Source: Acetobacteraceae bacterium
GTDB lineage: Bacteria > Pseudomonadota > Alphaproteobacteria > Acetobacterales > Acetobacteraceae
DNA length: 64,000 nt
Reading direction: 5' to 3'
Assembly: GCA_965198755.1 (NCBI GenBank)
Contig: OZ240673.1
Coordinates: 3,145,044 to 3,209,043 of the forward strand
Shown here: positions 1 to 64,000 of the stretch, in pieces
Numbering within the stretch: the stretch's first letter is position 1
Layout: every line of letters begins with the position of its first letter
Program-made: the position numbers and the translations under genes
Notes under the pieces: model-generated
Seen by the model: the letters and a program-made list of their open reading frames with translations, nothing else
What the model was told of the DNA's origin: nothing
The model's database searches: none

Positions 1-194
1 CCGGCGCTGGCCGGCCGGCCAGCGCGCGCACGTGCCGGATGTAGGCGGTCCAGGCCTCGCGGTCGTGCTGGGTGAGTGGTCGGGGACGCGGCGCCATGTC
101 CACCAATGTAGCGCAGCCGCCCTGGCATGCACGGCGAGTTTGCTTGAGCCCGGCCGGTGGTTGAGGATCATCGTAGGCTTTTTGGGGTGATGCC

Positions 195-1712
195 GTGGGC
201 AGATTTCACGCAAGTTTCCGCAACGCACCCGAGGCGGCGACGCGCGTCAGCGACGTGGACCCGGATGACGAGGTGCAGGTCACCGTGGTGCTGAAGCCGG
301 CCGCACCGCTGGACGCGGCCACCCATGCCGGCGGACCGGGGATCAGCCGCGAGGCCTACCGCGCGCTGCACGGCACCCCGGAGGCCAGCATCCGGCGCGT
401 CCGCGACGTGGCCGAGAAGTTCGGCCTGACGGTGGTCGAGGAGGATGCCGGCGCCCACCTGGTTAAGCTGCGCGGCACCTACGCCCAGGTGATGGCCGCC
501 TTCCGGCCGGAGCACATCGGCGTCTACACCGAGGCCGGCCGCACCTTCGTGGCACGCTCCGGCCACATCGACGTGCCCGACGAGATCACCGCCGACGTGC
601 TGGCCGTGATGGGCCTGGACCAGCGCCAGGTCGCCAAGGCGCATTTCCGCGCAGCCCCTGCAGCCGCGACGGCGGCCTCCTACACGCCGGCGCAGGTGGC
701 CGCCGCCTACCAGTTCCCCACCGGCGTGGACGGCACCGGCGAGACGGTCGGCATCATCGAGCTCGGCGGCGGCTACGCGGCCTCCGACGTGACCGCGTAT
801 TTCTCCTCGGTGGGCGTGACCCGGACCGGCACGCTGACCTCGGTGGGCGTGGACGGGGCCACCAACGCGGGCGAGGGCGACCCCGACGGCGCGGACGGCG
901 AGGTGCAGCTCGACATCGAGGTGGTGGGCTCGGTGGCCCCGGGTGCCAACATCGTGGTGTATTTCGGCCCCAACCAGGGCAGCGGCTTCCACGACGCGAT
1001 CAGCCAGGCGGTCAACGACACCGCCAACGCCATTTCGGTGATCTCCATCAGCTGGGGCGGTCCGGAGAGCACCTACGCGGCGCAGGACGTTACCGCCTTC
1101 GAGCAGGTGCTGGCCCAGGCGGCCACGCTGGGCATCACCGTGTGCGTGGCCTCCGGCGACAGCGGCTCCTCCGACGGGCTGACCGACGGTGGGAACCACG
1201 TGGACTACCCCGCCTCCAGCGTCAGCGTGCTGGCCTGCGGCGGCACCAGCCTGCCGCACGGAGGGCCGGAGGTGGCGTGGAACGACGGCGCCCAAGGTGC
1301 AAATTCGGGCGGCGCCTCGGGCGGCGGCTACTCGGCGCAGTTCGCGCTGCCGTCATGGCAGAGAGGCACGGTGCAGAACACCAAGCGCGGGGTGCCGGAC
1401 GTGGCCGGCGACGCGGACCCCCAGACCGGCTACCAGGTGAGCGTGGACGGCACCTCCACGGTGATCGGCGGCACCAGCGCGGTGGCACCGCTGTGGGCGG
1501 GGCTGGCGGCGCTGATCAACCAGTCGCTCGGCCGCAAGGTCGGGTTCATCAACCCGGTGCTGTATGCAACCCCGGCGGCGTTGACGGACATCATTTCGGG
1601 CAATAACGGTGCCTACCAGGCGGGGCCCGGCTGGGACCCGGTCACCGGTCTGGGGTCACCTTTGGGAACGCAGGTTCTGGCGGCGTTGCAGGCTTCGGCG
1701 GCAACCAGTTGA
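195..1712 (+). CDS. S53 family peptidase (kumamolisin/sedolisin-like) with prodomain
   Basis: EVQLD (Glu/Asp), ASGDSG oxyanion Asp, GGTSAVAP catalytic Ser, C-terminal GWDPVTGLGSP; no obvious signal peptide. Confidence 0.93.
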   Translation: MGRFHASFRNAPEAATRVSDVDPDDEVQVTVVLKPAAPLDAATHAGGPGISREAYRALHGTPEASIRRVRDVAEKFGLTVVEEDAGAHLVKLRGTYAQVMAAFRPEHIGVYTEAGRTFVARSGHIDVPDEITADVLAVMGLDQRQVAKAHFRAAPAAATAASYTPAQVAAAYQFPTGVDGTGETVGIIELGGGYAASDVTAYFSSVGVTRTGTLTSVGVDGATNAGEGDPDGADGEVQLDIEVVGSVAPGANIVVYFGPNQGSGFHDAISQAVNDTANAISVISISWGGPESTYAAQDVTAFEQVLAQAATLGITVCVASGDSGSSDGLTDGGNHVDYPASSVSVLACGGTSLPHGGPEVAWNDGAQGANSGGASGGGYSAQFALPSWQRGTVQNTKRGVPDVAGDADPQTGYQVSVDGTSTVIGGTSAVAPLWAGLAALINQSLGRKVGFINPVLYATPAALTDIISGNNGAYQAGPGWDPVTGLGSPLGTQVLAALQASAATS

Positions 1713-1844
1713 GGCGGACTGCCCACAAGCGTGCGGGCCGCATGCGACCTGCACGGCACAAGGGGACGCACGCGGCATCGGGGCAGGCAGCGTGCGGCCG
1801 GGAGGCGCCGGGGCGTGCAACACCCTGGCCGGGCGTCGTCAAAG

Positions 1845-2150
1845 CATGCAGCTTCGGAGCGAGCAGCATTTGGGCGCGCAGCGTCGGCGCAAACCATATT
1901 TTCGGAGCAGCGTCGGGCCTAGCAGAACCGGGACACGCCATGTCCAAGCAAGCAGCGTCGAATAAGGCAGCTTCGGAGCAACCGGTATCTGGACGCAGAG
2001 CGTCGGCGCGAGAAGCACCAGGCCAAGCAGCATGGCGCCGAACAGCATCGAGGCGAGCAGCGATAGGGCGAACAGCGACAGGGCGAACAGCGACGCAGCG
2101 AACAGCGATGGGGCGGGAAGCATCGGAGCGAGCAGCGCGGGCAGGTGGTT
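1845..2150. repeat. Degenerate 15-bp tandem repeat (core gcagcgatNgggcga), roughly 20 units
   Basis: Clearest at 2041-2145: aacagcatcgaggcg/agcagcgatagggcg/aacagcgacagggcg/aacagcgacgcagcg/aacagcgatggggcg. Confidence 0.75.
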
Positions 2151-2205
2151 CGGCGATGAGCAGCGCAGCGCCTTTCGGCAGGGCGCTGCACGTCAAGCAG
2201 GCAGC

Positions 2206-3678
2206 GTGACACGTCTGGCCGGGCTGGTCTCGGCGCGGCCAGGCGCCACCGCACTGGCGCTGATCCTGCTGGTGACCGGCCTGCTCTGGCAGAACCAGCG
2301 CGCCCAGAAACTGAACGTGTTCGACCAGCCGTTCTACCTCGGCATCGCCTACGACCTGGTCCACCACGGCCGCTTCTCCGACGGTTACATGTTCGCTGAG
2401 CCCGGGCCGGACGGCGTGCGGCCGGCGGGGATGCGCTTCTCGCCGCTGTGGCCGGGGTTGGTGGCTGCCGCCGCCGAACTGGACGGAAGGTTGCGCGCCG
2501 GCATGGACTGCGTGGTCGGCAGCGCCGGCAAGGATGACACCTGCCCGTCGGCCGCGCCCAGCCTGCGCCTGTTGCAGTTCGCCGAGCTTGCGGGGTTCTT
2601 CTGGCTGGTCTGGTGGATGGGCAACACGGTCGGCGGCGGCGCTGTCGGCTGGCTCAGCCTGCTGCTCGCGCTGGTGACCAGCCCGCTGCTGCTGCGCTCG
2701 GTGGACTACCTGATGACGGAGATGACCTGCCTGTTCCTCTCCACCGCCGCGACCGCCGCCGGCGTGCGCGCGCTTGTAGCGGACTGTGCCGATCCGGCTG
2801 CGGGCGGACCGACCCGCCTGGGCACCGTGTCGCGCAGCTGCCTGGGCTGGGCCTGTGCATCGGGCGCGCTGCTTGGCCTCGCCGCGCTGACCCGGCCGGC
2901 GTTCCTCTACCTGGTGCCGATGACGCTGCTGGCCTTGGCGCTGGCCGCACGCAGGCGCGCCCTGCTGCCGGGCGCCGCCTTTCTGGCTGGCGCGGTGGCC
3001 ACGCTGGCCCCCTGGATCGCGCGCAACGCGGCGGTGCTGGGACACCCGGCGCTGACCTACGGCTACGACAGCCACACCCTGGTGCAGCGCATCGCCTTCG
3101 ACACCATGACCTGGCGCGAGTACGCCCACGCCTACCTGTGCTGGCTGCCGGACGGCACCGCGCTGGGCCGCGACTTCCTCGGCCCGCATGGCTGCGACCG
3201 TTTCGCCTGGGACAACCAGCCCAGCTCGTTCTACGTGCTCGGCTTGCGGCACATGCTGCCGGAAACGCTGGCGGCGGCCGGCGGCTACGACCACCACCTG
3301 CGCTACCTGCTCACCCATTACCTCTTCCGCATGCCGGTCTGGCACGTGCTGGTCTCCATCCCGCTGGCGCTGCGCGGGGCCTACGTGGCGCATTGGTGGG
3401 GTTTCATCCTGCTGCCCGCCGCGCTGGTCTGCACCGTGCTGGCGCTGCGCCGTGCCTGGCGCGGCGGGCAAAGCGGCTGGAGCGCGGCCGCCTTCCTGGT
3501 CATGGCCCTGCCGGCCTGGTTCATGCTGGCGCTGAACGCCGGCGTGGCGGTCAACCAGGTGCGCTACAACCTGCTGCTGATCCTGCCCTATGCGGTCGCC
3601 GGCGGGCTCGGCCTGCGCGTCCTGTGGTTGCGGGCCGGCCTGCGCTTGCCGGTGCCGGAAAACGCCGCCGCGTCGTGA
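2206..3678 (+). CDS. Polytopic membrane protein, GT-C/ArnT-like glycosyltransferase-type fold
   Basis: Multiple TM segments, N-terminal DQPFYL motif, LTRP motif, WIARN; GTG 2206 preferred over ATG 2032, which lies in the tandem repeat. Confidence 0.6.
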   Translation: MTRLAGLVSARPGATALALILLVTGLLWQNQRAQKLNVFDQPFYLGIAYDLVHHGRFSDGYMFAEPGPDGVRPAGMRFSPLWPGLVAAAAELDGRLRAGMDCVVGSAGKDDTCPSAAPSLRLLQFAELAGFFWLVWWMGNTVGGGAVGWLSLLLALVTSPLLLRSVDYLMTEMTCLFLSTAATAAGVRALVADCADPAAGGPTRLGTVSRSCLGWACASGALLGLAALTRPAFLYLVPMTLLALALAARRRALLPGAAFLAGAVATLAPWIARNAAVLGHPALTYGYDSHTLVQRIAFDTMTWREYAHAYLCWLPDGTALGRDFLGPHGCDRFAWDNQPSSFYVLGLRHMLPETLAAAGGYDHHLRYLLTHYLFRMPVWHVLVSIPLALRGAYVAHWWGFILLPAALVCTVLALRRAWRGGQSGWSAAAFLVMALPAWFMLALNAGVAVNQVRYNLLLILPYAVAGGLGLRVLWLRAGLRLPVPENAAAS

Positions 3679-4025
3679 CCCAGGCCCCCCATCCTTTCGT
3701 GCTGGACGGTGTGGTCGCCCGGCTTTATCCCGGCCCCGCGCGGTCCCTCGCCCTCGGGCCCGGCCGGCTCGGGCGTGAAGGTGCGGCCGGCACCGTGCTG
3801 TGGCAGGCCAGCGACGGCATCTACGACCTGGATCTGTTCGCTGCCTTCTGGGCGTATGAGGCAGGGCAGATCGACTGGCTGAGCGGTTTCCTGTGCGACA
3901 CGGCGACGAGCGAGATGTTCCTGCGGCTTGCAGAGCCGGCAGCGGACGAGGAAGAGCCCGAGGAGATCTACGCGCGGGCGTCGATGAACACGCTGGAGAG
4001 CGATTTGCAGGATGAGTATTCTTGA
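3675..4025 (+). CDS. Hypothetical acidic protein (116 aa)
   Basis: GTGA overlap with upstream stop; protein-like composition (LWQASDGIYDLDLFAAFWAYE). Confidence 0.6.
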   Translation: MTQAPHPFVLDGVVARLYPGPARSLALGPGRLGREGAAGTVLWQASDGIYDLDLFAAFWAYEAGQIDWLSGFLCDTATSEMFLRLAEPAADEEEPEEIYARASMNTLESDLQDEYS

Positions 4026-4032
4026 GGGAAAG

Positions 4033-4166
4033 AAAGCAAGCAGTTCTTTTTTGAAAAAAAGAACCAAAAAACTTTTGTTCCCTGGGTACCCGTCTGTGGA
4101 ACGGTCCGCGACAGCCGTGATAAAAGTTTTTTGCTTCTTTTTTTCCAAAAAAGAAGCGCTTCCTTG
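4033..4166 (-). repeat. AT-rich bipartite palindromic element, copy E1
   Basis: GAACC arm left, CGCGACAG + GAAGC arm right. Confidence 0.95.
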
Positions 4167-5489
4167 AGCTTGCTTTCCAACGTAGGCGGCACCCTCCAGA
4201 ACCTGGCCTACACCGGCGTCCAGGCCTGGCCGTTCTCCACCACCACTATCCGCATCGGCGTCACCGGCCTCTCGCGCGCCGGCAAGACCGCCTTCATCAC
4301 CTCGGTCGCCGCCAACCTGATGGCGCGCCGCTGGGTGCTGGCACCTTCGGGCGCCGGCGACGTGCCGCGCTTCGACCAGGCACGCCACCTTGCCCGCCTC
4401 GCCGCCGACCCGCCCACCTGGCCGGAGCGCACGGACGCCGCCTCTCTGCTGGCGCTGACCACCAGCCTACCGCGCGGCCTGCTGCCGGCCCGCCACGTGC
4501 GTCTGGAGTTCCTCGACTATCCGGGCGAGTGGCTGATCGACCTGCCGATGCTGCGCCAGACCTACGCCGAGTGGTCGGACGCCACGCTGCGCCGGCTGGA
4601 ATCCGCGTCCGTGGCGCCGGTGGCCGCCCCGTTCCTCGCCTTCATCGGCGGCATCTCCGCCCGCGCGGCCGCCGACGAGGCGCTGGCCCATGCCGGCACC
4701 CGTCTGTATCGCGAGGTGCTGGGCAAGCTGCGTGACAAAGGCCTCGCCTTTCTGCAGCCCGGCCGTCACGTGATGCCGGCGCCCGGCCCGGAAGCGCCGT
4801 GGATGAGCTTCTTCCCGCTACGCTCGCAGGGAGGGCTGGCGTCACTGCTGACTGACCGCTACGCCGCCTACCTCGGCGCGGTGCGGCGCGACCTCGCCTC
4901 GCCGCTGTTCGCCAACGTGGACCGCCTGGTGATCCTGGCCGACGTGCTGAGCGCGCTGCACGCCGGACGCGACGCGTTCGCCGACATGCGGGCGGCACTC
5001 TCGGCCGCAGCCGGGTCGCTGCGCTGGCAGTTCGACTGGTGGGAGGCGCTGGGCGCGCTGACCGAGCTGCGCCTGCCGCCGCGCATCATCAACCGCGTGG
5101 CGTTTGCCGCCACCAAGTCGGACCACGTGGCCGAACGCCAGCGCGGCAACCTCGCCGCGCTTATGCGCTCACTGGCGCAGGTGCCGGCCACCGGGGTGCG
5201 CAGCACCCACGCCGCCATCGCCTCGGTCCGCTGCACGGAGGATTTCGTCTGGACGCTGGACGGCCGGCCGGTCTCCGCCGTGCGCGGCCGCGTGCTGGGC
5301 CAGCAGGTGATGACGCGCTCCTACCCCGGCGAGGTGCCGGACCAGCCGCCCGGCGACGACTTCTGGGAGCACCCGTTCCTGGCCCTGCCGCAGTTCGAGC
5401 CGATGCGCCTGCCGGACGGCGGCCGTCTCGGCGTGCCCAACGTCGGGCTGGACGCGTTGCTGGCGTTCCTGCTGGAGGATTTGACGTGA
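4164..5489 (+). CDS. ycjX: YcjX family P-loop protein (DUF463)
   Basis: IRIGVTGLSRAGKT Walker A, LDYPGEWLIDLP, FAATKSDHV; start uncertain (TTG 4164/4170 at the edge of E1). Confidence 0.9.
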   Translation: MSLLSNVGGTLQNLAYTGVQAWPFSTTTIRIGVTGLSRAGKTAFITSVAANLMARRWVLAPSGAGDVPRFDQARHLARLAADPPTWPERTDAASLLALTTSLPRGLLPARHVRLEFLDYPGEWLIDLPMLRQTYAEWSDATLRRLESASVAPVAAPFLAFIGGISARAAADEALAHAGTRLYREVLGKLRDKGLAFLQPGRHVMPAPGPEAPWMSFFPLRSQGGLASLLTDRYAAYLGAVRRDLASPLFANVDRLVILADVLSALHAGRDAFADMRAALSAAAGSLRWQFDWWEALGALTELRLPPRIINRVAFAATKSDHVAERQRGNLAALMRSLAQVPATGVRSTHAAIASVRCTEDFVWTLDGRPVSAVRGRVLGQQVMTRSYPGEVPDQPPGDDFWEHPFLALPQFEPMRLPDGGRLGVPNVGLDALLAFLLEDLT

Positions 5490-6547
5490 GCGACACCCGC
5501 CCCGGCGAGCCCCGGCCCCGGCCGCGCATCGAGACGGAGGCGCTGCCTCGTGCTGATGATGTTGCCGGCGCGCGCGGCCGGGGCGCAGCCCGTCCGGAGG
5601 AGCGCCAGACATCGCCCCGTCCGCATATGGACGAGCTTTCCGCGACTGCCGTGCCCGGGGAGGGCCGAGACGTCTCCGAGACCCTGCCGCGTGAGCGCCC
5701 GCCGCGTCCCCGCATCGAGACGGAGGACCTGCCCGCCTCCCGCCTGGAATCCGCGCTGCCGGTCATCGAGCTGGCCGTTCCGACGCGTCGGCAATGGGGC
5801 ATGCCGGCGCTGGTGTTCGGCGGCGCGTCCGTGCTGGTGCTGGGTGCGGCCGGGCTGCAGACGTTCCAGCTGGTGGCCGAGACGTTCGCGCGGTCCGGCT
5901 TTCTGGGCGGCGCGGCAGCGGGCGTAGCCGGCGTGGGCTTCGGCATGATCGGGCTGGGGTTCTGGCGCGAGTGGGCGGCGCTGTCCGCCCTGCGCGGCGT
6001 GGACCGGCTGCGCGCAGCGCTGTCCGGTCAGGACGCGGTGGCGCGGGCGCGCGCCGCGCGGGAGTGGCTGCGCGAGCTGCCCGAAGGACCCGCGCTGCTG
6101 CCCGCGGTGAACGCGGTCAACGACCCGGACGCCATCCTCGCACTGCTGCGCGCCGGGCCGGTGGCCAGCCTGCGCGGCCAGGCCGACGCGCTGGGACGCG
6201 CCGCGGCGTTGCAGTCCGTGGCGGGCATCGCGGCGATGCCGTCGCCGGGGCTGGCCGCGTTGTTCGTGGCGTGGCGCGGGTTGCGCCTGGTACGGCAGGT
6301 GGCCCAGCTGCACGGGTTGCGTCCCGGCGCGCTCGCCACGCTGGGGCTGCTGCGTAGGACGGCGTTGTCCGCTGGTGCTGTGGCTGGTGTGGAGGTGGCG
6401 ACGAACACCGCGGCGCACGCGCTGCTATCCAGCCCGTTGCTGACGCACGTGGCGGGCGAGATGGCAGGCGCGGGGGTGGCGGCGCGGCGGATGCTGGTGC
6501 TGGCCCGGGCGGCGAGCGTTGCGTGCTCGCCGGTGCCGCCGGAGTAA
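5486..6547 (+). CDS. ycjF: YcjF family membrane protein (DUF697)
   Basis: GTGA overlap with ycjX; two TM segments; GEMAGAGVAARRMLVL C-terminus; Pro/Arg-rich N-terminus with PRPRIETE twice. Confidence 0.85.
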   Translation: MSDTRPGEPRPRPRIETEALPRADDVAGARGRGAARPEERQTSPRPHMDELSATAVPGEGRDVSETLPRERPPRPRIETEDLPASRLESALPVIELAVPTRRQWGMPALVFGGASVLVLGAAGLQTFQLVAETFARSGFLGGAAAGVAGVGFGMIGLGFWREWAALSALRGVDRLRAALSGQDAVARARAAREWLRELPEGPALLPAVNAVNDPDAILALLRAGPVASLRGQADALGRAAALQSVAGIAAMPSPGLAALFVAWRGLRLVRQVAQLHGLRPGALATLGLLRRTALSAGAVAGVEVATNTAAHALLSSPLLTHVAGEMAGAGVAARRMLVLARAASVACSPVPPE

Positions 6548-6682
6548 GGCAAGGCAAGCGCTTCTTTTTTGAAAAAAAGAAGCAAAAAACTTTTGTCTCC
6601 GCTGTCGCGTGCTCGCCGGACAGGTCGCCGACAGGGAGCAAAAGTTTTTTGTTCTTTTTTTCAAAAAAGAACTGCTTCCTTC
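6548..6682 (+). repeat. Palindromic element E2, filling the gap between the convergent ycjF and aceA stops
   Basis: GAAGC arm + CTGTCGCG left, GAAC arm right; abuts both stop codons. Confidence 0.95.
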
Positions 6683-8344
6683 CTACCCGAACTGGTTCAT
6701 CGTGTTGTGCGCCCCGCCCGCCTTCAGCGCCGCCTCACCAGCAAAATACTCCTTGTGGTCGTCGCCCACGTCGGAGCCGGCCATGTTCTGGTGCTTCACG
6801 CAGGCGATGCCCTGGCGCAGTTCCTGACGCTGCACGCCCAGCACGTAACCCAGCATGCCCTGGTCGCCGAAATACGTCTTCGACAGGTTGTCCGCCGACA
6901 GCGCGGCCGTGTGGTAGGTCGGCAGCGTGATCAGATGGTGGAAGATGCCGGCGCGCTTTGCCGCGTCCGCCTGGAAGGTGCGGATGCGCTCGTCGGCTTC
7001 CTTGGCCAGCGCGGTCTCGTCGTAGTCCACGCTCATCAGCTTGGCACGATCGTAGGCGGAGACGTCGTGACCCTCGCCCTTCCACGCGTCGTAGACCTGC
7101 TGGCGGAAGTTCAGCGTCCAGTTGAAGCTGGGCGAGTTGTTGTAGGCGAGCTTGGCGTTCGGGATCACCGCGCGGATGCGGTCCATCATGCCGGCGATCT
7201 GGCTCACCTGCGGCTTTTCCGTCTCGATCCACAGCAGGTCGGCGCCGTTCTGCAGCGAGGTGATGCTGTCGAGCACGCAGCGGTCCTCGCCGGTGCCGGC
7301 GCGGAACTGGAACAGGTTGCTGGGCAGGCGTTTCGGCCGCAGCATCTTTCCGTTGCGGTTGATGATGACGTCGCCGTTGCGGGCGTCACCGGGGGCAACC
7401 TCTTCGCAATCGAGGAAGCTGTTGTATTGGTCACCCAGGTCACCGGGCGTGTGGCTGACGGCGATCTGCTTGGTGAGGCCGGCGCCGAGCGAGTCCGTGC
7501 GGGTGACGATGATGCCGTCGTCCACGCCGAGCTCGAGGAAGGCGTAGCGGCAGGCGCGCACCTTGGCGATGAAGTCCTCGTGCGGCACGGTGACCTTGCC
7601 GTCCTGGTGGCCGCACTGCTTCTCGTCGGACACCTGGTTCTCGATCTGCAGCGCGCAGGCGCCGGCTTCGATCATCTTCTTGGCCAGCAGATAGGTGGCC
7701 TCCGCGTTGCCGAAGCCGGCGTCGATGTCGGCGATGATCGGCACCACGTGGGTCTCGTAATTGTCCACGCGGGCCATCAGCTCGGCCTCACGCGCGGCGT
7801 CGCCGGACTTGCGGGCGGCGTCGATCTCGCGGAACATGCCGCCCAGCTCGCGCGCGTCGGCCTGGCGCAGGAAGGTGTAGATCTCCTCGATCAGCTTGGG
7901 CACGGTGGTCTTCTCGTGCATCGACTGGTCAGGCAGCGGGCCGAAATCGCTGCGCAGGGCGGCGACCATCCAGCCGGAGAGGTAGATGTAACGGCGCTTG
8001 GTGGTGCCGAAATGCTTCTTCACCGCGATCATCTGCTGCTGGGCGATGAAGCCGTGCCAGGCGCCGAGCGACTGGGTGTAGAGCGAGGAGTCCGCGTCGT
8101 AGGCCGCCATGTCGGCGCGCATGATGGCGGCCGTGTAGCGGGCAACGTCCAGTCCGGTCTGGAAGCGGTTCTGCAGGCGCATGCGCGCCACGGACTCAGG
8201 GTTGATACCGTTCCAGTTCGACCGCGCCTCGATCAGGTCGGCCGCCTGCGCCTGGTGCTCCTGATAGGCGGACGGACGGCCGCTGGCGGCGGACAACGAA
8301 CCGGTCGAACCTTCGGGGGCAAACAGGGGGACTGGCTTGTTCAT
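6683..8344 (-). CDS. aceA: Isocitrate lyase (long form)
   Basis: IENQVSDEKQCGHQDGK catalytic motif, DIDAGFGN, YNNSPSFNW; ATG 8344 preferred. Confidence 0.97.
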   Translation of the reverse strand: MNKPVPLFAPEGSTGSLSAASGRPSAYQEHQAQAADLIEARSNWNGINPESVARMRLQNRFQTGLDVARYTAAIMRADMAAYDADSSLYTQSLGAWHGFIAQQQMIAVKKHFGTTKRRYIYLSGWMVAALRSDFGPLPDQSMHEKTTVPKLIEEIYTFLRQADARELGGMFREIDAARKSGDAAREAELMARVDNYETHVVPIIADIDAGFGNAEATYLLAKKMIEAGACALQIENQVSDEKQCGHQDGKVTVPHEDFIAKVRACRYAFLELGVDDGIIVTRTDSLGAGLTKQIAVSHTPGDLGDQYNSFLDCEEVAPGDARNGDVIINRNGKMLRPKRLPSNLFQFRAGTGEDRCVLDSITSLQNGADLLWIETEKPQVSQIAGMMDRIRAVIPNAKLAYNNSPSFNWTLNFRQQVYDAWKGEGHDVSAYDRAKLMSVDYDETALAKEADERIRTFQADAAKRAGIFHHLITLPTYHTAALSADNLSKTYFGDQGMLGYVLGVQRQELRQGIACVKHQNMAGSDVGDDHKEYFAGEAALKAGGAHNTMNQFG

Positions 8345-8462
8345 GGGGGCAAATAACCTTATGTCGTAACGACTGTCTATCCATATCGGCTCAAGCGACA
8401 CAGGAAGATAGCTCGCGGGTGCAGCATAAGCCATTTTTTCGTCACTGCGGCGACAGGTAGGG

Positions 8463-8488
8463 TAGTAAAGTTGTAAAGCTTGTAAAAG
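8463..8488 (-). promoter_or_regulatory. Candidate ScfR/RamB operator, three 9-bp-phased TTTAC(A/T)A repeats
   Basis: Top strand tagtaaagttgtaaagcttgtaaaag; lies between divergent aceA and the regulator. Confidence 0.55.
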
Positions 8489-8665
8489 CCCGAGCCAGTT
8501 TGAGACGCACGACTCAGTCGGCACTGGTAGCGTTCGCGTAAAGGAGGCAGCCTGCAAAGTTACCGGAGGTATAATCAGGCGGGTGGGGCGAGAGCCGCGT
8601 CAGATAGACTCGGGGATACTTGGGACGTACATACCGACAGGCCGCGGGGGCCGACCTTAGTGAAG

Positions 8666-8800
8666 AAAGCAAGGCCTTCTTTTTTGGAAAAAAAGAAGCA
8701 AAAAACTTTTGGTCTGGCTGTCGCGGAGTTTCCGGCAGCGCGCGCCAAGGGAATAAAAGTTTTTTGGTTCTTTTTTTCAAAAAAGAACCGCTTGCCTTGC
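8666..8800 (+). repeat. Palindromic element E3
   Basis: Full copy, CTGTCGCGGAGTTTCC spacer type. Confidence 0.95.
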
Positions 8801-8834
8801 CTGCTTTCGGCAAACACCCAGAAAAGCTGACGAC

Positions 8835-10232
8835 ATGGCACGGCCACTCATCGGGCGCACGGTTCGCAGGCTGCGGACCGAGCAGAACCTCTCGCAGCAG
8901 GCGCTCGCCGCCAAGCTGGGCATCTCGCCCAGCTACCTGAACCTCATCGAGCACGACCAGCGCAACGTCACCGCCAGCCTGGTCATCAAGCTGGCCGAGA
9001 TGCTGCGGGTGGACCTTGCGGCCCTGTCCGGCGCGCAGGAGCGCGAGCTCGAGTTTGGCCTGCGCGAGGTGTTCTCCGACCCGCTTCTCGGCACCGAAGC
9101 CATCCCGGACGCCGAGCTGGAAGGCGTGGCCAGCAACCCCAACGCGGCGCGCGCCGTGCTCGCCCTCTACCGTGCCTGGCGGGTGGCGCGCGAGGACGCC
9201 TCCGGCCTGGCTCTGCCCTCCGGCCGGCGCATCCTGCTGCCCAACGAGGAGGCGCGCGACGTCTTCCACGAACGCGGCAACTATTTCGCCGAACTGGAAT
9301 CCGCGGCCGAAGGCATCGCCAACCAGCTGAACGTGACGCCGGCGGAGACCAACCACGCCATCGCCGAACGCCTGCGCCGCCTGCACCAGGTGAGCGTGCG
9401 CGTCAGCCCAATGGAAGACGCGCTGCGCCGCTACGAGCCGGAAACCCGCACGCTCACGCTGTCAGAACAATTACCGCGCGAGAGCCGCGGCTTCCACATG
9501 GCGTTCCAGATCATCCTGCTGGAAGCACGCGACATGGTCGAAGCGCTGCTCACCCGCATCGCACCCAGCTCGCCGGAAGCCGCCAGCCTGATCCGCATCG
9601 GGTTGCTGAACTACGCGGCCGCCGCGCTGCTGATGCCGTACACCGCGTTCCTCGACTCATCGCGTCTGCTGCGGCACGACGTGGACGCGCTCGCCGCCCG
9701 TTTCTGCGTCAGTTTCGAACAGGCCTGCCACCGCCTCAGTACTTTGCAGAAATCCGGCGCGCGCGGCATCCCGTTCTTCTTCCTGCGCGTGGACCCGGCC
9801 GGCAACGTCAGCAAACGTTTCTCCGCCGGCGGCTTTCCGTTCGCGCGCTACGGCGGCAGCTGCCCGCGCTGGGTGGTGCACGCGGCGTTCGCGACACCCG
9901 GCACGCTGCGCGTGCAGGTCGCACAACTGACGGATGGTGCCACGTTCCTCTGCTTCGCCCGTTGCATCGAAGGACCGGCTGCCGCCTGGGGCGAGCCGCC
10001 GCCCACGCACGTGATCGCCATGGGCTGCGACGTGGCGCATGCTGGCGAGGTGGTCTACGGCGACGGGCTGGCACTGGAACAGGCGGCGGTGGGAATCGGG
10101 CTCTCGTGCCGCCTGTGCGACCGGCAGAACTGCCGCAGCCGGGCGTTTCCGCCGCTGGAACATCGGTTGGCACTGGATCCGAACTTGGAGAGTGATAGTC
10201 CTTATCGGTTCGAGCCGGTGGGACGGAAGTAA
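8835..10232 (+). CDS. ramB: Short-chain fatty acyl-CoA regulator (ScfR/RamB family; XRE HTH + IrrE-like + DUF2083)
   Basis: N-terminal HTH (ISPSYLNLIEHDQR), VSFEQACHRLSTLQ, RVDPAGNVSKRFS, CRLCDR; divergent from aceA. Confidence 0.85.
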   Translation: MARPLIGRTVRRLRTEQNLSQQALAAKLGISPSYLNLIEHDQRNVTASLVIKLAEMLRVDLAALSGAQERELEFGLREVFSDPLLGTEAIPDAELEGVASNPNAARAVLALYRAWRVAREDASGLALPSGRRILLPNEEARDVFHERGNYFAELESAAEGIANQLNVTPAETNHAIAERLRRLHQVSVRVSPMEDALRRYEPETRTLTLSEQLPRESRGFHMAFQIILLEARDMVEALLTRIAPSSPEAASLIRIGLLNYAAAALLMPYTAFLDSSRLLRHDVDALAARFCVSFEQACHRLSTLQKSGARGIPFFFLRVDPAGNVSKRFSAGGFPFARYGGSCPRWVVHAAFATPGTLRVQVAQLTDGATFLCFARCIEGPAAAWGEPPPTHVIAMGCDVAHAGEVVYGDGLALEQAAVGIGLSCRLCDRQNCRSRAFPPLEHRLALDPNLESDSPYRFEPVGRK

Positions 10233-10361
10233 GCAAGGCCTTCTTTTCTGAAGAAAAGAAGCAAAAGACTTTTGGTCCTGCTGTCGCGAAGTTTCTGCAA
10301 CGCGCGCTTAAGGGAACAAAAGTTTTTTGGTTCTTTTTTTCAAAAAAGAACCGCTTGCCTT
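10231..10361 (+). repeat. Palindromic element E4
   Basis: Overlaps the regulator's TAA; full copy. Confidence 0.95.
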
Positions 10362-10389
10362 TACTATCACTGGTCGAGATTTCGGGCGA

Positions 10390-10740
10390 TTAATCGATCC
10401 CCGCCAGCACCGCCAACTTCCCGCGCACCTCTGCAAGCACCACCGCCGGCACCGCGCCACCCGCCCAGCTCACCGGCCGCGCCATCGTGTCCACGCTGCG
10501 CACGTGGCTCGTCAGCACCTCGCCGGCCACCGCCAGCCCTGACGGCAACACCACGCTCGTCCCAAACGGACGCACGCGCGACGCGATCGGGCAGACGATC
10601 GCCAACCGCGTCGCCTGCCAGAACGGCCGGGGAGAGATCACCAAAGCAGGCCGCCGGCCGCTCTGTTCACGGCCGATGCGCGGGTCGAAATCCAGCCAGA
10701 TCAGGTCGCCGGCGTTTGGCTCGTAGCCAGGGTCAGTCAA
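10390..10740 (-). CDS. mazF: MazF/PemK family mRNA interferase toxin
   Basis: GDLIWLDFDP, GREQSGRRPALVISP, CPIAS; TTG start overlaps the antitoxin stop. Confidence 0.9.
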   Translation of the reverse strand: MTDPGYEPNAGDLIWLDFDPRIGREQSGRRPALVISPRPFWQATRLAIVCPIASRVRPFGTSVVLPSGLAVAGEVLTSHVRSVDTMARPVSWAGGAVPAVVLAEVRGKLAVLAGID

Positions 10741-10971
10741 CCGCTTCCCGGCCCTGGTCGTCACCCCAGTCGAACGCGTCCGACATGGCTGCCGGCGTCA
10801 GGCCAGCCAGCATCTCCGACAGCTCGGAGCGCACCGGCATGGAGATGACGATGTGGTCGCCCTCGGCCTGCATCTCCACGCGCGCGCCTTCGGTCAGGCG
10901 AAAACGCCCCGCGAGGTCCTTCGGGATGCGCAAGCCAAGGCTGTTGCCCAGCGTGTCAGGTGAACTTGCAT
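10733..10971 (-). pseudogene. mazE: MazE/AbrB antitoxin with a 1-nt deletion at codon 9
   Basis: ATG 10971 gives MQVHLTRW, then the homology (GNSLGLRIPKD...FDWGDDQGRE) continues in another frame; CCC at 10947-10949 where CCCC is needed. Confidence 0.85.
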
Positions 10972-11025
10972 AACTAAAAGATGGCCGGAACGGGACTTCC
11001 ACGCAAGCGCGTCCTCGCGGTGGCG

Positions 11026-11180
11026 AAGGCAAGGCAAGCGGTTCTTTTTTGAAAAAAAGAACCAAAAAACTTTTGGTCTCGTAGGGCGCGGTTTGTTGAA
11101 ACGTGTCGTTCAGCAGTCTGCGACAGCCGAGATAAAAGCTTTTTGCTTCTTTTTCTCGAAAAAGAAGCGCTTGCTTTGCC
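11026..11180 (-). repeat. Palindromic element E5
   Basis: GAACC arm left, CGTGTCGTTCAGC spacer, GAAGC arm right. Confidence 0.95.
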
Positions 11181-11185
11181 TCACC

Positions 11186-13438
11186 TTACGACCGCTTCCC
11201 CTCCACAATCTCCCGCGCCGCGTCCAACCGCGCGCTATACGCATCCAGCGCCGCCGCCGTCGCGTGCGCATATTTGTCAGCGTCCGCCCAGCGGCGTTCC
11301 TCGACCGCCTCGCGCACCGCCGGCAGCGTCTTCGCCGCGTAGCCGGTAAAGCGTCCCGGCGCGAAGATCAGGTTCTTGTACCAAGGCCGCCCAGGCAGGC
11401 CGGCCTCTGGCGCCAGCGTCTGGTCGATCGTCAGCATCGCCTGCTGCAGTTTCGCGAGGCGGTCCGGCGGCAGGCTGGCGCCATCATGGGCCAGCGCCGT
11501 GTCGTAGGCGTGCGCGCTCTGCTTCAGCTTGGTCACCGCGTCGTCGAGCACGGCGAGCTCCACCGCCGGCACCGGACCCAGCGCCTCGGGCGGCGCGCTC
11601 GTCCGCGTCGGGTCGGCGGCCAGCGTGTAGTCGTGCTCGCGCAGCAGGGAGGCCTGCGTCTCGGCGGTCTGCCGCGCGGTCTCGAGCTGCTTTTTCAGAT
11701 CCGTCAGGTAGCCCGCCACCGCATCGGCGAAGTCGCCGGCGCGCTGCTGCGGCAGGGCGGCGTCGGCGATGCGCAGCACCGCGCGGCCGACCGTCTTGGC
11801 CAGCAGCGCGTCGTAGACGAAGCTTGGGTCGACGAAGCGGCTGTGGTGTTCCCAGGTGTCGTAGGCGGAGTGGTAGACGCCGCCGGCCTCGCCCTCGCCG
11901 CCGTAGCCGAAGTTCAGCGCCGGCAGGCCGAGATGCTGCAGGAAGCTGGAGAAGTCCGACCCCGACCCGAGAGCTGCAACCGGGATGTCGCGGCCCGGGT
12001 CGGCGAGCTCGCGGGCGTCGGCCAGCTCGCGCGGTGTCGCACCCGGCTCGGTGGCGCCCACCCGGACGGCGGCGCGCAGGCGATGGGCCACCGAGACGTG
12101 GGTTTCCGGGTCGGTGACGTCGGCGGCCACCCCGCTTACGAAGTGGCGGAAATCCGGGCTGCCGCCGGCGTCGAGCAGGCCGCGGGCGTTCTCGTCGGAG
12201 TTGATGTAGATGACCGCGTGCTTCTTCAGGTCGTCGGCGTGGGTCTCGGCCCACTCGGTCGAGCCGATCAGGCCCGGCTCCTCGGCGTCCCAGCTGGCGT
12301 AGATGATGGTGCGCTTCGGCTTGTAGCCGGCGTGGACCAGACGGCCGATCGCCTGCGCCTCGGCCAGCAGGGCGGACTGGCCGCTCAGCGGGTCGCTGGC
12401 GCCGAACACCCAGCCGTCGTGGTGGTTGCCGCGCACCACCCATTGGTCCGGCAGCTCGGCGCCGCGCATGGTGGCGATCACGTCGTAGATCGTCTTCTGG
12501 CTCCAGTCGGACTTCACCGCCAGGTGCACCGGTGCCGGGCCGGGGCCCACGCGGTAGGTGATCGGCATGGTGCCGCGCCAGTCCGCCGGCACCGGCTGGC
12601 CGCCCATCGTCGCGAGCAGATGGATGGCGTCGGCGTACGAGATGGGCAGCGCCGGTATCTTCAGGATCACCGGCGCGTCTGCGCGGTCGATCCGGTGGGC
12701 CTCGGCGGTGGCACCCACGCCGGGGGTGAGCGGGTCGCCGGGGTAGAGCGGCATGTCGGCCACCGAGCCGCGCTGGATGCCCTGCGGCGGCCGCATCGGG
12801 CCGTTCGGGTAGACGCGGTCCATGCTGTAGCCGTCCTGCGCGGGGTCCGAGTAGATGATGCAGCCGATGGCGCCGTGGTCCTGTGCCAGCTTCGGCTTCA
12901 GGCCGCGCCAGCCGTGGCCGTAGCGGGTGATGACGATCTTGCCGCGCACGTCGACGCCCAGCCGCTCGAGCTGTTTGTAGTCGTCCTGCATGCCGAAGTT
13001 GACGTAGACGAGCGGGGCGGTGACGTCGCCGTCGCCCTGGTAGGCCAGGTAGGCGGGCAGCGCGTCTGCTGTGCGGGCGGAGGTGGCGTCGCCGGGGACG
13101 GCGCGTTCCTGCAAGGTGGCGCGGAACGGGGTAGGAGCGGTGGTCTCCAGCACCTCGGAAAGGGGCGTGGGGTAGAGCACCTGGAAAGTCTCAATGTGGG
13201 CGTCCCAACCCCATTGCTGGAACAAATGCAGCTCGAACTCGGCGTTCGCCTTGTCGTGCGCGGAGCCCACCTGGTTGGGCTCGCTGGCCATCTGCTTCAG
13301 CCAGCCGCCGATCTCGTCGGGTTTGATCTCCGCGTCGAAGCGCTGCTCTAGCGTGGCCTGGTCGGCCTGCGGCTGGGCGTGCAGCAGCACCGGGGCGGCG
13401 AGTGCGATGGTGGCGAGGAGGGCGGTTCGGCGGCGCAT
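11186..13438 (-). CDS. M28 peptidase, glutamate carboxypeptidase II-like (PA + transferrin-receptor dimerization domains), secreted
   Basis: Signal peptide, GNHHDGW, DPLSG, WDAEEPGLIGSTEW, GSGSDF, YHSAYD. Confidence 0.93.
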   Translation of the reverse strand: MRRRTALLATIALAAPVLLHAQPQADQATLEQRFDAEIKPDEIGGWLKQMASEPNQVGSAHDKANAEFELHLFQQWGWDAHIETFQVLYPTPLSEVLETTAPTPFRATLQERAVPGDATSARTADALPAYLAYQGDGDVTAPLVYVNFGMQDDYKQLERLGVDVRGKIVITRYGHGWRGLKPKLAQDHGAIGCIIYSDPAQDGYSMDRVYPNGPMRPPQGIQRGSVADMPLYPGDPLTPGVGATAEAHRIDRADAPVILKIPALPISYADAIHLLATMGGQPVPADWRGTMPITYRVGPGPAPVHLAVKSDWSQKTIYDVIATMRGAELPDQWVVRGNHHDGWVFGASDPLSGQSALLAEAQAIGRLVHAGYKPKRTIIYASWDAEEPGLIGSTEWAETHADDLKKHAVIYINSDENARGLLDAGGSPDFRHFVSGVAADVTDPETHVSVAHRLRAAVRVGATEPGATPRELADARELADPGRDIPVAALGSGSDFSSFLQHLGLPALNFGYGGEGEAGGVYHSAYDTWEHHSRFVDPSFVYDALLAKTVGRAVLRIADAALPQQRAGDFADAVAGYLTDLKKQLETARQTAETQASLLREHDYTLAADPTRTSAPPEALGPVPAVELAVLDDAVTKLKQSAHAYDTALAHDGASLPPDRLAKLQQAMLTIDQTLAPEAGLPGRPWYKNLIFAPGRFTGYAAKTLPAVREAVEERRWADADKYAHATAAALDAYSARLDAAREIVEGKRS

Positions 13439-13504
13439 GCGGCGTGGCTCCGGGGTGGCTGGGCGGAGCCAAGCAGGATTGCGGGGGGCGCGCTACCCGT
13501 TAGG

Positions 13505-13553
13505 GAAGCAAGCAAGGCCTTCTTTTTTGAAAAAAAGAAGCAAAAAACTTTTG
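13505..13553 (+). repeat. Palindromic element half copy E6 (GAAGC arm only)
   Basis: gaagcaagcaaggccttcttttttgaaaaaaagaagcaaaaaacttttg. Confidence 0.85.
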
Positions 13554-13567
13554 ATTTCTGGGCTTGG

Positions 13568-13596
13568 TTGACTTGCAGGGGTGCGCGGGGATAACA
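13568..13596 (+). promoter_or_regulatory. Probable sigma70-type promoter of tRNA-Met
   Basis: TTGACT-17 bp-ATAACA followed by a GC-rich discriminator. Confidence 0.5.
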
Positions 13597-13614
13597 GGCG
13601 CCGCTCTGGCGGAT

Positions 13615-13689
13615 GGCGACGTAGCTCAGCGGTAGAGCAGGGGAATCATAATCCCTTGGTCGGGTGTTCAAGTCACCCCGTCGCTACCA
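13615..13689 (+). tRNA. tRNA-Met(CAT), elongator type
   Basis: Cloverleaf: acceptor GGCGACG/CGTCGCT, anticodon loop ATCATAA, T-arm GGGTG-TTCAAGT-CACCC, encoded CCA. Confidence 0.93.
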
Positions 13690-13709
13690 TCGGATTTTCG
13701 ACTGTTCTC

Positions 13710-13836
13710 AAGCAAGCAAGCGGTTCTTTTTTGAAAAGAGAACCAAAAACTTTGTTTCCTGGGTAGCCGCTGCCGGGGGTTGCGCGACAGCAGGGAAAGA
13801 GTTTTCGCCGCTATTTTCGGAAACGCATGCCTTGCC
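13710..13836 (-). repeat. Palindromic element E7 (right arm eroded)
   Basis: GAACC arm, CGCGACAG, degenerate right arm. Confidence 0.75.
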
Positions 13837-13947
13837 CTCTTCGCTAGGAACTGAGGAAATCGTATCCAGGTTACCTGGTGTCATCTCGCTCGCCGACCGG
13901 GACTGAACAGGCAACGCACAAGCCCTGCCAAGCCAAGGACGCCCACC

Positions 13948-14421
13948 ATGAGGATACTCGCCGCCGGACTGCTTCTCGCATGCCTCGCCGTCCACCCGCA
14001 GCAGGCCGCAGCCACCACCGGCCTCGTCGTGCAGGGCGACAACGCCGGCTTCAAATACGTCCCCGCCCCCGCCTCCCTGCCCAAGGGCACCCAGGTCAGC
14101 AACCTGCTCGGCGACCCCTCCCAGCCCGGCCCCTTCGTGCTACGGCTGATCTTCCCGCCGTACACCGACATTAAGCCGCACACCCACTCCAAGCCGGAAA
14201 CCGTTACAATCCTGTCCGGCTCGATCTACCACGGGCACGGCGCCACGCTGGTCCGCGCGAACGGCACCGAGCTGACCGCCGGCGGCTTCGTCTACCTGCC
14301 GCAAGGCATGCCCCACTCGCTCTGGACCACGGACCAGCAGGCCGTGATCCAGGTTTCCGGCACCGGCCCGTTCGGCCTGCAATACGTCAACCCAGCCGAC
14401 GATCCGAGCCGCGCGAAGTAG
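13948..14421 (+). CDS. Secreted cupin domain protein (DUF4437-like)
   Basis: Signal peptide; PHTHSKPE and GMPHS cupin His motifs. Confidence 0.85.
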   Translation: MRILAAGLLLACLAVHPQQAAATTGLVVQGDNAGFKYVPAPASLPKGTQVSNLLGDPSQPGPFVLRLIFPPYTDIKPHTHSKPETVTILSGSIYHGHGATLVRANGTELTAGGFVYLPQGMPHSLWTTDQQAVIQVSGTGPFGLQYVNPADDPSRAK

Positions 14422-14945
14422 CGCCCACCGCGCTCACTGCACGGGCAGCAAGGTCTCTCCGTCGTGCGGCGTCTGACCCATCCAAGCAGGCTCGCCTTGT
14501 CAGCCCCCGGCGCACACCGGGTGAAGCGGGTGGTTCGTCTCGGCTTGCCGAGAGCGGTTGAGCTTGCAGGCAACGTTGTCTCTGCCGCTCTCGCCGGGGC
14601 GGCGCGTCGGCGGGTGGGTGTTCCCAGCATCTAACGACCTGCCCAAGCCCAGGTCCGGACCTGCACGCCGCGGCGCTGCGGTCCGTCAAGGTTGCAACCG
14701 GCCGCGTCCAGCAGCCGGTCTGACGCAGCAGGCCCTGACCGCCCACCCTGGCCTGCCGATGCGCACACCAACATGCTATCAGCGCCCACAGGCGCGGCAC
14801 CGCCGCCCTCCCAGGAACCCGCCCGCTTCTGTGCAAACGCGCTTTCCGCCCCAGTTTCCGAGACAACGCTCACAAGGGTAGCCATGCACCACAAGGCTCA
14901 CGGCCAAGCCTACCTGCAGCCCCGTTCGCCGGGTCAGCCCCGCCG

Positions 14946-16439
14946 ATGAACGACCTCGCCGGCGTCGCCCAGGCCTTTCAGGACAGCCTGCCCCGCGGTG
15001 CCGAGGTGATCGTCTCGCGCATCGACAGCCTGGACCGCATCGGCGTCCCCGTGGTCCAGGCCGTGCTGCTGGGCCCCGACAGCCCTGCGCTGTCCGGCTA
15101 CGGCTACGGCGTGACCGAGCTGGAGGCACGCGTCGGCGCACTCGGCGAGCTGTGCGAGGAAGCCCATGTCGGCGCCACCATCGCCGCCGCCCCGCAGACC
15201 CTCGCCAGCTATGCAGCCCTGGCCGCGCGCCTGGGCGAACACGCGGTGCTCGACCCGCTGACGCTGTGCCTGCCGGCCGGCTCGGCCTACACGCCCGACA
15301 TGCCGCTCTCCTGGGTCGCCGGCCAGCGCTGGCCGGACGCAGCACCGGTGATGGTGCCGGCCGAGTGGGTGGCGGCGCACCCCTACCAGCTCGCCGCGCC
15401 GGCGCGGCTGATCACGCCCATCACCAACGGCCTGGGCGCCGGCTTCGACCTGCCACACGCTTTGGCGCACGCCTTGATGGAGCTGCTGCAGCGCGACGGC
15501 AACAGCCTCACCTACCGCGCGCTGGACCAGGGCGTGGTGGTCGACCTGCCGCAAGGCGCGCTCGGCGACGTCGACGACCTGCTGGCTCGCCTGCACGCGC
15601 TCGGCATCCGCCCGGTCGTCAAGCTGGCCGACACCAGCTTCGGACTCTCCAACCTCTATGTCATGGGCGATGATGACGGCCCGGCCCACTTCACCCTGCA
15701 GCTCAGCGCCTGCGGCGAGGCGTCCCATCCGGACCGCGCCCGGGCCCTGCGCAAGGCGCTGCTGGAATACATCGGCTCGCGCTCCCGCAAAGCGGCGACG
15801 CACGGTCCGGTGGAGACGGCGCGGCGCGTGCTGCCGCCGGCCTACCTGGCCCGCCTGCTCGCCGTCCCGCCGGCCGCCGAAGAGCCGCGCGCGCTGCAGG
15901 CGATGGCCGAGTGGCTGGGGCTGGACGCGGCAGCCTTGCGCCAGCTGCTGGCCGGCCCGGTGCAGCGCCGCACGCGCGGCATCTCGTTTGCCGACCTGCC
16001 CGACGCACCGGCGGCCGACGTCGCCACCTCCTCCGCCCGGCTCGACTATCTGGCGACCCGGCTGGCGGAAGCCGGGCTCGGCATCGTCTGGGTGGATTGC
16101 TCGCCGGCAGACGGGCCGGTGCGCGTGGTGCGCGCCATCGTGCCGGGACTGGAGAGCGAAACCATGAGCTACCACCGCCTCGGCCGGCGCGGGGTCGCCA
16201 GGCTGCGCGCCCGCCGCGACCCGCTGCTGCTCGACGCACCTCGCGACGGCGCCCTGCGCGTGCGCCTGCGCCCCGAGGACGAGGCAGCCTGCGGCGGGCC
16301 AGCCTGGTTCGACGCGGCACTCGCAGCACGGCTGACCGATCCGCTCTACCCGCTGTATCGTGAATGCGGGCCGTTCGCCGCACAGCGGCTGCTGGCCGGA
16401 AGCCGGCTTCATCGGGCGGATGCTGAAGCTGCGTGCTAG
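14946..16439 (+). CDS. YcaO-like protein (paralogue 1)
   Basis: LDRIGVP, GYG..E..EE, PITNGLGAG, HALMELLQRD, HPDRARALRKALLE, IVPGLE. Confidence 0.85.
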   Translation: MNDLAGVAQAFQDSLPRGAEVIVSRIDSLDRIGVPVVQAVLLGPDSPALSGYGYGVTELEARVGALGELCEEAHVGATIAAAPQTLASYAALAARLGEHAVLDPLTLCLPAGSAYTPDMPLSWVAGQRWPDAAPVMVPAEWVAAHPYQLAAPARLITPITNGLGAGFDLPHALAHALMELLQRDGNSLTYRALDQGVVVDLPQGALGDVDDLLARLHALGIRPVVKLADTSFGLSNLYVMGDDDGPAHFTLQLSACGEASHPDRARALRKALLEYIGSRSRKAATHGPVETARRVLPPAYLARLLAVPPAAEEPRALQAMAEWLGLDAAALRQLLAGPVQRRTRGISFADLPDAPAADVATSSARLDYLATRLAEAGLGIVWVDCSPADGPVRVVRAIVPGLESETMSYHRLGRRGVARLRARRDPLLLDAPRDGALRVRLRPEDEAACGGPAWFDAALAARLTDPLYPLYRECGPFAAQRLLAGSRLHRADAEAAC

Positions 16440-16468
16440 GGGCGTTCGGCTTGCAGTGGCTTCGACCA

Positions 16469-16620
16469 GGCAAGGCAAGCAGTTCTTTTTTGAAAAAAAG
16501 AACCAAAAAACTTTTGTCTCTCTCGGGTGTGCCGTGGTGAGACGCCTTGTTTCAGCCGTCCGCGACAGCGCGCCCAAAAGCTTTTTGCTTCTTTTTCTCG
16601 AAAAAGAAGGCGCTTGCTTT
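16469..16620 (-). repeat. Palindromic element E8
   Basis: Full copy with TGTTTCAGCCGTCCGCGACAG spacer. Confidence 0.95.
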
Positions 16621-16678
16621 CTACTGAGGCGGCGGTCGCAATTGAGAGCGTCTTTCGACTTGCCCGCCCAGTGCACCC

Positions 16679-18445
16679 ATGTCGCGTGACGTTCTGAAGC
16701 GCCCGCCGGCGCACGGCCAGGATGGTGCGGACGGACATCGTCGGCATCGTTCAGCCCATCCGGGTGAGCGCGAACTGGCCGAGCGTGTGGGCTTGCGCCG
16801 GGCCGTGCTGCTTGCGCTGATGCTGGGGGTGGCCGCTTGCCTCGTCTGGCTGGGCGCCGCCGTGCTGGCCCCAGGCGGCTGGACCGCCCTGAAGCTGGCG
16901 CTGCTGCTGTGCCTGGCAGCAAACGCGCCGTGGCTGGGCCTGTCGGCGGCAACTGGGCTGATCGGCTTCTGCGTGCGCATCGGCGCGCGCGACTCCGCCT
17001 GCGCGGTGTTCCCGGCGCTGCGCCTGGTGCGGCCGGACCAGGCGGTCACGTTGCGGACCGCAATCGCCGTCTGCGTGCGCGACGAGGCGGTTGCACCCGT
17101 TTTCGCCAGGCTGGCGCAACTCGGCGCCGATATCGACCATGCCGGGCTGTCCGGCCGCTTCTCGCTGTGCGTGCTGTCCGACACCGCAAGCGACGCGCTG
17201 GCGGAGTCGGAGACCCGCGAAGCCGCTTGCCTGCGCGCTGCGTGCGCCACGCCCGTTCTGTACCGCCGGCGTGCGGCCAACACCGGCTTCAAGGCCGGCA
17301 ACGTGATGTCCTTCCTGGACGAGCACGCGGGCGCCTTCGACCTGCTGGTCTGCCTGGACGCCGACAGCGAGATGACCGCACCCGCCATCCTGCGCCTGGT
17401 GCGGGTGATGCAGGCCGACCCGCGTCTGGCCATCGTGCAGGCCACCTTCCACGGCCAGCCGGCCAGCGCCCTGTTCCCCCGCCTATTCCAGTTCGGCCAG
17501 TTGCAGGGCCTGCGCATCTGGGCGGTGGGGCAGGCCTGGTGGCAGGCCGATAGCGGCCCTTACTGGGGGCACAACGCCGTCGTCCGCGTGGCACCGTTCC
17601 GTGCGCATTGCCGGCTATCCCCGTTGCCGGACGGTGCGGCCATCATGTCGCACGACCACGTGGAGGCCGCGCTGCTGCAGGGTGCCGGCTGGCGCCTGCG
17701 CGTGCTGGCCTGCGACGAGGGCTCGTCCGAAGCCCAGCCGCCGACGCTGCCCGACTACCTCGTCCGCGACCGCCGCTGGGCCGCCGGCAACCTGCAGTAT
17801 CGCTTCCTGCTGCGCCGGCGCGAACTCGGCCGTCTGGGCCGGCTGCAGATGCTTCAGGCAATCCTGCACTATGCGCTGACGCCACTGTGGTTCGCGATGC
17901 TGCCGTTGGCGGCGTTAAACGCCGCCACTGGGGGCGCGGCCCAACTCCGCTGGGGGCGCCTGCTGACCCTGCTGGCGTTCGGCTGGCTGACGCTGCACGC
18001 GCCCAAGCTGCTCGGCATGCTGGAACTGCTGTTGCGCCCCGCGGTCGCCTCGCGTTTTGGCGGCCGGGCTTGCGTGTTGCGCCTGGCCGCGTCCGAGCTG
18101 GTGTTCGCCCAGCTGTTCGATCCCATCATCGCGCTGCACAAGACAGCCGGCGTGCTGCGCCTGGCCGCCGGAGCACCCGGCAGCTGGACCGGGCAGACCC
18201 GCGACGAGCACGCGATCGGCTGGTCGCGCGCTGCAGGGATGTTCTGGCCGCATACGTTGGCGGGCATCGCGCTCGCGGCGGTGTTCGCGGCCGCATCACC
18301 TGCGGCATTGCTGGTTTGTCTGCCGGCGGTGGCGGGATTGATGCTCGCCATACCGTTTGCGGTGTTTTCATCGAAGCAAAGCAAGGCTCTCTTTTTCGAA
18401 AAAAAGAAGCAAAAAACGTTTGGCCGCGCTGTCGCGGACGGCTGA
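16679..18445 (+). CDS. mdoH: Glucan biosynthesis glucosyltransferase MdoH/OpgH-type (GT2); C-terminus derived from element E9
   Basis: GFKAGN, LDADSEM, YWGHNA, SHDHVEA, RDRRWAAGNLQY. Confidence 0.88.
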   Translation: MSRDVLKRPPAHGQDGADGHRRHRSAHPGERELAERVGLRRAVLLALMLGVAACLVWLGAAVLAPGGWTALKLALLLCLAANAPWLGLSAATGLIGFCVRIGARDSACAVFPALRLVRPDQAVTLRTAIAVCVRDEAVAPVFARLAQLGADIDHAGLSGRFSLCVLSDTASDALAESETREAACLRAACATPVLYRRRAANTGFKAGNVMSFLDEHAGAFDLLVCLDADSEMTAPAILRLVRVMQADPRLAIVQATFHGQPASALFPRLFQFGQLQGLRIWAVGQAWWQADSGPYWGHNAVVRVAPFRAHCRLSPLPDGAAIMSHDHVEAALLQGAGWRLRVLACDEGSSEAQPPTLPDYLVRDRRWAAGNLQYRFLLRRRELGRLGRLQMLQAILHYALTPLWFAMLPLAALNAATGGAAQLRWGRLLTLLAFGWLTLHAPKLLGMLELLLRPAVASRFGGRACVLRLAASELVFAQLFDPIIALHKTAGVLRLAAGAPGSWTGQTRDEHAIGWSRAAGMFWPHTLAGIALAAVFAAASPAALLVCLPAVAGLMLAIPFAVFSSKQSKALFFEKKKQKTFGRAVADG

Positions 18446-18512
18446 GACAGCCCGCAACCCAGAGAACAAAAGTCTTTTGCTTCTTTTTTTTCAAAAAAGA
18501 AGGCCTTGCCTT
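18374..18512 (+). repeat. Palindromic element E9, overlapping the mdoH 3' end
   Basis: Two GAAGC-type arms; mdoH stop lies in the spacer. Confidence 0.95.
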
Positions 18513-18625
18513 ACTTTACTAGCGTTTCCGTGAGCGGCAGCCTCCCGGGTTTACACCGCGATGCCGAACCCCATGTGGCCCACACCCGGGCGGTCGGCGT
18601 CCGGGCGGGTTAGGGATGAAAACGC

Positions 18626-19831
18626 ATGCCGGATTTGGGCGTCAGCGAGTCCAACGCAGGACGCCGCCTTGGCGTGCTCGTGGTCGGCGTGGGCGGCGCG
18701 GTCGCCACCACGGCGGTCGCCGGCATCGAGCTACTACGCCGTGGGTCGAACGACTTCGCCGGACTGCCGTTGGCCGACGCCGACGTGCCTGGCCTAGCCG
18801 CCTACCGCAACATGCATTTCGCCGGCTGGGACCTCAACGCCGACGACCTGAGCCACGCAGCCCAGGGCCACCGGGTGCTGGAAGCCGAGCAGGCGAGCCT
18901 GGTGGCCGGCGAGCTCTCGCGCATCCGGCCGTGGCCCGCCGTCGGCAGCACCGATTTTTGCGCCAACGTGGACGGCGCCAACAAGGTGGTCGCCGGCAGC
19001 CACCGCGGCGCCGTCGAGCGCATCCGTCAGGACATCCGCGACTACAAGCAATCCACCGGCATCAGCGACGTGGTGATGATCAACCTCGCCTCCGTGGAAC
19101 GCTGGCCGGCCGACACCGCCGTGCTGGAGGAGGTCGAAGCCTTCGAGCGCGGGCTGGACGACAACAACCCCTCGATCAGCCCGGCGATGCTGTACGCCTA
19201 CGCGTCGATCACCGAGGGCGTGCCCTACGGCAACTTCACCCCGAGCCTGGCCGCCGACATCCCCGCGCTGGTCGCACTCTCCGCCGAGCGCAACGTGCCG
19301 GTAGCCGGCAAGGACGGCAAGACGGGGCAGACGTTCCTCAAGACCGTGCTGGCGCCAGCGCTGCGCGCGCGCTCGCTGTTCGTGGAAGGCTGGTTCAGCA
19401 CCAACATCCTTGGAAACCGCGACGGCCTGGCGCTGGACAACGCCGCCAGCCTGCAGAGCAAGCTCGCCACCAAGGGGTCCGTGCTGGACAACATCCTCGG
19501 CTACAAGGTGGAAAACCACCTGGTGAACATCCAGTACTACAAGCCGCGCGGCGACAACAAGGAAGCCTGGGACAACATCGACATCGTCGGCTTCCTCGGC
19601 CAGAAGATGCAGATCAAGCTGAACTTCCTTTGCCGCGACAGCATCCTGGCCGCCCCGCTGGTGATCGAGATCGCCCGTGTCCTGGACCTCGCACGCCGCC
19701 GCGGCCATGGCGGCATCCAGGAGCAGCTCGGCCTGTTCTTCAAGGCGCCGATGACGCCGGCCGGGTGTCGCGAGGAGCACTCCTTCCCCGTGCAGCAGCA
19801 GGTCCTGCTCGACTGGCTGGTGGCCGCCTAG
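18626..19831 (+). CDS. ino1: Inositol-3-phosphate synthase
   Basis: Rossmann VVGVGGAVA, NFTPS, GKDGKTGQT, NILGNRDG, DNKEAWD, RDSILAAPL. Confidence 0.95.
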   Translation: MPDLGVSESNAGRRLGVLVVGVGGAVATTAVAGIELLRRGSNDFAGLPLADADVPGLAAYRNMHFAGWDLNADDLSHAAQGHRVLEAEQASLVAGELSRIRPWPAVGSTDFCANVDGANKVVAGSHRGAVERIRQDIRDYKQSTGISDVVMINLASVERWPADTAVLEEVEAFERGLDDNNPSISPAMLYAYASITEGVPYGNFTPSLAADIPALVALSAERNVPVAGKDGKTGQTFLKTVLAPALRARSLFVEGWFSTNILGNRDGLALDNAASLQSKLATKGSVLDNILGYKVENHLVNIQYYKPRGDNKEAWDNIDIVGFLGQKMQIKLNFLCRDSILAAPLVIEIARVLDLARRRGHGGIQEQLGLFFKAPMTPAGCREEHSFPVQQQVLLDWLVAA

Positions 19832-19845
19832 GCGCGGTCCGGCCG

Positions 19846-20901
19846 ATGGACAGCCTGCCACCGGTACGGTCAGCGGAGCCCGCCGACCTTGCCGGGATTG
19901 CCTCGCTGGCGGCCGAGCTGGCGACGCTGAAGCGCATCCGCGACGCGCGATCCCCCGAAAGCCTCGCCTCGCTGATGTTTCGGCGCGCCTGGGTAGCGCT
20001 TTGTGCCGGTGTGGCGGTGCGCGACGTGGCGCTGTCCGTCTCCGCCGAGGCGCTGGTCGCGCTTCGCTTGGGCGGCATTGACCGTGCGGTGCTGGTCACG
20101 TCCGGGCTATCGGCCGACGAGGCAGCCGAGGTGCAGACGGCCTCGTTCGACCAGGTGACTGGGAGTATCCTGGCCGGCCAGGATAGGGGTGCGACGGCCG
20201 CCAGCCTGGTCGACGAACTGCGTCGGCGCGTCGGTGGTGAGCAGAGTCGACCCGTCGCTACCGAGCAAGTTCAGCGCGTCCACGCCGAGGACGATCGGCA
20301 TCTCGGCGCCGGGCAAGATCAGCGCGGCGGCGCCGAGCAAGCTGCAGCGGCCCCTGTACCCGCCTTTGTCGAAGCGCTGATCCGCCAGCCGCGCGCCGGC
20401 GCCACCTGCCCCGGCAAGCCGCGCCTGATCCTGGAGCCGCCGGAGGGCCACGGCGACCACTGCCTCGCCGTCGCCGTGCTGGGCGTCGTGCTGTGCGCCG
20501 AGTACGGCGCCGACCCCGCGCCCGTATTCCTCGCCGGCCTCGCTCACCACCTGCACAACGCCACCCTGCCCGACGCCGGGTTCGCCGGCGAGGTGCTGCT
20601 CGGCACCCACCTGATCCCGGTCCTGCGCCGCCTGACCGACCAGGCCCTGGCCACCCTGCCGGCCGGGCTTGCCGCCCACACGCGCGACGCGCTCGCCCTG
20701 GCGGCCGATGCCGGGACGCCGGAGGGGCGCGCCTTCAACGCCGCCGACGTGATCGACCGCATCATGGAGGTGCGCCACTTCGCCGCCGTCGCCGGCTTCA
20801 CCGAGGCGCAGGCGACTGACGACATGGAGCTGGTCCACGCCGGCCCGCTGCAGGATTTCCACTACCAGGTGATGCGCCGCGCAGGGCTGCTACCGGCGTG
20901 A
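19846..20901 (+). CDS. HD-fold (YfbR-like) phosphohydrolase-type protein, apparently duplicated domain
   Basis: QPRAG...EGHGDHCLAVAV...AGLAHHLHNA...FNAADVIDR resembles HD-domain His/Asp spacing; N-half ELATLKRIRDA looks like a degenerate copy. Confidence 0.55.
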   Translation: MDSLPPVRSAEPADLAGIASLAAELATLKRIRDARSPESLASLMFRRAWVALCAGVAVRDVALSVSAEALVALRLGGIDRAVLVTSGLSADEAAEVQTASFDQVTGSILAGQDRGATAASLVDELRRRVGGEQSRPVATEQVQRVHAEDDRHLGAGQDQRGGAEQAAAAPVPAFVEALIRQPRAGATCPGKPRLILEPPEGHGDHCLAVAVLGVVLCAEYGADPAPVFLAGLAHHLHNATLPDAGFAGEVLLGTHLIPVLRRLTDQALATLPAGLAAHTRDALALAADAGTPEGRAFNAADVIDRIMEVRHFAAVAGFTEAQATDDMELVHAGPLQDFHYQVMRRAGLLPA

Positions 20902-22214
20902 CCAGCCCGCCCCCAAACCTGCGCAGCCCGGCAACCGGCGCCGTGCTCACCGCCGGACCGCACGACCTGCACGCCGCCGGCGAGCGCTGGCCGGTGGTGG
21001 ACGGCATCGCCTTCCTGCGCGCCGACCGCCGCGCGCTGGCCGACGCGGCACTGGCCGCGCTGGATGCCGGCGACGCCGAGACCGCCTGTGTCATCCTGCT
21101 GGCGGACCAGGACGGCTGGGCCAGCACGCCACCGCCGGACGAAGCCGCCCGCCGCTTCGCGGTGCGCGAGCGCGCCGCGCTCAGCTTCCGCGCCGCCATG
21201 GATGTGCTGGCGTTCGGGCCGGTGGCCACCTACTTCGCGCACCGCTGGTCCGACCCCACCTTCCTCTCCGGCCTGGCTTTGGCCGAGGCGCACTGGCACG
21301 CGCCGGACCGCATCGTCGAGCTGGCCTGCGGTGCCGGCCACTACCTGCGCGAGTTCGCCCGCGTGCGGCCGCAGGCCGAGATCACCGGCGGCGACCTGGT
21401 GTTCGCCAAGCTGTGGCTGGCGCGGCACTTCGTGGCACCGCAGGCAAAGCTGCTGTGCTTCGACGCGGCGCAGCCCTGGCCGTTACCGGACGCGTCGGCT
21501 GACCTCGTGTTCTGCCACGATGCTTTCTATTTTCTGCCGGATAAGCAGCGTGTGGCGGGGGAGATGCTGCGGGTGGCCGGCGGGCAGGAAGCAAGCGCTT
21601 CTTTTTCGAGAAAAAGAAGCAAAAAGCTTTTGTCTCGGCTATCGCGGACGGCTGAAACGACACGCCTTCCCAACGCGCACCCCCAGGAGCAAAAGTTTTT
21701 TGGTTCTTTTTTTCAAAAAAGAACTGCTTGCCTTGCTTCCGGCCGCATCCTCGTCGGACACGCCCACAACGCCGCCGTGGAAAACCTTTCCCACGGCGCG
21801 CCCCTGCTCCCCGAAGACTACGCAGCGCTATTTGGGCAGGCATTGCTGTACGACGACCGCGAACTGACCACCGCGCTCGCCGAAGCACGCGCCCCGCACC
21901 CGGCAGACGCCGCCAACCTGCAACAGGCGCCAGCCGTGGCGCTGGCGGCCGGTGCGGCTGCAGCCGACGTGCCACGCATGCTGACCGGCGGGCTGGCGAT
22001 GCCGCAGCCGGGGCGGCAGCTGATGCGCAACCCGCTCTATGCCGAAGGCGCGGGCACGTTGCGCTTCCCCTCGCCGCGCTACGAGGCGGAATATGCGTCC
22101 CTGGCCACCTATCGCCCAACCACCGACGCGCCCGCCCGCGCAGTGGCCGGCGACCCGGCGCTGGAGGGCGCCATCCGCCGGCGCGAGCTTCTCGACCTGC
22201 CGGCCGAATGGTGA
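20898..22214 (+). CDS. Class I SAM-dependent methyltransferase with Trm112-like N-terminus and a 52-aa in-frame element insertion
   Basis: LRSPATG...WPVVDGIAFL N-terminus; VELACGAGH motif I; GDL; FCHDAFYF; GTGA overlap with the upstream gene. Confidence 0.85.
   Translation: MTSPPPNLRSPATGAVLTAGPHDLHAAGERWPVVDGIAFLRADRRALADAALAALDAGDAETACVILLADQDGWASTPPPDEAARRFAVRERAALSFRAAMDVLAFGPVATYFAHRWSDPTFLSGLALAEAHWHAPDRIVELACGAGHYLREFARVRPQAEITGGDLVFAKLWLARHFVAPQAKLLCFDAAQPWPLPDASADLVFCHDAFYFLPDKQRVAGEMLRVAGGQEASASFSRKRSKKLLSRLSRTAETTRLPNAHPQEQKFFGSFFQKRTACLASGRILVGHAHNAAVENLSHGAPLLPEDYAALFGQALLYDDRELTTALAEARAPHPADAANLQQAPAVALAAGAAAADVPRMLTGGLAMPQPGRQLMRNPLYAEGAGTLRFPSPRYEAEYASLATYRPTTDAPARAVAGDPALEGAIRRRELLDLPAEW
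21587..21740 (+). repeat. Palindromic element E10, inserted in frame within the methyltransferase
   Basis: Terminal GGAAGCAAG...CTTGCTTCC; reading frame stays open across it. Confidence 0.95.
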
Positions 22215-23281
22215 GCACCGGCGCGCGCCTGGGCTGGGGCATTGCCGGGTGCGGCTGGGTGGCGCGCGACTACGCGGTGCCGGCCATCCGCAAGTCCTCC
22301 AACGGCACCCTGCTGGCGGTGCACGACCAATCCGACGCGGCGCTGGACCGGGCACGGCGGGAATTGGTCGGTGTCGCCTGCCACGCCAGCCTGGACGACT
22401 TTCTGGCTACGCCCGGCCTGCAGGCGGTCTACGTCGCCACGCCCAACCACGCCCACCGCGCGCTGGCCGAACGCGTCGCCGCCGCCGGCCTCGCCGTGCT
22501 GTGCGAGAAGCCGATGGCCACCACGCTGGCGGAGGCTACCCGCATGGTGCGTGCCTGCACCGATGCCGGGGTGCGCTACGCCACCGCCTTCGACCAGCGC
22601 TTCCACCCGGCGCATCGCCACCTGGCGCGCCTGGTGGCGGACGGCGCCATCGGGCGGCCGACCGCCATCCGCATCGTCTACGCCTGCTGGGTGGACGATT
22701 GTTGGGCGCCCGACGCGGTGAGCACCGACAACTGGCGCACCGACCCGGAGCGTGCCGGCGGCGGCGCGCTGTTCGACCTGGCGCCGCACGGGCTGGACCT
22801 CGCCGCGATGATCCTGGGCGAGCGCATCGAGGCCGTCGCCGCCATGGGCCAGTCGCGCGTGCACGGCTACGCCTCGCGCGGGGTGGAGGGGCGCGGCGTG
22901 GAAGATGGGGCGCTGCTGATGGCGCGCTCGGCCTCCGGCGTGCTGCTGCAGATGCACGTGGCCTACAACTGCCCGGAGACGCTGCCGCGCCGCCGGCTGG
23001 AAGTGCTGGGAACGGCGGGGCAGATCGTCGCTACGGACACGATGGGGCAGACGCCGGGCGGCACTTTGGTTTTAACGGATGCGGCGGACGGCGTGGCCCG
23101 TCAGGTGGACGTGCCGGACGCGGAGCGGGCGCCGTTTCTCGGCCAGATGGAGGCGTTTGCCGCCTGCGTGCTGGAGGGTGCGGCGTTTGCGTTCACACCG
23201 GAGCATGATTTGCACACGATGGCGCTTCTGGAGCGTGCGCAGGCAATGGTGGTGGCGACGTTAAAGCGACTGTTTGTCTGA
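22208..23281 (+). CDS. Gfo/Idh/MocA family NAD(P)-dependent oxidoreductase
   Basis: GIAGCGWVA, VATPNHAH, CEKPMA, GGGALFDLAPHGLD. Confidence 0.93.
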   Translation: MVSTGARLGWGIAGCGWVARDYAVPAIRKSSNGTLLAVHDQSDAALDRARRELVGVACHASLDDFLATPGLQAVYVATPNHAHRALAERVAAAGLAVLCEKPMATTLAEATRMVRACTDAGVRYATAFDQRFHPAHRHLARLVADGAIGRPTAIRIVYACWVDDCWAPDAVSTDNWRTDPERAGGGALFDLAPHGLDLAAMILGERIEAVAAMGQSRVHGYASRGVEGRGVEDGALLMARSASGVLLQMHVAYNCPETLPRRRLEVLGTAGQIVATDTMGQTPGGTLVLTDAADGVARQVDVPDAERAPFLGQMEAFAACVLEGAAFAFTPEHDLHTMALLERAQAMVVATLKRLFV

Positions 23282-23393
23282 AACAAAAGAAACAATGCCA
23301 CGTTCACTCCAAAATCCGGCAATCCAGTCCGTCGACTTGCGAGTCATGCTGATGACCTCCGGGCCATCCGCCGGCTTCTCAAGTGACGCCCGT

Positions 23394-23498
23394 AAAGAAA
23401 GCTATTGGTGGCGCTATCGCGGAGTTTCCGGCAGCGCGCGCCCAAGAGAACAAAAGTTTTTTGGTTCTTTTTTTCAAAAAAGAACCGCTTGCTTCCTT
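23394..23498 (+). repeat. Palindromic element E11 (left arm eroded)
   Basis: CTATCGCGGAGTTTCC spacer + intact GAACC arm. Confidence 0.85.
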
Positions 23499-23509
23499 CG
23501 GGTCAGTTC

Positions 23510-24334
23510 ATGCCCCTAACCCCCTTTGCCTGCAGCAACTGCGGCCACTGGCAGCGCTACTTCGCCACCCCGCCGCTCTGCCCTATCTGTTCCGACGTGC
23601 GCAACGATTTGCCGGAGGACGGCTGGGACTTTCGCACGCCGGAGCAGCTGATCCCCACGTTGCAGTTCCACTGGCGCGAGGCGATCCCCGGCGTGTGGGA
23701 GTTCTGGTCCACGCCGCGGTTCGGCCTGGACAGCCACGGCTGGCTGCTGTTGCACGAGTTGGGCAACGTCGCGTTCGAGGCAGCGCCGATCTACAACGAT
23801 GCCCAACTGGCGCAGATACGCGCGCTCGGCGGCATACGGTTTCTGGCGGCGTCGCATCCGCACGGTTACGGCGCGCTGTTCCAGTTGCAGGAGGTGTTCC
23901 AGCCGGAAGCGTTGCTGATCCAGAAGGACGACCTGGACTGGACCAAGGCGTTCCGGGTGACGCTGCCTTACGACGAGACGTTCGAGATCTATACAGGCCT
24001 GACCTTGCACCACGTTGGCGGCCACTATGCCGGGCAGGCGGTGTTGCACGACGCGGAGCGGCGCGCGGTGTTCGCCGGCGACAGCCTGAAGATCGATTTC
24101 GATGCGGCGGGCGAGGCGCAAGGCATTTCCTGCCACAAGGCTTACCACAAGCAGATCCCGCTCTCGCGCGACGAGGCGCGCCGTTACCGCAGCGTCTACG
24201 AGCGGCTGGACTTCACGTCGGTGTTCACCCCGTTCGAGATGGCGACCGACACCGGCACGGCGGCCGCAGTAGCGCTGCTCGACCAGGTGATCGAAGGCCC
24301 GCCGTCCACCAAGCCGATCCCGATCCGCCGATGA
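23510..24334 (+). CDS. MBL-fold metallo-hydrolase-like protein with N-terminal CxxC...CxxC Zn-ribbon
   Basis: CSNCG...CPICSD; ASHPHGYG; GGHYAG; FAGDS. Confidence 0.75.
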   Translation: MPLTPFACSNCGHWQRYFATPPLCPICSDVRNDLPEDGWDFRTPEQLIPTLQFHWREAIPGVWEFWSTPRFGLDSHGWLLLHELGNVAFEAAPIYNDAQLAQIRALGGIRFLAASHPHGYGALFQLQEVFQPEALLIQKDDLDWTKAFRVTLPYDETFEIYTGLTLHHVGGHYAGQAVLHDAERRAVFAGDSLKIDFDAAGEAQGISCHKAYHKQIPLSRDEARRYRSVYERLDFTSVFTPFEMATDTGTAAAVALLDQVIEGPPSTKPIPIRR

Positions 24335-25824
24335 CCCGCGCGATGCCCGAGGCCGCCCGCGCCTACCTCGATTCCATGCCGGCGGGGAGCGTGGACCTGT
24401 TCCCGCTGACCCCGCTGGACCGCACCGGCGTGCCCTGCTGGAACGCGGTGTTCCACGACGCGGCCGCGCAGGCCTGGGTGGGCGTCGCACCGCATGGCGT
24501 CGGCTACGGCAGCACCGACGATGAGGCGATCGTGGGGACCACCGGCGAGCTGGCCGAGGCCATCCACTCGGCGGCGGGCATCTGGCGGCTGGAGCGGCGG
24601 CGGGGCAGCACCACGGACCTGGTGCGCAGCCTGGGTGCCGACGCGGTGGCCGACCCGCTGACCCTGTGCCTGCCGGCCGGGTGCGCGGTGGATGCGGACA
24701 CCGCGCTGGAGTGGGTGCCGACGCGCCGCTACCGCGATGGCGCGACGGTCTGGCTGCCGATCGACATCGCGGCGTGTTCCTACGGCGACCTCTCGCCCGG
24801 CTACACGGCGTTCACCAGCCCGATCACCAACGGGCTGGGTGCAGGGCCGAGCCTGGACTTCGCCATCGGCCACGGGTTGTGCGAGCTGTTCCAGCGCGAC
24901 GGCAACGGGCTGGGCTTCCGCGCCATGGACCGCGGCATCCTGCTGGAGTTCGGCCCCGATTTTCCGCGCGACCCGCGCACCCGCGCGCTGCTGGCGCATC
25001 TGCGCAGTCTGGGCATCGAGGTGCTGGCCAAGTTCGCCGACGACGCGTTCGGCATCGCCAACGTCTACTGCGTCGGCGGCGAGACGGACCGGTCTGCCGC
25101 AGCACCCATCATGGTCACCGCCGCCGGCGAGGCCGCCTCGCCCGACCGCGAGCACGCGCTGCGCAAGGCGGTGCTGGAGTTCGCCGCCGCGCGCGCCCGC
25201 AAGGCGTTCAGCCACGGCGCGCTGGCCGAAGCCGCCCGCGTGGCGCCGGCGCGCTACCTCGAAAGTTTCCGCGCCCGCCAGACGCTGGACGGCGAGGAGG
25301 ACCGCACGATGGCGGCGATGCGCGACTGGCTCGGCCGCGACCAGGCCAGCCTGCGCGCCCTGCTGGCAGACAGCGCGCTGTCCCGCCGCGAGACCAAGCG
25401 CTTCGACGAGCTGCCGCAATGGGACGGCGCACTGTCCGGCACAGCGCTGGTAGCCGAACTGCACCGCCGCCTGGCCGCGCACGGGATGGACGTGCTGGTG
25501 CTGGACTACTCCCCGCCGGACCACCCGGACGTGCACGTGGTGAAAGTGGTGGTGCCAGGGCTGGAGGTAGAGACGATGAGCTATCACCGCATCGGCGAGC
25601 GTGGCGTGCGCAAGCTGCTGGACCGCGGATCGGACCTGGTGGGTTTCGGCCCGCCGCCGCCGGGCGCGCTGCCGGTGCGCCTGCCCGCCGGTGCGGCCGA
25701 GCGGCTGGGCGGCGTGCCGTGGCTCGACGTGGCCGGGGTGGACCGCATCGTGGGCCCGCTCTACCCGCTCTACCGCGAGCCCGAGGTGCACGCGGCGCAG
25801 ATTGCCCTGGAGGCGGTAGCGTGA
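24331..25824 (+). CDS. YcaO-like protein (paralogue 2)
   Basis: LDRTGVP, GVGYG, PITNGLGAG, HGLCELFQRD, RKAVLE, VVPGLE; ATGA overlap with the MBL gene. Confidence 0.85.
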   Translation: MTRAMPEAARAYLDSMPAGSVDLFPLTPLDRTGVPCWNAVFHDAAAQAWVGVAPHGVGYGSTDDEAIVGTTGELAEAIHSAAGIWRLERRRGSTTDLVRSLGADAVADPLTLCLPAGCAVDADTALEWVPTRRYRDGATVWLPIDIAACSYGDLSPGYTAFTSPITNGLGAGPSLDFAIGHGLCELFQRDGNGLGFRAMDRGILLEFGPDFPRDPRTRALLAHLRSLGIEVLAKFADDAFGIANVYCVGGETDRSAAAPIMVTAAGEAASPDREHALRKAVLEFAAARARKAFSHGALAEAARVAPARYLESFRARQTLDGEEDRTMAAMRDWLGRDQASLRALLADSALSRRETKRFDELPQWDGALSGTALVAELHRRLAAHGMDVLVLDYSPPDHPDVHVVKVVVPGLEVETMSYHRIGERGVRKLLDRGSDLVGFGPPPPGALPVRLPAGAAERLGGVPWLDVAGVDRIVGPLYPLYREPEVHAAQIALEAVA

Positions 25825-25854
25825 GGTTCGCCCGGCGGCCCGTGTTGACGAGTA

Positions 25855-25992
25855 GCAAGCAAGGCAAGCAGTTCTTTTTTGAAAAAAAGAACCAAAAAAC
25901 TTTTGTTCCCTTGGGTGCGCGTTGCAGGAAACTCCGCGACAGCAGGGATAAAAGTTTTTTGCTGCTTTTTTTCAAAAAAGCAGGCCTTCCCT
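25855..25992 (-). repeat. Palindromic element E12
   Basis: Full copy; right arm has compensatory GCTGC/GCAG variant. Confidence 0.95.
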
Positions 25993-26137
25993 TTCTTCTA
26001 GAGCATCAACCAACCTTACGGGGCTGCCCGTCGGATGCAGATGCTCGTCAACGGAGGGCGCTGCCGCGTTTTCCGGTCTGCTTGTCCAATTCAACGAGGT
26101 CAGAAAACACTCTAGCGTGTCGGCTTGCCGCGGAGGC

Positions 26138-26962
26138 ATGGGCTTGAGGTTCGCCTACAACACCAACGGCACCGCCAACCACCGGCTGGACGAGGCGATC
26201 GCGCTGATCGCCGACGCCGGCTACGACGGCGTGGCGCTGACTCTCGACATCCACCACCTCGACCCGTTCGCGGGCTTTCGCGCCGAGCTGCGCCGCGTCG
26301 CCGCTCTTCTGCGCGCCCATAGCCTAGGCTGCGTCATCGAGACCGGCGCGCGCTTCCTGCTCGACCCGCGGCAAAAGCACGAGCCTACCCTGGTGACCGC
26401 GGACAGTGAGGGCCGCGCGCGCCGCGTGGCTTTCCTGACCCGCGCGCTGGAAGCGGCCGCTGAGACCGGCGCCGAGGCGATGTCTTTCTGGGCCGGCGTG
26501 CCGAAACCGGGCGTGACCGCGGCGCAGGCGCGCGATTGGGTGGCCGAGGGCGCGGCCGAAATTGCCCGGCGTGCCGAACAGCTCGGGACTGTCGCCGCGC
26601 TTGAGCCGGAACCGGGCATGGCGATCGAGACCGCGGCAGACTGGCAGGCGCTGGCGATCCCCGGCCTGCGCCTGGCGCTGGACACCGGGCACTGCCTGGT
26701 CACCGGCGAGATGGACCCCGCGGACGCGGTGCGCCAGTACGCAAGCGACCTCGGCACCGTGTCGATCGAGGACATGGCGCGCGGCGTGCACGTGCATTTG
26801 CCGTTCGGCGAGGGGGACATGGACCTGCCTGGCGTGCTCGCGGCGTTGCATGAGGTGCGCTTCACCGGCCTGGTCTGCGTGGAGCTGTCGCGGGAGAGCC
26901 ACCGGGCGGACACGATGGTGCCGGGTGCGTTGGCGTGGCTGCGGGATCGGGTGGCGTCCTGA
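26138..26962 (+). CDS. Sugar phosphate isomerase/epimerase (AP endonuclease 2 TIM barrel)
   Basis: GGAGG RBS; AYNTNG, LEPEPGM, LDTGH, IEDM, HLPFGEGD, VELSR. Confidence 0.9.
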   Translation: MGLRFAYNTNGTANHRLDEAIALIADAGYDGVALTLDIHHLDPFAGFRAELRRVAALLRAHSLGCVIETGARFLLDPRQKHEPTLVTADSEGRARRVAFLTRALEAAAETGAEAMSFWAGVPKPGVTAAQARDWVAEGAAEIARRAEQLGTVAALEPEPGMAIETAADWQALAIPGLRLALDTGHCLVTGEMDPADAVRQYASDLGTVSIEDMARGVHVHLPFGEGDMDLPGVLAALHEVRFTGLVCVELSRESHRADTMVPGALAWLRDRVAS

Positions 26963-26966
26963 TGCG

Positions 26967-27100
26967 AAGCAAGACCTTCTTTTCTGAAGAAAAGAAGCAA
27001 AAGACTTTTGCTTCCGCTGTCGCGGACTCTCCCACGAGCGCGCGGCAGCGGAAACAAAAGTTTTTTGGTTCTTTTTTTCAAAAAAGAACTGCTTGCCTGC
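26967..27100 (+). repeat. Palindromic element E13
   Basis: Full copy between the TIM-barrel and GT4 genes. Confidence 0.95.
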
Positions 27101-27104
27101 CTTC

Positions 27105-28322
27105 ATGAGGATCTGTTTCGTCAGCCGCCGCTACTTCCCGGCGATCTCCGGCATGAGCGTCTACGCGCAGAACCTGCTCCGCGAACTCGCCAGCGCCGGC
27201 CACGACGTAACGATGATCAGCCAATACCGCGGCGACGATTACGGCCGCGCCGTCTACGGCGGCGGCCCGCCCCCCGCGGTGCCCGGCGTGCGCGTCTTCG
27301 GCCTGGAGCAGCTCGGCGAGCAGTCGACCGGCGACTTCGAGCGTGACGTCGCCGTGATGGTGGAGGCGATCTGCGCCGAACACACGCGCGCGCCGTTCGA
27401 CGTGCTGCACGCGCAATACGGCTACCCGACCGGCTGGGCGGTCATGCTGGCGGCCCGGCGGCTGGGGCTGCCGAGCGTGGTCTCCATCCAGGGCGGCGAC
27501 GGGCACTGGGTGGGCTCGTGTTGCGAGACGCACCGCCTGGCGATGATACGCGTGCTGGACCACGCGGGCGCGGTGCTGATCGGCTGCCGCTCGTTTGCAG
27601 AGGAGGTGTGCGGGCGGCTGGGCACCGATCCTGGACGCTTCACCATCGTGCCGGGCGCGGTGGAGACCGACCGATTCACCCCGGCCGCCCGGCCGGTGGG
27701 CGCCGCGCCGGTGCTGCTGTATCACGGCCGGATCGACGCGCGGAAAGGTGCGCTGGACCTGCTGGACGCGGCCAGGCTGCTCGCCGACGAGGGCGCGGCC
27801 TTTTCACTGGTGTATTCGGGCATCGGCCCGGATCACGGGCGCGTCGCGGCGCGCATCACCGAACTGGGCCTGGGCGGGCGCGTGCGGATGACCGGCTACG
27901 TCAACTACGCGGACGTGCCGGCGGTGTATCACCAGGCGGACGTGTTCGTTTCGCCCACCTATGCCGAGGGGTTCTCCAACACCATCCTCGAAGCGATGGC
28001 ATCCGGCCTGGCCTGCGTCTCCTGCCGCGTCGTGGGCGTCATGGACTGCCTGCGGGACGGCGAGAACGGGCTGCTGAACGAGCCGGGCGACATACCCGCC
28101 TTGGCCGCCTCGCTGCGCCGGCTGCTGGCTGAGCCGGACCTGCGGCGCCGGCTGGCGCAGGCGGGGCTGGAGGAGTGCCGGCGCCTCTACTCGTGGCCGG
28201 CGGTCGGGCGGCAGATCATGCAGGTCTACGCCGACACGGTGCGGCGAGCGCCGGACCTGGGCTTCTCCACCGAGCTGCCGATGACGCCGTGCCGTTTCCG
28301 GGCGGACCCGCACCTCCTGTGA
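27105..28322 (+). CDS. GT4 family glycosyltransferase
   Basis: HAQYG, GRIDARKG, EGFSNTILEAMASG. Confidence 0.93.
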   Translation: MRICFVSRRYFPAISGMSVYAQNLLRELASAGHDVTMISQYRGDDYGRAVYGGGPPPAVPGVRVFGLEQLGEQSTGDFERDVAVMVEAICAEHTRAPFDVLHAQYGYPTGWAVMLAARRLGLPSVVSIQGGDGHWVGSCCETHRLAMIRVLDHAGAVLIGCRSFAEEVCGRLGTDPGRFTIVPGAVETDRFTPAARPVGAAPVLLYHGRIDARKGALDLLDAARLLADEGAAFSLVYSGIGPDHGRVAARITELGLGGRVRMTGYVNYADVPAVYHQADVFVSPTYAEGFSNTILEAMASGLACVSCRVVGVMDCLRDGENGLLNEPGDIPALAASLRRLLAEPDLRRRLAQAGLEECRRLYSWPAVGRQIMQVYADTVRRAPDLGFSTELPMTPCRFRADPHLL

Positions 28323-29071
28323 CGCGCACGGCGCTGTTCCTCTCGCCGCACCTGGACGACGTAGTGTTTTCCTGCGGCGGCCTGGCCGCGGTGCTGCACG
28401 ACCGCGGCTGGCGCACGGTGCTGGCGACCGCGTTCACCGCGACCGTGACGCCCGTCACCGGCTTCGCGCTCGCCTGCCAGCTCGACAAGGGGTTGCCCGC
28501 GGAGACCGATTACATGGCCCTGCGCCGCGCCGAAGACCACGCGGCCGCGGCCATCCTTGGGTTCACCGACGTGCGCCACCTCGGCCTGCCCGAAGCACCG
28601 CATCGTGGTTACGACAGCGCGCGCGCCCTGTTCGGCGGCGTCCGCGACGACGACATCATCGTGCAGGCGCTCGCGGCACACCTGACGGCGCTGCAAAGCG
28701 AATTCGCGCCGAACCTTGTGCTGGCTCCACAGGGTTTGGGCAGCCACGTCGACCACCGGCAGGTGGTGCGCGCAATCACCGAAACGGTGGACGCGCCGCT
28801 CGCCTGGTACCGCGACACGCCTTACGCGATGCGCCACCAGGACGCGCCGCCGCCGCACGTGGCTCGGCTTGCGGAGATGCGGTTTCCGGTCGGCAGCGCG
28901 TTGGACCGCAAGCTGCGTGCCGCCTGCGCCTACGTCAGCCAAGTCGGTTTCCAGTTCGGCGGGCCCGAACAGACACAAACCGCATTGCGCGCGTTCGCTG
29001 CCGCTGAAGCCGGAGGTGGCGGGTTTGCAGAACGACTGGCCGTGTCGGTCGGGGCGGACGGTTCACTTTGA
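28319..29071 (+). CDS. PIG-L family deacetylase
   Basis: SPHLDDVVFSCGG, RRAED, SHVDH; GTGA overlap with GT4. Confidence 0.92.
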   Translation: MTRTALFLSPHLDDVVFSCGGLAAVLHDRGWRTVLATAFTATVTPVTGFALACQLDKGLPAETDYMALRRAEDHAAAAILGFTDVRHLGLPEAPHRGYDSARALFGGVRDDDIIVQALAAHLTALQSEFAPNLVLAPQGLGSHVDHRQVVRAITETVDAPLAWYRDTPYAMRHQDAPPPHVARLAEMRFPVGSALDRKLRAACAYVSQVGFQFGGPEQTQTALRAFAAAEAGGGGFAERLAVSVGADGSL

Positions 29072-29108
29072 GCCGGTTGGTTGGTTTGACTGTTTGTGTT
29101 GATCGGGG

Positions 29109-29156
29109 AGCAAGGTAAGCAGTTCTTTTTTGAAAAAAAGAACCAAAAAACTTTTG
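29109..29156 (-). repeat. Palindromic element half copy E14a (GAACC arm)
   Basis: gcaaggtaagcagttcttttttgaaaaaaagaaccaaaaaacttttg. Confidence 0.85.
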
Positions 29157-29308
29157 CTCCCGTACAGTGCGTGCTGATGGAAAGGTGTCGTTTAATCAGT
29201 GGCGGCGCGCACGTGCGCATTTGGCGCGCACGCAGATCTCTAATGCTTTGCAGCATGGTGTAGCAGCGGCGCAGGTCTGACCTTGCAAGTGCAGCAAACG
29301 CAATGCCT

Positions 29309-29415
29309 GCATAAAAACGTCTGTCCCTGCTGTCGCGCTAGCTCCAACAACGCGCACCTGAGGGAACAAAAGTTTTTTGGTTCTTTTTCTCAAAAAAGAA
29401 CCGCTTGCCTTGCTT
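29309..29415 (+). repeat. Palindromic element E14b (left arm eroded)
   Basis: CTGTCGCG + intact GAACC arm. Confidence 0.85.
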
Positions 29416-29445
29416 GTCACCGGTCGCGATCTCGCCCCACTGACG

Positions 29446-29832
29446 TCAGGCGACGACACGCGCCAGCATTGGCCCCAGCGGCCCCCCGCCGAAGATATGG
29501 ACGTGGAAGTGCGGCACCTCCTGATGTGCATCGTGTCCCATGTTGGCCAGGATGCGGTAGCCTGGGTCTTCAAGCCCCAGGTCGCGCGCGACCGCAGCGA
29601 CCGCGCGGAAGAAGCCCGCAACCGTTTCAGGCGGCGCATGCGCGGCGAAGTCCGCCAGCGACACGTGCCGTGTCTTCGGGATCACCAGCACGTGCACCGG
29701 CGCCTGCGGGTTGATGTCGTGGAACGCGAGCGCGTGCTCGTCCTCATACACACGCCGGCTCGGGATTTCGCCGCGCAGGATGCGCGCGAAGATGTTGGAG
29801 TCGTCGTAAGGACCTAGACCCGGGACAGGCAT
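29446..29832 (-). CDS. hinT: Histidine triad (HIT) nucleotide-binding protein
   Basis: NIFARILRGEIP, DINPQAPVHVLVIPK, QEVPHFHVHIFGG. Confidence 0.95.
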   Translation of the reverse strand: MPVPGLGPYDDSNIFARILRGEIPSRRVYEDEHALAFHDINPQAPVHVLVIPKTRHVSLADFAAHAPPETVAGFFRAVAAVARDLGLEDPGYRILANMGHDAHQEVPHFHVHIFGGGPLGPMLARVVA

Positions 29833-29923
29833 TGCTCAGCTCCTACAGGGACCATTACAAATCTTCTTTTGCACGCTTGGGCCTTAGAGTGCGGGCCGGC
29901 TTTGACTCGCTTTCGGACAAGAG

Positions 29924-30075
29924 AAAGCAAGGCAAGCAGTTCTTTTTGAAAAAAAGAACCAAAAAACTTTTGTTCCCTTGGGGCGCGCGTTGGTGAGACG
30001 TGTCGTTTCAGCCGCCCGCGACAACCGGGACAAAAGCTTTTTGCTTCTTTTTCTCGAAAAAGAAGGCCTTGCTTC
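29924..30075 (-). repeat. Palindromic element E15
   Basis: Full copy, CGTGTCGTTTCAGCC spacer. Confidence 0.95.
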
Positions 30076-30110
30076 TACTCGCTAAAAAACAACCAAGCAT
30101 GCCCAGGCTC

Positions 30111-30692
30111 TCACCTGCACGCGCTCAACGGCCACACGTCCACTGCAAGCCAGTGCAACCGTGACTCTGCCTCCAACCGCGTTCCGTGCAGCGCGAACAC
30201 CACCACGCAGCCCACCAGCAGAACCCACGGCGACGCCGGCCGCGCCTGCCTTACTCCCGCCAGGCGTCGCATCAGCACCGCGCCGGCCACGCCGACGACG
30301 GCGCCGATCAGCACGTCGCCCACCGTGTGCACGTGGAGCATCAGCCGCGTCAGCCCCACCACCGCCGCGAACGCCCCGCCCAGGCAGGCCGCCACCAGCG
30401 TGCCGGCGGTCGAGCGCGTTGCCAGCAGCGCGAGCAGCCCGCCGTACACCACGGCGGCCGTGGCCGTGTGGCCGCTTGGGCTGACCACGCCCGTCCAGGC
30501 CAGCTGCGACGCGCAGGCAAAGGCCACCAGCTTCAGCACCAGCATGACGCCCAGCACGCCGGCGACGGCAGCCCCCCAGGCCAGCGCGCCGCGTCGCCAG
30601 CCCAGCCCGGCCAGCACCAGCAGCACGTAGGCGGCCAACGGCAGGACCACCGCTTGGTCGGCAAAATCCGTCAGGAACTGCACCTGCTTCAC
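30111..30692 (-). CDS. PAP2 family membrane phosphatase
   Basis: SPSGH, TRLMLHVHTVGDV. Confidence 0.85.
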   Translation of the reverse strand: MKQVQFLTDFADQAVVLPLAAYVLLVLAGLGWRRGALAWGAAVAGVLGVMLVLKLVAFACASQLAWTGVVSPSGHTATAAVVYGGLLALLATRSTAGTLVAACLGGAFAAVVGLTRLMLHVHTVGDVLIGAVVGVAGAVLMRRLAGVRQARPASPWVLLVGCVVVFALHGTRLEAESRLHWLAVDVWPLSACR

Positions 30693-30769
30693 AGCGCGGC
30701 AGGTTGCCGGTAACCGCCCGATCCCCCAGGGTGCGGCCGGTTAACGCCTACGCGCAGTGGAGACCACCT

Positions 30770-32419
30770 GTGAGCGCCCCCGCGGAACCCGGCTTCGGTT
30801 ATGACTACCCCCTGATCATCAAGAACCTGCTGGTGACACCGCTTCGGCAGTGTCCCAACCAGGAGATCGTCTACCGCGACCTGCGCCGCTTCACCTACCG
30901 CCATTTTGGAGAGCGCCTGGCCCGCTTCGGCAGCGCGCTCGCACGGCTGGGCGTGCGCCACGGCGACGTGGTTGGCGTAATGGATTGGGACAGCCACCGC
31001 TACCTGGAGAGCTTCTTCGCCATCCCGATGTCGGGTGCCACGCTGCTGACGGTCAACGTGCGCCTGTCTGCCGAACAGATCCTCTACACGCTGAACCACG
31101 CGCAGGCGCGGGTGATCCTGTGCAACGCGGAGTTCTTCTCCGTGCTGCAGACGTTGCGGCCGTTGCTGACGCATGCGGAGATCTTCGTCTGCCTCAGCGA
31201 GGACGGTGTCCTCCCCGGCGCGCATGTGAACAGCGCATCCGCGCCAGACGCGCATGCGGACAGCTCGTTCGCCTGGGATGGCGAGTACGAGGCGCTGCTG
31301 GCAGCCGCCGACCCGGCGCACGAGTTCCCCGACTTCGACGAGCGCACCACGGCCACCACCTTCTACACCACCGGTACCACCGGCAACCCGAAGGGCGTCT
31401 ACTACTCGCACCGGCAGGTGGTGCTGCACACGCTGTCCGGCCTGGGCAACATGGAGTTCAGAGCGGACGACGTCTACATGCCGATCACCCCGATGTTCCA
31501 CGTGCACGGCTGGGGCAACCCATTCAACGCCACCGCGCGCGGGCTCAAGCAGGTCTACCCCGGGCGCTACCAGCCGGACACCCTGGTCGAGCTGTTCGTG
31601 CGCGAGGGCGTCACCTTTTCGCATTGCGTGCCGACCATCCTGCAGATGTTCCTCGACGCGGCCGAGGGCGTCGACCTGAGCAAATGGCGGGTGATCATCG
31701 GCGGCTCGCAGATGCCGCGCGCGCTCGCCCGCGCGGCGCTGGACCGCGGCGTGGACGTCTACTCCGGTTACGGCATGTCGGAGACCGGGCCGATCGTGAC
31801 GCTCGCCCGCGTCCCGCCGGAGCTGCGCGACGGCGGGCAGGGCGAGCTCACCTACCGCTGCCGCGCCGGCCGCCCGGTGCCGCTGTGCGATGTGCGCATC
31901 ATGGACCCCGAGATGCGTGAGCTGCCGCATGACGGCGTGTCGACCGGCGAAGTGGTGATGCGCTCGCCGTGGCTGACGCAAGGCTATCTCGGCAACGCGG
32001 AGGCGAGCCGCGCGCTGTGGCACGGCGGCTGGCTGCACACCGGCGACATCGGCTTCATCGACCCGCACGGCTTCCTGCAGATCACCGACCGAATCAAGGA
32101 CGTGGTGAAGACCGGTGGCGAGTGGGTCAGCAGCCTGCAGCTCGAGGACATCATCGCCGAGCACCCGAGCGTGGGCGAGGTCGCGGTGATCGGGGTTGCC
32201 GACGAACGCTGGGGCGAACGGCCGCTGGCGATCATCGTGCCGAAGCAAGGTGTCGCACCAGACGAAGCCGGCCTGCGCGCGCACGTGATGACGCGCGTGG
32301 AACAGGGCATCATTTCGAAGTTCGCCGTGCCGGACAGGATGGAGTTCGTGGACCACATCGCCAGGACCAGCGTCGGCAAGCTGGACAAGAAGGCATTGCG
32401 CGCGCAGTTCGGGCCATGA
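30770..32419 (+). CDS. Medium/long-chain fatty acyl-CoA ligase (AlkK/DmdB-like)
   Basis: YTTGTTGNPKG, GYGMSE, WLHTGD, DRIKDVVKTGGE; GTG 30770 with GGAG RBS. Confidence 0.93.
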   Translation: MSAPAEPGFGYDYPLIIKNLLVTPLRQCPNQEIVYRDLRRFTYRHFGERLARFGSALARLGVRHGDVVGVMDWDSHRYLESFFAIPMSGATLLTVNVRLSAEQILYTLNHAQARVILCNAEFFSVLQTLRPLLTHAEIFVCLSEDGVLPGAHVNSASAPDAHADSSFAWDGEYEALLAAADPAHEFPDFDERTTATTFYTTGTTGNPKGVYYSHRQVVLHTLSGLGNMEFRADDVYMPITPMFHVHGWGNPFNATARGLKQVYPGRYQPDTLVELFVREGVTFSHCVPTILQMFLDAAEGVDLSKWRVIIGGSQMPRALARAALDRGVDVYSGYGMSETGPIVTLARVPPELRDGGQGELTYRCRAGRPVPLCDVRIMDPEMRELPHDGVSTGEVVMRSPWLTQGYLGNAEASRALWHGGWLHTGDIGFIDPHGFLQITDRIKDVVKTGGEWVSSLQLEDIIAEHPSVGEVAVIGVADERWGERPLAIIVPKQGVAPDEAGLRAHVMTRVEQGIISKFAVPDRMEFVDHIARTSVGKLDKKALRAQFGP

Positions 32420-33540
32420 ACGCGACACACTGGTTCCTGCACCACCTGCTGGACGCGGTCCTGATGTCGGCAAGCATGTTTTGGGACGTCGCCTGGAGCC
32501 TAGTGCTGGGTTTCGTCATCTCCGGCCTGCTGCAGGTGGTGGTCTCGCAAGAGCGGCTGCAGCGCGCGCTGGGCGGCAATGGGTTGCGGCAGGTGGCCCT
32601 TGCCACCGGCTTCGGCGCCGCGAGCTCGAGCTGCTCCTACGCGTCGGCCGCCATCAGCCGCACGCTGTTCAGCGGTGGCGCCGGGCTGGTGCCGTCGCTG
32701 GCGTTCCTGATGGCGTCTACCAACCTGGTGGTCGAGCTCGGCGTGGTGCTGTGGCTGCTGATGGGGTGGCAGTTCACCGCGGCCGAGTGGCTGGGCGGTC
32801 TGGTGCTGATCGGCATCATGTGGGCGCTGGTGCGGCTGACCTACCCGGCCGCCCTGGCCGAGCAGGCGCGGGCGCACGCCGCCGGCGCCGGCGGCCACGG
32901 CCATGCCGGCCCACCAGTGCCGGGCGACACGCTGTGGCAGAAGCTGCGGCAACCGCAAACGCCGGTGCGGGTGGCGCAAAGCGTGGTGATGGACGCGCGC
33001 ATGTTGTGGAAGGACCTGGCTATCGGCTTCGTGGTGGCCGGCGTGCTCGCCGCGTTCGTGCCGCCGGAGGTTTGGTCGCACCTGTTCCTGCACCACAGCG
33101 CGCCCTGGGTGCGAGTGCTGGGCAACGCGGTGATCGGGCCGCTGCTGGCCATCGTCACCTTCGTCTGCTCGATCGGCAACGTGCCAATGGCGGCCATCCT
33201 GTGGGCCGGCGGCGCAGGCTTCGGCGGCGTGCTGTCGTTCCTCTACGCGGACCTGATCGTGCTGCCGTTGCTCGACGTCTACCGCCGCTACTACGGCTGG
33301 CGGTTCGCCGCCTACATCTTCTGCGTGTTCTTCGTCGCCATGGCGGCCAGCGGCGTGGTGATGGACCTGGTGTTCCACGCGGCGGGGCTGGTGCCGCACG
33401 CGCGGCCGGACATCCGGGCGCATGTCGAGCATTTCTCGTTGAACTATACGTTCTGGCTGAACGTGGTGTTCGGGGCGCTGGCTGTGTGGTTGTGGCGGAA
33501 GGCTCGCGTCGGCGAGATGGCGCAGCGTTGTTGCCATTGA
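32416..33540 (+). CDS. Putative permease (DUF318/ArsP-like) with Cys/His motifs
   Basis: SSSCSYAS, FVCSIGNVP, GGHGH loop, ends RCCH; ATGA overlap. Confidence 0.8.
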   Translation: MNATHWFLHHLLDAVLMSASMFWDVAWSLVLGFVISGLLQVVVSQERLQRALGGNGLRQVALATGFGAASSSCSYASAAISRTLFSGGAGLVPSLAFLMASTNLVVELGVVLWLLMGWQFTAAEWLGGLVLIGIMWALVRLTYPAALAEQARAHAAGAGGHGHAGPPVPGDTLWQKLRQPQTPVRVAQSVVMDARMLWKDLAIGFVVAGVLAAFVPPEVWSHLFLHHSAPWVRVLGNAVIGPLLAIVTFVCSIGNVPMAAILWAGGAGFGGVLSFLYADLIVLPLLDVYRRYYGWRFAAYIFCVFFVAMAASGVVMDLVFHAAGLVPHARPDIRAHVEHFSLNYTFWLNVVFGALAVWLWRKARVGEMAQRCCH

Positions 33541-33560
33541 GACCAGACGTAGGCGCAAAG

Positions 33561-33680
33561 TAAGCAAGGCCTTCTTTTTTGAAAAAAAGAAGCAAAAAAC
33601 TTTTGGTCCGGCTGTCGCGGAGTTTTCTGCAGCCCGCGTGCAGATTGCTACGGTCTTTTCAAAACCTGTTTGCCTGCCTT
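33561..33680 (+). repeat. Palindromic element E16 (right arm eroded)
   Basis: GAAGC arm + CTGTCGCGGAG. Confidence 0.85.
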
Positions 33681-33762
33681 CATCAGTCAGGATCTCGGGG
33701 CTTGTACATTGTTGTACCAACAGCCCGAAACACTGACTCCTGCGATGGCCGACGGCGCGACG

Positions 33763-33894
33763 GCAAGGCCTTCTTTCGAGAAAAGGAAGCAAAGAGCTTT
33801 TGTCACTGCTGTCGCGGACTCTCCGACAGCGTACGCCCAAGGAGCAAAAGTTTTTTGGTTCTTTTTTTCAAAAAAGAACTGCTTGCCTTGCTTG
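33763..33894 (+). repeat. Palindromic element E17
   Basis: Full copy. Confidence 0.92.
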
Positions 33895-33960
33895 CACCGG
33901 TCAACGTCTCGGGCGGCTAGTATTAGTACGCGCATTCGTTCTGCGATAGCATGCCACGCG

Positions 33961-34058
33961 CCCTGTCGCGGTCGCATTAAGCAACACGCTTCAACAACGC
34001 GCACCAACGAGAGCACAGGTTTTTTGGTTCTTTTTCTTCAAAAAAGAACCGTTTGCCT
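33961..34058 (+). repeat. Palindromic element E18 (left arm lost)
   Basis: CTGTCGCG at 33963; GAACC arm abuts the stop of the TPR gene. Confidence 0.8.
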
Positions 34059-35438
34059 TCACGCCCGCTGCCGCAGCGCCACGCTCACCTGCTCCAGCAC
34101 CGGCGCCCACTCCGTCGGCTTAGACTGCCGGAACAGGCGCAGGCTCGGATACCAAGGGTTGTCCGCACGATCGAGCAGCCAGCGCCAATCGGCGGGCTCC
34201 GGCACCAGCACCCAGGCCTCTCGGCCGAGTGCTCCGGCCAGGTGCACGACAGCGGTGTCCACCGCGATGACGAGGTCCAGGTTTTCCATGGCAGCGCCGG
34301 TCTCCGCAAAATCGGTGAGTTCCTGCGAGAGGTCGGTGAAGTGCGGCTGGGAGGCGGCGAACGCGCGGTCCTCGTCCGGGAATGGCTTCTGCAGGCCGAA
34401 GAAGTCCACCCCTGGCACCGCGAGGATCGGTGCGAGCGTCGACATACGGGTGGAGCGGCGCAAGTTGTTGGGGTGCGTCGGGCGGCCGGACCAGGCCAGG
34501 CCCACGCGCAGGCGGCGTTGCGGCTGGAGCTGCTCCAGGCGTTGCCGCCAATGGACCACGCGGTTGGGGTTGACGGTGACGTAGGGAATGGACGCCGGGA
34601 TGCTGGAGAGCTCGGTGCCGAAGATCTGCGGCAGGCTGGAGAGCAGCACGTAGGCGTCGTGCGGCGGGGCGTCGGCCCAGCGGTCAAAACAGAGATCGAC
34701 GTCCGGGTGGTGGCCGAGCAGGGCGGTCACCTCCGGGCCCCAGCCGATGGCGAGTTTAGGCACACGCTGTTTCACCCAGGGGATGTATCGGGCGAACTGG
34801 ATCATGTCGCCGAAGCCCTGGTCGGCCACCAGCACCAGCGTGCCGCCCGGCAGGTGCATGCCGTTCCACTGCGCCGCGGTCATCTTGGGCAGGGTGCCGC
34901 GCGCCTGGTCCAGCTTGTTGCGCCAGGCGTATTCCAGCCAGCCGGGCTGGTATTCGCCGGTGGACAGGAGCAGCTCGCCCAATCCCATGTGGGCCGGCGC
35001 ACTTTCCGGCTCGCGCGCCATTGCCTCGCGGTAGCGCAGCGAGGCGAGGTCGCGTTCGCCGCGGGTCAGGTGGGTCAGTGCCAGCTCCACCCGGTGGGCG
35101 GCGGTGTCCGGGCTGGTGCGCACCGCTTCCAGGCCGGAGGCGAGCGCCTCGTCGAGCATGTTCTTGCCGCGGTAGAGGGCGCACAGGTTGAGGTGCCAGT
35201 TGCCGACGTTGGGCTGCTTGGCGAGCGCGGATTTCAGGTGCTCGATCGCCTCATCGGCACGACCTTCCTGGCCAAGGATGCCGCCGAGCAGGCCCAGCGC
35301 GCCGGGCAGGTCGGGCTGGGCGGCCAACAGGTCGCGGCAGATGCCGATGGCCTCGTTGATTCGGCGCAGCTTGGCGGCCTGGAGTGCGCGGGTCAGCGCC
35401 TGGTCGGGCGTCTCCTTCTGCGCCGTACTGTCTGACAT
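34059..35438 (-). CDS. TPR-repeat protein with C-terminal GT9-like glycosyltransferase domain
   Basis: N-terminal TPR helices; DQGFGDMIQFARY, VGLAWSG, LDLVIAVDTAVVHLAGALG. Confidence 0.88.
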   Translation of the reverse strand: MSDSTAQKETPDQALTRALQAAKLRRINEAIGICRDLLAAQPDLPGALGLLGGILGQEGRADEAIEHLKSALAKQPNVGNWHLNLCALYRGKNMLDEALASGLEAVRTSPDTAAHRVELALTHLTRGERDLASLRYREAMAREPESAPAHMGLGELLLSTGEYQPGWLEYAWRNKLDQARGTLPKMTAAQWNGMHLPGGTLVLVADQGFGDMIQFARYIPWVKQRVPKLAIGWGPEVTALLGHHPDVDLCFDRWADAPPHDAYVLLSSLPQIFGTELSSIPASIPYVTVNPNRVVHWRQRLEQLQPQRRLRVGLAWSGRPTHPNNLRRSTRMSTLAPILAVPGVDFFGLQKPFPDEDRAFAASQPHFTDLSQELTDFAETGAAMENLDLVIAVDTAVVHLAGALGREAWVLVPEPADWRWLLDRADNPWYPSLRLFRQSKPTEWAPVLEQVSVALRQRA

Positions 35439-35521
35439 GGGCTGGGCTGGTCCTTGTTGGCGACGCGAACCGTTCTAGCCAGGAGCTATGCGAAACGAAA
35501 GTGGCTCGGCGGAACCACAGC

Positions 35522-35563
35522 GAAGCAAGCGCTTCTTCTCGAAGAAGGAAGCTCAAACTTTTG
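35522..35563 (+). repeat. Palindromic element half copy E19 (eroded)
   Basis: gaagcaagcgcttcttctcgaagaaggaagctcaaacttttg. Confidence 0.7.
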
Positions 35564-35589
35564 ATCCCTCGGTGGCGTCGTTGACGCAT

Positions 35590-36325
35590 GCGATTTTGTA
35601 TTTGTTGCTGTTTGTGGCTGCGCTGTTTGCCGGGGCGCAGAACGCACAAGCCGGCAGCGGGTCGTTCATTACGTTCCGGCACTACTGCTGGCCGGCTTGG
35701 GCGCGCGCGCGGCCAACATCACCTCGTCGGTTTGCGCTGTTTCCGGGGCAGTTGACGGCGCAGCCTTGTTCGCCGGACCGAAGAAGCGAGCGTGCGCTCC
35801 CTCGTGCTGACCAGCCTGATAGGCAGCGACCTCGGCGCGCTGCTGCTTCTGCTTCTGCTGCTGCTGCTGCTGGCGACGCCGGACAGCTTCTTTCAGCCGG
35901 TGCCGTTCCTCGTGTTGTTGCGCCAGGAGTGTGCGCCCAGAGAAACGTTTTGCGGCGGAATAGCGCGGGTGCCGCGCATCGATCGCCCCGGGGCGCCGCG
36001 TTTGCCCAGTTCGGCATTGCGATCTATGGCGGATTTGGCGGCTGGATCGGGATGCTGATGCTCGCTGCGTTGACGCTGGCCGGGTGGCCGGCAGCCCCGG
36101 CTGCGGCGACGAAGGAACGTGCTTGCCGGCGTGACGAACGCCTCTGCGGTGTTGATTTTTGCTTTCTTACGGGACGTGCGTTGGGCGGCCGACCTGGCCG
36201 TCATCCTCGGTGCGATCATCGGCGGACGGGCGGGCGCGTGGATGGTGTTGCGAGTGAGCGAAAGCTGCGCGCGGGGGATGTTGTGCTGGACGTGGCGTCA
36301 CGATCGGGCTGTTTGTCCAACAAGA
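35590..36325 (+). pseudogene. TauE/SafE sulfite exporter family pseudogene, several frameshifts
   Basis: Fragments in different frames: AGAQNAQAGSGSFITF, AANITSS, ALFPGQLT, LATPDSFF, QFGIAIYGG, NASAVLIFA, GAIIGG. Confidence 0.75.
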
Positions 36326-36680
36326 GCTTCTTCTTTGGAGAAGAAAGCGGTGCAGGTCCCGGCGCGGCCGCCTTCTTCGCTGCGACCCGACGACGGCTGC
36401 ATTCTCCGGCTTTCTTCGATGTCGGCTTTTCGTTCGGCCGTTCGGCCTGCTCAAGGCTTGCGCAGCGACCGCCGCAGGCGGCTCGGCCTTGAACAGGCTG
36501 GACGGCCGAGCGACGATCGCGAGTCGAAGGGAGCTTCCACGTGGGTCAAGACGCGCCCAACGTGGGCTCGGATCCGCCGCTCAAAACATTTGTGTGCTTG
36601 CTCTTGCAAACCCATCCGGAGACGGATGCCAAAAAGACCGAAGCTATGTTAGTTCTTGCTCCAGATACCAACCATTTGCC

Positions 36681-37652
36681 TCACGGCACCAGCACAGTGC
36701 TCCCTGTGGTCTGCCGCGCCTCCAGCGCCGCGTGGGCGGCAGCTGCGTCGTTTAACGGGAACGTCTGGCTCGCGCCGGCCTTTACCGCGCCGCTGGCGAT
36801 CACGGCGAACAGGTCGGCCGCCATGCGCTCGAGGTCTGAGCGTTTGGCGGTGTAGGTCGCCAAGCTCGGCCGGGTGATGAAAAGGCTGCCCTTTGCCGCC
36901 AGCATGCTGGGCTCGATCGGCGGCACCGAGCCGGACGAGGACCCGAAAGTGACCATCAGCCCGAGCGGCGCCAGACAATCCATGCTCGCCTGAAAGCTAT
37001 CCTTGCCGACGCTGTCGTAGACGACGGGGACCATGGCGCCGCCGGTCAGCCGCTTGACCTCGGCTGCCAGAGACTGGTGACCGACGACCACATGCGCGGC
37101 GCCATGCCGGGCGGCGAGTTCGGCCTTGGCTTCGGTGGAGACCACGCCGATGACGGTAGCACCGATGTGCTTCGCCCATTGGCAGAGCAGCAAGCCCACG
37201 CCGCCTGCTGCCGCATGCACGACGATCGTCTCGCCTCTCTGCAGGTGATGCGTCCGGTGCAGGAGATACTGTGCCGTGAGGCCCTGCAGCATCACCGAAG
37301 CTGCGGTGTTGAAGTCGATGCTGTCCGGCAAACAGATCAGGCGGTCGGCCTGGATAACGCGGTTAGTGGCGTAGGCGCCGAGCGGCCCGGCGTAGGCAAC
37401 GCGGTCGCCGACCGCGATGCTGTCCACACCGGAGCCGATCGCGGTGACGACGCCAGCACCTTCCTGGCCGATGACGGCGGGAAAACCGGGTACCTTGTAG
37501 TGGCCGGTGCGGAAGTAGACGTCGATGTAGTTGAGACCGATCGCGTGCTGCTGCACCAGCGCCTCGCCCGGGCCGGGATCCGGCAGGGGCACGTCATCCC
37601 AGCGAAGCACGTCCGGCCCGCCATAGCTGTGGATGCGGATTGCTTTGCTCAT
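36681..37652 (-). CDS. qor: NADPH:quinone oxidoreductase
   Basis: GLNYIDVYFRTG, HAAAGGVG, YDSVGKD, TTGSTVL. Confidence 0.95.
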   Translation of the reverse strand: MSKAIRIHSYGGPDVLRWDDVPLPDPGPGEALVQQHAIGLNYIDVYFRTGHYKVPGFPAVIGQEGAGVVTAIGSGVDSIAVGDRVAYAGPLGAYATNRVIQADRLICLPDSIDFNTAASVMLQGLTAQYLLHRTHHLQRGETIVVHAAAGGVGLLLCQWAKHIGATVIGVVSTEAKAELAARHGAAHVVVGHQSLAAEVKRLTGGAMVPVVYDSVGKDSFQASMDCLAPLGLMVTFGSSSGSVPPIEPSMLAAKGSLFITRPSLATYTAKRSDLERMAADLFAVIASGAVKAGASQTFPLNDAAAAHAALEARQTTGSTVLVP

Positions 37653-38122
37653 TGGACCTCCAGGTGCGCAGCCAACGGCAGCGGACCTTGCTCAAGCGTC
37701 AGTAGCCACCGTTTAGTTTCGAAACCGTCACCGCCCGAGTAGCCGCCGAGGCCGGTCTTGCCAACGACGCGGTGGCACGGGATGATGATGGGGATCGGGT
37801 TGGCAGCGTTGGCGCTACCGACCGAGCGCGCCGAGCCGCCGGCGCGTGCCATTAGGCCGGTGTAGGACACCGTCTGGCCGTAAGGAATGTCTTGCAAGGC
37901 CTGCCACACGGCGCGGCGATAGGTGCTGCCACCTGGCGCCAGCGGAAGGTCGAAGCTGCGGCGCTCTCCGTCGAAGTAGGCTTGCAGCTGGTCCCGGCCG
38001 CGCATCAGGAGCGCCGTCGCTGCCTGGTCCCGGCCGAAGCCCCAATCGAGGGACACGATGGCGCCATCCTCCTCAGACAAGGTCAACGCGCCAAGCGGCG
38101 TGTGGAACGAGAGCTGCGGCAT
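37649..38122 (-). CDS. ogt: Methylated-DNA--protein-cysteine methyltransferase
   Basis: IPYGQTVSY, NPIPIIIPCHRV. Confidence 0.95.
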   Translation of the reverse strand: MPQLSFHTPLGALTLSEEDGAIVSLDWGFGRDQAATALLMRGRDQLQAYFDGERRSFDLPLAPGGSTYRRAVWQALQDIPYGQTVSYTGLMARAGGSARSVGSANAANPIPIIIPCHRVVGKTGLGGYSGGDGFETKRWLLTLEQGPLPLAAHLEVQ

Positions 38123-38225
38123 GGCGGATGACTACGCCCGGCAGGCGTGCCGCGCCAGGGGCTTTGACGCCTTGTGCCACTCCGGCGCGGCCACAACATC
38201 GAACCCTCCAAGCGGGAACCCTGCC

Positions 38226-38564
38226 ATGGCCACACGCCTCGCCAACGATCCGGAGCTGACCTTCACTTTCCACGTCTTCGTTTGCACGAACCGGCGGCCG
38301 GAGGGACACGCGCGGGGAAGCTGCGCCGCCAAGGGCGCCGAGCGGTTGCGCGACTACATGAAGGCGCGGGCCAAGGAGTTGGGCTTGCCGGACACGCGCA
38401 TCAACACGGCCGGGTGTCTCGACCGCTGCGAACTCGGCCCGTGCATCGTAGTCTACCCGGACGGTATTTGGTACAGCGTAGCGACCACTGCGGATGTGGA
38501 TGCGGTTCTGGCCGAGCACCTGCAGGCAGGCGGGCGGGCGCGCGCTTTGATGCTGGACCAATGA
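38226..38564 (+). CDS. Thioredoxin-like [2Fe-2S] ferredoxin
   Basis: VCTN...GSC...GCLDRCELGP...YPDGIWY. Confidence 0.9.
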   Translation: MATRLANDPELTFTFHVFVCTNRRPEGHARGSCAAKGAERLRDYMKARAKELGLPDTRINTAGCLDRCELGPCIVVYPDGIWYSVATTADVDAVLAEHLQAGGRARALMLDQ

Positions 38565-39862
38565 CCGGCGGGCGGTCTGACCGTGACACGATCTTCGCCT
38601 TGGCGACCGGCGCAGGGCGCAGCGCGGTCGCGATCATGCGTTTGTCCGGAGAAGCGTCAGCGCGCATCACTGCCGCGATGTGCGGCAGCGTGCCGCCTGC
38701 CCGCCGGGCAACGTTGCGGCCCGTATATGGGCCGGGCGGGGCCTTGCTGGACCGGGGGCTGGTCCTGTGGATGCCGGGGCCGGCCAGCTATACGGGGGAG
38801 GACACGGCGGAGCTCCACCTTCACGGGAGCATCGCTGTTACAAACGCAGTGGCGCGGGCGTTAGTGGAACTCGGTGCACGGCCTGCCGAGCCGGGCGAGT
38901 TCACGCGACGCGCCTTCCTGGCAGGACGGATGGACTTGCTGGAAGCCGAAGCGGTTGCCGACCTGGTTGCGGCGGACACCGAGACGCAACGCGTGCAGGC
39001 GCTTGGCCGCATGGGCGGCGCGGCGGGAGGACTGGTGCATGACTGGTCGGACCGGCTGACCCGGTGCCTTGCCTTTCAGGAAGCAACCATCGACTTTCCC
39101 GACGAGGCGTCGGAGCAGCCCGGGCAGCGCACCGCCGACGAGATCGGGGCGCTGGCCGAGGAGATCACGGGCCACCTGGCGCACGCACCTGTAAGCGAGC
39201 GTGTGCGGCACGGCGTGGTGGTCGCTATCTCGGGCGAGCCTAACGTGGGCAAGTCCTCGTTGTTCAACGCGCTCGCCGAACGTGAGGCGGCGATCGTCTC
39301 GCCGATGCCTGGTACCACGCGTGACGTGCTGGAGGTGGCACTCGACCTGGGCGGCGTTGCGGTGACGCTGGTCGATACGGCCGGGCTGCGCGAGACGAGC
39401 GATCCGCTCGAGGCGGAGGGCGTGCGGCGGGCCAGGGCACGCGCCGCCTCGGCACACCTGGTTCTGGAAGTGGTCCAAGCCGGGACGACCTGCGCCGCTT
39501 CGGTGGCGGCTGCGGACGTGATCAGAATTGCCAGCAAAATCGACCTCGCGGCGGCGCCGGACGGCGTTCTTGGCGTCAGCGTGGTGACGGGTGAAGGTCT
39601 GGACGTGCTGAAATCCCGCCTGTTGGAGCACGCATCCCGGCTGACCGGACGTGGTGAGGCAGCGCTGTTCGCGCGCGCGCGCCAGGTCGCAGCGTTGCGG
39701 GAGGTGTCAGACGGGCTGCAGGCGGCGACGGTGGCTTTGATGCCCGAGTTGCGGGCGGAGGAATTGCGGACAGCGCTGGCTGCGCTGGGCCGCCTGGCTG
39801 GCCGCATCGATACCGAAGCCGTGCTCGATGTGGTATTCGGTGCGTTTTGCATCGGCAAGTAG
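38561..39862 (+). CDS. mnmE: tRNA modification GTPase
   Basis: [33 protein letters not shown]. Confidence 0.97.
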
Positions 39863-39870
39863 GATCGGTG

Positions 39871-41739
39871 ATGCCGGACGAGGCTGATTTCGACGTGGTT
39901 GTCGTAGGGGGCGGGCACGCGGGGACGGAGGCTGCGGCCGTAGCGGCTCGGATGGGCCCGCGCACGTTGCTGGTGACGCAGCAGCTTGGCCGCATCGGGG
40001 AGTTGTCGTGCAACCCCTCGATTGGGGGCATCGGCAAGGGGCACCTCGTCCGGGAGATCGACGCGCTGGACGGCATCATGGGCCGGGCGGCCGACGAGGC
40101 CGGTATCCACTTCAAAATGCTCAACCGCAGCAAGGGCGCTGCGGTGCGCGGAATGCGCGCGCAGGTGGACCGGGCCGCCTACCGTCTGGCGGTGCAGCGC
40201 CTGCTGAGCGAGACGCGCGGGCTCGTGCAGGAGGAAGATCAGGTTGTCGGCCTGGTCATCAAGCGCGGGCGGATCACCGGTGTCGTCCTGGGCTCAGGCA
40301 AGACGCTCACCTGCCGCGCTGTGGTAGTCACCACGGGGACGTTCCTGAACGGCGTGATCCATGTCGGTCATGCGCAAAGTCCGGCCGGACGCATGGGAGA
40401 GCCACCGTCGACCCGACTGGCAGAAAGCTTCCGGCAACTGGGGCTGCCGATGGGCCGGCTAAAAACCGGCACGCCGCCTAGGCTCGACCGCCGCTCCATC
40501 GACTGGGACGCATTGCCGGAAGATTGGGGCGATGCCGTGCCGGAGCTGTTCAGCGTGCTCAGCCGCGGCCTGGTTCAGCCACAAATCGAGTGTCGCGTCA
40601 CCCGCACCACACCGGCTACGCACGCCTTGATCCGTGCCAACCTGACCGCATCGGCGATGTATGGTGGCGCAATCAGCGGCAAGGGGCCCCGCTACTGTCC
40701 GTCCATTGAGGACAAGGTCGTCCGGTTCGGCGACCGCGACGGTCACCAGATTTTTCTCGAACCTGAAGGATTGCCGGGATCGGCCGACGGCGAGGTTGTC
40801 TATCCGAACGGACTCTCGACCAGCTTGCCCGCGTTGCTTCAGGCAGACATGCTGTCCACTGTGCCGGGACTGGAACGCGCCCGCATGGTCCGGCCCGGCT
40901 ATGCCGTGGAATACGACTACGTCGATCCGACGTGTCTGCAACCTAGCCTGCAGACCAAAGCGGTCGCAGGCTTGCTCCTGGCGGGGCAGATCAACGGCAC
41001 CACCGGATACGAAGAGGCGGCTGCGCAAGGCGTGTTGGCCGGCATCAACGCGGCTCGGCTCGCGGCGGGGCTCGATGTGATCTTGCTCGACCGGGCCTCG
41101 AGCTACATTGGCGTCATGGTCGATGACCTGACATCCCAGGGCGTCTCCGAACCATATCGGATGCTTACCTCCCGGGCGGAGTATCGCTTGTCCATACGTT
41201 GTGACAACGCCGATCTCCGACTAACTCCGCTGGGAATGACGATCGGCTGCGTCGGCGACACGCGGGCGCGCAGCTACTTGGCATTTGAGGCCGAGTTGAG
41301 CGTCGCCCGCGGCCGAGCCGAGCAGGATACGCTCACGCCGTCGGAGCTGGGGCGGGTGGGTATCAATGTCTCACAGGACGGCATTGCAAAGCGGCTGCAG
41401 GATGCGCTGGTCAAAACCGACGACATCGCCCTGATCGGCCGGGCTTTCCCATGGTTCGCGGCGATGTCTGCGCGCGTCCGGGATCAGATGGTCACGACCG
41501 CTCTGTATGAGGGCTACATAGCAAGGCAAGACGCTCAAATTCGTCAGTTCCGCAGGTCGGAGACGGCCAGCATCCCTGCAGATTTGGACTACAACGTCAT
41601 CCCTGCGCTCGGAACTGAAGCGTGCGAACGCTTGAGTAAAGCGCGACCTAAGTCGATCGGCGCGCTGACGAGAGTTCCGGGCCTGACACCATCAGCTTCA
41701 CTGGCAGTGATGGCTTATGTTAGGAGGTCAGCCGAGTGA
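39871..41739 (+). CDS. mnmG: tRNA uridine-5-carboxymethylaminomethyl modification enzyme
   Basis: [38 protein letters not shown]. Confidence 0.97.
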
Positions 41740-42344
41740 GTGTTTCACGTGAAACACTCGTCGAGGCGCCCAATGTTTCACGTGAAACACGAGAGAGACT
41801 TGAGGTGCTGGAGCGCCTAATCCGCTTATGGAATCGTAGGATCAACCTCATCAGCCGCACGGACGAGCCCGTTCTCTGGAAACGCCACATCAGCGATTCG
41901 CTGCAGTTGACACAGTTCATACCGCCTGAAACCACCTCCGCAATCGACATTGGCTCAGGCGCCGGGTTTCCCGGCCTGGTACTTGCCATAGCTACCAACA
42001 TCCCGTTTATCCTCGTCGACTCCGACGCTCGAAAAGCCGCCTTCCTTGTCGAAGCATCACGCGTAACATCCGCGCCGGCACGCGTTGTCAACGCCCGGAT
42101 TGAAACCGCTTGCCTTGTCCCCGCTTCCCTCGTCACCGCTCGTGCGCTTGCACCACTGTCTCAAATCCTTCCCTGGGCCGCGCCGAACCTGACAGAAGGC
42201 GGAACCCTCCTCCTTCTGAAAGGCAAATCGGTCAAACGGGAGGTTGAGGAGGCGTCTGCCGCATGGACCATGCACGTCGACCACCGTATAAGCGCCACCG
42301 GAGACGGCGTCATGTTGCGGATCACTAGGATTGCTCGTGCCTGA
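41736..42344 (+). CDS. rsmG: 16S rRNA m7G527 methyltransferase
   Basis: [26 protein letters not shown]. Confidence 0.95.
41741..41756. promoter_or_regulatory. parS centromere-like site 1 (inside rsmG)
   Basis: Perfect palindrome TGTTTCACGTGAAACA. Confidence 0.95.
41774..41789. promoter_or_regulatory. parS centromere-like site 2 (inside rsmG)
   Basis: Perfect palindrome TGTTTCACGTGAAACA. Confidence 0.95.
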
Positions 42345-43131
42345 AGATGACAGCCGACAAACCAGGATCCTGGCCATCGCCAACCAGAAGGGCGGCGTTG
42401 GTAAGACAACAACGGCGATCAACGTAGCAACCGGCTTTGCACAGAACCGCCAGCGCGTCCTGCTGCTTGATCTTGATCCGCAAGGCAACGCCTCGACTGG
42501 GCTTGGGTTAGATCGCGCGAGCCGAGGGGCAGGCACTTACGCCATGCTGCTGGAGGGCCGAACTGCCCTGTCGCTTATCCAACCGACGCTGATCCCAAAC
42601 CTCGACATCATCTCGGCGGACCCAGACCTCGCAGGCGCCGAGGTTGAGCTAGTGTCAATGGATCAACGCGAGTACCGGCTTGCCCAATCGCTTCGCGACG
42701 TCAGCGGCTACACCCACATCATCATCGACTGCCCGCCCAGCCTGAGCCTGCTGACCCTCAACGGCCTGGTTGCAGCTACCTCGGTGGTGGTGCCGCTGCA
42801 ATGCGAGTTCTTCGCGCTTGAAGGAATCAGCCAACTGGTCAAAACGATTGAGCTAGTCAAGCGCAGCCTCAACCCGAGGTTGACACTACAGGGCATCGTG
42901 CTGACCATGTTTGACCGCCGGAACAACCTCTCCGACCTGGTTGCAGCAGACGCGCGCAGCTTCTTCGGCGACAGGGTATACGACACCATGATCCCTCGGA
43001 ACATCCGCATCTCCGAAGCCCCGAGCCACGGCAAGCCAGTGCTCATCTACGACCGCAATTCGGCCGGCGCGCTCGCCTACAGCAAGCTCGCCACCGAGAT
43101 GCTCGCGCGCGAAGAAGCGACGGTCCGATGA
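42331..43131 (+). CDS. parA: Chromosome partitioning ATPase
   Basis: NQKGGVGKTTT, DLDPQGNAS, DCPPSL, EAPSHG. Confidence 0.97.
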   Translation: MLVPEDDSRQTRILAIANQKGGVGKTTTAINVATGFAQNRQRVLLLDLDPQGNASTGLGLDRASRGAGTYAMLLEGRTALSLIQPTLIPNLDIISADPDLAGAEVELVSMDQREYRLAQSLRDVSGYTHIIIDCPPSLSLLTLNGLVAATSVVVPLQCEFFALEGISQLVKTIELVKRSLNPRLTLQGIVLTMFDRRNNLSDLVAADARSFFGDRVYDTMIPRNIRISEAPSHGKPVLIYDRNSAGALAYSKLATEMLAREEATVR

Positions 43132-43985
43132 GCGGCAATCCACGTCTCGGCAAAGGCCTGGCGGCCCTGATGGGCGACATGCCAGCGCGTGCGGAAGCAG
43201 TGCCGCCGCAAACTGGTATTCGCAGCCTCGCCATCGAGGCGCTCGAACCCGGTCCGTTTCAGCCGCGCAGCAGCTTCAACGCGGAAAGCCTTGCAGAACT
43301 GGTCGATTCGGTGCGGGCGCAGGGGGTTCTCCAGCCGCTCCTGGCTCGCAGCAACCCCGCTAAGCCGGGCCAATACCAGATCATCGCCGGCGAACGCCGC
43401 TGGCGAGCGGCGCAACAGGCTGGCCTGCACGAGGTGCCGGTGCTGCTGAGGGAACTGTCCGACGCCGACGCAATGGCAGCTTCCCTGGTGGAAAACCTGC
43501 AACGGCAGGACCTCAATCCGATCGAGGAGGCTGAAGGCTTCCGGCGCCTGCAGGACGAGTTCGGCCTGACACAGGAAGAACTCGGGCAGGCAGTCGGCAA
43601 ATCTCGCAGCCACGTGGCCAACATCTTGCGCCTGCTGCAGCTTCCCCCCAGCGTGCGACGCGACGTCCAGGATGGCCGGTTAACATCCGGACACGCGCGC
43701 GCCCTGCTCGCCCACCCCGACCCGGAGCAAGCTGCGAGACAGGTCATCTCCCGCGGGCTGAACGTGCGCCAGACGGAAGCCCTTGCGGCAAGCCGCCCGG
43801 CAGAGATGCCTGCGCCTAAAGAGCGTGTTCGGGATCCTGAGACCGAAGCTTTGCAACGCGACCTGTCCGAACGGCTGGGCTTGACCGTGCAGATCAGCTT
43901 CGACGGCAAGGGTGGAACAGTCAGCTTGAAATACAAGAACCTCGATCAGCTTGATGGACTAATTGCTTTGTTGACGCCGAGCTAA
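43128..43985 (+). CDS. parB: Chromosome partitioning CTPase
   Basis: LGKGL, QPR, IIAGERRWRAA, ENLQRQDLNPIEEA. Confidence 0.97.
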   Translation: MSGNPRLGKGLAALMGDMPARAEAVPPQTGIRSLAIEALEPGPFQPRSSFNAESLAELVDSVRAQGVLQPLLARSNPAKPGQYQIIAGERRWRAAQQAGLHEVPVLLRELSDADAMAASLVENLQRQDLNPIEEAEGFRRLQDEFGLTQEELGQAVGKSRSHVANILRLLQLPPSVRRDVQDGRLTSGHARALLAHPDPEQAARQVISRGLNVRQTEALAASRPAEMPAPKERVRDPETEALQRDLSERLGLTVQISFDGKGGTVSLKYKNLDQLDGLIALLTPS

Positions 43986-44050
43986 GGCAAGCAAGGCCTT
44001 CTTTTTCGAGAAAAAGAAGCAAAAAGCTTTTGTCCTCGCTGTCGCAGACG
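43986..44050 (+). repeat. Palindromic element half copy E20
   Basis: GAAGC arm + CTGTCGCA, abuts the parB stop. Confidence 0.85.
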
Positions 44051-44149
44051 GTTGAACGAAGTGCTTTAACGCGGCACACAACGAATCCTGATTCTGTATT
44101 GAACGCCAAGTAGATTGTATGAACCATCGGCGATTGTGACTCGTGGCAG

Positions 44150-44308
44150 AAAGCAAGCAGTCCGTTTTTGAACAGAAGGACCAAAAAACTTTTGTTCCTC
44201 CGCGCTTGCAGCAGTCGAGTATCCCCGGGCAAAAGCGCGTGCTGAAAATGCGAAGAGAAGCAAAAGTTTTTTGCTTCTTTTTTTCAAAAAAGAAGGCCTT
44301 GCTTGCTT
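44150..44308 (-). repeat. Palindromic element E21
   Basis: Left arm GTCC/GGAC variant, right GAAGC-type arm. Confidence 0.85.
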
Positions 44309-44325
44309 CTACTACTCGGCTTGTA

Positions 44326-45324
44326 CTACGGTCTACCTCGGCGAGCCAGAATAGCCACCAGCCGCCTCGCAATCAACTCCGGCCGGCTTCCCGTACGTTT
44401 GCACGCCAACTCCGCCTGCCGCACGTCCTCAATTGCCCGTAGCAACCCTGCGCCGGACCATCGCGACAGGCTGGACGTGGTCTCTGCAACAGCCCGGTAG
44501 TAAACCGGCGGCCGCATCGTCCGGACAGCGTCGGCAGCTGACATTCCTGCCTCCATCCGTAGCCGCGCCTGATGATACTTCTGCAGTTGTCCGAGCAGCA
44601 TGCGGAGCACCGCCACCCCGTTCAGGCCGTCCAGCATCGCCGCTTCCAGCGCCGCGTCGGCAGCCACCGGGTCGCCGCGCAACGCCGCTTGCAGACTGTC
44701 TTCAGCGCTGCCGGCGCCACCCTCGCCAGTGCAGGCACGCGCGTCTTCGAGGCTCACCTCGCCGCCTTCGCCGGCAAATAGGGCCAGCTTCTCCACACCG
44801 GCGCGTGTCTGTGCCCTGTCGCCACCTAGTACTTGGCCCAGCCACGCCAGCGCGTCCGTGTCGATGGTCACGCGCGACTGGGCCAGGCCCGCCTTGATCA
44901 CGTCGGCCAAACCCCTGCCCTCGTCTGGGTAGCAGCCAATCGCCACGGCGTCCGGCGCCGCCTCAGCAAAGCTGCGGAGTTTGCCCCGTCCCAGCCCGGC
45001 CGCCTCCAATACTAGCAGCGCACCCCCTGGCCCCTTCAGTGCGTTGCTTGCGTGCGGCAAGATAGCATCGGCCGCGTCACGCACCACGATCACGCGCCGC
45101 CCGCCGATCATTGACAACGCGGCCATCTCCCCCGGTACCTGCGCCCAGCCTTCACGGGTCAGTTCGGACACTAAAAACGGATCGCTGAGGCTTCCCGCAA
45201 CCTTCCGTGTCAGCGCTTGAGAGCGCTCACGGATCAACCCCTCGTCATCGCCATAGAGGAGCGCCAGCCGGCAGGCCCCCGGGTTTGCCAGGAATCCCGC
45301 AACCTGCCGTGCATCCAGCTTCAC
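44326..45324 (-). CDS. holA: DNA polymerase III delta subunit
   Basis: LLYGDDEGL, EMAALSM, EKLALF; holA-lptE-leuS order. Confidence 0.92.
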   Translation of the reverse strand: MKLDARQVAGFLANPGACRLALLYGDDEGLIRERSQALTRKVAGSLSDPFLVSELTREGWAQVPGEMAALSMIGGRRVIVVRDAADAILPHASNALKGPGGALLVLEAAGLGRGKLRSFAEAAPDAVAIGCYPDEGRGLADVIKAGLAQSRVTIDTDALAWLGQVLGGDRAQTRAGVEKLALFAGEGGEVSLEDARACTGEGGAGSAEDSLQAALRGDPVAADAALEAAMLDGLNGVAVLRMLLGQLQKYHQARLRMEAGMSAADAVRTMRPPVYYRAVAETTSSLSRWSGAGLLRAIEDVRQAELACKRTGSRPELIARRLVAILARRGRP

Positions 45325-45842
45325 CCCGGAGCCTTCGCCCCTGCCGTCCGGTCGAAATACACGCCGAGGGCCAGCGCAATCTGATTAGCCAGCGCCTCGG
45401 CCTGACGCCGCTGCGTCTCTTCCTGCTCCAGGGTTGCGTAGAAGAACTGCTCGTCGAGGATGTTGTAGCCGTCCAGGCTACGGGCGGTTCCGCTCGCCAG
45501 TGTCGCGGCGGGATTGTCCACCAGGTGCAGCGACCAGGTAGCGGTGCTGATGTCCCGGTTGCGAGTGGTTGAGTTGTCGGCCTGCACGTTCAAGCCCTGC
45601 ACGCTTTCTGCGAAGCCCACGCTCAGGCTGTACCGCTTCGGCGTATCGGCCGACGATCCCTCCAAGCGAGCCTGCAGCGCCTGCCGCAACAATTGGCCCG
45701 GCCGGTTTGGAATCAGGCCGACATAGACTTCCGCCAGCCTTGCCTGGCCGGCGCCGGCGCTGACAGTCCCGTAGACCGGGTGGAAACCGCAGGCGGACGT
45801 CGCTGCAGCACAACCGATCACCAAGACGCGCCGGGTTATCAT
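45321..45842 (-). CDS. lptE: LPS assembly lipoprotein
   Basis: Lipobox [10 protein letters not shown]; position between leuS and holA. Confidence 0.88.
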
Positions 45843-48433
45843 CCGGCGACCACGAAGTTGACGATCTTGTCGGGCACGTGGATGCGTTTGACGATCCGCC
45901 GCCCCTCGAGCTGCCGCGCAACGTTCGGCTCGGCCTCTGCCGCGGCGATCACTTCGGCGGCCGGCGCGCCGGGTGCCGCCTCGATCGTGCCGCGCAGCTT
46001 GCCCATGATCTGCACCGCGATCGTCACCGCCTGTAACGCCAGCAGCGCGGGCTCAGCCTTAGGCCAGGGCTGGACCGCCAGCAATCCGGCCCCGCCCAGT
46101 CGCGCGAAAATCTCTTCGGCCAGATGCGGCATCATCGGGTAGACTAGCCGTGCGGCCACTTCGCTCGCTTCCCGGCGGGCAAACGCCATGCCGTCTGCCT
46201 CGGCAGTCCGGTCGGACTCCGCAATAGCGCCGGCCAGCTCGTAGATGCGCGCGACCGCCACGTTGAAGGTGAACCCCTCCAGCGCGTGCGTCACCGCGGC
46301 GATGGTCCGATGCGTCGTACGCCGTAGGGCCGTCGCCTCGGGCGCGCACGTCTCAGGCACCTCCGGCCGAACGCCGCAGGAGGGCTCCGCCAGGCGATAC
46401 AGCCGCTGGACAAAACGATAGGCGCCGACCACGCCGGCTTCCGTCCACTCGATGTCGCGTTCCGGCGGGTTGTCGGACAGGATGAACCAACGGGCCGTGT
46501 CGGCCCCGTAACGGTCTATGATGCCGCCAGGGTCTACGGTGTTGCGCTTGGACTTGCTCATCGCCTCCACGCGCCCCACCACCACGGGGCGGCCGCTCGC
46601 ACGCTCCACCGCTGCGCCGTGGCTCTGCTCCACCTCGTCCGGATACAGCCAGCGCCCGTCCTCGCTCTTGTAGCTGGCGTGGGTCACCATGCCTTGAGTG
46701 AACAGCCCGGCAAACGGTTCGGCTTGTGCCACGTAGCCGCTCGCCCGCATCGCGCGGGTGAAGAAGCGAGCGTAGAGCAGGTGCAGGATCGCGTGCTCGA
46801 TCCCGCCGATATACTGGTCCACCGGCAACCAGCCATCCACCGCCGCGCGCACCGTCGGCGTCGCCGCCCCCGGGCTGCAGAACCGCGCGAAGTACCACGA
46901 GCTGTCAACGAAGGTGTCGAACGTGTCCGTCTCGCGGGTCGCTGCCGCACCGCAGGCCGGGCACGCCACGTGCTTCCAGGTCGGGTGGTGGTCCAGCGGG
47001 TTGCCTGGCCGGTCGAACGTCACGTCCTCCGGCAGGCGTAGCGGCAGCTGGTCGTCGGGCACCGGCACCACGCCGCAGGACCCGCAGTGGATCACCGGGA
47101 TCGGGCAGCCCCAGTAGCGCTGCCGGCTGACACCCCAGTCGCGCAGGCGCCAATTCACCACGCTCTCGCCCCAGCCCATTTCCGTCAGCCGGCCGATCGC
47201 TGCTTGTTTGGCGTCCTCGATCGTCCTCCCGTCGAGGAACCCAGAGTTAGCGATCCGCCCGGCGCCGTCGAACGCCCGCTCGCCCACCTGGAAGGCGGCC
47301 GGGTCCTCGCCGTCCGGCACCACCACCACCGGCACTTCCAGCCCATATTTGCGGGCGAAATCCAGGTCGCGCTGGTCGTGCGCCGGGCAGCCGTAAATGG
47401 CGCCGGTGCCATATTCCATCAGCACGAAGTTGGCGATCCAGACGGGGAAGGACTGGTCCGGCAGAAACGGGTGCCGCACACACAACCCGGTGTCGTAGCC
47501 GCGCTTCTCGGCCTGTTCCAGCGCCACCTCGCTGGTGCCCAAGCCGCGGCACTCCGCCACGAACGCCGCTGCCCCCGCGTCGCGCGCTGCCACCGCCAGC
47601 GCCAGCGGGTGCTCGGCCGCCAGGGCGACGAACGACATGCCGAACAGCGTGTCCGGCCGGGTGGTGAACACCTCCACCTCGGCAATCCCCGCCTCCTCGG
47701 CCGCGAGCGGAAACCGCAGCCTCGCCCCCTCGCTGCGGCCGATCCACTTGGCCTGCATGGTGCGCACCCGCTCGGGCCAGCGGTCCAGCCCGTCCAGCGC
47801 GGCCAGCAGCTCCGGCGCGAACTTGGTGATCCGCATCGACCACTGGGCTAGCTTCTTCTTCTCGACCAGCGCGCCGGACCGCCAGCCACGCCCGTCGATC
47901 ACCTGCTCGTTGGCCAGCACCGTCCCGTCCACCGGGTCCCAGTTGACGAACGACTCGCGGCGTTCCGCCAGCCCCGCCGCCAGGAACGCCAGAAACAGCC
48001 GCTGCTGCTGGCCGTAATACTCCGGGTCGCAGGTGGCGAACTCGCGCCGCCAGTCGATCGACAGCCCCATCCGCTTCAGCTCGGCCCGCATTGCCGCGAT
48101 GTTGGCCCGCGTCCACTCGCCGGGATGCACCCCACGCTCCCGCGCCGCGTTCTCCGCCGGCAGGCCGAACGCGTCCCACCCCATCGGATGCAGCACCTGG
48201 TAGCCACGCGCCCGCTTGTAGCGCGCCACCACGTCGCCCAGCGTGTAGTTGCGCACGTGGCCCATGTGGATCTTGCCGCTGGGATAAGGAAACATCTCCA
48301 GCACGTAGTATTTAGGGCGGTCGCTCGCGGGGATGTCGTCCACCGCGAAACAGCCGGCTTCGTTCCAGGCGTGCTGCCATTGCGGCTCGGCGCTGGCAAA
48401 ATCGTAGACCGCTGGGGGAGAGGCTTCGTTCAT
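45839..48433 (-). CDS. leuS: Leucine--tRNA ligase
   Basis: [13 protein letters not shown] (HIGH), GGIEHA, AMSKS (KMSKS); ATG 48433 preferred. Confidence 0.98.
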
Positions 48434-48454
48434 CGACGGAGACCTACCAGAAGG

Positions 48455-48493
48455 GAGCGCTGCTTTTTTGAAAAAAAGCAAAAAACGTTTGCT
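48455..48493 (+). repeat. Palindromic element half copy E22 (eroded)
   Basis: agcgctgcttttttgaaaaaaagcaaaaaacgtttg. Confidence 0.7.
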
Positions 48494-49010
48494 ACTGAGT
48501 GCCTTGGGCCCGCAGCTCGCGGGCGTGGGCGAGGATCTTGCTCTCGATGTCGGTGGCAGTGGCGGGGTTGACGGGTGCGTCTTCCCATTGGCCGCCGGCT
48601 TCCCTGGTCTGGCGGAAGATCGTCACCCGCAAGCCGTCCGAGCGCAGCTCGCGGCCCAGGACGTACGCCATCGCCTTGAAGCGTTCGTTGCTGGTCGTGG
48701 GCGGCTGATACCAGTCGGTCACTATCACGCCGCCGAACGGGTCCGTCGAGGCGAAGGGCATGAACCGCAGCGTGTCCAGCGCGCCGCGCCAGAGATACTT
48801 GTTCACCTGCAGGCCGCTATTGGCCTCCTGCTGCGCGTTGCTCTGGCCGCGCCCGGGCACGATCGGCGGCGGCAGCCCGTTCGGGTCTGCGAACTCCGCG
48901 TTGGCCAGCGGCTTGGCCGAACCCTTGTTGCTGTCGCCCCCACAGCCGGAAACGGCCAAGGCCAATACGAGAACGACGAAACTCGGCGAACGAAAAGGGG
49001 CGCGGGGCAT
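48492..49010 (-). CDS. DUF3576 family lipoprotein
   Basis: Lipobox LAVSGC; [25 protein letters not shown]. Confidence 0.9.
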
Positions 49011-49357
49011 GGTGTCCTGATGGTCACACGCCGGCGCGTCTCGCCGGCAGGGTGCTTCTGTAACCTTTGCGGGTTGGGGCGCCAAGCAGGGAAGGCAAGA
49101 AGTTCGTTTTCGAAGACAGCGGGTTCAAGTTCCGAAGCGAACACCCTGGCGAGAAGCTGTGTGACGCGCGCGCCTGCGACGCGCGCCGGTCGTCTGTCCA
49201 GATGGCCTGTTCAAGGCGAGGCCGCCTCTGACTGCCCTCGGCGGCGGCTCAAGCGAGCCCTGAGCAGCCTTTCGGACAGCCAAGCTGCTGACATCGGAGA
49301 AAACCTCGGAGCGCGACCAGGGTGGGGCAGAGGTATTGGCCAAGAAACTCGAGCTCG

Positions 49358-49460
49358 CCGAACCAAAAACTTTAGTCCCCTTGCGCATCCGCCGGCTGAA
49401 CGGTCCGCGACAGCCGAAACAAAAGTTTTTTGCTTCTTTTTTTCAAAAAAGAAACGCTTC
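49358..49460 (-). repeat. Palindromic element E23 (left arm eroded)
   Basis: CGCGACAG + right arm, which supplies the stop of the thiamine-phosphate-synthase-like gene. Confidence 0.85.
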
Positions 49461-50027
49461 GACACCTCCCACGCCAACCAGCACTGCCCCAGGCAACCGC
49501 CTCACATTCCGCCCGCTGACACCCCCCAGCGCCAGCACCGCCCCCTCCTGCCCGCGCACCATGCCTGCCCAGCGCAGCGGCCCCAGAGACCGCGCTCCAG
49601 GATGGCTCACTGTCGGGAACACCGGCGAGAGAAACACCAGCGCCCCGGCGGCCAGCCCCGCGCGCAACTCACGCGCGCCGTGCGCGGATGCGGTGGTCAG
49701 CCGGCCAGGAAGCGGGCGCACCCGGCCAGGCCGGCCGCCTCTCAGGTGCTGCCCGGCGGCAACCGAAGCGGCCAGACGCGGGTCACCTGCCACCGTGAGC
49801 GCGATCCGCCGCGCCCGGCACAGCGCTGCCACCCGCCGGGCCAGTGCTGCGCGTCCCTCTACCCCGTCATGGCGGAACACCACGCCGCACAGCCCCGGCG
49901 GCAAGCGTGCGATGGCCGGCAACGGGTCCGGCAGCCGTGCAGCGTCGGTGAACAGCCACAGCACCGGCGTGGTGAGCCGCCTGCGCGCCTTGACCGCACG
50001 CGCCCACGCAACCAGCCTAACATCCAT
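49443..50027 (-). CDS. Thiamine phosphate synthase (TMP-TENI) family protein
   Basis: LWLFTD, VVFRH, TASAH, LSPVFPTVSH, LALGGV. Confidence 0.8.
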   Translation of the reverse strand: MDVRLVAWARAVKARRRLTTPVLWLFTDAARLPDPLPAIARLPPGLCGVVFRHDGVEGRAALARRVAALCRARRIALTVAGDPRLAASVAAGQHLRGGRPGRVRPLPGRLTTASAHGARELRAGLAAGALVFLSPVFPTVSHPGARSLGPLRWAGMVRGQEGAVLALGGVSGRNVRRLPGAVLVGVGGVEAFLF

Positions 50028-50721
50028 GGACGCAGCTCCTCCCGCCCAGGATCATCCCGTCCTGCTCCGCCCCGCGCTCGAGGCCGTGCGTGCCCGTATC
50101 GACGCCGCCGCACGCGCGGTTGGCCGGCAGCCAAGCGAGGTCACCCTGGTTGCCGTCTCCAAGACGCATCCTGCAGAGCTCGTCCAGCAAGCCCTGGACT
50201 GCGGCCAACTCGCGTTCGGCGAGAACCGCGTGCAGGAGGCGGCTGCCAAGTTCGCCGGCCTGCGTGACGCCAACCCCGGGCTGCGCCTGCACCTGATCGG
50301 CGGGTTGCAGACCAACAAGGCGGCCGACGCGGTGCGCGTCGCCGACGTGATCGAGAGCCTCGACCGGCCGCGCCTCGCCGACGCGATCGCCGCAGCCGCC
50401 GAACGCGCCGGGCGTTGCCCCGACCTGCTGGTGCAGGTGAACATCGGCGACGAGCCGCAAAAATCCGGCATTCCGCGTGACCAGGCCAGCGCCTTCATCG
50501 GCCACTGCCGCAGCCGCTTCGGCGCCGCCCTGCGCGGACTGATGTGCATCCCGCCCGCAGGCGAGGACCCGGCACCGCATTTCCGCAGGCTCGCCGCCTT
50601 GCAGGCCGACCACGGCCTGGAGGTGCTCTCCATGGGCATGTCGGGCGATTTCGAAACCGCCATCGCCTGCGGCGCCACGCTGGTGCGCGTGGGATCGGCC
50701 ATCTTCGGCATGCGCGGTTAA
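50026..50721 (+). CDS. yggS: PLP homeostasis protein
   Basis: VAVSKT, FGENRVQE, HLIGGLQTNK, GLMCIPP, SMGMSGDF, VRVGSAIFG. Confidence 0.95.
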   Translation: MDAAPPAQDHPVLLRPALEAVRARIDAAARAVGRQPSEVTLVAVSKTHPAELVQQALDCGQLAFGENRVQEAAAKFAGLRDANPGLRLHLIGGLQTNKAADAVRVADVIESLDRPRLADAIAAAAERAGRCPDLLVQVNIGDEPQKSGIPRDQASAFIGHCRSRFGAALRGLMCIPPAGEDPAPHFRRLAALQADHGLEVLSMGMSGDFETAIACGATLVRVGSAIFGMRG

Positions 50722-50856
50722 CCATATCCATGTTGCACCGCCAGGCGCATCCATCGTAGAGCGGCGCCCGTGCAGACCGCCCATATCACAAGCCGCCTGC
50801 ACGTGCGGCCAAACCGGGCGCGCGCATGCCTGGGCAGCCCTGACCAGAGTTGATCC

Positions 50857-52764
50857 ATGTCCGCCACCGCCCAGCTGTCCCACGCCGACACAGCAAAACT
50901 CCAGCGCGGCCTGCCGAAGATGGGCGCGCTGCTCGGCGTGCTGGGCGTGGTCTACGGCGACATCGGCACCAGCCCGCTCTACGCGCTCAAGGCGACGGTG
51001 GCCCTGTTCAACCCGCTCAAGATCAGTGACGGCGAGATCCTCGGCTGCCTTTCGCTGATCTTCTGGTCGCTGATCCTCATCGTCACGGTGAAATACGTGA
51101 TGCTGGTGATGCGGGCCGACAACCGCGGCGAAGGCGGCATTCTCGCACTGATGGCGCTGGCCCAGCGCGTGGTGACCACGCCCAGGCTGCACCGCATCGT
51201 GGCGCTGATCGGCATCGGCGGCGCCTGCCTGATCTTCGGCGACGGCGTGATCACGCCTGCCGTCTCCGTGCTCGGCGCCATCGAGGGGCTCGAGGTCACC
51301 ATCCCGCAGGCGAGCTCGCTCGTCCTGCCGCTCTCCATCGCCATCATCCTCGCCCTGTTCGCGGTGCAGTCGCGCGGCACCGGCGCGGTCGGGCGCATCT
51401 TCGGGCCGGTGATGGTGGTCTGGTTCGCCACCATCGGCGTGCTGGGTGCGCTCGAGATCGCGCGCGAGCCCTTCGTGTTGCAGGCCATGCTGCCGCAGCA
51501 GGGCATCATCTTCATCATCCACCACGGCTTGTTCGCCTTCGTGGCGCTGGGCGCCGTGGTGCTGGCGGTGACCGGTGCGGAGGCGCTGTACGCCGACATG
51601 GGCCATTTCGGCGCCAGCCCCATCCGCTACGCCTGGCTGTTCTTCGTGCTGCCGTGCCTGCTGCTCAACTATTTCGGCCAGGGCGCGCTGATCATCTCCA
51701 ACCGCGCGGCCGCCGAGAACCCGTTCTTCCTGCTCGGCCCGCTGTGGCTGCGCCTGCCGCTGCTGATCCTGGCCGCTATGGCATCGGTCATCGCCAGCCA
51801 GGCGCTGATCTCCGGCGGCTACTCCATCGCGCGGCAATGCATGCAGATGGGATTCCTGCCTCGGATGGCGGTGCGCCACACCAGCACCACCGAGGAAGGC
51901 CAGATCTACCTGCCGCAGGTGAACAACGCATTGCTCGTCGGCGTGCTGATCCTGGTGCTGGCGTTCCGCAGCAGTGACGCGCTGGCCTCGGCCTACGGCA
52001 TCGCGGTGACCGGCACGTTCCTGTGCACCTGCGTGCTGGCCACCATCGTCTTCCGCCGGCAATTCGGCTGGCCGCGCTGGGCCGCGCTGGGCGTGTGGGG
52101 CGGCTTCTTCCTGATCGACTTCGTGTTCTTCTCCGCCAACTCGCTGAAGGTGATCGAAGGCGGCTGGGTGCCGCTGGTGCTCGGCATCGCCCTGATGGCG
52201 ATGATGACTACCTGGAAGGCCGGCCGCGACCTGATGTTGAGCCGCTGGAAGCAGGACAGCCTGCCATTGGCGAGCTTCCTCGCCCGCCTGCCGCAGTCGC
52301 GCACCATCCGCGTGCCTGGCCTGGCCGTGTTCCTGACCGGCAACCCGGACTACGTGCCCGCCGCCCTGCTGCACAACCTCAAGCACAACAAGGTACTGCA
52401 CGAGCGCGTGCTGTTCGTCACCGTCTCCACGCTGGACGAACCCGAAGCCGGCGCCGCGCGGCGCACCGAGGTGACCGAACTCGCACCCGGTATCCACCGC
52501 GTGCAGCTGCGCTACGGCTTCATGGAAAGCCCCAACGTGCCGCGCGCGCTGGAGGACCTGAAGTCCCGCGGGGTGGACTACGACGCGATGCAGGTGAGCT
52601 ACTTCCTCGGCCGCGAAGTGTTGGTGCGCGCGATGGCGCCGAAGATGTCGACTTGGCGGACCTGGCTGTTCCTGCTGATGGCACGCAATGCGGTGCCGGC
52701 TACGGAGTTCTTCAGGATACCGAGCGATCGGGTGGTGGAGCTCGGGGTGAGAGTCGCGATTTAG
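50857..52764 (+). CDS. kup: KUP/HAK/KT potassium transporter
   Basis: [44 protein letters not shown]. Confidence 0.97.
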
Positions 52765-52902
52765 GCAAGGAAGCAAGCGGTTCTTTTTTGAAAAAAAGAA
52801 CCAAAAAACTTTTGTTCCCTTGAGTACTCGCTGAAGGAAACTCCGCGACAGCCGGACCAAAAGTTTTTTGCTGCTTTTTTTCAAAAAAGCAGGCCTTGCT
52901 TT
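52765..52902 (-). repeat. Palindromic element E24
   Basis: Full copy; abuts the kup TAG. Confidence 0.95.
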
Positions 52903-52929
52903 CTGCCCCGAACGCGGCCCGCCCGCATC

Positions 52930-53499
52930 GTGCGGCGGCCTTCAACGAGCGAGGAGACCACCCCTATATCGCCCGAGAAAAATGATCGCGTTGGCCAACA
53001 AACTTGGCACTTGGCGCAAATCAACGTCGGTCGGCTCGTGGTACCTCGGGGCCATCCGGGCGTGGCACCCTTCTTCGACGCGCTGGACCGGATCAACGCG
53101 CTCGCCGACGCCTCGCAAGGTCTGATCTGGCGGCTGCAGGACGAAAGCGGCAACGCGACCGGCCTGCAGACGACCGCCGACCCGTTGTTCATCGTCAACA
53201 TGTCGGTCTGGGCGGATGCCGAGCAGCTCTTTGCGTTCGTCTACCGCAGCGCGCACGCACCGGAGATGGCCCGCCGCCGCGAGTATTTCGAACGTTTCGA
53301 GGGTGCGTACCAGGCATTGTGGTGGGTGCCTGCAAGCCACCGCCCGACGATCGACGAAGGCCTCGCGCGGCTTTGGCGCCTCGACCGTTACGGGCCTACA
53401 CCGCAGGCTTTCACCTTCAAGTCACGCTTCCCCCACCCGGATGCGGAAGGTGCGCCGGTCGACATGCAGCCTGATCCCTGGTGCGTCGGGCGGGCGTGA
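52930..53499 (+). CDS. DUF3291 family protein
   Basis: WHLAQINVG, NMSVW, ALWWVPASHRPT, GPTPQAFTF; start uncertain. Confidence 0.85.
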   Translation: MRRPSTSEETTPISPEKNDRVGQQTWHLAQINVGRLVVPRGHPGVAPFFDALDRINALADASQGLIWRLQDESGNATGLQTTADPLFIVNMSVWADAEQLFAFVYRSAHAPEMARRREYFERFEGAYQALWWVPASHRPTIDEGLARLWRLDRYGPTPQAFTFKSRFPHPDAEGAPVDMQPDPWCVGRA

Positions 53500-53518
53500 C
53501 CGGCACGCCGATTTAGCA

Positions 53519-53663
53519 GAAGCAAGGCCTTCTTCTTCGAAAGAAAGAAGCAATAGGCTTTTGTGCGCGCTGTCGCGGACAGCTGAAACGACACGCCTCC
53601 GCACAGCACAGGCGACGGAGACAAGACTTTGTGGTTCTTTTTTCAAGAAGAACCGCTTGCTTG
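53519..53663 (+). repeat. Palindromic element E25
   Basis: Full copy, GCTGAAACGACACG spacer. Confidence 0.9.
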
Positions 53664-53700
53664 TCTGAGGTCCGGCAAAACCTGCAAACACCCGCTCTCA

Positions 53701-54871
53701 TACCAACCGCCCAATAGGATGACTCGCGATTGTACCCACGCGGCTGATTTTGTGATTCTCTGGTCTGGTCATCCGATTCGGGGGTCAGAAATGAGCAAGC
53801 CGGTGCCGGTCACGCGTCTAGACAGATCAGCTTTTGACCTGCGCCGTGAGGCGTCGCGCTGCAATGATGGAGCGGTCGTGCGGCGCTTATTGGCGATTGC
53901 GCTCGTGCTGGAAGGGCGGCCGCGGACCGAGGCCGCCGAGGCCTGCGGCATGGACCGGCAGACGCTGCGCGATTGGGTGCACCACTACAACGAGGAAGGC
54001 CTCGACGGCCTGGCCAACCGTCGCAGTCCAGGCCGTCCGGCGCAGTTGACGCCTGAGCAGCTCGCGGCGTTCAAGGCGCTGGTGGAGCAAGGTCCCGATC
54101 TGGCGCGGGACGGCGTTGTCCGTTGGCGATGCAGCGATCTGCAGGCGCGCCTGCAGTCGGACTTCGCTGTGCACTATCATGAACGCAGCGTCGGCAAGTT
54201 GCTGGCCAGGCTGGCGTTCCGCAAGCTGAGCGTACGGCCGTTCCATCCCGAGCAGGACCCGGCCGCCCAGGCGACACACAAAAAAACTTTGCCGACCTGA
54301 TCGCGGCCGCCCTGCCGCCCCATGCCGCCGGCAAACCGCTCGAGATCTGGTGGCAGGATGAAGCCCGCGTCGGCCAGCAGGGCACGCTGACCCGCGTGTG
54401 GGCGCCGCGCGGCAGCAGACCGGCTGCACCGCGCGATCGCCGCTACACCTGGGCCTACCTATTTGGCGCGGTGTGCCCGGCGCGCGGCGTGGGTGCGGGG
54501 ATCGTCATGCCTTCGGTCAACCTGGAAGCCATGAGCCAGCATCTTGCTGAAGTCAGCCGCCATGTTGCACCTGGCGCCCACTGCCTGATGCAGGTCGACG
54601 GCGCCGGCTGGCATCGGCCGTCCGAGCGCCTGATCGTGCCCTCAAACATCACGCTACTGACCTTGCCGCCCTACTCGCCGGAACTCAATCCGGTTGAGAA
54701 TGTCTGGCAATACCTCCGCAGTAATTGGCTCAGCCATCGCGTGTGGGACAGCTACGAAGAGATTGTCGACGCCTGCTGTGTCGCATGGAACGCATTGATG
54801 GCCATGCCAGAACGGCTAACCTCAATCGCCACCCGAGAATGGGCACAGGTCAGCGTTTAGGGCGGTTGGTA
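53701..54871 (+). mobile_element. IS630 family insertion sequence
   Basis: Terminal inverted repeats TACCAACCGCCC (53701) / GGGCGGTTGGTA (54860-54871), TA at both ends. Confidence 0.92.
53791..54860 (+). CDS. IS630 transposase as orfA (53791-54300) + orfB joined by a probable -1 frameshift
   Basis: HTH/winged helix in orfA; A7C at 54280-54287; -1 frame gives KNFADL...WWQDEAR...VDGAGWH...SPELNPVE (DDE). Confidence 0.9.
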
Positions 54872-54917
54872 TTACATCGCTTGTGTAATGCCAATAGGCC
54901 TGAAGGTTGACCGTTTC

Positions 54918-55054
54918 AAAGCAAGCAAGGCTTCTTTTTTGAAAAAAAGAAGCAAAAAACTTTTGACTCCGCTGTCGCGGACCTGTCCGGAGAGCGCGCG
55001 ACAGCGGAGTCAAAAGTTTTTTGGTCCTTTTTTTCAAAAAAGGACTGCTTGCTT
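54918..55054 (+). repeat. Palindromic element E26 with a perfect 26-bp internal inverted repeat
   Basis: 54954-54979 is the exact reverse complement of 54997-55022. Confidence 0.95.
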
Positions 55055-55084
55055 CTATCATAAAAGCATCGACGCCAACTGGTA

Positions 55085-55924
55085 CTAGGCTTGCTTTTCT
55101 GCAAGTCGCCGCGCTGCGCGCTCGACGTAAGTGCGGTCGACATCGACCCCGATCCCGGAACATCCCAGCTGCTCGGCCGCCAGCAGCGTCGTGCCGGTCC
55201 CCATGAACGGGTCCAGCACCAGCGCGTCCGCTTTGCCGTGCAGCATGATGCAGCGTTCCGGCAGCGACACCGGAAACCCCGCCGGGTGGTCGAACTTCTC
55301 CGTGCGCGACTGCACCGTTTTGTAGGGCAGGAACCAGACGTTGCCGGCGCACCGGCGGTCCCGCGCGTGCCCCCAGCGTGCGATGTTGGATTTGTGCTTG
55401 AACGGCACACCGACGGCGAGGCGGTCGATCGCCGTCCGGCCGGATTTGGTGAAGTGGAAGATGGCCTCGTGGTTGTTGTTGAGGAAGCGCGCGCTGTTGA
55501 TCGGCTTGAAGTGCCCGAACGTGTCCTCACCCACGCTGACCGACTTCACCCAGACGATCTGGTTCTGCAACGTGAGCGCGCGCCTGAACTGTGACGCAAC
55601 TTCCATGGCGATCCACGGGTCCACGTTCGTGCTGCCGACGTTGAGAAACAGCGCGCCGTCATCCCGCAGCACGCGCGCGATCTCGGCGGCGACGCAGCCC
55701 ATCCAGTCCAGGTAGGCGGCTTTCGGCATCCTATCGTCATGCGTGGAGTAGGCGACGCCGATGTTGTACGGCGGCGAGGTAACGCAGACGTCCACGCACC
55801 CGACGTCAAGCCGGCGCAAGTGTTCCAGGCAGTCGCCCAGGTGAAGCGTCTGCCGGCCCACCGACCAGCAAGTCGCGCCGAGTGTGGTGTCGCGCCGCGC
55901 TGCCCGGGCTGCTTCGATGCGCAT
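55085..55924 (-). CDS. Orphan amino-DNA methyltransferase (beta class, N4-C/N6-A)
   Basis: GDC, TSPPY (motif IV) before HPAGFP and DPFMGTGT (motif I). Confidence 0.9.
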   Translation of the reverse strand: MRIEAARAARRDTTLGATCWSVGRQTLHLGDCLEHLRRLDVGCVDVCVTSPPYNIGVAYSTHDDRMPKAAYLDWMGCVAAEIARVLRDDGALFLNVGSTNVDPWIAMEVASQFRRALTLQNQIVWVKSVSVGEDTFGHFKPINSARFLNNNHEAIFHFTKSGRTAIDRLAVGVPFKHKSNIARWGHARDRRCAGNVWFLPYKTVQSRTEKFDHPAGFPVSLPERCIMLHGKADALVLDPFMGTGTTLLAAEQLGCSGIGVDVDRTYVERAARRLAEKQA

Positions 55925-56004
55925 TGGTCCCGGCCATCCTCATGTGCGACCAGGCAAAGTCCACACCGCATGCCCGCGCCGCAAGCCCCCTCATGCAGAA
56001 CCAA

Positions 56005-56071
56005 ACCGCGACAGCCGTCCCAAAAGCTTTTTGCTTCTTTTTCTCGAAAAAGAAGGCCTTGCTTGCTTGCC
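56005..56071 (-). repeat. Palindromic element half copy E27
   Basis: CGCGACAG + GAAGC-type arm. Confidence 0.85.
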
Positions 56072-56073
56072 TC

Positions 56074-56847
56074 TTACTGCGCCACGAAAACAAACACCCG
56101 ATGCCCCACCTTCAGCATCGTCCCTGGAAACTGCCGCGCCAGCAACCGCCTCAGCGCCGCGTCGAACCGCTCCAGCTCCCCCTTGTCCATCGCCGGCGCC
56201 CCGCGCTGGCTGGCCCGCACGCGCCCGCGCCAGGCGCCCGGCGTGTAGGACAATTCGGCGGTGAACCCGAACACCTCCCAGCGCGTGAACCCGGCCAGCA
56301 CCAGCTCCTCCGTCCAGTCCGGAAAGACGAAGCTGCTGGGCCCGTCCTCGCCGGGGCCGTAGCGGTCCAGCAGGCGCAGCGTGGCGGCCCCGACGGACCC
56401 TGGTGCCGCGTGCCAGTCCAGGTGTGCCACCACCAGCCGCCCGCCTGGCCGCAGCAGCCGCCGCGCTTCCCGTGCGGCGGCCGGCCGGTTGAACAGGTGC
56501 CAGGCGGTGCCGGCCGCAACCACGTCGAAGCTGGTGTCGGGCAACTTCGTCGCCTCCGCCCGAACCCGCACGTAGGTGGGGCGCACCACCTCGCCGGCGT
56601 TGGCCCGCTCGGCCACCGCGAGCAGGCGAGCGGAGAAGTCCACGCCGGTCACCAGGCAGCCGCGCCGGGCGAACTCGCGCGCCAGCAGGCCGGTGCCGGT
56701 GCCCATGTCCAGCAAGCGCTGGCCGGGCAAGCCGATCTGCATGGCGTGCAGGCGGCGGAAGAACTCGGGCGGGAAGCCCTGGCGGTGGGCGGCGTAGTCT
56801 TCCGCGGCCAGGCCGTAATCGATCGGGGTGTCGTATGGCCTTGGCAT
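56074..56847 (-). CDS. Class I SAM-dependent methyltransferase
   Basis: LDMGTGTG, GVDFS, SFDVVAAGTAWH, LRPGG; ATG 56847. Confidence 0.9.
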   Translation of the reverse strand: MPRPYDTPIDYGLAAEDYAAHRQGFPPEFFRRLHAMQIGLPGQRLLDMGTGTGLLAREFARRGCLVTGVDFSARLLAVAERANAGEVVRPTYVRVRAEATKLPDTSFDVVAAGTAWHLFNRPAAAREARRLLRPGGRLVVAHLDWHAAPGSVGAATLRLLDRYGPGEDGPSSFVFPDWTEELVLAGFTRWEVFGFTAELSYTPGAWRGRVRASQRGAPAMDKGELERFDAALRRLLARQFPGTMLKVGHRVFVFVAQ

Positions 56848-56852
56848 GAGAA

Positions 56853-56978
56853 AGGAAGGAAGGCCTTCTTTTTCGAGGAAAGAAGCAGAAAGCTTTTGTT
56901 GCGGCTGTCGCGGACCGGTCTGCACAGGTGTACTCAGGAAACAAAAGTTACGCGGTTCTTCAAAAAGAACATCCTTCC
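56853..56978 (+). repeat. Palindromic element E28 (right arm eroded)
   Basis: GAAGC arm + CTGTCGCGG. Confidence 0.8.
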
Positions 56979-56995
56979 TCCTGCAAAGTCAGCCC

Positions 56996-57511
56996 ATGCC
57001 CGACCCAGCCCCAGGCGCCAGCCTTCTTTTCCTGCGCGAGGAGCAGGTGCGACAGGCACAGGATCTGCTGTTCCTGGCCTGGCGCGACCTATCCGCCAGC
57101 GTGGACCCCGTGCTGCAGGAGCTGGGGCTGGGCCGCGCCCACCACCGCGTGCTGCACATGGTCGGCCGCGCGCCGGGCCTGACCGTCACCGACCTGCTCG
57201 ACGTACTCGGCATCACCAAGCAGAGCCTCTCGCGCGTGCTCGTGCCGCTACAGGACCAGGGCCTCATCAGCCAGACGCCCGGCCGCGCCGACCGCCGCCA
57301 GCGCCTGCTTCGCCTGACACCGGCCGGCGAGGCGCTGGAACGCCGCTTGTTCGAGTGCCAGCGCGAACGCCTGCTCGCCGCCTACCGGGAAGCCGGCGGT
57401 CCGGCGGTGGACGGCTTCCGCCGCGTGCTGCGGGCGATGATCGGCCGGCCTGGCCAGGCGTGGCTCGACGAAACGGGTGATGCGGGGCGCGGGACGCGTG
57501 CTAGGGTTTAG
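56996..57511 (+). CDS. MarR family regulator (PetP-like)
   Basis: GRAHHRVLH, LGITKQSLSRVL, DRRQRLLRLT. Confidence 0.9.
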   Translation: MPDPAPGASLLFLREEQVRQAQDLLFLAWRDLSASVDPVLQELGLGRAHHRVLHMVGRAPGLTVTDLLDVLGITKQSLSRVLVPLQDQGLISQTPGRADRRQRLLRLTPAGEALERRLFECQRERLLAAYREAGGPAVDGFRRVLRAMIGRPGQAWLDETGDAGRGTRARV

Positions 57512-57647
57512 GAAGTAAGAAAGGCGTTCTTTTTTGAAAAAAAGAACCAAAAAACTTTTATCACCTGGCGCGCGCGTTGCGGGAGACTCCGCGACAGCGC
57601 GGGACAAACGTTTTTTGCTTCTTTTTTTCACAAAAGAAGAATCTGCC
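57512..57647 (-). repeat. Palindromic element E29
   Basis: Full copy; abuts the MarR TAG. Confidence 0.9.
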
Positions 57648-57658
57648 GGGCCTCTCCG

Positions 57659-58354
57659 ATGACCGAAGACTCCCACATCCTGGTCGTCGACGACGACTCC
57701 CGCCTGCGCACCCTCCTCAGCCGCTACCTCGCCGAAAACGGCTTCCGCGTCAGCACCGCCAGCACCGCCGGCGACGCGCGCGACAAGATGCGCTTCCTGG
57801 CCCCCGACGCCCTCGTGCTCGACGTGATGATGCCCGGCGAAACCGGCCTCGCGCTGACCGCCTCGCTGCGCGCCGAACGCGCCGGCGTACCCATCCTGCT
57901 GCTGACCGCCCGCGGGGCCCCGGAAGACCGCATCGCCGGCTTCGAAAGCGGCGCCGACGACTACCTCGGCAAACCCTTCGAGCCGCGCGAACTCGTCCTG
58001 CGCCTGCGCGCCATGCTGCGCCGCTCCGCCGCCGCCCCGGCCGAGCCCAGCACCGGCCCGCTTCGCCTAGGCCCGCTCAGCTTCGACCAGGCGCGCGCCG
58101 AACTCTCCGGCCCGGACGGCCCGATGCACCTCACCGGCGGCGAGAGCGCGCTGCTCGCCGCCCTGGCCGCCAAGCCCAACGAGGTGCTCTCCCGCGAAGA
58201 CATCGCCGCGGCGCTGGCCATGGACGAAACCGGCGAACGCGCCATCGACGTGCAGGTGACCCGCCTGCGCCGCAAGATCGAGGCCGACCCGCGTGAGCCG
58301 CGCTTCCTGCACACGGTGCGCGGGCGTGGCTACACACTCAAGCCAGGGATTTGA
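57659..58354 (+). CDS. OmpR family response regulator (PetR-like)
   Basis: VVDDD, LDVMMPG, LLTA, GADDYLGKPF, TVRGRGY. Confidence 0.95.
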   Translation: MTEDSHILVVDDDSRLRTLLSRYLAENGFRVSTASTAGDARDKMRFLAPDALVLDVMMPGETGLALTASLRAERAGVPILLLTARGAPEDRIAGFESGADDYLGKPFEPRELVLRLRAMLRRSAAAPAEPSTGPLRLGPLSFDQARAELSGPDGPMHLTGGESALLAALAAKPNEVLSREDIAAALAMDETGERAIDVQVTRLRRKIEADPREPRFLHTVRGRGYTLKPGI

Positions 58355-58383
58355 CGGGGTATGCCGAAAGTCCGAGGCAAGTT

Positions 58384-58433
58384 AAGGCAAGGCAAGCAGT
58401 TCTTTTTTGAAAAAAAGAACCAAAAAACTTTTG
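58384..58433 (-). repeat. Palindromic element half copy E30
   Basis: GAACC arm. Confidence 0.85.
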
Positions 58434-58656
58434 CTTTTTTAGGGCGCGCGCTGGTGCGGCTTGCGGTTTCGGCTTTCACCGACCGGCCGGCTCGACCGTC
58501 AGGAATGGGCCGCCCCACCCGCCCATCAGGTCAGTGGGCGTTCCTCAAGCCGTCATCCAAACGAACTTGGCGTCACCTGCCCGAAACCTGTTGGACCATA
58601 CCCGCAGCCCGAGACGCTAAGTCATTCAGGCCTGCGAGGATCTCGGCCGACGGAGA

Positions 58657-58795
58657 AAAGGCAAGGCCTGCTTCTTTAAAGATAAGCAGCAAAAAACTTT
58701 TGCTCCTGCTGTCGCGGACTCTCCCCCACCATGCTCTCCAAGAAACAAAAGTTTTTTGGTTCTCTTTTTCAAAAAAGAACCGCTTGCCTTGCTTT
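58657..58795 (+). repeat. Palindromic element E31
   Basis: GCAGC-variant arm + CTGTCGCGG + GAACC arm. Confidence 0.9.
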
Positions 58796-58879
58796 CCACC
58801 GCTCAATGTTTCGGGACCTCGGGCATGACGCTGCCCTTAGGCAAGCGTCGGCCGTCATTACGGGCTCGGCCACTCACGC

Positions 58880-60313
58880 ATGGCCGCGCCTGACATGCCC
58901 GACACCTCGCCCGCCTCACCAGCGCCCCAGCACAACGTCGCCAGCCAGACGCTGACCAAGCGCGCCCGCAGCCGCCTCTCCGCCACCTGGGAACGCCCAG
59001 CCCGCAAGATCCTCCCGCGCAGCCTGCTCGGCCGCTCGCTGCTGATCATCCTGATCCCGCTCCTCGCCGTGCAGGCGATCGCGCTGCTCATCTTCTACGG
59101 CAGCCACCTGAACCTCATCTCCCGCCGCCTGTCCGGCGCCGTCGCGGGCGAGATCGCCCAGACCATCCGCCTGCTGGCCTCCACCGACGATGCCGGCGAC
59201 CAGGCCTGGATCCTGCGCACCAGCCTGCGCGACTTCGACCTGCGCATGCACGTCCGCCCCGGCGCTCACCTGGTCCCCCACACCCACGTCAACATCCTCG
59301 GCCCGATGGACGACGACCTGGCCGTGGCCCTGAAGGAACGCGTGGTGCTCCCCTTCGCCATGGACTGGACGCACGACCCCAGCTCCGTGCTGATCGACGT
59401 GCAGCTCCCCCCCACCATCATGCACGGTGGCGTGCTGCACGTGGAGGCGCCGCGCAAGCGCCTCTACACCAGCATGATCTACGTCTACGTGCTGTGGCTC
59501 GGCGGCTCCTCCATCCTGCTGTTCAGCATCGCCGCGCTGTTCATGCGCAACCAGGTGCGCGCCATCCGCCGCCTGGCCGCCGCCGCCGAGAATTTCGGCC
59601 TCGGCCGCGACACCGGCGCCATCCGCCCGGAAGGAGCCACCGAAGTCCGCAAGGCCGCTACCGCCTTCAACCGCATGCAGGAACGCATCCGCCGCTTCCT
59701 CACCCAGCGCACCGAAATGCTGGCCGGCGTCAGCCACGACCTGCGCACCCCGCTCACCCGCCTGCGCCTGGCACTGGCCATGCTGCCGGCCGAAGGCGAG
59801 CTGGCCGCCGAAGCCGCCGAGATGACCGCCGACGTGGAGGAGATGGAGCGGATGATCAGCGGCTACCTCGCCTTTGCCCGCGGCGAGCAGGCCGAACAGG
59901 CCCAGCCGGTGAACCTGCCCCTGATGCTGGAGGACGTCGCCGCCAATGCCCGCCGCGCCGGCGCCGAAGTGGGCGTGGACGTGCCCGAACCGCTCATTGT
60001 GCAGCTGCGCCAGGACGCCATGCGCCGCGCGCTCACCAACCTGGTCGACAACGCCCGCCGCTACGCTGGGCGCATCAGCCTCTCTGCGCTGGCCGTCGGC
60101 CGGTCCGTGCTGGTGATGGTGGACGACAACGGGCCGGGCATTCCGCTGGATCGGCGGGAGAGCGTGTTCCGGCCGTTCGAGAGCGGGGCTGCCGGTGGGA
60201 CGGGGCTTGGGCTCACCATCGCGCGGGACATCGTGCGCGCGCATGGGGGGGATATTACGCTGGAGGACAGTCCGCTCGGGGGGCTTAGGGCGAGGGTGCG
60301 GTTGCCGGTTTAG
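58880..60313 (+). CDS. EnvZ-like sensor histidine kinase (2 TM, HAMP, HisKA, HATPase)
   Basis: GVSHDLRTPL, NLVDNA, DDNGPG, GTGLGL. Confidence 0.95.
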   Translation: MAAPDMPDTSPASPAPQHNVASQTLTKRARSRLSATWERPARKILPRSLLGRSLLIILIPLLAVQAIALLIFYGSHLNLISRRLSGAVAGEIAQTIRLLASTDDAGDQAWILRTSLRDFDLRMHVRPGAHLVPHTHVNILGPMDDDLAVALKERVVLPFAMDWTHDPSSVLIDVQLPPTIMHGGVLHVEAPRKRLYTSMIYVYVLWLGGSSILLFSIAALFMRNQVRAIRRLAAAAENFGLGRDTGAIRPEGATEVRKAATAFNRMQERIRRFLTQRTEMLAGVSHDLRTPLTRLRLALAMLPAEGELAAEAAEMTADVEEMERMISGYLAFARGEQAEQAQPVNLPLMLEDVAANARRAGAEVGVDVPEPLIVQLRQDAMRRALTNLVDNARRYAGRISLSALAVGRSVLVMVDDNGPGIPLDRRESVFRPFESGAAGGTGLGLTIARDIVRAHGGDITLEDSPLGGLRARVRLPV

Positions 60314-60469
60314 AAGGCAAGCAAGGCCTTCTTTTTCGAGAGAAAGAAGCAAAAAGCTTTTATTACGGCTGTCGCGGACAACTGAACGACGAGTCTCAAC
60401 CCGGCACACCCCACGGAGACAAAAGTTTTTTGGTTCTTTTTTTCAAAAAAGAACTGCTTGCTTGCTTCC
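60314..60469 (+). repeat. Palindromic element E32
   Basis: Full copy; abuts the kinase TAG. Confidence 0.95.
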
Positions 60470-60523
60470 CTCCGCGCGCCCGTGGCGCTTTAACACGTTG
60501 AGCAACTTACCATATCGGTCAGC

Positions 60524-61483
60524 ATGGCCGCAGACCCGTACACCACGCTGGGCGTCAAGCGCGACGCGACCGCAGCACAGCTCAAATCCGCCTACCTCAA
60601 GCTCGCCAAGAAGCACCACCCGGACCTCAACCCCGGTGACAAGAAGGCCGAGGAGCGCTTCAAGTCGATCAGCGCCGCGCACGACCTGCTGAGCGACGCG
60701 GAGAAGCGTGCCCGCTTCGACTCCGGCGAGATCGACGCCACGGGCCAGCCGCAAGGTCCGCGCGGCGGCGGCGAACGCAGCTTCTACCGCGGGTTCGCCG
60801 ACGGCGAGCAGGGTGCCCGCTACCAGGCCGGCCCCGGTTTCGGCGGCAATTTCGGCGGCGGCCAGGAAGGCCTGCACGACATCTTTGCCGACCTGTTCGC
60901 CAACGCACGCCGCGGCGGCGGCCAGACAAGGGACGACCCGATGCGCGGCCAGGACCAGCGCTACCAGCTCAGCGTCTCGTTCGTTGAGGCAGCCCTCGGC
61001 GCCAGCCGCCGCCTCACCCTGCCGGATGGCCGCACGCTGGACGTGACCGTGCCGCCCGGGCTGGAGGATGGCCAGACCCTGCGCCTGCGTGGCCAGGGCT
61101 CGGCCGGCTGGAACGGAGGCCAGCCCGGCGACGCGATGATCGAGGTCAGCGTTCTCGCCCACCCGTTCTTCCGACGCGAGGGGACGGACATCCACCTCGA
61201 CCTGCCGATCACCGCCGCCGAAGCCGCCCTCGGCGCCAAGGTGGCGGTGCCCACGCCGGCCGGCCCGGTGCAGATGAGCATCCCGCGCCACTCCGATGCC
61301 GGCCGCCAGCTGCGCCTGCGCGGGCGGGGCATCGCGGCGCACGGCGGCAAGCCGGCGGGCGACCTGTACGTCACGCTGAAGCTGGTTCTCGGCACGCCGG
61401 ACCAGGCGCTGGAAGACGCGCTGGCCGCCTTCTACGAACGCCACCCGATCGACCCACGCGCCCACATGAGCGAGGCCGCATGA
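60524..61483 (+). CDS. cbpA: DnaJ-class chaperone without Zn finger (CbpA-like)
   Basis: J domain HPD, G/F-rich linker, LRLRGQG, GDLYV. Confidence 0.88.
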   Translation: MAADPYTTLGVKRDATAAQLKSAYLKLAKKHHPDLNPGDKKAEERFKSISAAHDLLSDAEKRARFDSGEIDATGQPQGPRGGGERSFYRGFADGEQGARYQAGPGFGGNFGGGQEGLHDIFADLFANARRGGGQTRDDPMRGQDQRYQLSVSFVEAALGASRRLTLPDGRTLDVTVPPGLEDGQTLRLRGQGSAGWNGGQPGDAMIEVSVLAHPFFRREGTDIHLDLPITAAEAALGAKVAVPTPAGPVQMSIPRHSDAGRQLRLRGRGIAAHGGKPAGDLYVTLKLVLGTPDQALEDALAAFYERHPIDPRAHMSEAA

Positions 61484-61791
61484 TCACCATCCAGACCGTC
61501 TGCCAGGTCGTTCCCGGCCTGTCCGAGGAGACGCTGCGCTACTGGCTCGACCAGGATTGGGTGCGCCCGGTCCAGGAAAGCGGCGAGCCGGAGTTCGGCG
61601 AGATCGACGTGGCGCGGATCAGGCTAATCCTGGAGTTGCACACCGAGCTGGAGGTGGACGAGCCTACCTTGCCGCTGGTGCTTTCGTTGCTGGACCAGCT
61701 TTATACCACGCGGCGGCAGCTGCGGCTGGTGCTGGATAGTTTGGAGGCGCCGGTTCGGGAGAGTTTGGCGGAGCAACTAAGCAAGAGGTAA
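61480..61791 (+). CDS. cbpM: Chaperone modulator CbpM (MerR-like)
   Basis: ATGA overlap; WLDQDWVRP, DVARIRLI, VLSLLDQ. Confidence 0.88.
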   Translation: MITIQTVCQVVPGLSEETLRYWLDQDWVRPVQESGEPEFGEIDVARIRLILELHTELEVDEPTLPLVLSLLDQLYTTRRQLRLVLDSLEAPVRESLAEQLSKR

Positions 61792-62036
61792 AAGCAAGGC
61801 ATTCTTTTTCGAGAAAAAGAAGCAAAAAGCTTTTGTTGCGGCTGTCGCGGACGGCTGAAACGACACGTTTCACCCCGGCGTATCCGACGACAGCAGACGT
61901 TTTTTCTGGTGCCACTTGAGACGCCGGCGAACGGCCCGGACGTCACCAGCCCAACGCGCGAGTCGACCGACGGGTGTGCCGGGTTCTCGGCTGGACGGAG
62001 TATTGGTTCTTTTTCAAAAGAGAACCGCTTGCTTGC
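61791..62036 (+). repeat. Palindromic element E33 with an extended spacer
   Basis: GAAGC arm + CTGTCGCGGACGGCTGAAACGACACG; eroded GAACC arm at 61998-62036. Confidence 0.8.
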
Positions 62037-62073
62037 GCCTTGCCATCGCGACCGATCACGGCAAGTCTGGCCT

Positions 62074-62751
62074 ATGGTGTCCATCATCCTCGCTGCGGCC
62101 GCTTTCGCTGCCATCCACCTCGGCGTCTCCGGTACGTCGCTGCGCAACCGGATCGTCGCCGCGATTGGCCTGACCCCTTACATGGTGGTGTTCTCGGTGG
62201 CCTCGGTCGCTACGATCATTTGGCTGGTCGGCGCCTACAACAGCGCGCCATACGTGGCCACCTGGGGCCAGCTGCAGTGGTGGAAGCCGTTCGCCATCGC
62301 GCTGATGCTGCCGGCGTTCCTGCTGGTGGTGGTGGGGCTGACCACGCCAAACCTCACTTCCGTGGCGCAGGACAAGCTTGCTGCCGAGGAGCCGCGCGGC
62401 ATCGTGCGGATTACCCGGCATCCGTTCCTGATCGGCACTGCGCTGTGGGCGACGATCCACCTGATCGGCAACGGCGACGTGGCCTCGCTGCTGTTCTTCG
62501 CCTCGCTGCTGCTCGTGTGCCTGGCCGGCACCGTTTCGATCGATGCAAAGCGGGCGCGCGCGCTGGGTGAGGAGTGGCAGGGTTTTGCGCGGCGCACGTC
62601 CATCCTGCCGTTCGCTGCCATCGCCGCCGGCCGCAACGCGTGGCGCCCGGGTGAGCTCGGCTGGTGGCGGCCCGCCGCGGGCCTCGGCGCCTATGCGCTA
62701 ATGCTGGGCGGGCACGCGCACATCGTAGGCGTGTCTCCCTGGCCCGTGTGA
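62074..62751 (+). CDS. NnrU family membrane protein
   Basis: GIVRITRHPFL, WATIHLIGNG, SIDAKR, TSILPF. Confidence 0.88.
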   Translation: MVSIILAAAAFAAIHLGVSGTSLRNRIVAAIGLTPYMVVFSVASVATIIWLVGAYNSAPYVATWGQLQWWKPFAIALMLPAFLLVVVGLTTPNLTSVAQDKLAAEEPRGIVRITRHPFLIGTALWATIHLIGNGDVASLLFFASLLLVCLAGTVSIDAKRARALGEEWQGFARRTSILPFAAIAAGRNAWRPGELGWWRPAAGLGAYALMLGGHAHIVGVSPWPV

Positions 62752-62814
62752 AAGCTGTTCCGTTCGTGTCAGGAAAACGATCTTTTTGTCCGCCGCCAAG
62801 TCGTGCGGGCTAGT

Positions 62815-62871
62815 CCGCGATAGCCGGACCAAAAGCTTTTTGCTTCTTTTTCTCGAAAAAGAAGCGCTTTC
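62815..62871 (-). repeat. Palindromic element half copy E34
   Basis: CGCGATAG + GAAGC arm. Confidence 0.8.
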
Positions 62872-62886
62872 TTCTCCGGAATTTTC

Positions 62887-64000
62887 ATGCGCGCCCTGAT
62901 CTCAGTCTCCGACAAGACCGGCCTGATCCCGTTCGCCCGGTCTCTAGCCACGCTCGGCATCGAGCTCATTTCCACCGGCGGCTCGGCGCGCGCTCTGCGT
63001 GACGCCGACATCGCTGTCACCGACGTGAGCGCTTACACCGGTTTTCCGGAAATCCTGGACGGACGCGTAAAGACGCTGGTGCCGCAGATCCACGGCGGCA
63101 TCCTCGGCCGGCGCGACCTGCCCGAGCATGTGGCACAGATGCAGGCGCACGACATCGCCGCGATCGACCTGGTGATCGTCAACCTCTACCCGTTCGAGGC
63201 GAGGGTGGCCGCCGGCGCCGCCTGGGACGAGTGTGTGGAGAACATCGATATCGGCGGGCCCGCGCTGATCCGTGCTGCGGCGAAGAACCACGACTTCGTC
63301 ACCGTGCTGACAGACCCTGCACAATACGACGAGGTGCTGGCCGAACTGCAGGCGGACGGCGATACGGGCCAGGCACTGCGCCGCCGCCTGGCCGCTGCGG
63401 CGTACGCGCGGACTGCCGCCTACGACGCCGCCATTGCCGCGTGGTTCGCCGTGCAATCCGGCGAGAGCTTTCCGCAACGCCTCACCATCGCCGCCACGCT
63501 GACGCAGACTCTGCGTTACGGTGAGAACCCGCATCAGCAGGCAGCGCTTTACACGACGGCAGCGCGCGCCGGCGTGGCGCAGGCCGAGCAGGTGCAGGGC
63601 AAGGAGTTGTCTTACAACAACATCAACGATACCGACGCTGCCTTCGAATGCGTGGCGGAGTTCGAAGCGCCGGCCATCGTCATCGTCAAGCACGCCAACC
63701 CGTGCGGTGTGGCGGTGGCGCAAGACTTGGCGGCTGCATGGGAAGCGGCGTTGCGGTGCGACCCGACCTCGGCGTTCGGCGGCATCGTCGCCGCCAACCG
63801 CACGCTGGACGCGGAGACGGCGAGCAGGATTGCGCAGATCTTCACCGAGGTGATCGTGGCGCCGGACGCGACGCCAGACGCACGCGCCGTGTTGGCGAAG
63901 AAGAAGAATTTGCGCCTGCTGCTGACAGGCGGTTTAGCTAATGCAGGGGCGCCTGGCCTGACCTGTCGCAGCATTGCCGGCGGCCTGCTCGTGCAGTCGC
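62887..64000 (+). CDS. purH: Bifunctional AICAR transformylase/IMP cyclohydrolase, 5' part (runs off the window)
   Basis: [60 protein letters not shown]. Confidence 0.97.

Follow-up and report, generated by a model that had tools for sequence, protein, structure and literature searches.

Among the dispersed palindromic repeats of bacteria, the BIMEs of Escherichia coli have been given proposed roles in mRNA stabilisation, in attenuation and in gyrase and IHF binding, and a role in supercoiling has been suggested both for them and for GapR in Caulobacter. Known REP sequences differ between species. The Correia elements of Neisseria and the enterobacterial ERIC sequences are often co-transcribed with the genes that flank them, and their RNA forms long hairpins, cleavage of which by RNase III alters mRNA stability. 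Here we describe what is apparently a hitherto undescribed palindromic insertion element of 136-150 bp, present in many copies in a 64-kb window (the whole stretch of DNA analysed) and, judging from sequence comparisons, confined to the Acetobacteraceae. That the repeats form a family of mobile elements we regard as very probable; the proposal as a whole, of non-autonomous palindromic insertion elements of a MITE/BIME/REPIN-like kind with the mechanism and RNA role set out below, is the reading that we favour, with somewhat better than even confidence.

Anatomy and abundance of the repeat

The full element has two AT-rich arms of ~45-50 nt each, inverted and flanking a GC-rich stem-loop, in a window of 63-72% GC. 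From the outside inward it runs from purine-rich (R-R-A-A-G)n ends through H1, a 9-10 bp AT-rich palindrome or hairpin in each arm (TTCTTTTTT-GA-AAAAAAGAA), and a C-A6-C-TTTTG segment to the GC-rich stem-loop, beyond which the arm is mirrored. Arms are of two types, X with H1 closed by G..C and Y with H1 closed by C..G, and most doublets (89/113) are heterotypic, with one arm of each. There are also two subfamilies, short (~136 nt) and long (~150 nt), each with its own arm variant linked to its own centre. The central GC stem-loop differs between lineages, and the arm is near-invariant across genera. An earlier, sequence-only reading of this DNA had recognised two inverted arms around a GC-rich spacer and overlooked that these arms differ in type. 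Its view of the arm as hairpin holds for H1, which covaries, and less well for a second ‘hairpin’, H2 (CAAAAAACTTTTG), which is conserved without covariation and makes better sense as an A-tract together with the foot of the central stem.

A profile search (nhmmer, arm profile) found 55 arms at E<1e-3 between positions 4032 and 62873, grouping into ~35 loci: 19 compact doublets (134-160 nt) and, for the remainder, elements that are split or composite and arms that stand alone or are eroded. The same number (~35 copies in 64 kb, ~1 per 2 kb), the unit size and the presence of eroded relics had been given by the sequence-only reading. The AT-rich family is real rather than a product of chance, as the 21-mer named in that reading has 68 matches at ≤3 mismatches in the window and none in shuffled sequence. 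Arms and centres together account for 5.4% of all window sequence and for 26% of the non-coding part, and no pair of copies within the window is >90% identical. Copy number is very high, k-mer depth being ~300-500x that of unique DNA in sequencing runs containing the window. The assemblies of these runs are DNA-like and are interrupted at repeats. The loci are listed here, with the strand where one was assigned.

4031-4168, short doublet (X left, Y right), filling the gap from the stop at 4025 to a YcjX-like gene
6549-6684, short doublet (Y, X), the whole 135-nt gap between convergent stops 6547/6683
8664-8800, short doublet (Y, X), upstream of a regulator gene at 8835
10228-10363, short doublet (Y3 variant, X), flanked by convergent genes, overlapping the stop at 10232
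11029-11179, long doublet (X, Y2), 7 nt from an M28 peptidase stop (11186, minus strand)
13508-13555, + strand, solo Y arm upstream of tRNA-Met
13712-13840, X arm with decayed partner, beginning ~25 nt past tRNA-Met
16470-16622, long doublet (X, Y2), 30 nt past the first YcaO gene's stop
18376-18514, Y-Y doublet, left arm forming the 3′ end of a GT2 glycosyltransferase ORF, stop in the centre
21586-21736, long doublet (Y2, X), in frame (~50 codons) in a class I SAM methyltransferase gene (20898-22214)
23397-23496, centre and X arm, Y arm replaced by other DNA, between a GFO gene and the next gene (overlapping genes in relative L111)
25859-25995, short doublet (X, Y), within an insert of 312 nt that has an 11-bp duplication at its borders
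26964-27101, short doublet (Y3, X), filling the junction of AP_endonuc_2 stop and GT4 start (ATGA overlap in L111)
29111-29206, + strand, X arm and long-type centre, Y arm missing
29330-29412, - strand, centre and X arm, at 34 nt from the stop of the HIT gene
29927-30077, long doublet (X, Y2)
33560-33640, + strand, Y arm and start of centre, outer half of a split element
33758-33891, short doublet (Y, X), separating the halves of the split element
33963-34060, - strand, long-type centre and X arm, second outer half of the split element, adjoining the stop at 34059
35521-35567, + strand, eroded arm relic (18 bits)
43987-44085, + strand, Y2 arm and long-type centre, beginning 1 nt past the parB stop
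44148-44307, X-Y doublet with 58-nt centre, adjoining the holA stop
48456-48493, + strand, eroded solo arm between DUF3576 stop and leuS start (orthologous relic in L104 and L105)
49400-49459, - strand, centre and Y arm (solo)
52768-52904, short doublet (X, Y), 4 nt past the K_trans stop (orthologous copy in L104; a different, GC-rich palindrome instead in L105)
53517-53665, decayed long doublet past the DUF3291 stop
54920-55057, short doublet (Y, X) with perfect 11-bp GC central stem, predicted whole-element RNA hairpin -81 kcal/mol
56003-56066, - strand, centre and Y2 arm, with a stop codon 7 nt away
56851-56975, Y arm and decayed X arm, occupying the whole of a divergent intergenic region (X half partly deleted in L104)
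57514-57651, short doublet (X, Y), filling the gap from MarR stop to response-regulator start
58388-58483, + strand, X arm and long-type centre, Y arm missing
58656-58792, short doublet (Y variant CTGC..GCAG, X)
60316-60466, long doublet (Y2, X), 3 nt past a histidine kinase stop
61792-62036, Y2 arm and long centre (61792-61882) and X relic (62003-62036), with ~120 nt of other DNA between
62810-62873, - strand, solo centre and Y2 arm, 14 nt upstream of the purH start

Insertion history and distribution

Comparison with relatives shows that the copies are inserted DNA. The 150-nt copy at 21586-21736 adds its ~50 residues to a methyltransferase whose homologs of 370-409 aa are without them, relatives at 87% identity having them. 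In the relative L111 the operon is the same, but three junctions at which elements lie in the window and in L112 are gene overlaps instead (a 4-nt ATGA in two cases, ~10 nt in the third), and 13.9 kb of L111 contains no arms. One insert is flanked by an 11-bp target duplication (TGAGGTTCGCC, at 25822-25832 and 26145-26155) and a second site by a possible 6-bp duplication; flanking direct repeats overall are not enriched (4.93 nt vs 4.89 nt in controls). Some elements are decayed, split or nested. The expectation of insertion polymorphism was borne out in part: filled and empty sites are found only between species and genera, and strains 2-10% diverged have every copy in common. Because such strains share all copies, the family is judged to be ancient, fixed within species, and now static rather than active.

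Orthologous arms exceed third codon positions in identity at three levels of divergence (0.980 vs 0.969; 0.911 vs 0.863; 0.917 vs 0.725), in a comparison that favours copies which still align, and these figures could also stem from gene conversion among hundreds of copies. Exact 34-mers of the arm are common to several Acetobacteraceae genera. The arm also occurs in phage-like contigs, and a microvirus record has an intergenic region with a GC hairpin, AAAAG-T6-GG and H1; the arm is absent from the compared stretches of Rhodovastum and one other relative. The sequence-only reading did not recognise a described family, and we likewise found no match in Rfam, in the literature searched or in E. 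coli genomes. That reading was to be given up if the repeat matched a catalogued family, or was without insertion polymorphism or covariation; no catalogued match was found, and insertion and covariation are both present, so on neither ground is it refuted.

Mobilisation, position and a candidate RNA role

As the sequence-only reading had said, there is no RAYT gene in the window, and a Pfam scan of the window's predicted proteins found no Y1/HUH transposase; nor does the precomputed annotation of the syntenic loci (~110 kb) list a Y1_Tnp protein. The only transposase in the window is an IS630-type DDE_3 gene (~53.7-54.9 kb), in an insertion sequence whose ends are unrelated to those of the element.

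The structural covariation on which the claim of a family partly hung is present in H1, within arms. Both sides of H1 change in 4 of its 10 pairs, and compensatory cells, which are sequences and not events (~5-6 independent double changes are evident), number 71 against 21.6 ± 3.3 in shuffles (0/500 reaching 71) and 2-6 in slid controls. At the closing pair, 223/224 positions pair within the arm and 39/224 between arms. Compensatory changes in a palindrome can also come from template-switch mutation, without selection. Alone, H1 is predicted to fold at -3.9 kcal/mol (z = -1). From the within-arm compensation, the weakness of H1 as free RNA and the unenriched flanking duplications we infer that an enzyme encoded elsewhere, copying the element in trans, would recognise H1 as a single-strand hairpin. 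To mobilisation by such a hairpin-reading, trans-acting enzyme we give an even chance; the single clear duplication, of 11 bp, is at odds with a duplication-free mechanism.

A true REPIN-RAYT system, whose arms would be REPs of a third class lacking a GTAG or CGTC head, whose doublet would be the mobilised REPIN and whose single domesticated transposase gene, of HUH/Y1 type, would lie elsewhere in the genome, could account for the inverted hairpin doublets with their short spacer, for covariation inside each arm hairpin (expected if single-strand DNA is recognised), and for the unenriched duplications, long vertical persistence with fixation within species, and copy number. It is nevertheless unlikely, in that no conserved GTAG or CGTC tetranucleotide, which define the two known REP superfamilies, adjoins the arm hairpin; Y1_Tnp is missing from window and syntenic loci; the arm is an identical 34-mer across genera, unlike known REPs; one insert has its 11-bp duplication; and CGTC repeats are reported to be missing from Acetobacteraceae (PMC3733652). 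The REPIN/BIME/MITE-like layout described by the sequence-only reading is retained, and REPIN/RAYT membership is not supported, with no head motif in the arms and no RAYT in the window.

Among 31 arms facing a stop codon, H1 lies ≤50 nt away in 24 and ≤18 nt in 13; elements end 0-3 nt from stop codons, and their spacing to the following start codon varies freely. Other placements are gene junctions in the same operon and, once, in frame within a gene, and orientation is random relative to the upstream gene. On a Pseudoroseomonas cervicalis plasmid, too, copies directly follow stop codons, one between convergent stops. It is unlikely that the element is instead an ordinary MITE, a deletion derivative, without host function, of a DDE-transposase insertion sequence with the same TIRs, its position reflecting only where insertion is tolerated. 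Such an origin agrees with arms that are long inverted repeats, with ends that are fixed around a centre varying between lineages, with the 11-bp and possible 6-bp duplications, with filled and empty sites between genera, with decay and splitting, and with the lack of window pairs >90% identical. However, a general duplication signal is absent, the sole insertion sequence of the window has unrelated ends, and tolerance alone leaves unexplained the close stop spacing against the free start distance, the within-arm compensation, and AT-rich arms at ~91% against third codon positions at 72%.

When transcribed, the element is predicted to fold up as a single long hairpin (-42 to -84 kcal/mol; z = -11.7 for the whole element) with a terminator-like core (z = -3 to -9 for the core hairpin), and 17/19 doublets fold at -50 kcal/mol or below on both strands. 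In this prediction the core, A6, a GC stem closed by CUUUUG:CAAAAG, then U6-GG-UUCU7, has the layout of a bidirectional intrinsic terminator, which, like the abutment of stop codons, the sequence-only reading had overlooked. The layout suggests that the element most likely acts as a 3′-end hairpin, terminating transcription leakily and/or blocking 3′ exonucleases, although we hold to an RNA 3′-end role only tentatively, at a little under even confidence. Folding would bring the upstream stop codon beside the downstream start codon, and tolerance within operons may be due to this juxtaposition. Against efficient termination point a near-consensus copy inside an ORF that remains intact and three copies within one operon, one of these without room for a new promoter, as does the A-U rich foot of the core stem, which is untypical of strong terminators.

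We consider it improbable that the function is instead exerted in DNA, the AT-rich arms at transcription-unit 3′ ends being putative nucleoid-protein or gyrase sites that absorb transcription-driven supercoiling: AT-rich islands exactly at gene 3′ ends of a GC-rich genome, independence of orientation, conservation of arm rather than centre across genera, and an H1 too weak for a stable RNA hairpin would suit this, but a dimeric site does not predict compensatory changes in both half-sites, and an RNA hairpin better explains conserved A6/U6 tracts beside a GC stem. Non-mobile native bidirectional terminators, alike through common selection and gene conversion, would share the terminator-like core, the location past stop codons and a tRNA gene and the lack of presence/absence differences between strains, but are very improbable and largely refuted by the in-frame methyltransferase copy (absent from more distant homologs) and the sites of overlapping genes in L111, to which are added nested and split elements, subfamilies with linked arm and centre changes, and copies in phage-like contigs and the microvirus record.

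Comparison with described elements

E. coli BIMEs (Y and Z REP types) resemble the element in pairing two hairpin types, inverted, across a short linker, and in being extragenic, at 3′ ends and intra-operon junctions, in hundreds of copies; the element differs in having no similarity to any E. coli genome, no GTAG head, AT-rich arms of ~45 nt in a GC-rich genome, and a centre consisting of a GC stem-loop flanked by A6/T6. The RAYT-mobilised REPINs of Pseudomonas and E. coli have the same unit, an inverted hairpin doublet that is a long hairpin when single-stranded, and the same vertical persistence and lack of obvious target duplication, whereas our element is without a RAYT gene in the window and without the GTAG/CGTC motif, and its arm sequence is common to several genera where REPINs are species-specific.

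Correia (NEMIS) and ERIC elements are likewise MITEs, 100-160 bp in length and with long inverted repeats, at a density comparable to or lower than that seen here; the TA duplication, IHF site and promoter-like ends of Correia were not detected in the element, whose arms, unlike those of either, hold a covarying hairpin of their own. Rickettsia palindromic elements (RPE) can also be in frame and translated, but they have no sequence relationship to the element, in which in-frame insertion is exceptional (1 of ~35 loci). With bidirectional intrinsic (Rho-independent) terminators the element has in common the A-tract, GC-rich stem-loop and T-tract, and a location between convergent genes and past a tRNA gene; it differs from them in a stem of 45-60 nt with an A-U rich foot, set between two extra AT hairpins, and in a copy-and-paste dispersal that has taken it also inside an ORF and an operon.

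Copy number and anatomy of the repeat family

The GC content of the window is 63-72% (in 2-kb steps), and set into it is a family of AT-rich palindromic repeats. The sequence-only reading had estimated about 35 REPIN/MITE-like copies, and this family of repeats proved real: the 21-mer of that reading, TTCTTTTTTGAAAAAAAGAAG, has 68 matches at up to 3 mismatches in the window and 0 in shuffled sequence, and a profile built from 11 arms (cut-off E<1e-3) finds 55 arms, spanning 4032-62873. These arms group into 19 compact doublets (two-arm copies) of 134-160 nt, about 8 split or composite elements and about 8 solo or eroded arms, giving about 35 loci. Repeat finding in the window returned families of 27, 20, 14 and 16 copies, all of them views of one unit. 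Arms and centres account for 5.4% of all sequence in the window and for 26% of the non-coding part; the family is real, and very dense. The depth of repeat k-mers is about 300-500x that of unique DNA, and in the sequencing-run assemblies that contain the window the contigs stop at the repeats, with flat, DNA-like depth. This accounts for the shattering of short-read assemblies of such genomes at nearly every intergenic region; gene callers, for their part, run ORFs on into the repeats.

Each arm has a purine-rich outer end, (R-R-A-A-G)n, of variable length and typically GCAAGGCAAG; inward of this lies H1, a 9-10 bp palindrome (TTCTTTTTT-GA-AAAAAAGAA), and the innermost part is C-AAAAAA-C-TTTTG. 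In X arms H1 is closed by G..C (CRG-TTC...GAA-CC) and in Y arms by C..G (GCC-TTC...GAA-GC), and because 89 of 113 doublets, counted over the window and related loci, combine an X with a Y arm, the element is asymmetric. There is a short type of about 136 nt, with the centre GGCTGTCGCGGAGTTTCC.GCA.CGCGCGCC, and a long type of about 150 nt, with the centre GGCTGTCGCGGACGGCTGAAACGACACG... and a Y arm carrying a CGAG loop and A41G; since linked variants of arm and centre are scattered across many loci, the copies come from distinct source copies.

Copies are nested or split at 29111-29412, 33560-34060, 43987-44307, 58388-58792 and 61792-62036. A longer common element behind the split copies was considered and dropped, as their interiors have just one 70-nt repeat in common. 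This second repeat (about 70 nt, 80% identical, inverted, at 23313-23385 and 61913-61985) lies both times within an element missing an arm, and may be another small element inserting into the first.

Hairpin structure and folding

Composition of H1 base pairs in 383 arms
Pair 13-34: GC 204, CG 161, UA 5
Pair 15-32: UA 355, GC 12, CG 11
Pair 21-26: UA 334, CG 25
Pair 22-25: UA 335, CG 35

One-sided changes in these pairs are few. Among 97 distinct gap-free arms, 4 of the 10 H1 pairs change on both sides, and the structural covariation whose absence would have told against the sequence-only reading is borne out by 71 two-sided H1 cells. Shuffling yields 21.6 +/- 3.3 such cells and never 71 in 500 trials, and slid controls yield 2-6. 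The count is to be read in the light of template switching, which can give palindromes two-sided changes, and of the only 5-6 or so independent double changes that are evident. Compensation operates within an arm. The closing pair of H1 is paired within the arm in 223 of 224 cases and between arms in only 39 of 224, which rules out between-arm pairing as a selected structure at that position. The second hairpin that had been proposed for each arm (H2, CAAAAAACTTTTG) did not survive: its CAAAA/TTTTG motif has no pair with two-sided change in the 97 arms, and is now taken for an A-tract together with the foot of the central stem.

As RNA, H1 alone folds feebly (-3.9 kcal/mol, z = -1). Taken whole, the element forms a single long hairpin (-42 to -84 kcal/mol; z = -11.7 for the one copy tested), and 17 of the 19 doublets reach -50 kcal/mol or below on both strands. 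Its core, from A-tract to U-tract, has the layout A6-CUUUUG-[GC stem-loop]-CAAAAG-U6-GG-UUCU7 and folds at -30 to -51 kcal/mol (z = -3 to -9), copies from two other genera included. With a GC stem-loop followed by a U-tract on both strands, located after stop codons, the core has the layout of a bidirectional intrinsic terminator. We conclude that H1 is important when the two arms are separated, whether in single-stranded DNA or during transcription of the first arm.

Placement at gene ends and traces of insertion

Genes were called by a codon-usage score trained on the window and checked against Pfam and the gene calls of near-identical loci. The elements are located at gene 3' ends: H1 lies within 18 nt of the stop in 13, and within 50 nt in 24, of the 31 arms that face a stop codon, and the purine-rich end is about 12 nt long, so that the element itself ends 0-3 nt from the stop. 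Elements fill several intergenic regions exactly, as at 6548-6682 between convergent stops, or in the stop-to-start gaps 26963-27092 and 57512-57658; one copy follows tRNA-Met. By manual count about four fifths (~80%) of the transcription-unit ends in the window have a copy; tight operons in the window are free of copies, among them the mnmE-parB block with its 4-nt overlaps. We dropped the notion that stop codons are part of the element; they are mostly absent from arms facing gene starts, and therefore belong to the genes. Outward promoters in the arms were also dropped, the 2 promoter-like sites in 14 kb equalling the number in shuffles and only one of them using H1 as a -35 box.

Other features noted in the window:
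41741-41756 and 41774-41789: pair of perfect parS sites (TGTTTCACGTGAAACA) separated by 17 nt, between mnmG and rsmG, within the origin-proximal set mnmE-mnmG-rsmG-parA-parB, a 5-kb block from which repeat elements are absent
10390-10933: MazE/MazF (PemK-like) toxin-antitoxin pair, with elements on either side (10228-10363 and 11029-11179)
18376-18445: left arm entered by a GT2 glycosyltransferase ORF whose stop is in the element centre; either its last ~23 codons are element-encoded or the gene call is over-extended
2039-2137: about 5 tandem copies of a 15-nt unit (CGAACAGCGATAGGG), located at, or immediately upstream of, the start of the ORF ending at 3678
14946-16439 and 24331-25824: paralogous YcaO genes sharing DNA segments 70-87% identical, the second within an inositol-phosphate synthase / glycosyltransferase / PIG-L operon

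A long-type copy (21586-21736) lies inside the ORF of a class I SAM methyltransferase (20898-22214), which stays open across the element and overlaps the next gene by 7 nt. Most homologs, of 370-409 aa, are without exactly the element-encoded segment (...MLRVAGGQ[about 50 residues]SGRILVGHAHN...), and the insert is present in three close relatives, one 100% identical and two at 87%. The closest homolog without the in-frame element (P0133; 3385-3400 of L111, a relative carrying the YcaO operon) has five extra residues, GGTAS, at the insertion point; the DNA coding for them resembles the left end of the element and may be the footprint of an imprecise loss.

L111 has the same inositol-phosphate synthase ... 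YcaO ... GT4 ... PIG-L operon, with zero arms in 13.9 kb and with its genes overlapping, by ATGA at YcaO/AP_endonuc and AP_endonuc/GT4 and by about 10 nt at the GFO junction; elements are present at all three of these junctions in the window and in a second relative, L112. Filled and empty states can be compared at four sites, the empty ones being in L111 and more distant protein homologs. At YcaO/AP_endonuc the insert is 312 nt, flanked by an 11-bp target duplication, TGAGGTTCGCC, and at AP_endonuc/GT4 the flanks read TC[C/A]TGA on either side and the empty site TCATGA (a possible 6-bp duplication). Over 134 elements, flanking direct repeats measure 4.93 nt against 4.89 nt in controls, a comparison from which duplications of 2-4 bp would escape; as there is no enrichment, a fixed long duplication is not the rule, and we rejected long target duplications as a general feature. 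The in-frame copy and the operon-junction copies are natural experiments on how insertions are tolerated.

The convergent gap between holA and parB is occupied differently in each relative.

Content of the holA/parB convergent gap
L104 (LeuS-region relative): decayed long-type copy
Window: the decayed long-type copy of L104 plus a second element
L105 (LeuS-region relative): symmetric Y-Y copy
Rhodovastum: unrelated GC-rich palindromes

GC-rich palindromic repeats stand at the same gene ends in L105 (6240-6370) and L106 (14210-14390). In L105 the K_trans stop is followed by a GC-rich palindrome whose ends are similarly of GCAAG type, and the L105 repeat is bounded by GGCAAGAA...TTCTTGCC, which resembles the purine-rich ends of the AT-rich family; different repeat families may have their outer ends in common, or these ends may mark a preferred target.

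Age, conservation and spread

Relatives at graded distance were chosen through LeuS homologs and the LeuS protein cluster.

Identity of relatives to the window (LeuS; arms; third codon positions; other aligned intergenic DNA), the arm figures being biased toward copies still alignable
L109, same species: 99.3%; 0.980; 0.969; 0.969
L110, same species: 97.7%; 0.911; 0.863; 0.899
L104: 92%; 0.917; 0.725; 0.803
L105: LeuS 81%
L106, Rhodovastum atsumiense: LeuS 75%

Over about 24 kb, every window element is also present in L109 (98% nucleotide identity) and L110 (90-95%), and no two full window copies are more than 90% identical (median 76%). This makes the family an old one that has ceased to move in this lineage. 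The insertion polymorphism sought after the sequence-only reading was thus found at one depth only: filled and empty sites are seen against L111 and distant homologs, and presence/absence differences are nil among strains at 2-10% divergence (L109 and L110, ~24 kb). The sole large difference there is an IS630-type insertion in the window. This IS630-family element (~53700-54897), with HTH domains, DDE_3 and an A7 slippery run near 54280, is replaced in L109 and L110 by 17 nt of other sequence and is the only strain-level structural polymorphism in the 24 kb.

Arm divergence plateaus while silent sites go on diverging, and the centres diverge like other intergenic DNA. Purifying selection, replacement, or gene conversion from copy to copy would each produce such a plateau. 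The three closest genomes have 0.6-0.8 arms per kb and L105 has 0.3, and arms are absent from L106 and L111.

In the species-representative genome collection, more than 103 stretches contain the exact X-arm 34-mer, almost all of them Acetobacteraceae or Rhodospirillales MAGs, with Roseomonas sp. GC11, Acidiphilium sp. PA and Gluconacetobacter takamatsuzukensis among the named carriers. Plasmids of Pseudoroseomonas cervicalis have full elements directly after stop codons, one of them between convergent stops, and an Acidiphilium multivorum plasmid has one arm; matches in Bacteroides and Parabacteroides plasmids were set aside as short AT-rich chance matches. Cultured carriers are thus available in P. 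cervicalis, A. multivorum and G. takamatsuzukensis. The arm is nearly fixed across genera, the centre is swapped for other GC stems (e.g. TTGGCGTCCCGC...GCGGGACGCCAA or TCGTTCAGG...CCTGAACGA), and the GCAAG ends are sometimes absent from copies in other genera.

The 34-mer is also found in 17 IMG/VR stretches, with full doublets right after portal and major-head genes; these contigs may be Acetobacteraceae prophages or gene-transfer-agent-like clusters. Full doublets lie at 4567-4772 and 8751-8873 of the IMG/VR contig L116 (and also in L117, L124 and L126), and one 31-kb IMG/VR contig has at least 6 doublets. The Microviridae sp. record MG945182.1, a single-stranded DNA phage from a cattle-blood virome, has an intergenic half element oriented along its genes (5845-5944 of the record; 640-735 of our locus L130): a GC-rich hairpin, then AAAAGTTTTTTGG and an X-type H1, in the layout GC hairpin + AAAAG-T6-GG + H1.

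Mechanism, alternatives and known systems

Our comparisons show a copy-and-paste family of palindromic insertions which end directly after stop codons and persist there. We propose that the element would be mobilised in trans by an enzyme that recognises the H1 hairpin when the DNA is single-stranded, in the style of REP/IS200; that, once transcribed, it would form a long hairpin with a core like a two-way terminator; and that this hairpin would also draw the upstream stop and the downstream start together. Copies that occur inside an intact ORF and an operon, in one case where a new promoter would not fit, argue for termination that is partial at best, and a REP-like role (as 3' exonuclease barrier, RNase III site or attenuator) would fit better than a strong terminator.

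One rival is a true REPIN-RAYT system of a new class. As in REPs, a short palindrome has many extragenic copies and inverted doublets (55 arms and 19 doublets in 64 kb), and the compensatory changes within H1 accord with recognition as a hairpin. REP palindromes carry a conserved GTAG or CGTC tetranucleotide at their head, and CGTC repeats are missing from Acetobacteraceae (PMC3733652); neither head occurs in the column composition of our 383 arms, which have AAG-[GC/CR]-[C/G] before H1 and CAAAAAAC after it. As the sequence-only reading had noted, the window has no RAYT/HUH transposase: no Y1/HUH gene was found among window proteins (Pfam) or in the syntenic loci.

Alternatively, the family could be an ordinary, functionless DDE-type MITE. 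Like small MITEs, its elements are non-coding, measure 134-160 nt and carry inverted arms of about 45-55 nt; filled and empty sites among relatives are likewise MITE-like. No parent insertion sequence with the element's ends was found within the window, where the sole IS is the IS630 type, rejected as parent since its ends are unrelated. A role at the DNA level, through binding of a nucleoid protein or gyrase, is a further rival; whether a copy is XY or YX bears no relation to which way the upstream gene runs. Immobile terminators that conversion has made alike are largely excluded by the in-frame methyltransferase copy and by the operon-junction copies where L111 has overlaps.

Beyond the trans-mobilised, REP-like element that we prefer, one might imagine a self-spreading terminator/insulator cassette on which the whole bacterial family has come to depend. 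Its near-invariant arm would be recognised by some conserved protein, be it a host RNA/DNA-binding factor or a domesticated HUH-type enzyme representing a new REP class; the spread of the cassette would have replaced ancestral 3' ends and split overlapping operon genes, and host phages, including a microvirus, would have acquired it as a module. We consider this larger picture unlikely.

The family is apparently undescribed. That it is not a catalogued one agrees with the sequence-only reading: Rfam at gathering score gives tRNA alone (a permissive threshold adds sub-threshold matches to long miRNA-type hairpins), E. coli genomes have no similar sequence, and a literature search, literal sequences included, found no published description. 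It is of the MITE/REP/BIME kind, and is unusual in its AT-rich arms in a GC-rich genome, its two arm types, its terminator-like core, its one in-frame copy, and arms that are near-invariant across a bacterial family and its phages. With a copy-and-paste element of two-way terminator anatomy at ~80% of transcription-unit ends, a long-standing question about REP-like repeats, selfish or domesticated, becomes directly testable. The X/Y arms make the element asymmetric, as is the Y/Z mosaic of E. coli BIMEs. Arm density in the window is about 0.9 per kb; for comparison, E. coli REPs, Neisseria Correia elements and Stenotrophomonas REPs stand at roughly 0.1-0.35 per kb. If our reading holds, few palindromic repeat families known from bacteria are as dense as this one of the Acetobacteraceae.

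Follow-up and report, generated by a model that had tools for sequence, protein, structure and literature searches.

Each copy of a short palindromic repeat in this Acetobacteraceae DNA appears to be the centre of a local, ongoing process of strand-asymmetric mutation, and the cause is most likely repeated single-strandedness of the 3'-ending strand (a reading given a probability of roughly 55%). On the top strand, the flanks are G-rich to the left of the elements and C-rich to the right. This flip was proposed in a first-pass annotation from eight hand counts in the window (the whole 64-kb stretch of DNA that was analysed). All eight were reproduced exactly: around E10 (21541-21586, G24/C9; 21741-21810, G17/C33), around E32 (60241-60300, G30/C11; 60541-60600, G14/C25), right of E5 (11191-11250, G11/C30), left of E6 (13381-13440, G31/C15) and at two balanced gene ends without an element (19741-19800, G21/C22; 20821-20880, G19/C21). 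The effect is far stronger than the hand sample indicated.

The repeat family and the skew of its flanks

The repeats are very high-copy, ~150-nt, near-palindromic, non-coding, mobile, MITE-like elements of the family Acetobacteraceae. An nhmmer model of the end module finds 33 copies or half-copies in the window (Table 1). Element boundaries are throughout placed at column 1 of this model, which lies a few nt beyond the conserved AAGCAAGG terminal repeat. At both ends, a terminal repeat rich in G and A, (A/G)AGCAAGGCAAG, is accompanied by a 22-nt A/T hairpin; the centre is imperfect and variable. No insertion-site sequence motif was found at the elements, and no autonomous partner of the ~150-nt element was identified in the present analysis.

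Table 1. Copies of the repeat in the window, with top-strand G/C counts in the 100 nt on each side
Position	Copy	Left flank	Right flank	Remarks
4023..4176	Full, E1	G39/C23	G24/C45	
6541..6692	Full	G51/C29	G27/C37	
8656..8808	Full	G39/C23	G31/C35	
10220..10371	Full	G33/C28	G23/C46	
11021..11187	Full, E5	G32/C28	G23/C46	
13499..13555	Left-end half, E6	G51/C25		Outer flank counted
13703..13757	Left-end half	G31/C27		Directly after tRNA gene
16462..16630	Full	G41/C28	G35/C33	
18368..18522	Full	G37/C29	G35/C33	
21578..21744	Full, E10			In frame inside methyltransferase-like gene 20898-22214
23449..23505	Right-end half		G21/C44	Outer flank counted
25851..26003	Full	G38/C35	G29/C31	Weak case
26956..27109	Full	G46/C27	G27/C39	Between AP-endonuclease-family and GT4 genes; orthologous site empty in L197, L199 and L062
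29102..29421	Long (320 nt) or double	G42/C19	G31/C39	
29919..30085	Full	G27/C30	G19/C42	
33551..33607	Left-end half	G42/C21		
33750..33899	Full (degenerate)	G22/C29	G26/C31	No clean flank; neighbours are other copies
34012..34069	Right-end half		G30/C40	
43978..44034	Left-end half	G28/C22		After parB
44140..44315	Full		G23/C40	Faces holA 3' end
48440..48493	Left-end half, degenerate	G34/C31		Upstream of leuS
49418..49474	Right-end half		G19/C55	
52760..52912	Full	G39/C24	G27/C35	After kup
53509..53673	Full, degenerate right end	G32/C36	G21/C32	
54912..55065	Full	G29/C24	G27/C35	
56019..56075	Right-end half		G21/C44	
56845..56900	Left-end half	G44/C26		
57506..57659	Full	G47/C28	G22/C45	Between MarR-family and response-regulator genes; junction empty in L191, L193 and L194
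58379..58435	Left-end half	G36/C32		
58648..58800	Full	G25/C35	G30/C36	Exception: left side of opposite sign
60308..60474	Full, E32	G45/C25	G28/C36	Between EnvZ-like kinase and DnaJ/CbpA-like genes
61781..62045	Long (265 nt)	G37/C23	G27/C39	
62828..62884	Right-end half		G24/C41	

Across all copies in the window, the first 60 nt of the left flanks contain G510/C308 (skew +0.25; +0.10 and +0.09 in the next 60-nt bins), and those of the right flanks G258/C394 (-0.21; -0.19 and -0.15 further out). G exceeds C at 21 of 22 left ends and C exceeds G at 16 of 17 right ends, with one tie per side. The flip index, defined as (skewL-skewR)/2 over 100-nt flanks, has a mean of 0.155 for the 21 full elements. 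At random positions it is 0.000 +/- 0.021, with a maximum of 0.086 in 5000 draws (elements, z=7.4).

The signal persists beyond the window in 110 independent loci from about 40 other Acetobacteraceae assemblies, where G exceeds C in 120 of 142 left flanks and C exceeds G in 87 of 109 right flanks. In 160 full elements the left-side profile reads +0.20, +0.21, +0.18, +0.10, +0.07, +0.05, +0.04 and +0.03, falling to about 0 past ~200-240 nt, and the right side is its mirror image. The majority-base consensus of the flanks of other copies, taken from assembled contigs of the source samples, is likewise rich in G ahead of the element and in C after it. The skew is stronger at better-preserved elements (rho 0.25, p=0.002).

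Silent sites, orthologous sites and recent substitutions

The skew is concentrated at silent positions. In the window, coding-strand third-position skew is +0.28 at 3' gene ends with an element and +0.03 at those without, and -0.33 versus -0.07 at 5' ends; element-free gene ends are thus not skewed to a similar degree. Third-position skew in the independent loci is +0.223 at 3' ends that face an element (n=170), as compared with -0.020 and -0.011 at those without (p=2.6e-10 and 4.5e-13, respectively), and -0.206 versus -0.12 at 5' ends (p~0.005). Codon position 2 shows no shift near elements in these loci. S is similar for all gene orientations: 0.164 (++), 0.185 (+-), 0.153 (-+) and 0.151 (--).

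At four-fold sites, the strand running into the element has G.561, C.280 and T.101 (controls: G.44-.46, C.42, T.065-.077). Among its NNY codons, the share ending in T is.328 versus.23-.24 in controls, and among its NNR codons the share ending in A is.184 versus.235-.257. The strand running away from the element has the exact mirror of this signature. The four-fold shift is mainly from C to G (C -0.14, G +0.11, T +0.03) and GC3 changes only from about 0.835 to 0.807, so that plain C-to-T decay is not an adequate description. Because simple deamination would lower GC3, a restoring force must be assumed.

Orthologous sites with and without an element allow the same positions to be compared. E10 is read through as a 53-aa insert, and the third-position G/C counts of the 20 codons on its left are 12/3 (window gene), 11/1 and 10/5 in genes with the insert versus 5/8, 5/5 and 8/9 in those without. 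For the 20 codons on its right the counts are 2/15 (window gene), 4/13 and 4/14 versus 6/8, 6/10 and 10/7. At the 3' end of holA (G23/C4 at third positions of the last 40 codons, coding strand, in the window), the skew is +0.70 with the element and +0.05 pooled over 44 element-free orthologs. At operon junctions, 3' ends have +0.287 with an element versus +0.045 without; in the kinase region, 3' ends have +0.291 versus -0.066 and 5' ends -0.314 versus -0.126. By these comparisons, element-free relatives mostly lack the skew at the corresponding positions, the codons around E10 among them. Exceptions also occur where an element is present: in L192, two ends facing one are unskewed or skewed the other way (9/25, 16/18).

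Substitutions were polarised in an alignment of one trio of relatives (window, L195 and L196). At third positions within 120 nt of elements, 31 of 336 C sites on the into-element strand have undergone C>T and 34 of 717 G sites G>A, a ratio of 1.95; beyond 250 nt the ratio is 1.08. By our own estimates from these 31 versus 34 events, p is about 0.006 for the asymmetry near elements and about 0.02 for near versus far. In the same trio, neither C>G versus G>C (11 versus 18 events) nor A>G versus T>C (6 versus 12 events) differs significantly. The insertions compared are old, being common to three lineages about 10% diverged, and the asymmetry of recent substitutions has been kept without decay, which suggests that the process is ongoing.

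The first-pass annotation attributed the flip to strand-asymmetric mutation centred on the palindromes, and this proposal is supported by the silent-site focus, mirror symmetry, independence of gene orientation, lack of skew at element-free ends and gaps, scarcity of skew at empty orthologous sites and approximately two-fold per-site C>T rate on the predicted strand near elements. The specific chain that it put forward, from cruciform cleavage through resection to C-to-T deamination, stays hypothetical: plain deamination would fit the recent C>T excess on the predicted strand, but not the mostly C-to-G shift at four-fold sites.

Proposed mechanism and alternatives

The proposed mechanism is as follows. 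The strand running 5' to 3' into the element (top on the left, bottom on the right) would lose C and gain G and T over about 100-150 nt per side, giving the top strand its excess of G on the left and of C on the right. We infer that this 3'-ending strand repeatedly becomes single-stranded beside the element and that damage to it, such as cytosine deamination, would be fixed upon resynthesis of the partner strand. The inferred trigger may be 5'-to-3' resection that starts from a break or nick made at the element, the cutter possibly being a hairpin nuclease such as SbcCD or the element's own transposase acting at the element ends. Alternatively, a DNA polymerase may stall at the hairpin, with the template left gapped on its 5' side. 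Lost C would then end up mostly as G-ending codons under a restoring force by which third positions stay G/C-rich. The geometry appears to match bidirectional 5'-to-3' resection or a hairpin-stalled polymerase. Resection is not unique in this respect, as the same strand is also exposed by at least three other triggers (transposase nicking at the ends, a hairpin-stalled polymerase and nick-directed repair). Usual resection tracts and Okazaki-size gaps are longer than the ~100-nt range of the skew, which counts against the mechanism.

Selection is an unlikely explanation, and one weakened by the data. It would keep the flanks C-rich and G-poor on the outward RNA as Rho-utilisation-like tracts of about 80-100 nt, silencing spurious or antisense transcripts that start in the A/T-rich element; in a more general form, the flanks would avoid or favour nucleic-acid structure beside the hairpins. 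The ~100-nt scale and the excess of C over G on the outward-reading strand of both sides resemble the length scale and composition of rut sites, intact elements show the stronger effect, and an exchange of C for G with GC3 kept is natural for selection on composition. Such selection would, however, have to operate at thousands of loci and on dozens of silent positions. Sigma-70-like promoters are not enriched in or at the elements, and the complementarity between left and right flanks does not exceed that of cross-pairs. Selection for G should also lower G>A on the into-element strand, yet both transitions are elevated near elements (C>T 2.5-fold, G>A 1.4-fold), and two-fold codons shift as a strand-specific mutation bias predicts, NNY towards T and NNR away from A on one side and the reverse on the other. 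The same rise in G>A bears on a repair bias, which is less probable again: a boundary nick or recombination heteroduplex would make one strand always the template for mismatch repair or gene conversion, with changes fixed on the into-element strand. This bias predicts the symmetry and strand found, and the ~100-200 nt range fits the short patches of excision repair or nick translation, so composition alone cannot separate it from single-strand damage; it predicts, however, that G>A on the into-element strand is suppressed relative to background.

The remaining alternatives place the origin of the skew in the site or the gene. A target-site preference, by which the transposase picks a pre-existing switch from G-rich to C-rich and the skew is a relic, is improbable and has likewise been weakened. 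A symmetric transposase complex could favour a reverse-complement-symmetric target, and intact, possibly younger copies are more skewed. One element-free ortholog, in locus L193, has a TPR-gene 3' end as skewed as that of the window (G25/C7; window, 28/7), and three operon genes have C-rich 5' ends (-0.22) even in relatives that lack the elements. Preference cannot, however, move the average of nearly all sites, and an element is present at the majority of boundary 3' ends in the window (24, versus 9 facing an element-free gap of at least 60 nt). The 3' ends average +0.335 with an element, about 0 without one in the same genomes and about -0.07 in element-free relatives. Empty orthologous sites are mostly without skew, recent substitutions at old insertions are still asymmetric, and a motif-less compositional target of 100-150 nt would be hard to recognise. 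Slightly more doubtful is a link to transcription, in which the element would work as a terminator hairpin and the non-template strand of gene 3' ends would be exposed through polymerase pausing or R-loops there. Flanks that are gene 3' ends are indeed somewhat more skewed (0.18-0.23) than 5'-end flanks (0.12-0.16), the terminal hairpins, with CTTGCTT behind them, give weak scores as terminator-like sites, and at 3' ends it is the coding strand that is exposed, as predicted. The sign at 5'-end flanks, however, can only arise if the damage falls on the template strand, divergent gene pairs still have S=0.153 (n=8), and the E10 flip lies within one transcription unit. An ordinary codon gradient along genes or at operon boundaries, with elements merely intergenic, is scarcely credible. 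A weak baseline exists (5' third-position skew about -0.12; S 0.01-0.06 at element-free gaps), but at boundaries without an element in the same genomes (gaps of at least 60 nt) the 3' skew is -0.020 (n=152) and 5' ends are at baseline only. These boundaries, the orientation-independent S and the E10 flip, which is intragenic and missing from the same codons of insert-free orthologs, effectively refute the gradient, against which the first-pass annotation had already cited the flip inside one gene.

Comparison with known systems

Bacterial MITEs, such as the Correia elements of Neisseria and IS5-family-derived elements, are ~150 nt long with terminal inverted repeats and very high copy numbers. 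They are intergenic, abut stop codons and occasionally lie in frame within genes. The elements described here are like them in size, terminal repeats, copy number and placement, and unrelated in sequence. REP/BIME sequences mobilised by RAYT transposases are likewise high-copy extragenic palindromes of Proteobacteria, 20-40 nt in length with a GTAG or CGTC head (PMC3733652). Unlike REPs, the present elements are ~150 nt long and have A/T hairpins and GCAAG-type terminal repeats. The mirror-image footprint in the flanks of a repeat has apparently not been described before, and no report of flank skew at bacterial MITEs was found in the literature searched.

Enrichment of G and T is the leading-strand type of replication asymmetry. 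In replication-associated skew the leading strand has G>C and T>A, conventionally ascribed to asymmetric single-strand exposure; the signature is the same as at the elements, with G and T enriched on one strand, most strongly at silent sites (PMC3269012). Replication skew is chromosome-scale with two switches, at origin and terminus, whereas each element has one "terminus-like" switch decaying in about 200 nt. The trigger proposed in the first-pass annotation corresponds to SbcCD-cut palindromes, which form hairpins in replication and are cut and repaired by recombination; the abstracts consulted mention no compositional footprint (PMC4245961, PMC3315005). In the first of these papers, the E. 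coli chromosomal palindromes cut by SbcCD are engineered constructs of 460-480 bp (PMC4245961), far longer than the ~150-nt elements with their imperfect, variable centre, which likewise counts against the mechanism.

The closest geometry is that of resection clusters and kataegis-type hypermutation of single-stranded DNA (PMC6786661, PMC3521656). Bidirectional 5'-to-3' resection in yeast yields clusters with a single switch, mutated C on the left and mutated G on the right (PMC6786661). In these systems, as at the elements, the top strand is affected at C on the left and G on the right; the switch lies at the break site, the 3'-ending single strand is damaged, and the outcomes are both C>T and C>G. 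Such clusters each arise in one event, in experimental or somatic genomes, and extend over kilobases; an added deaminase is often the driver. The element footprint, unlike these clusters, is a near-equilibrium composition of silent sites formed over evolution; it has a width of about 100-150 nt, is centred on natural bacterial repeats in thousands of copies and is read from sequence alone.

Skew and silent-site composition beside the element

The first-pass annotation had claimed, from a small hand-picked sample, that the G/C skew of the top strand flips at copies of a near-palindromic repeat element, with G-rich sequence to the left and C-rich sequence to the right. All eight of its hand counts are exact. 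When every element end in the window is counted, the flip is pervasive, and the small sample therefore understated the pattern. The 60 nt outside left ends contain G510/C308 (skew +0.25) and the 60 nt outside right ends contain G258/C394 (-0.21). Of the 22 left ends, 21 have the expected sign, as do 16 of the 17 right ends; the remaining one on each side is a tie. AT skew is opposite to GC skew, with T in excess of A on the left and A equal to or in excess of T on the right. The flip index (half the difference between left and right skew over 100-nt flanks) averages 0.155 over 21 full copies; at random positions it is 0.000 +/- 0.021, and none of 5000 draws exceeds 0.086. Once the flanks are masked, no window-wide skew trend is seen.

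A scan for the element end motif over one genome per species recovered 110 loci (752 kb), nearly all from Acetobacteraceae: Acidocella, Acidiphilium sp. PA, Roseomonas sp. GC11 and many bog, lichen and lake MAGs. The second and third of these appear to be cultured carriers. In these independent loci, G exceeds C in 120/142 left flanks and C exceeds G in 87/109 right flanks. The skew profile is mirror-symmetric; it is maximal in the first 60 nt (~0.2), falls to half by ~70-80 nt and is gone by ~250 nt. Sequence within 250 nt of an element copy makes up 30% of the window. Skew is stronger beside better-preserved elements (rho 0.25, p=0.002; 0.075 in the lowest quartile versus 0.16-0.18). This correlation fits a process that requires an intact element, and also decay with age.

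The flanks were also considered as an unrecognized extension of the element or as remnants of GCAAG repeats. This idea is rejected, as the flanks show neither positional conservation nor A enrichment at positions -1 to -40, are coding sequence of unrelated genes and carry an effect specific to third positions. No sequence motif is found outside the terminal repeat, only a uniform G excess (G fraction ~0.38-0.40 across positions -1 to -40).

Genes were called by a codon-likelihood caller trained on the window rather than by a standard predictor; the raw-flank results are independent of these calls. In the window, coding-strand third-position skew is +0.28 at 3' gene ends that have an element no more than 150 nt away (n=29) versus +0.03 at those without (n=22), and -0.33 (n=15) versus -0.07 (n=36) at 5' ends. 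The skew is thus near absent at gene ends lacking an element, the comparison that the first-pass annotation had named as able to overturn its claim. In the independent loci, 3' ends facing an element have a third-position GC skew of +0.223 (n=170) and an AT skew of -0.33. Element-free 3' ends average -0.020 at gaps of at least 60 nt (n=152; p=2.6e-10) and -0.011 at gaps below 60 nt (n=208; p=4.5e-13). For 5' ends facing an element the GC skew is -0.206 versus -0.12 (p ~0.005), with an AT skew of +0.17. Codon position 1 is slightly shifted and position 2 is not. The flip index is 0.15-0.19 in all orientations of the neighboring genes, versus 0.01-0.06 at element-free intergenic gaps.

At silent sites, the signature is a strand-specific bias, G+T-rich on the strand whose 3' end meets the element. 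This strand, which runs 5' to 3' into the element (top on the left flank, bottom on the right), is the one that codes in genes with their 3' end toward the element; genes with their 5' end toward it are the exact mirror. Four-fold sites on this strand change by -.14 in C, +.11 in G and +.03 in T. Because GC3 is nearly kept (.807 near elements versus ~.835), most of the lost C returns as G.

Base use at silent sites on the strand running 5' to 3' into the element, with the mirror values of genes whose 5' end faces it
Measure	Facing element	Controls	Genes with 5' end facing element
Four-fold sites, G	.561	.44-.46	.350
Four-fold sites, C	.280	.42	.531
Four-fold sites, T	.101	.065-.077	
NNY codons, T share	.328	.23-.24	.135
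NNR codons, A share	.184	.235-.257	.331

Structure, distribution and insertion sites of the element

The window contains 33 element copies, full and half copies together, and 315 element records were collected across the window and the comparison loci L001-L194. The median full copy is 155 nt long, and the copies contain no ORF of their own. From the outside inward, each end consists of a G/A-rich terminal repeat (A/G)AGCAAGGCAAG, a 22-nt A/T hairpin TTCTTTTTTGAAAAAAAGAA and the motif CAAAAAACTTTTG. A variable G+C-rich core follows, beyond which the three outer parts are mirrored, such that left and right ends are reverse complements over ~50 nt (terminal inverted repeats). In the source runs, elements exceed their flanks in word depth by a factor of 100-500. 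In the source samples, the majority-base consensus of the flanks of other copies is G-rich before the element and C-rich behind it.

By structure, the element is classified as a putative MITE: it is short, non-coding and present in very many copies, with terminal inverted repeats. No Rfam family matches it, and outward promoters are not enriched in it. RAYT-mobilized REP/BIME sequences were considered and rejected. In the definition excerpted from PMC3733652, REPs are 20-40-nt palindromes with a GTAG or CGTC head, whereas this element is ~150 nt long with (A/G)AGCAAGGCAAG ends and an A/T hairpin. TA, TAA or TAG often adjoin the element ends, and many copies directly abut TAA, TAG or TGA stops. 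A possible affiliation with the IS5/IS1031 group (3-bp TNA target) is suggested by one site; a crude family-wide test finds no consistent target-site duplication.

The one clean comparison of a filled and an empty site lies in a conserved operon (Table below). The empty site in element-free relatives is ...CATGAGGATCTG, where stop and start overlap (ATGA). The filled site in the window reads CCTGA, element, ...CTTCA, TGAGGATCTG, giving a 3-bp TGA duplication. Together with the terminal A of the element, this duplication re-creates a separate stop and ATG start from the ATGA overlap. At the neighboring YcaO/AP-endonuclease-family junction, the 11-nt sequence TGAGGTTCGCC stands on both sides of a ~300-nt insert made up of an element and ~150 nt of other sequence. 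It occurs once in L197, as an ATGA overlap, and the duplication is longer than at the first junction. Among the first 110 loci, one presence/absence pair is clean and one has a 38-nt gap.

Positions of the features discussed
Locus	Position	Feature
Window	1761-2144	15-nt-period direct repeats, nine in-register copies of a 54-nt unit, GCxxCAGC-type
Window	13499-13555	Left-end half copy
Window	13615-13686	tRNA gene (Rfam RF00005, 66 bits), flanked on each side by a left-end half copy
Window	13703-13757	Left-end half copy, same direction
Window	14946-16439	Second YcaO gene
Window	18674-29071	Cluster conserved with L195-L199: myo-inositol-1-phosphate synthase, hypothetical, methyltransferase, GFO/IDH/MocA oxidoreductase, 274-aa protein, YcaO-family, AP-endonuclease-2/xylose-isomerase-like, GT4 glycosyltransferase, PIG-L deacetylase
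Window	20898-22214	Class I SAM-methyltransferase-like gene
Window	21578-21744	E10, the element copy inside this gene
L195	10001-11296	Ortholog with in-frame E10 insert
L196	10001-11326	Ortholog with in-frame E10 insert
Window	25822-26148	YcaO/AP-endonuclease-family junction with ~300-nt insert
Window	26956-27109	Filled site with TGA duplication
L197	~8040-8050	Corresponding empty site
L199	~13940-13950	Corresponding empty site
Window	38744-48433	mnmE/mnmG, parA-parB and holA-lptE-leuS region
Window	42331-43985	parA-parB, convergent with holA-lptE-leuS
Window	44326-48433	holA-lptE-leuS
L192	9137-11323	Response-regulator and kinase genes facing element copies
L042	3185-3222	Hairpin part of the element

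Element load is sharply unequal among related lineages. The window and the comparison loci L191, L192 and L194-L196 have one copy per 1-2 kb; L193 (21.3 kb) and L197-L199 have zero copies over 14-21 kb, with 75-88% protein identity to the window genes. Three loci titled as Eubacteriales MAGs (L042, and by title L031 and L052) have an exact match to the 34-nt end motif. The L042 locus has 40% G+C and contains the hairpin part, AAAAGCTTTTTGGTTCTTTTTCTCGAAAAAGAAC, only, with the rest of the element absent. Such matches could reflect mis-binning, a terminator-like hairpin reached by convergence, or the end of a related transposon.

The conserved cluster combines inositol synthase, GT4 and PIG-L genes, a set reminiscent of inositol-glycoside or thiol-cofactor pathways; a YcaO partner in such a cluster is unusual. 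The gene order mnmE/mnmG-parAB-holA-lptE-leuS is common to 18-29 element-free leuS loci. In Alphaproteobacteria, the mnmE/mnmG-parAB-holA-leuS neighborhood is usually near the replication origin; no clear skew minimum is visible in the window.

Orthologous sites with and without the element

E10 is in frame and open, and adds 53 aa (ending ...FFQKRTACLAS) between conserved motifs of the methyltransferase-like protein. The insert (44-54 aa) is also in frame in L195 and L196, ~10% diverged, and is absent from more distant orthologs, including those of the wholly element-free loci L197-L199. As it is in frame in three lineages, it is a tolerated or exapted MITE-encoded protein segment. In the 20 codons left of the site, third-position G/C counts are 12/3, 11/1 and 10/5 in the carriers (window, L195 and L196) versus 5/8, 5/5 and 8/9 in L197, L198 and L199. 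In the 20 codons to the right they are 2/15, 4/13 and 4/14 versus 6/8, 6/10 and 10/7.

The operon junctions give a similar comparison. Genes that overlap (ATGA) in element-free relatives are separated in the window and two close relatives by elements at three junctions, and a further element follows PIG-L. Third-position skew at the operon ends facing elements is +0.287 (3') and -0.428 (5'), versus +0.045 and -0.221 at the same ends in element-free relatives; control ends are without such contrast. Since -0.221 is already present without an element, the 5' operon effect is only partly element-specific. In the window, holA has third-position G23/C4 over its last 40 codons, and 44 pooled element-free orthologs give +0.05. 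The leuS 5' end gives -0.35 versus -0.10, and none of 80 leuS loci from metagenomes has the element. For the kinase region, with four relatives pooled, the values are +0.291 versus -0.066 at 3' ends and -0.314 versus -0.126 at 5' ends.

There are exceptions. The 3' end of a TPR gene is equally G-rich (25/7) in L193, which is confirmed to be repeat-free. In L192, the 3' ends of a response-regulator gene (G9/C25) and a kinase gene (G16/C18) both face element copies, without the G excess typical of such ends. The regulator 5' end is G3/C30, its nearest upstream copy being degenerate and ~250 nt away.

Origin of the asymmetry

Recent changes were polarized by majority in an alignment of the window with L195 and L196 (18.4 kb, ~90% identity), using third positions oriented by the strand that runs into the element. 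In the zone up to 120 nt from an element, C>T occurs at 31/336 branch-sites (0.092) and G>A at 34/717 (0.047), a ratio of 1.95; beyond 250 nt the rates are 0.036 and 0.034 (ratio 1.08). By normal-approximation estimates of our own, p is ~0.006 for the near ratio and ~0.02 for near versus far. The ratio of C>G to G>C is 1.30 near elements (11 versus 18 events) and 0.80 far from them, the same lean with few events; in the same alignment A>G versus T>C shows no asymmetry. Given this recent asymmetry, the skew is unlikely to be merely a decaying relic. The component of the signature with the best support is cytosine loss on the predicted strand. Strand-asymmetric mutation centered on the palindromes, the interpretation first offered for the flip, thus gains support from the E10 orthologs, the element-free gene ends and the recent C>T changes.

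Several other explanations bear on the same data. A codon gradient along genes, against which the flip inside one gene had been cited, is rejected by the element-free ends, the four orientation contexts and the E10 orthologs. Against a choice of already skewed sites by the elements stands an argument from averages: of the 33 window 3' ends bordered either by an element or by an element-free gap (at least 60 nt), 24 have an element. Those 24 ends average +0.335 versus ~-0.07 for boundary 3' ends in element-free relatives, and mere site choice cannot shift the mean of nearly all sites. Exposure of the non-template strand by transcription agrees with a somewhat larger skew in 3'-end flanks (0.18-0.23) than in 5'-end flanks (0.12-0.16), and transcription may contribute a little at 3' ends. 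As the explanation it fails, however: where a 5' end faces an element, the coding strand is rich in C+A instead of G+T, and the effect is equal at divergent gene pairs.

The length scale of the flanks agrees with selection for outward transcripts that are C-rich and G-poor (Rho-type), but elements have no promoter enrichment, and such selection predicts a lowered G>A rate where the observed rate is raised. Selection on the flanks to pair and lengthen the stem is rejected; in-register complementarity is 0.402 versus 0.399 for cross-pairs, and duplex energy is -23.9 versus -23.8.

The proposed model for a mutational origin is as follows. A process with 5' to 3' polarity starting from the element would in every case expose one pair of strands, the top strand left of the element and the bottom strand right of it. 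The trigger could be a two-ended break followed by resection, as the first-pass annotation suggested. Alternatively, transposase nicks at the 3' ends of the element, as expected from general DDE transposase chemistry, could leave the 5' ends of the flanks open to exonuclease. A polymerase blocked at a template hairpin might also leave the template single-stranded on the 5' side of the hairpin. The broader reading is that thousands of repeat copies act as chronic, site-specific sources of DNA ends or gaps in wild chromosomes, each with a kataegis-like equilibrium footprint, and so reshape codon usage at silent sites across much of the genome. We hold this reading tentatively, at a probability of about 0.4.

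If it is true, the footprint would show, from natural sequence, with which polarity and over what length DNA ends are processed in never-cultured organisms. A mutational footprint would imply that small palindromic repeats are fragile or replication-blocking in nature, beyond engineered E. coli and yeast constructs, and would add to replication and transcription a third source of strand asymmetry, one that acts on a fine scale. The cost and mutational side-effects of thousands of MITEs would become measurable from sequence alone, and in vivo hairpin or cruciform formation and processing would become testable at natural sequences. Codon usage, dN/dS, GC-skew origin prediction and gene-finding could be biased in repeat-rich genomes. 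The model makes explicit predictions of strand, range (~100-150 nt) and candidate genes (sbcCD, recJ, addAB, ung and the cognate transposase).

A full-text literature search, which was not exhaustive, found no published report of compositional skew flanking MITE or REP elements. Replication leading-strand skew resembles the element flanks in that G>C and T>A occur together on one strand at silent sites. It switches only at the origin and terminus, whereas the 64-kb window has one switch per element, at ~30 elements. In yeast resection clusters, the mutated top-strand base is C to the left and G to the right (PMC6786661); the element flanks share this geometry, with C affected 5' and G affected 3' of a switch at the site. 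Replication skew and break-associated, strand-coordinated mutagenesis of single-stranded DNA are the nearest known phenomena, of which the flip would be a fine-scale, repeat-anchored variant acting over evolutionary time.

Follow-up and report, generated by a model that had tools for sequence, protein, structure and literature searches.

To our knowledge, all YcaO enzymes that have been characterised act on peptides or proteins. Among sugar systems, the paromamine module of 2-deoxystreptamine biosynthesis employs a sugar-phosphate cyclase, a GT4 glycosyltransferase (BtrM/NeoD) and a PIG-L-type deacetylase (BtrD/NeoL), and in mycothiol synthesis we know of no gene yet assigned to the phosphatase step. 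The YcaO from E. coli has been linked to thioamidation of Met82 in uL16 (PMC13063428), and in the YcaOs of bottromycin, klebsazolicin and streptamidine, as well as in ItfB, amidines arise by attack of an amine or ammonia on an amide activated with ATP (PMC8442711, PMC11002830).

The window, the whole 64,000-nucleotide stretch of Acetobacteraceae DNA analysed here, contains eleven plus-strand genes lying exactly within positions 14946-29071. A GC3 frame plot and Pfam/NCBIfam scans agreed with the identities and common orientation given in an earlier note on this DNA. The first gene encodes YcaO-1 (14946..16439, 497 aa; PF02624, 4e-49) and the second an OpgH/MdoH-family membrane GT2 of the glucans biosynthesis glucosyltransferase type (16679..18445; NF003962, 405.8 bits against a cut-off of 328; PF13632). 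These are followed by myo-inositol-1-phosphate synthase (Ino1; 18626..19831; PF07994, 8e-61; PF01658, 1e-31), an HD-like phosphohydrolase (19846..20901), a class I SAM methyltransferase (20898..22214; PF08241/PF13649), a Gfo/Idh/MocA NAD(P) oxidoreductase (22208..23281; PF01408/PF22725), an MBL-fold protein (23510..24334; weak PF00753 match), YcaO-2 (24331..25824, 497 aa; PF02624, 5e-52), a xylose-isomerase-like TIM-barrel enzyme (26117..26962; PF01261, 3e-35), a retaining GT4 glycosyltransferase (27093..28322; PF00534, PF13579 and others) and a PIG-L/LmbE-family de-N-acetylase (28319..29071; PF02585, 2e-16). The ATGA/GTGA overlaps previously noticed between several genes could be read directly at four sites: GTGA at 20898-20901, ATGGTGA at 22208-22214, ATGA at 24331-24334 and GTGA at 28319-28322. 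Measured against the two closest relatives, dN/dS values of 0.05-0.23 show purifying selection on each of the eleven genes, and public runs containing the operon sequence behave as DNA. A tRNA-Met(CAT) gene (13615..13689, plus strand; Rfam and ARAGORN) lies just upstream of a cupin gene and the YcaO-1/OpgH pair; we regard it as context only, possibly an integration landmark.

The proposal that these genes are conserved as a unit held when related genomes were compared. The core set (Ino1, HD-like protein, methyltransferase, Gfo/Idh/MocA enzyme, an optional MBL-like protein, YcaO, TIM barrel, GT4 and PIG-L) had an identical gene order in all 80 related genome loci fetched, 60 of which were complete, and the operon arrangement is far beyond chance. 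The cluster is present in many lichen-associated and related bacteria, with the same core in Belnapia, Roseicella, Acidisphaera and Acuticoccus, as well as on a 76%-GC metagenome contig, where it has an hrcA-dnaJ context. No non-core gene family around the cluster occurred in more than 22 loci. One further locus, L091, retains the HD-like, Gfo, MBL-YcaO, GT4 and PIG-L functions and carries a dehydroquinate-synthase-like cyclase at the usual position of Ino1. The absence here of classical YcaO partners and of a precursor peptide, as noted earlier, likewise held. Across the window's roughly 50 genes we found no TfuA, ThiF/E1-like, nitroreductase or RRE domain, nor did the loci share a partner of the TfuA, E1-like or dehydrogenase kind. 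When small-ORF families were sought in about 3 kb around each cluster in at least 80 loci, none occurred in more than 27 loci and none in the window. No assignment of the cluster to a known product was found in the searched literature. The cluster is thus real, and undescribed in that literature.

The "twin" YcaOs, which the earlier note had taken as a feature of the pathway, did not stand up to this comparison. Two YcaOs occur in only one of the 80 genome loci (L005), in L087 and in the window; all others have a single one. YcaO-2 is the operon's own enzyme, its position kept in all related clusters and its orthologs 60-95% identical across the 80 loci. YcaO-1, 43% identical to YcaO-2 and with a dN/dS of 0.16, has its orthologs in the cluster YcaO of Belnapia and Roseicella (61-63%) and, among relatives, in the YcaO of YcaO-OpgH modules (67-69%). 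This two-gene module sits elsewhere in the relatives and beside the operon in this lineage only; in locus L080 it shares a 2.15-Mb contig with an operon that has no OpgH of its own. The GT2 of the window, its sole OpgH/MdoH-type gene, shares 51% identity with the GT2 of the Belnapia cluster and 33% with the one at the 3' end of Acidisphaera-type clusters, all three being MdoH-type. We propose that the two YcaOs would be paralogs with the same kind of reaction, and that YcaO-1 and OpgH may have come together in one module of two genes, which would substitute for the OpgH gene found at the 3' end of the operon in most relatives.

Both YcaOs are intact, constrained (dN/dS) and have the YcaO fold (AF2/Foldseek); the YcaO-2 model has a pLDDT of 93 and matches 6PEU with a target-normalised TM-score (TMt) of 0.79. 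The subfamily reads ExxQRD where ExxERD is canonical, with Gln at the position equivalent to E202 of E. coli YcaO in 331 of 332 clade members, and a C-terminal YPLYREP motif replaces PxPxP. The remaining YcaO motif residues (GExxE, TNGLGAG and the R/K cluster) are invariant. Judged by these motifs, the cluster YcaOs are a distinct subfamily. We take E202 of the E. coli enzyme to bind Mg2+ and read its E202A variant as the catalytically dead control in co-expression. The variant was set beside the wild-type protein in such an assay (PMC13063428). With Gln at this position, the chemistry of the subfamily may depart from canonical amide O-phosphorylation. A remote clade member with the Gln signature overlaps a NodU/TobZ-type carbamoyltransferase gene and adjoins a sugar ABC transporter and a ROK gene, again a sugar rather than a peptide context.

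The MBL-like protein has an N-terminal CxxC...CPxC zinc ribbon and, in the alignment, a degenerate metal motif (SHxHG...GGH...GD), and its profile matches PqsE/glyoxalase II in the PDB at 1e-4. Its gene is missing in 35 of 77 clusters. MBL-YcaO fusions are found in at least six 50%-identity clusters (P0379, P0380, P0406, P0410, P0450 and P0453), one fusion cluster having eight full-length copies of 829-830 aa among nine members. The protein is likely a YcaO partner that the earlier note had overlooked. In Acuticoccus, it is PIG-L that is fused to YcaO (RefSeq WP_420391781.1). The two kinds of fusion, together with the variant in which a dehydroquinate-synthase-like cyclase replaces Ino1, tie YcaO to the sugar pathway.

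As for the remaining enzymes, Ino1 is 72-98% identical across the loci. The HD-like protein reached no family at a curated cut-off (PF01966, 17.1 bits against 22 in Pfam; no NCBIfam match). Its AF2 model (pLDDT 83) displays a novel helical domain at the N-terminus and one resembling YfbR/HDDC2 at the C-terminus, with 4dmb, 3kh1 and 1ynb as top Foldseek matches (TMt 0.53-0.63). The 'HD' motif reads 'HH', His/Asp residues are conserved, and the window copy has an extra low-confidence loop of ~45 aa. The protein is a probable (GlcNAc-)inositol-phosphate phosphatase. The methyltransferase (dN/dS 0.14-0.17) contains an in-frame insertion of ~50 aa from a palindromic repeat at about 21590-21740, as seen in the ortholog alignment. 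The Gfo/Idh/MocA enzyme matches Gfo6 xylose dehydrogenase, IolG (inositol 2-dehydrogenase), levoglucosan dehydrogenase and UDP-GlcNAc 3-dehydrogenase in NCBIfam, all below cut-off, and appears to be of the inositol 2-dehydrogenase or sugar 3-dehydrogenase type. Weak PDB matches of the TIM-barrel enzyme to sugar isomerases and UlaE suggest a sugar/inosose isomerase, epimerase or dehydratase. The nearest solved structures to GT4 are sucrose-phosphate synthase (6kih, 4e-25), MshA (7qsg, 9e-21) and BshA (5d00), and those to PIG-L are the teicoplanin GlcNAc deacetylases Dbv21/Orf2* (1e-11).

Ino1 with an MshA/BshA-like GT4 and a GlcNAc-deacetylase-like PIG-L would most naturally be read as making a cyclitol-aminosugar, as the earlier note had proposed, and we infer the following order of steps. 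Ino1 would form inositol phosphate, the MshA-like GT4 would add GlcNAc, the HD-like hydrolase would take off the phosphate, and PIG-L would remove the acetyl group to give a pseudodisaccharide of the GlcN-inositol type. The Gfo/Idh/MocA enzyme, the TIM-barrel enzyme and the methyltransferase would tailor the cyclitol or sugar, and in Acetobacteraceae the OpgH-type membrane glucosyltransferase would probably elongate the product or export it to the envelope. A core enzyme of the pathway would be the dedicated stand-alone YcaO, often paired with or fused to the zinc-ribbon MBL-fold protein. The sole obvious amide on the predicted route is the acetamide of GlcNAc, which PIG-L would strip, and the YcaO substrate is therefore not self-evident. 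Our best guess is that YcaO spends ATP on activating a carbonyl at the N-acyl/amine position on C2 of the hexosamine, which could yield an amidine, an oxazoline or a thioamide. Taken whole, a self-contained cyclitol-aminosugar glycoside operon with a dedicated stand-alone YcaO at its core, activating the carbonyl of a non-ribosomal intermediate, is the explanation that we favour by somewhat better than an even chance. As this apparent sugar cluster always contains a YcaO and the family is known only from peptides and proteins, we see here a strong candidate for YcaO chemistry of a new kind, with a sugar as substrate. If our reading is true, such a reaction would be new for the family.

We also considered the possibility that the YcaOs modify a protein, for example by backbone thioamidation as in McrA or uL16. 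The modified protein would be an operon enzyme, OpgH or one that is unlinked, with the sugar genes co-regulated or forming the pathway of that target. We regard this as doubtful. The closest solved structures are indeed thioamidation YcaOs from M. jannaschii (sequence profile 7e-20, fold TMt 0.79) and M. kandleri, and the nearest solved relative modifies the protein McrA. The best NCBIfam match is methan_mark_1, but the scores of 98 and 62 are far below the cut-off of 365. E. coli YcaO recognises a folded protein without a TfuA neighbour (PMC13063428), although that enzyme is a protein of 586 aa with a pI of 4.38, as against 497 aa and 5.4-5.7 here. The best PDB matches of the MBL partner are thioesterases, by which it could conceivably deliver sulfide as TfuA does. 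YcaO-1 adjoins OpgH in several unrelated contexts, but OpgH was not found next to the Acuticoccus or L091 clusters. The PIG-L and MBL fusions speak more for a pathway enzyme than for one that modifies an unlinked protein, as does the strict presence of the YcaO in the operon across phyla while the flanks vary.

It is rather unlikely that the subfamily has abandoned amide activation and is now an ATP-dependent kinase, ligase or adenylating enzyme whose target is a cyclitol or sugar hydroxyl, carboxylate or ketone; it might, for instance, couple a group to the amine set free on GlcN, like MshC of mycothiol synthesis. The invariable Gln at the E202 position and the subfamily's own YPLYREP motif would agree with such a change, the PIG-L-YcaO fusion suggests a step right after deacetylation when no amide remains, and the Belnapia cluster has an additional PurD-like ATP-grasp ligase. 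Dunbar et al. 2014 reportedly found AMP and PPi to be the products of ATP hydrolysis by E. coli YcaO, and nucleotide use would thus vary within the superfamily. Against this, GExxE, TNGLGAG and the R/K cluster are invariant, the fold superposes on ATP-bound YcaOs, and the reaction is without precedent in the superfamily. A RiPP-type system, with a precursor encoded elsewhere in the genome and sugar genes that glycosylate or decorate the peptide, is very improbable: YcaO enzymes are overwhelmingly RiPP enzymes, glycosylated RiPPs exist and our small-ORF search spanned about 3 kb around each cluster, but at least 80 loci are without a conserved small ORF, RRE, E1-like, TfuA, dehydrogenase, protease and ABC exporter genes are absent from the window and unconserved in the loci, genes are tightly packed with overlaps in most loci, and none of Ino1, the phosphatase or PIG-L is a tailoring enzyme of RiPPs.

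Returning to the known systems, the proposed cyclitol-aminosugar pathway resembles the early mycothiol and bacillithiol pathways in its inositol-phosphate synthase, its retaining GT4 placing GlcNAc on a small acceptor and its PIG-L/LmbE de-N-acetylase freeing the amine, and the HD-type phosphatase could fill the phosphatase step of mycothiol synthesis. The equivalog scores are, however, all far below cut-off (MshA, 79.7 against 462.5; Ino1, 26.6 against 638; BshB1, 28.9 against 182.5). The operon has no MshC/MshD or BshC, includes Gfo, TIM, methyltransferase, YcaO, MBL and OpgH, and its hosts are Alphaproteobacteria, which generally use glutathione. Like the paromamine module, the proposed pathway couples cyclitol synthase and dehydrogenase with a GlcNAc-transferring GT4 and a deacetylase of LmbE type to reach a cyclitol-glucosamine pseudodisaccharide, and the cyclase of L091 strengthens the likeness; it differs in having a YcaO/MBL pair instead of aminotransferases, radical SAM enzymes and resistance genes, and in its Gram-negative hosts. 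The GT2s of the window and of all cluster types pass or approach the MdoH equivalogs of osmoregulated periplasmic glucan synthesis, but the cluster GT2s are shorter (550-615 aa) and without an adjacent OpgG; the searched literature held no description of OpgH paired with YcaO and a cyclitol-aminosugar operon. The archaeal thioamide YcaOs (M. jannaschii MJ1094 and M. kandleri; thioglycine of McrA) are also stand-alone and without an E1-like domain, but are only 17-20% identical, with a TIGR03266 score far below cut-off. They lack the ~100 extra C-terminal residues, YPLYREP and ExxQRD of the present subfamily, which occurs in a sugar operon without McrA. E. coli YcaO is likewise a stand-alone proteobacterial enzyme without a TfuA neighbour or precursor peptide. 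It differs in its C-terminal helical domain, in Glu rather than Gln at position 202, in its fold (Foldseek TM 0.40-0.47) and in lying outside any sugar operon. The known amidine-forming YcaOs have ribosomal peptide substrates with an adjacent precursor gene, of which none was found in about 3 kb around the clusters; they too are stand-alone, and amidine-type chemistry would be the most plausible should ammonia or the liberated amine of GlcN act as nucleophile.

Raw ORF lists were noisy at the G+C content of the window (~68%), and genes were therefore called from third-position GC. With domain scans, this gave exactly eleven plus-strand genes at 14946-29071, with the identities assigned in the earlier note: YcaO-1 (14946-16439; PF02624), an OpgH/MdoH-type GT2 (16679-18445), Ino1 (18626-19831), an HD-like protein (19846-20901), a SAM methyltransferase (20898-22214), a Gfo/Idh/MocA protein (Gfo; 22208-23281), an MBL-like protein (23510-24334), YcaO-2 (24331-25824; PF02624), a xylose-isomerase-like TIM barrel (26117-26962), GT4 (27093-28322) and PIG-L (28319-29071). 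The overlaps between genes that had been noticed earlier were also present, the four junctions reading GTGA, ATGGTGA, ATGA and GTGA. In comparisons with L005 and L087, which are its nearest relatives (76-98% amino acid identity), all eleven genes gave dN/dS values of 0.05-0.23. Public sequencing runs containing this sequence behave as DNA, with even depth across the genes. A sigma-70 promoter scan gave zero matches, terminator-like sites stayed at chance level, and tRNA was the sole match in an Rfam scan of the window. The remaining genes are ordinary chromosomal genes such as mnmE, leuS, kup, a two-component system, MazEF and an HIT protein. The MazE/MazF toxin-antitoxin pair (10390-10933, minus strand) adjoins an ScfR-type (HTH-M78-ScfRs) regulator (8835-10232, plus strand) and an isocitrate-lyase-family gene (6683-8344, minus strand); across the counterpart of this stretch in L087, the called genes are short fragments only. 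A lower-GC stretch carries a transposase-like HTH fragment with IS630/IS481-type domains and an N6/N4 DNA methylase (53791-54300 and 55085-55924).

Almost all intergenic gaps in and around the cluster are occupied by an AT-rich dispersed palindromic repeat (MITE/REP-like), whose arms resemble GCAAGCAGTTCTTTTTTGAAAAAAAGAACCAAAAAACTTTTGT and its inverse and whose full element is ~150 bp. It was found in the gaps at 13690-13947, 16440-16678, 18446-18625, 23282-23509, 25825-26116, 26963-27092, 29072-29400 and 29880-30110, and further hairpin cores lie at 4043, 6652, 8768, 10331, 11041, 33859, 52780, 57526, 58399 and 60434 (18 cores observed in the window versus 0 expected). In the source runs, k-mer depth in repeat-containing bins was ~10^4 versus ~60 for unique sequence, two to three orders higher, which suggests that the repeat is present in hundreds of copies. 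At the corresponding junctions of the relatives, the genes overlap tightly. One full copy lies in frame within the methyltransferase gene (21590-21740), adding ~50 residues between conserved segments. This insertion is common to L005, the ORF is intact with dN/dS of 0.14-0.17, and the arrangement recalls the in-frame Rickettsia palindromic elements.

The gene set recurs in other genomes, as the interpretation in the earlier note requires. In the best 80 of 349 relatives, taken from a scan with one genome per species, the order of the genes (Ino1, HD-like, methyltransferase, Gfo, MBL where present, YcaO, TIM barrel, GT4 and PIG-L) was identical in all 80 loci. The eight-gene core was complete in 60 of them, the others being interrupted by contig ends. 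Among these 80, the MBL gene was present in 42 loci and absent in 35, and an MdoH-type GT2 followed PIG-L in 50 of the 61 loci with sufficient downstream sequence. Beyond the core, no other gene family occurred in more than 22 loci. The operon is compact (9-10 genes) and, given that its flanks are not conserved, it is a self-contained unit that moves between genomic contexts. Clusters of the Belnapia/Roseicella type (L001:14299-18241, L089:14466-19076) carry an extra GalE-type UDP-hexose 4-epimerase before the OpgH gene and, depending on the genome, a PurD-like ATP-grasp ligase, a UDG-like protein and an MFS transporter.

Homologs of both YcaOs are numerous and come nearly all from Acetobacteraceae, including Belnapia, Roseomonas, Roseicella, Craurococcus, Rhodopila, Acidisphaera and many MAGs, of which a sizeable part are from lichen metagenomes. 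Cultured carriers of the cluster are Belnapia, Roseicella aquatilis, Acidisphaera sp. L21 and Acuticoccus. When 1.84 billion cluster representatives were searched, a compact YcaO clade emerged, 185 of them matching at E <= 1e-30. One remote member scores 225 bits; its contig has 76% GC and an hrcA-dnaJ context, and there too the YcaO gene comes after Ino1, HD-like, methyltransferase, Gfo and MBL genes.

The earlier note had regarded the twin YcaOs as a feature of the pathway. This did not hold: operons of nearly all relatives carry a single YcaO, and the second copy in the window belongs to a module with OpgH. YcaO-1 and YcaO-2 share 43% identity. In Acidisphaera-type clusters, the only operon YcaO is orthologous to YcaO-2 (60-95% identity), and in Belnapia/Roseicella-type clusters it is orthologous to YcaO-1 (61-63%). 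The closest homologs of YcaO-1 among lichen-associated relatives (67-69%) lie outside the operon, paired in a two-gene module with an MdoH-type GT2 (61-68% identity to the window GT2). The module adjoins a divergent GT25-like gene amid polysaccharide genes. That an operon devoid of its own 3' OpgH is accompanied by such a module elsewhere was confirmed in one genome, where a single 2.15-Mb contig bears both the module (L085) and the operon (L080), ~390 kb apart. The operons of the window, L005 and L087 likewise have no 3' GT2, the window containing one MdoH-type gene in all; among the loci compared, only these three have the module directly upstream of Ino1. Since YcaO-1 is a paralog accompanying the OpgH gene and other clusters have one YcaO, the pathway itself needs one YcaO. 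YcaO-1 is kept beside OpgH in several contexts, and the two proteins may cooperate. Directly upstream of a cupin gene and of YcaO-1 and OpgH lies a tRNA-Met(CAT) gene (13615-13689), which may mark how the module came to sit beside the operon.

MdoH equivalog scores were above threshold for the window GT2 (405.8 versus 328; NF003962), the Acidisphaera-type GT2 (608.8 versus 419; NF003958) and the Belnapia and L085 GT2s (329 and 405, respectively, versus 328). By this measure the window GT2 matches the OpgH/MdoH glucan glucosyltransferases, but the OpgG/MdoG partner is missing; an MdoG domain was detected neither in any window gene scanned nor in the genes called at the related loci.

Gene fusions tie the YcaO to the sugar genes. 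In an Acuticoccus sp., PIG-L and YcaO form one protein (RefSeq WP_420391781.1), encoded at the end of a locus ordered Ino1, HD-like, methyltransferase, Gfo, MBL-like, TIM barrel, GT4 and the fusion. MBL-YcaO fusions, 37-48% identical to the window proteins, occur in at least six clusters, one of which has eight full-length copies (829-830 aa) among nine members on separate contigs. In a variant locus (L091:6556-14609), Ino1 is replaced by a sugar-phosphate cyclase, after which come a short HD-like protein, Gfo, an MBL-YcaO fusion, GT4 and PIG-L. The cyclase is dehydroquinate-synthase-like and is called 3-dehydroquinate synthase by NCBIfam (PRK06203 type, 463 bits); the locus has neither the TIM barrel nor the methyltransferase, and IS elements lie upstream. 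Taken together, the fusions and variant loci define a minimal conserved set of cyclitol synthase, HD-like protein, Gfo, YcaO with or without MBL, GT4 and PIG-L. On a metagenome contig of 74.5% GC (L092:1-4149), the gene for a remote YcaO with the glutamine signature (EVLQRH, C-terminal YPMYREPPPH) follows a PLP-dependent enzyme gene and overlaps that of a NodU/TobZ-type carbamoyltransferase, with ROK regulator and sugar ABC transporter genes nearby on the opposite strand. This may be another setting in which a YcaO is linked to sugar genes, a carbamate there serving as the amide-like substrate.

We then considered the partner proteins individually. The best solved relatives of GT4 were sucrose-phosphate synthase, MshA and BshA, and those of PIG-L were the GlcNAc deacetylases Dbv21 and Orf2* of glycopeptide biosynthesis. 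Gfo resembles inositol or sugar 3-dehydrogenases and the TIM barrel sugar/inosose isomerases, all equivalogs scoring below cut-off. The HD-like protein scored below cut-off for all Pfam and NCBIfam families, and a profile search against the PDB gave marginal matches only. In its AlphaFold model (pLDDT 83), the C-terminal half matched HD phosphohydrolases of the YfbR/HDDC2 type (Foldseek, target-normalised TM-score (TMt) 0.53-0.63), with HH in place of the usual HD dyad, and the N-terminal helical domain had no match. The simplest reading is a phosphatase for inositol phosphate or GlcNAc-inositol phosphate. The window protein has a GC-rich insertion of ~45 residues (residues ~113-172), modelled at low confidence (pLDDT 48-60) and missing from most homologs, so that it measures 351 aa versus about 300-310. 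In the MBL-like protein, the CxxC...CPxC zinc ribbon is invariant and the metal motif is reduced. A single-sequence PDB search gave no match, and a profile search only weak ones, to PqsE and glyoxalase II thioesterases.

With these assignments, Ino1 would form inositol phosphate, GT4 would add GlcNAc, the HD-like enzyme would remove the phosphate and PIG-L would free the amine. Gfo, the TIM barrel and the methyltransferase would tailor the product, and OpgH might elongate or export it. We place the YcaO step at the nitrogen substituent of hexosamine C2, because the GlcNAc acetamide is the only amide that the pathway predicts and because PIG-L acts there and is fused to YcaO in one lineage. Activation at this position could lead to an acetamidine, via ammonia or the freed amine, or to an oxazoline if the neighbouring hydroxyl attacks. 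In its arrangement of functional groups, a beta-hydroxy-acetamide on a sugar equals acyl-Ser/Thr. A thioamide could also result, with sulfide supplied by the thioesterase-like MBL protein in the way that TfuA does. The most far-reaching reading, which we consider somewhat less likely than not, is that a whole YcaO subfamily with ExxQRD and YPLYREP motifs and an MBL-fold zinc-ribbon partner acts on a carbohydrate and not a peptide. It would make an amidine, oxazoline or thioamide at hexosamine C2 in a new class of cyclitol glycosides, produced by hundreds of Acetobacteraceae, including dominant lichen-associated lineages, and scattered other bacteria, and linked in Acetobacteraceae to an OpgH-type envelope glucan synthase.

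Both window proteins belong to the YcaO superfamily (PF02624/IPR003776; 168.1 and 177.6 bits versus a Pfam gathering threshold of 25.7). With the YcaO-2 AF2 model (pLDDT 93), Foldseek placed the M. jannaschii YcaO structure 6PEU first (E 2e-19, TMt 0.79), followed by LynD, the M. kandleri YcaO and E. coli YcaO (EcYcaO), and a profile search agreed. All curated YcaO subfamily models scored far under their cut-offs. To our knowledge, every YcaO characterised to date activates a peptide or protein backbone amide. We consider it rather unlikely that the YcaO of this cluster acts on a protein substrate; EcYcaO, which thioamidates uL16, has ~586 residues, a helical domain at the C terminus and a pI of ~4.4 (4.38), whereas the window YcaOs are 497 aa, lack that domain in the alignment and show pI values of 5.71 and 5.37 (family medians 5.6). 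Assignment to the uL16 type was rejected on these differences in length, domain layout and pI.

The glutamates E75, E78, E199 and E202 of the two ExxE(R) motifs in E. coli are what we take to be the ATP/Mg2+ ligands. In an alignment with the MG1655 reference sequence, the equivalents of E75, E78 and E199 are conserved (E73, E76 and E185 here), and that of E202 is Gln188, with Gln in 331 of 332 clade sequences. An E202A variant has been co-expressed alongside wild-type EcYcaO in a uL16 thioamidation assay (PMC13063428), which we read as a catalytically dead control. At the C terminus, a (L)YPLYREP..H motif replaces the PxPxP of azoline-forming enzymes. Judged from these sequence signatures, the ExxQRD/YPLYREP YcaOs are a distinct subfamily, which may handle nucleotide or metal in a non-canonical way. 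That they run an ATP-dependent reaction on something other than an amide is unlikely in our estimation.

The classical YcaO partners were indeed absent, as the earlier note had stated: the ~50 genes of the window include no TfuA, ThiF/E1-like, nitroreductase or RRE protein, and neither an E1-like/Ocin-ThiF partner or fusion nor an FMN dehydrogenase was found there or among the called genes of the related loci. No adjacent precursor peptide gene was found either. No small-ORF family occurred in more than 27 of ~82 loci and none included the window, the commonest families looking like frame shadows of subclade-specific flanking genes; in most loci, the genes overlap and leave no space for a precursor gene. 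A RiPP with a remote precursor is highly improbable. The azoline-forming cyclodehydratases (TOMM/LAP/cyanobactin) are expected to have an E1-like partner, an adjacent precursor and PxPxP, whereas the window YcaOs have none of the three, and they reach only 89.7 and 92.1 bits with the SagD-type model TIGR03604 (cut-off 219). They also differ from the TfuA-associated and methanogen thioamidation YcaOs, TfuA being absent from the window and the loci and TIGR03266 scores being 98 and 61.9 versus 365.

The families are known, and their combination, the YcaO subfamily and the MBL partner are undescribed. The literature we searched assigns no known product to the cluster and makes no connection between YcaO and inositol, Ino1, cyclitols, LmbE/PIG-L or GlcNAc deacetylases. 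In a survey of biosynthetic clusters from Acetobacteraceae, YcaO is named once, in a Roseomonas mucosa cluster read as encoding an azol(in)e-peptide enzyme, and inositol never. The streptamidine paper gives non-RiPP YcaO roles only for archaea and Proteobacteria, from earlier work. There is a substantial chance of new chemistry in this cluster. If a carbohydrate is the substrate, as we favour, a YcaO obligate in a sugar/cyclitol pathway would bring small-molecule glycosides within reach of ATP-dependent amide activation, and the MBL-fold zinc-ribbon protein would be a new YcaO partner beside E1-like proteins and TfuA. Acetobacteraceae of the kind dominating lichen microbiomes carry the cluster abundantly, coupled to an OpgH-type glucan synthase. 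The compound made by the cluster may accordingly be relevant to envelope or osmotic/desiccation biology within that symbiosis.

Three other assignments were rejected: an inositol catabolic (iol-like) cluster, as Ino1, GT4 and PIG-L are anabolic and a transporter or regulator is not conserved; a hopanoid cyclitol-ether (HpnI/HpnK) pathway, as the GT2 is MdoH-type and HpnJ is absent; and a GPI-like lipid pathway, as a PI synthase is absent and the adjoining PAP2 gene is kept in the closest relative only. Compared with mycothiol biosynthesis, the MshA, Ino1 and MshB equivalog scores are far below cut-off, and genes resembling MshC or MshD are neither present in the window nor conserved among the loci. 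Clusters for 2-deoxystreptamine aminoglycosides use 2-deoxy-scyllo-inosose synthase and two transaminations ahead of GT4 and the deacetylase, whereas the cyclase here is Ino1, or DHQS-like in L091, and no aminotransferase was found in the window cluster, L090 or L091. The mycothiol route passes via GlcN-inositol and the aminoglycoside route via paromamine. The core set follows the logic by which these two intermediates are formed, with a YcaO added.
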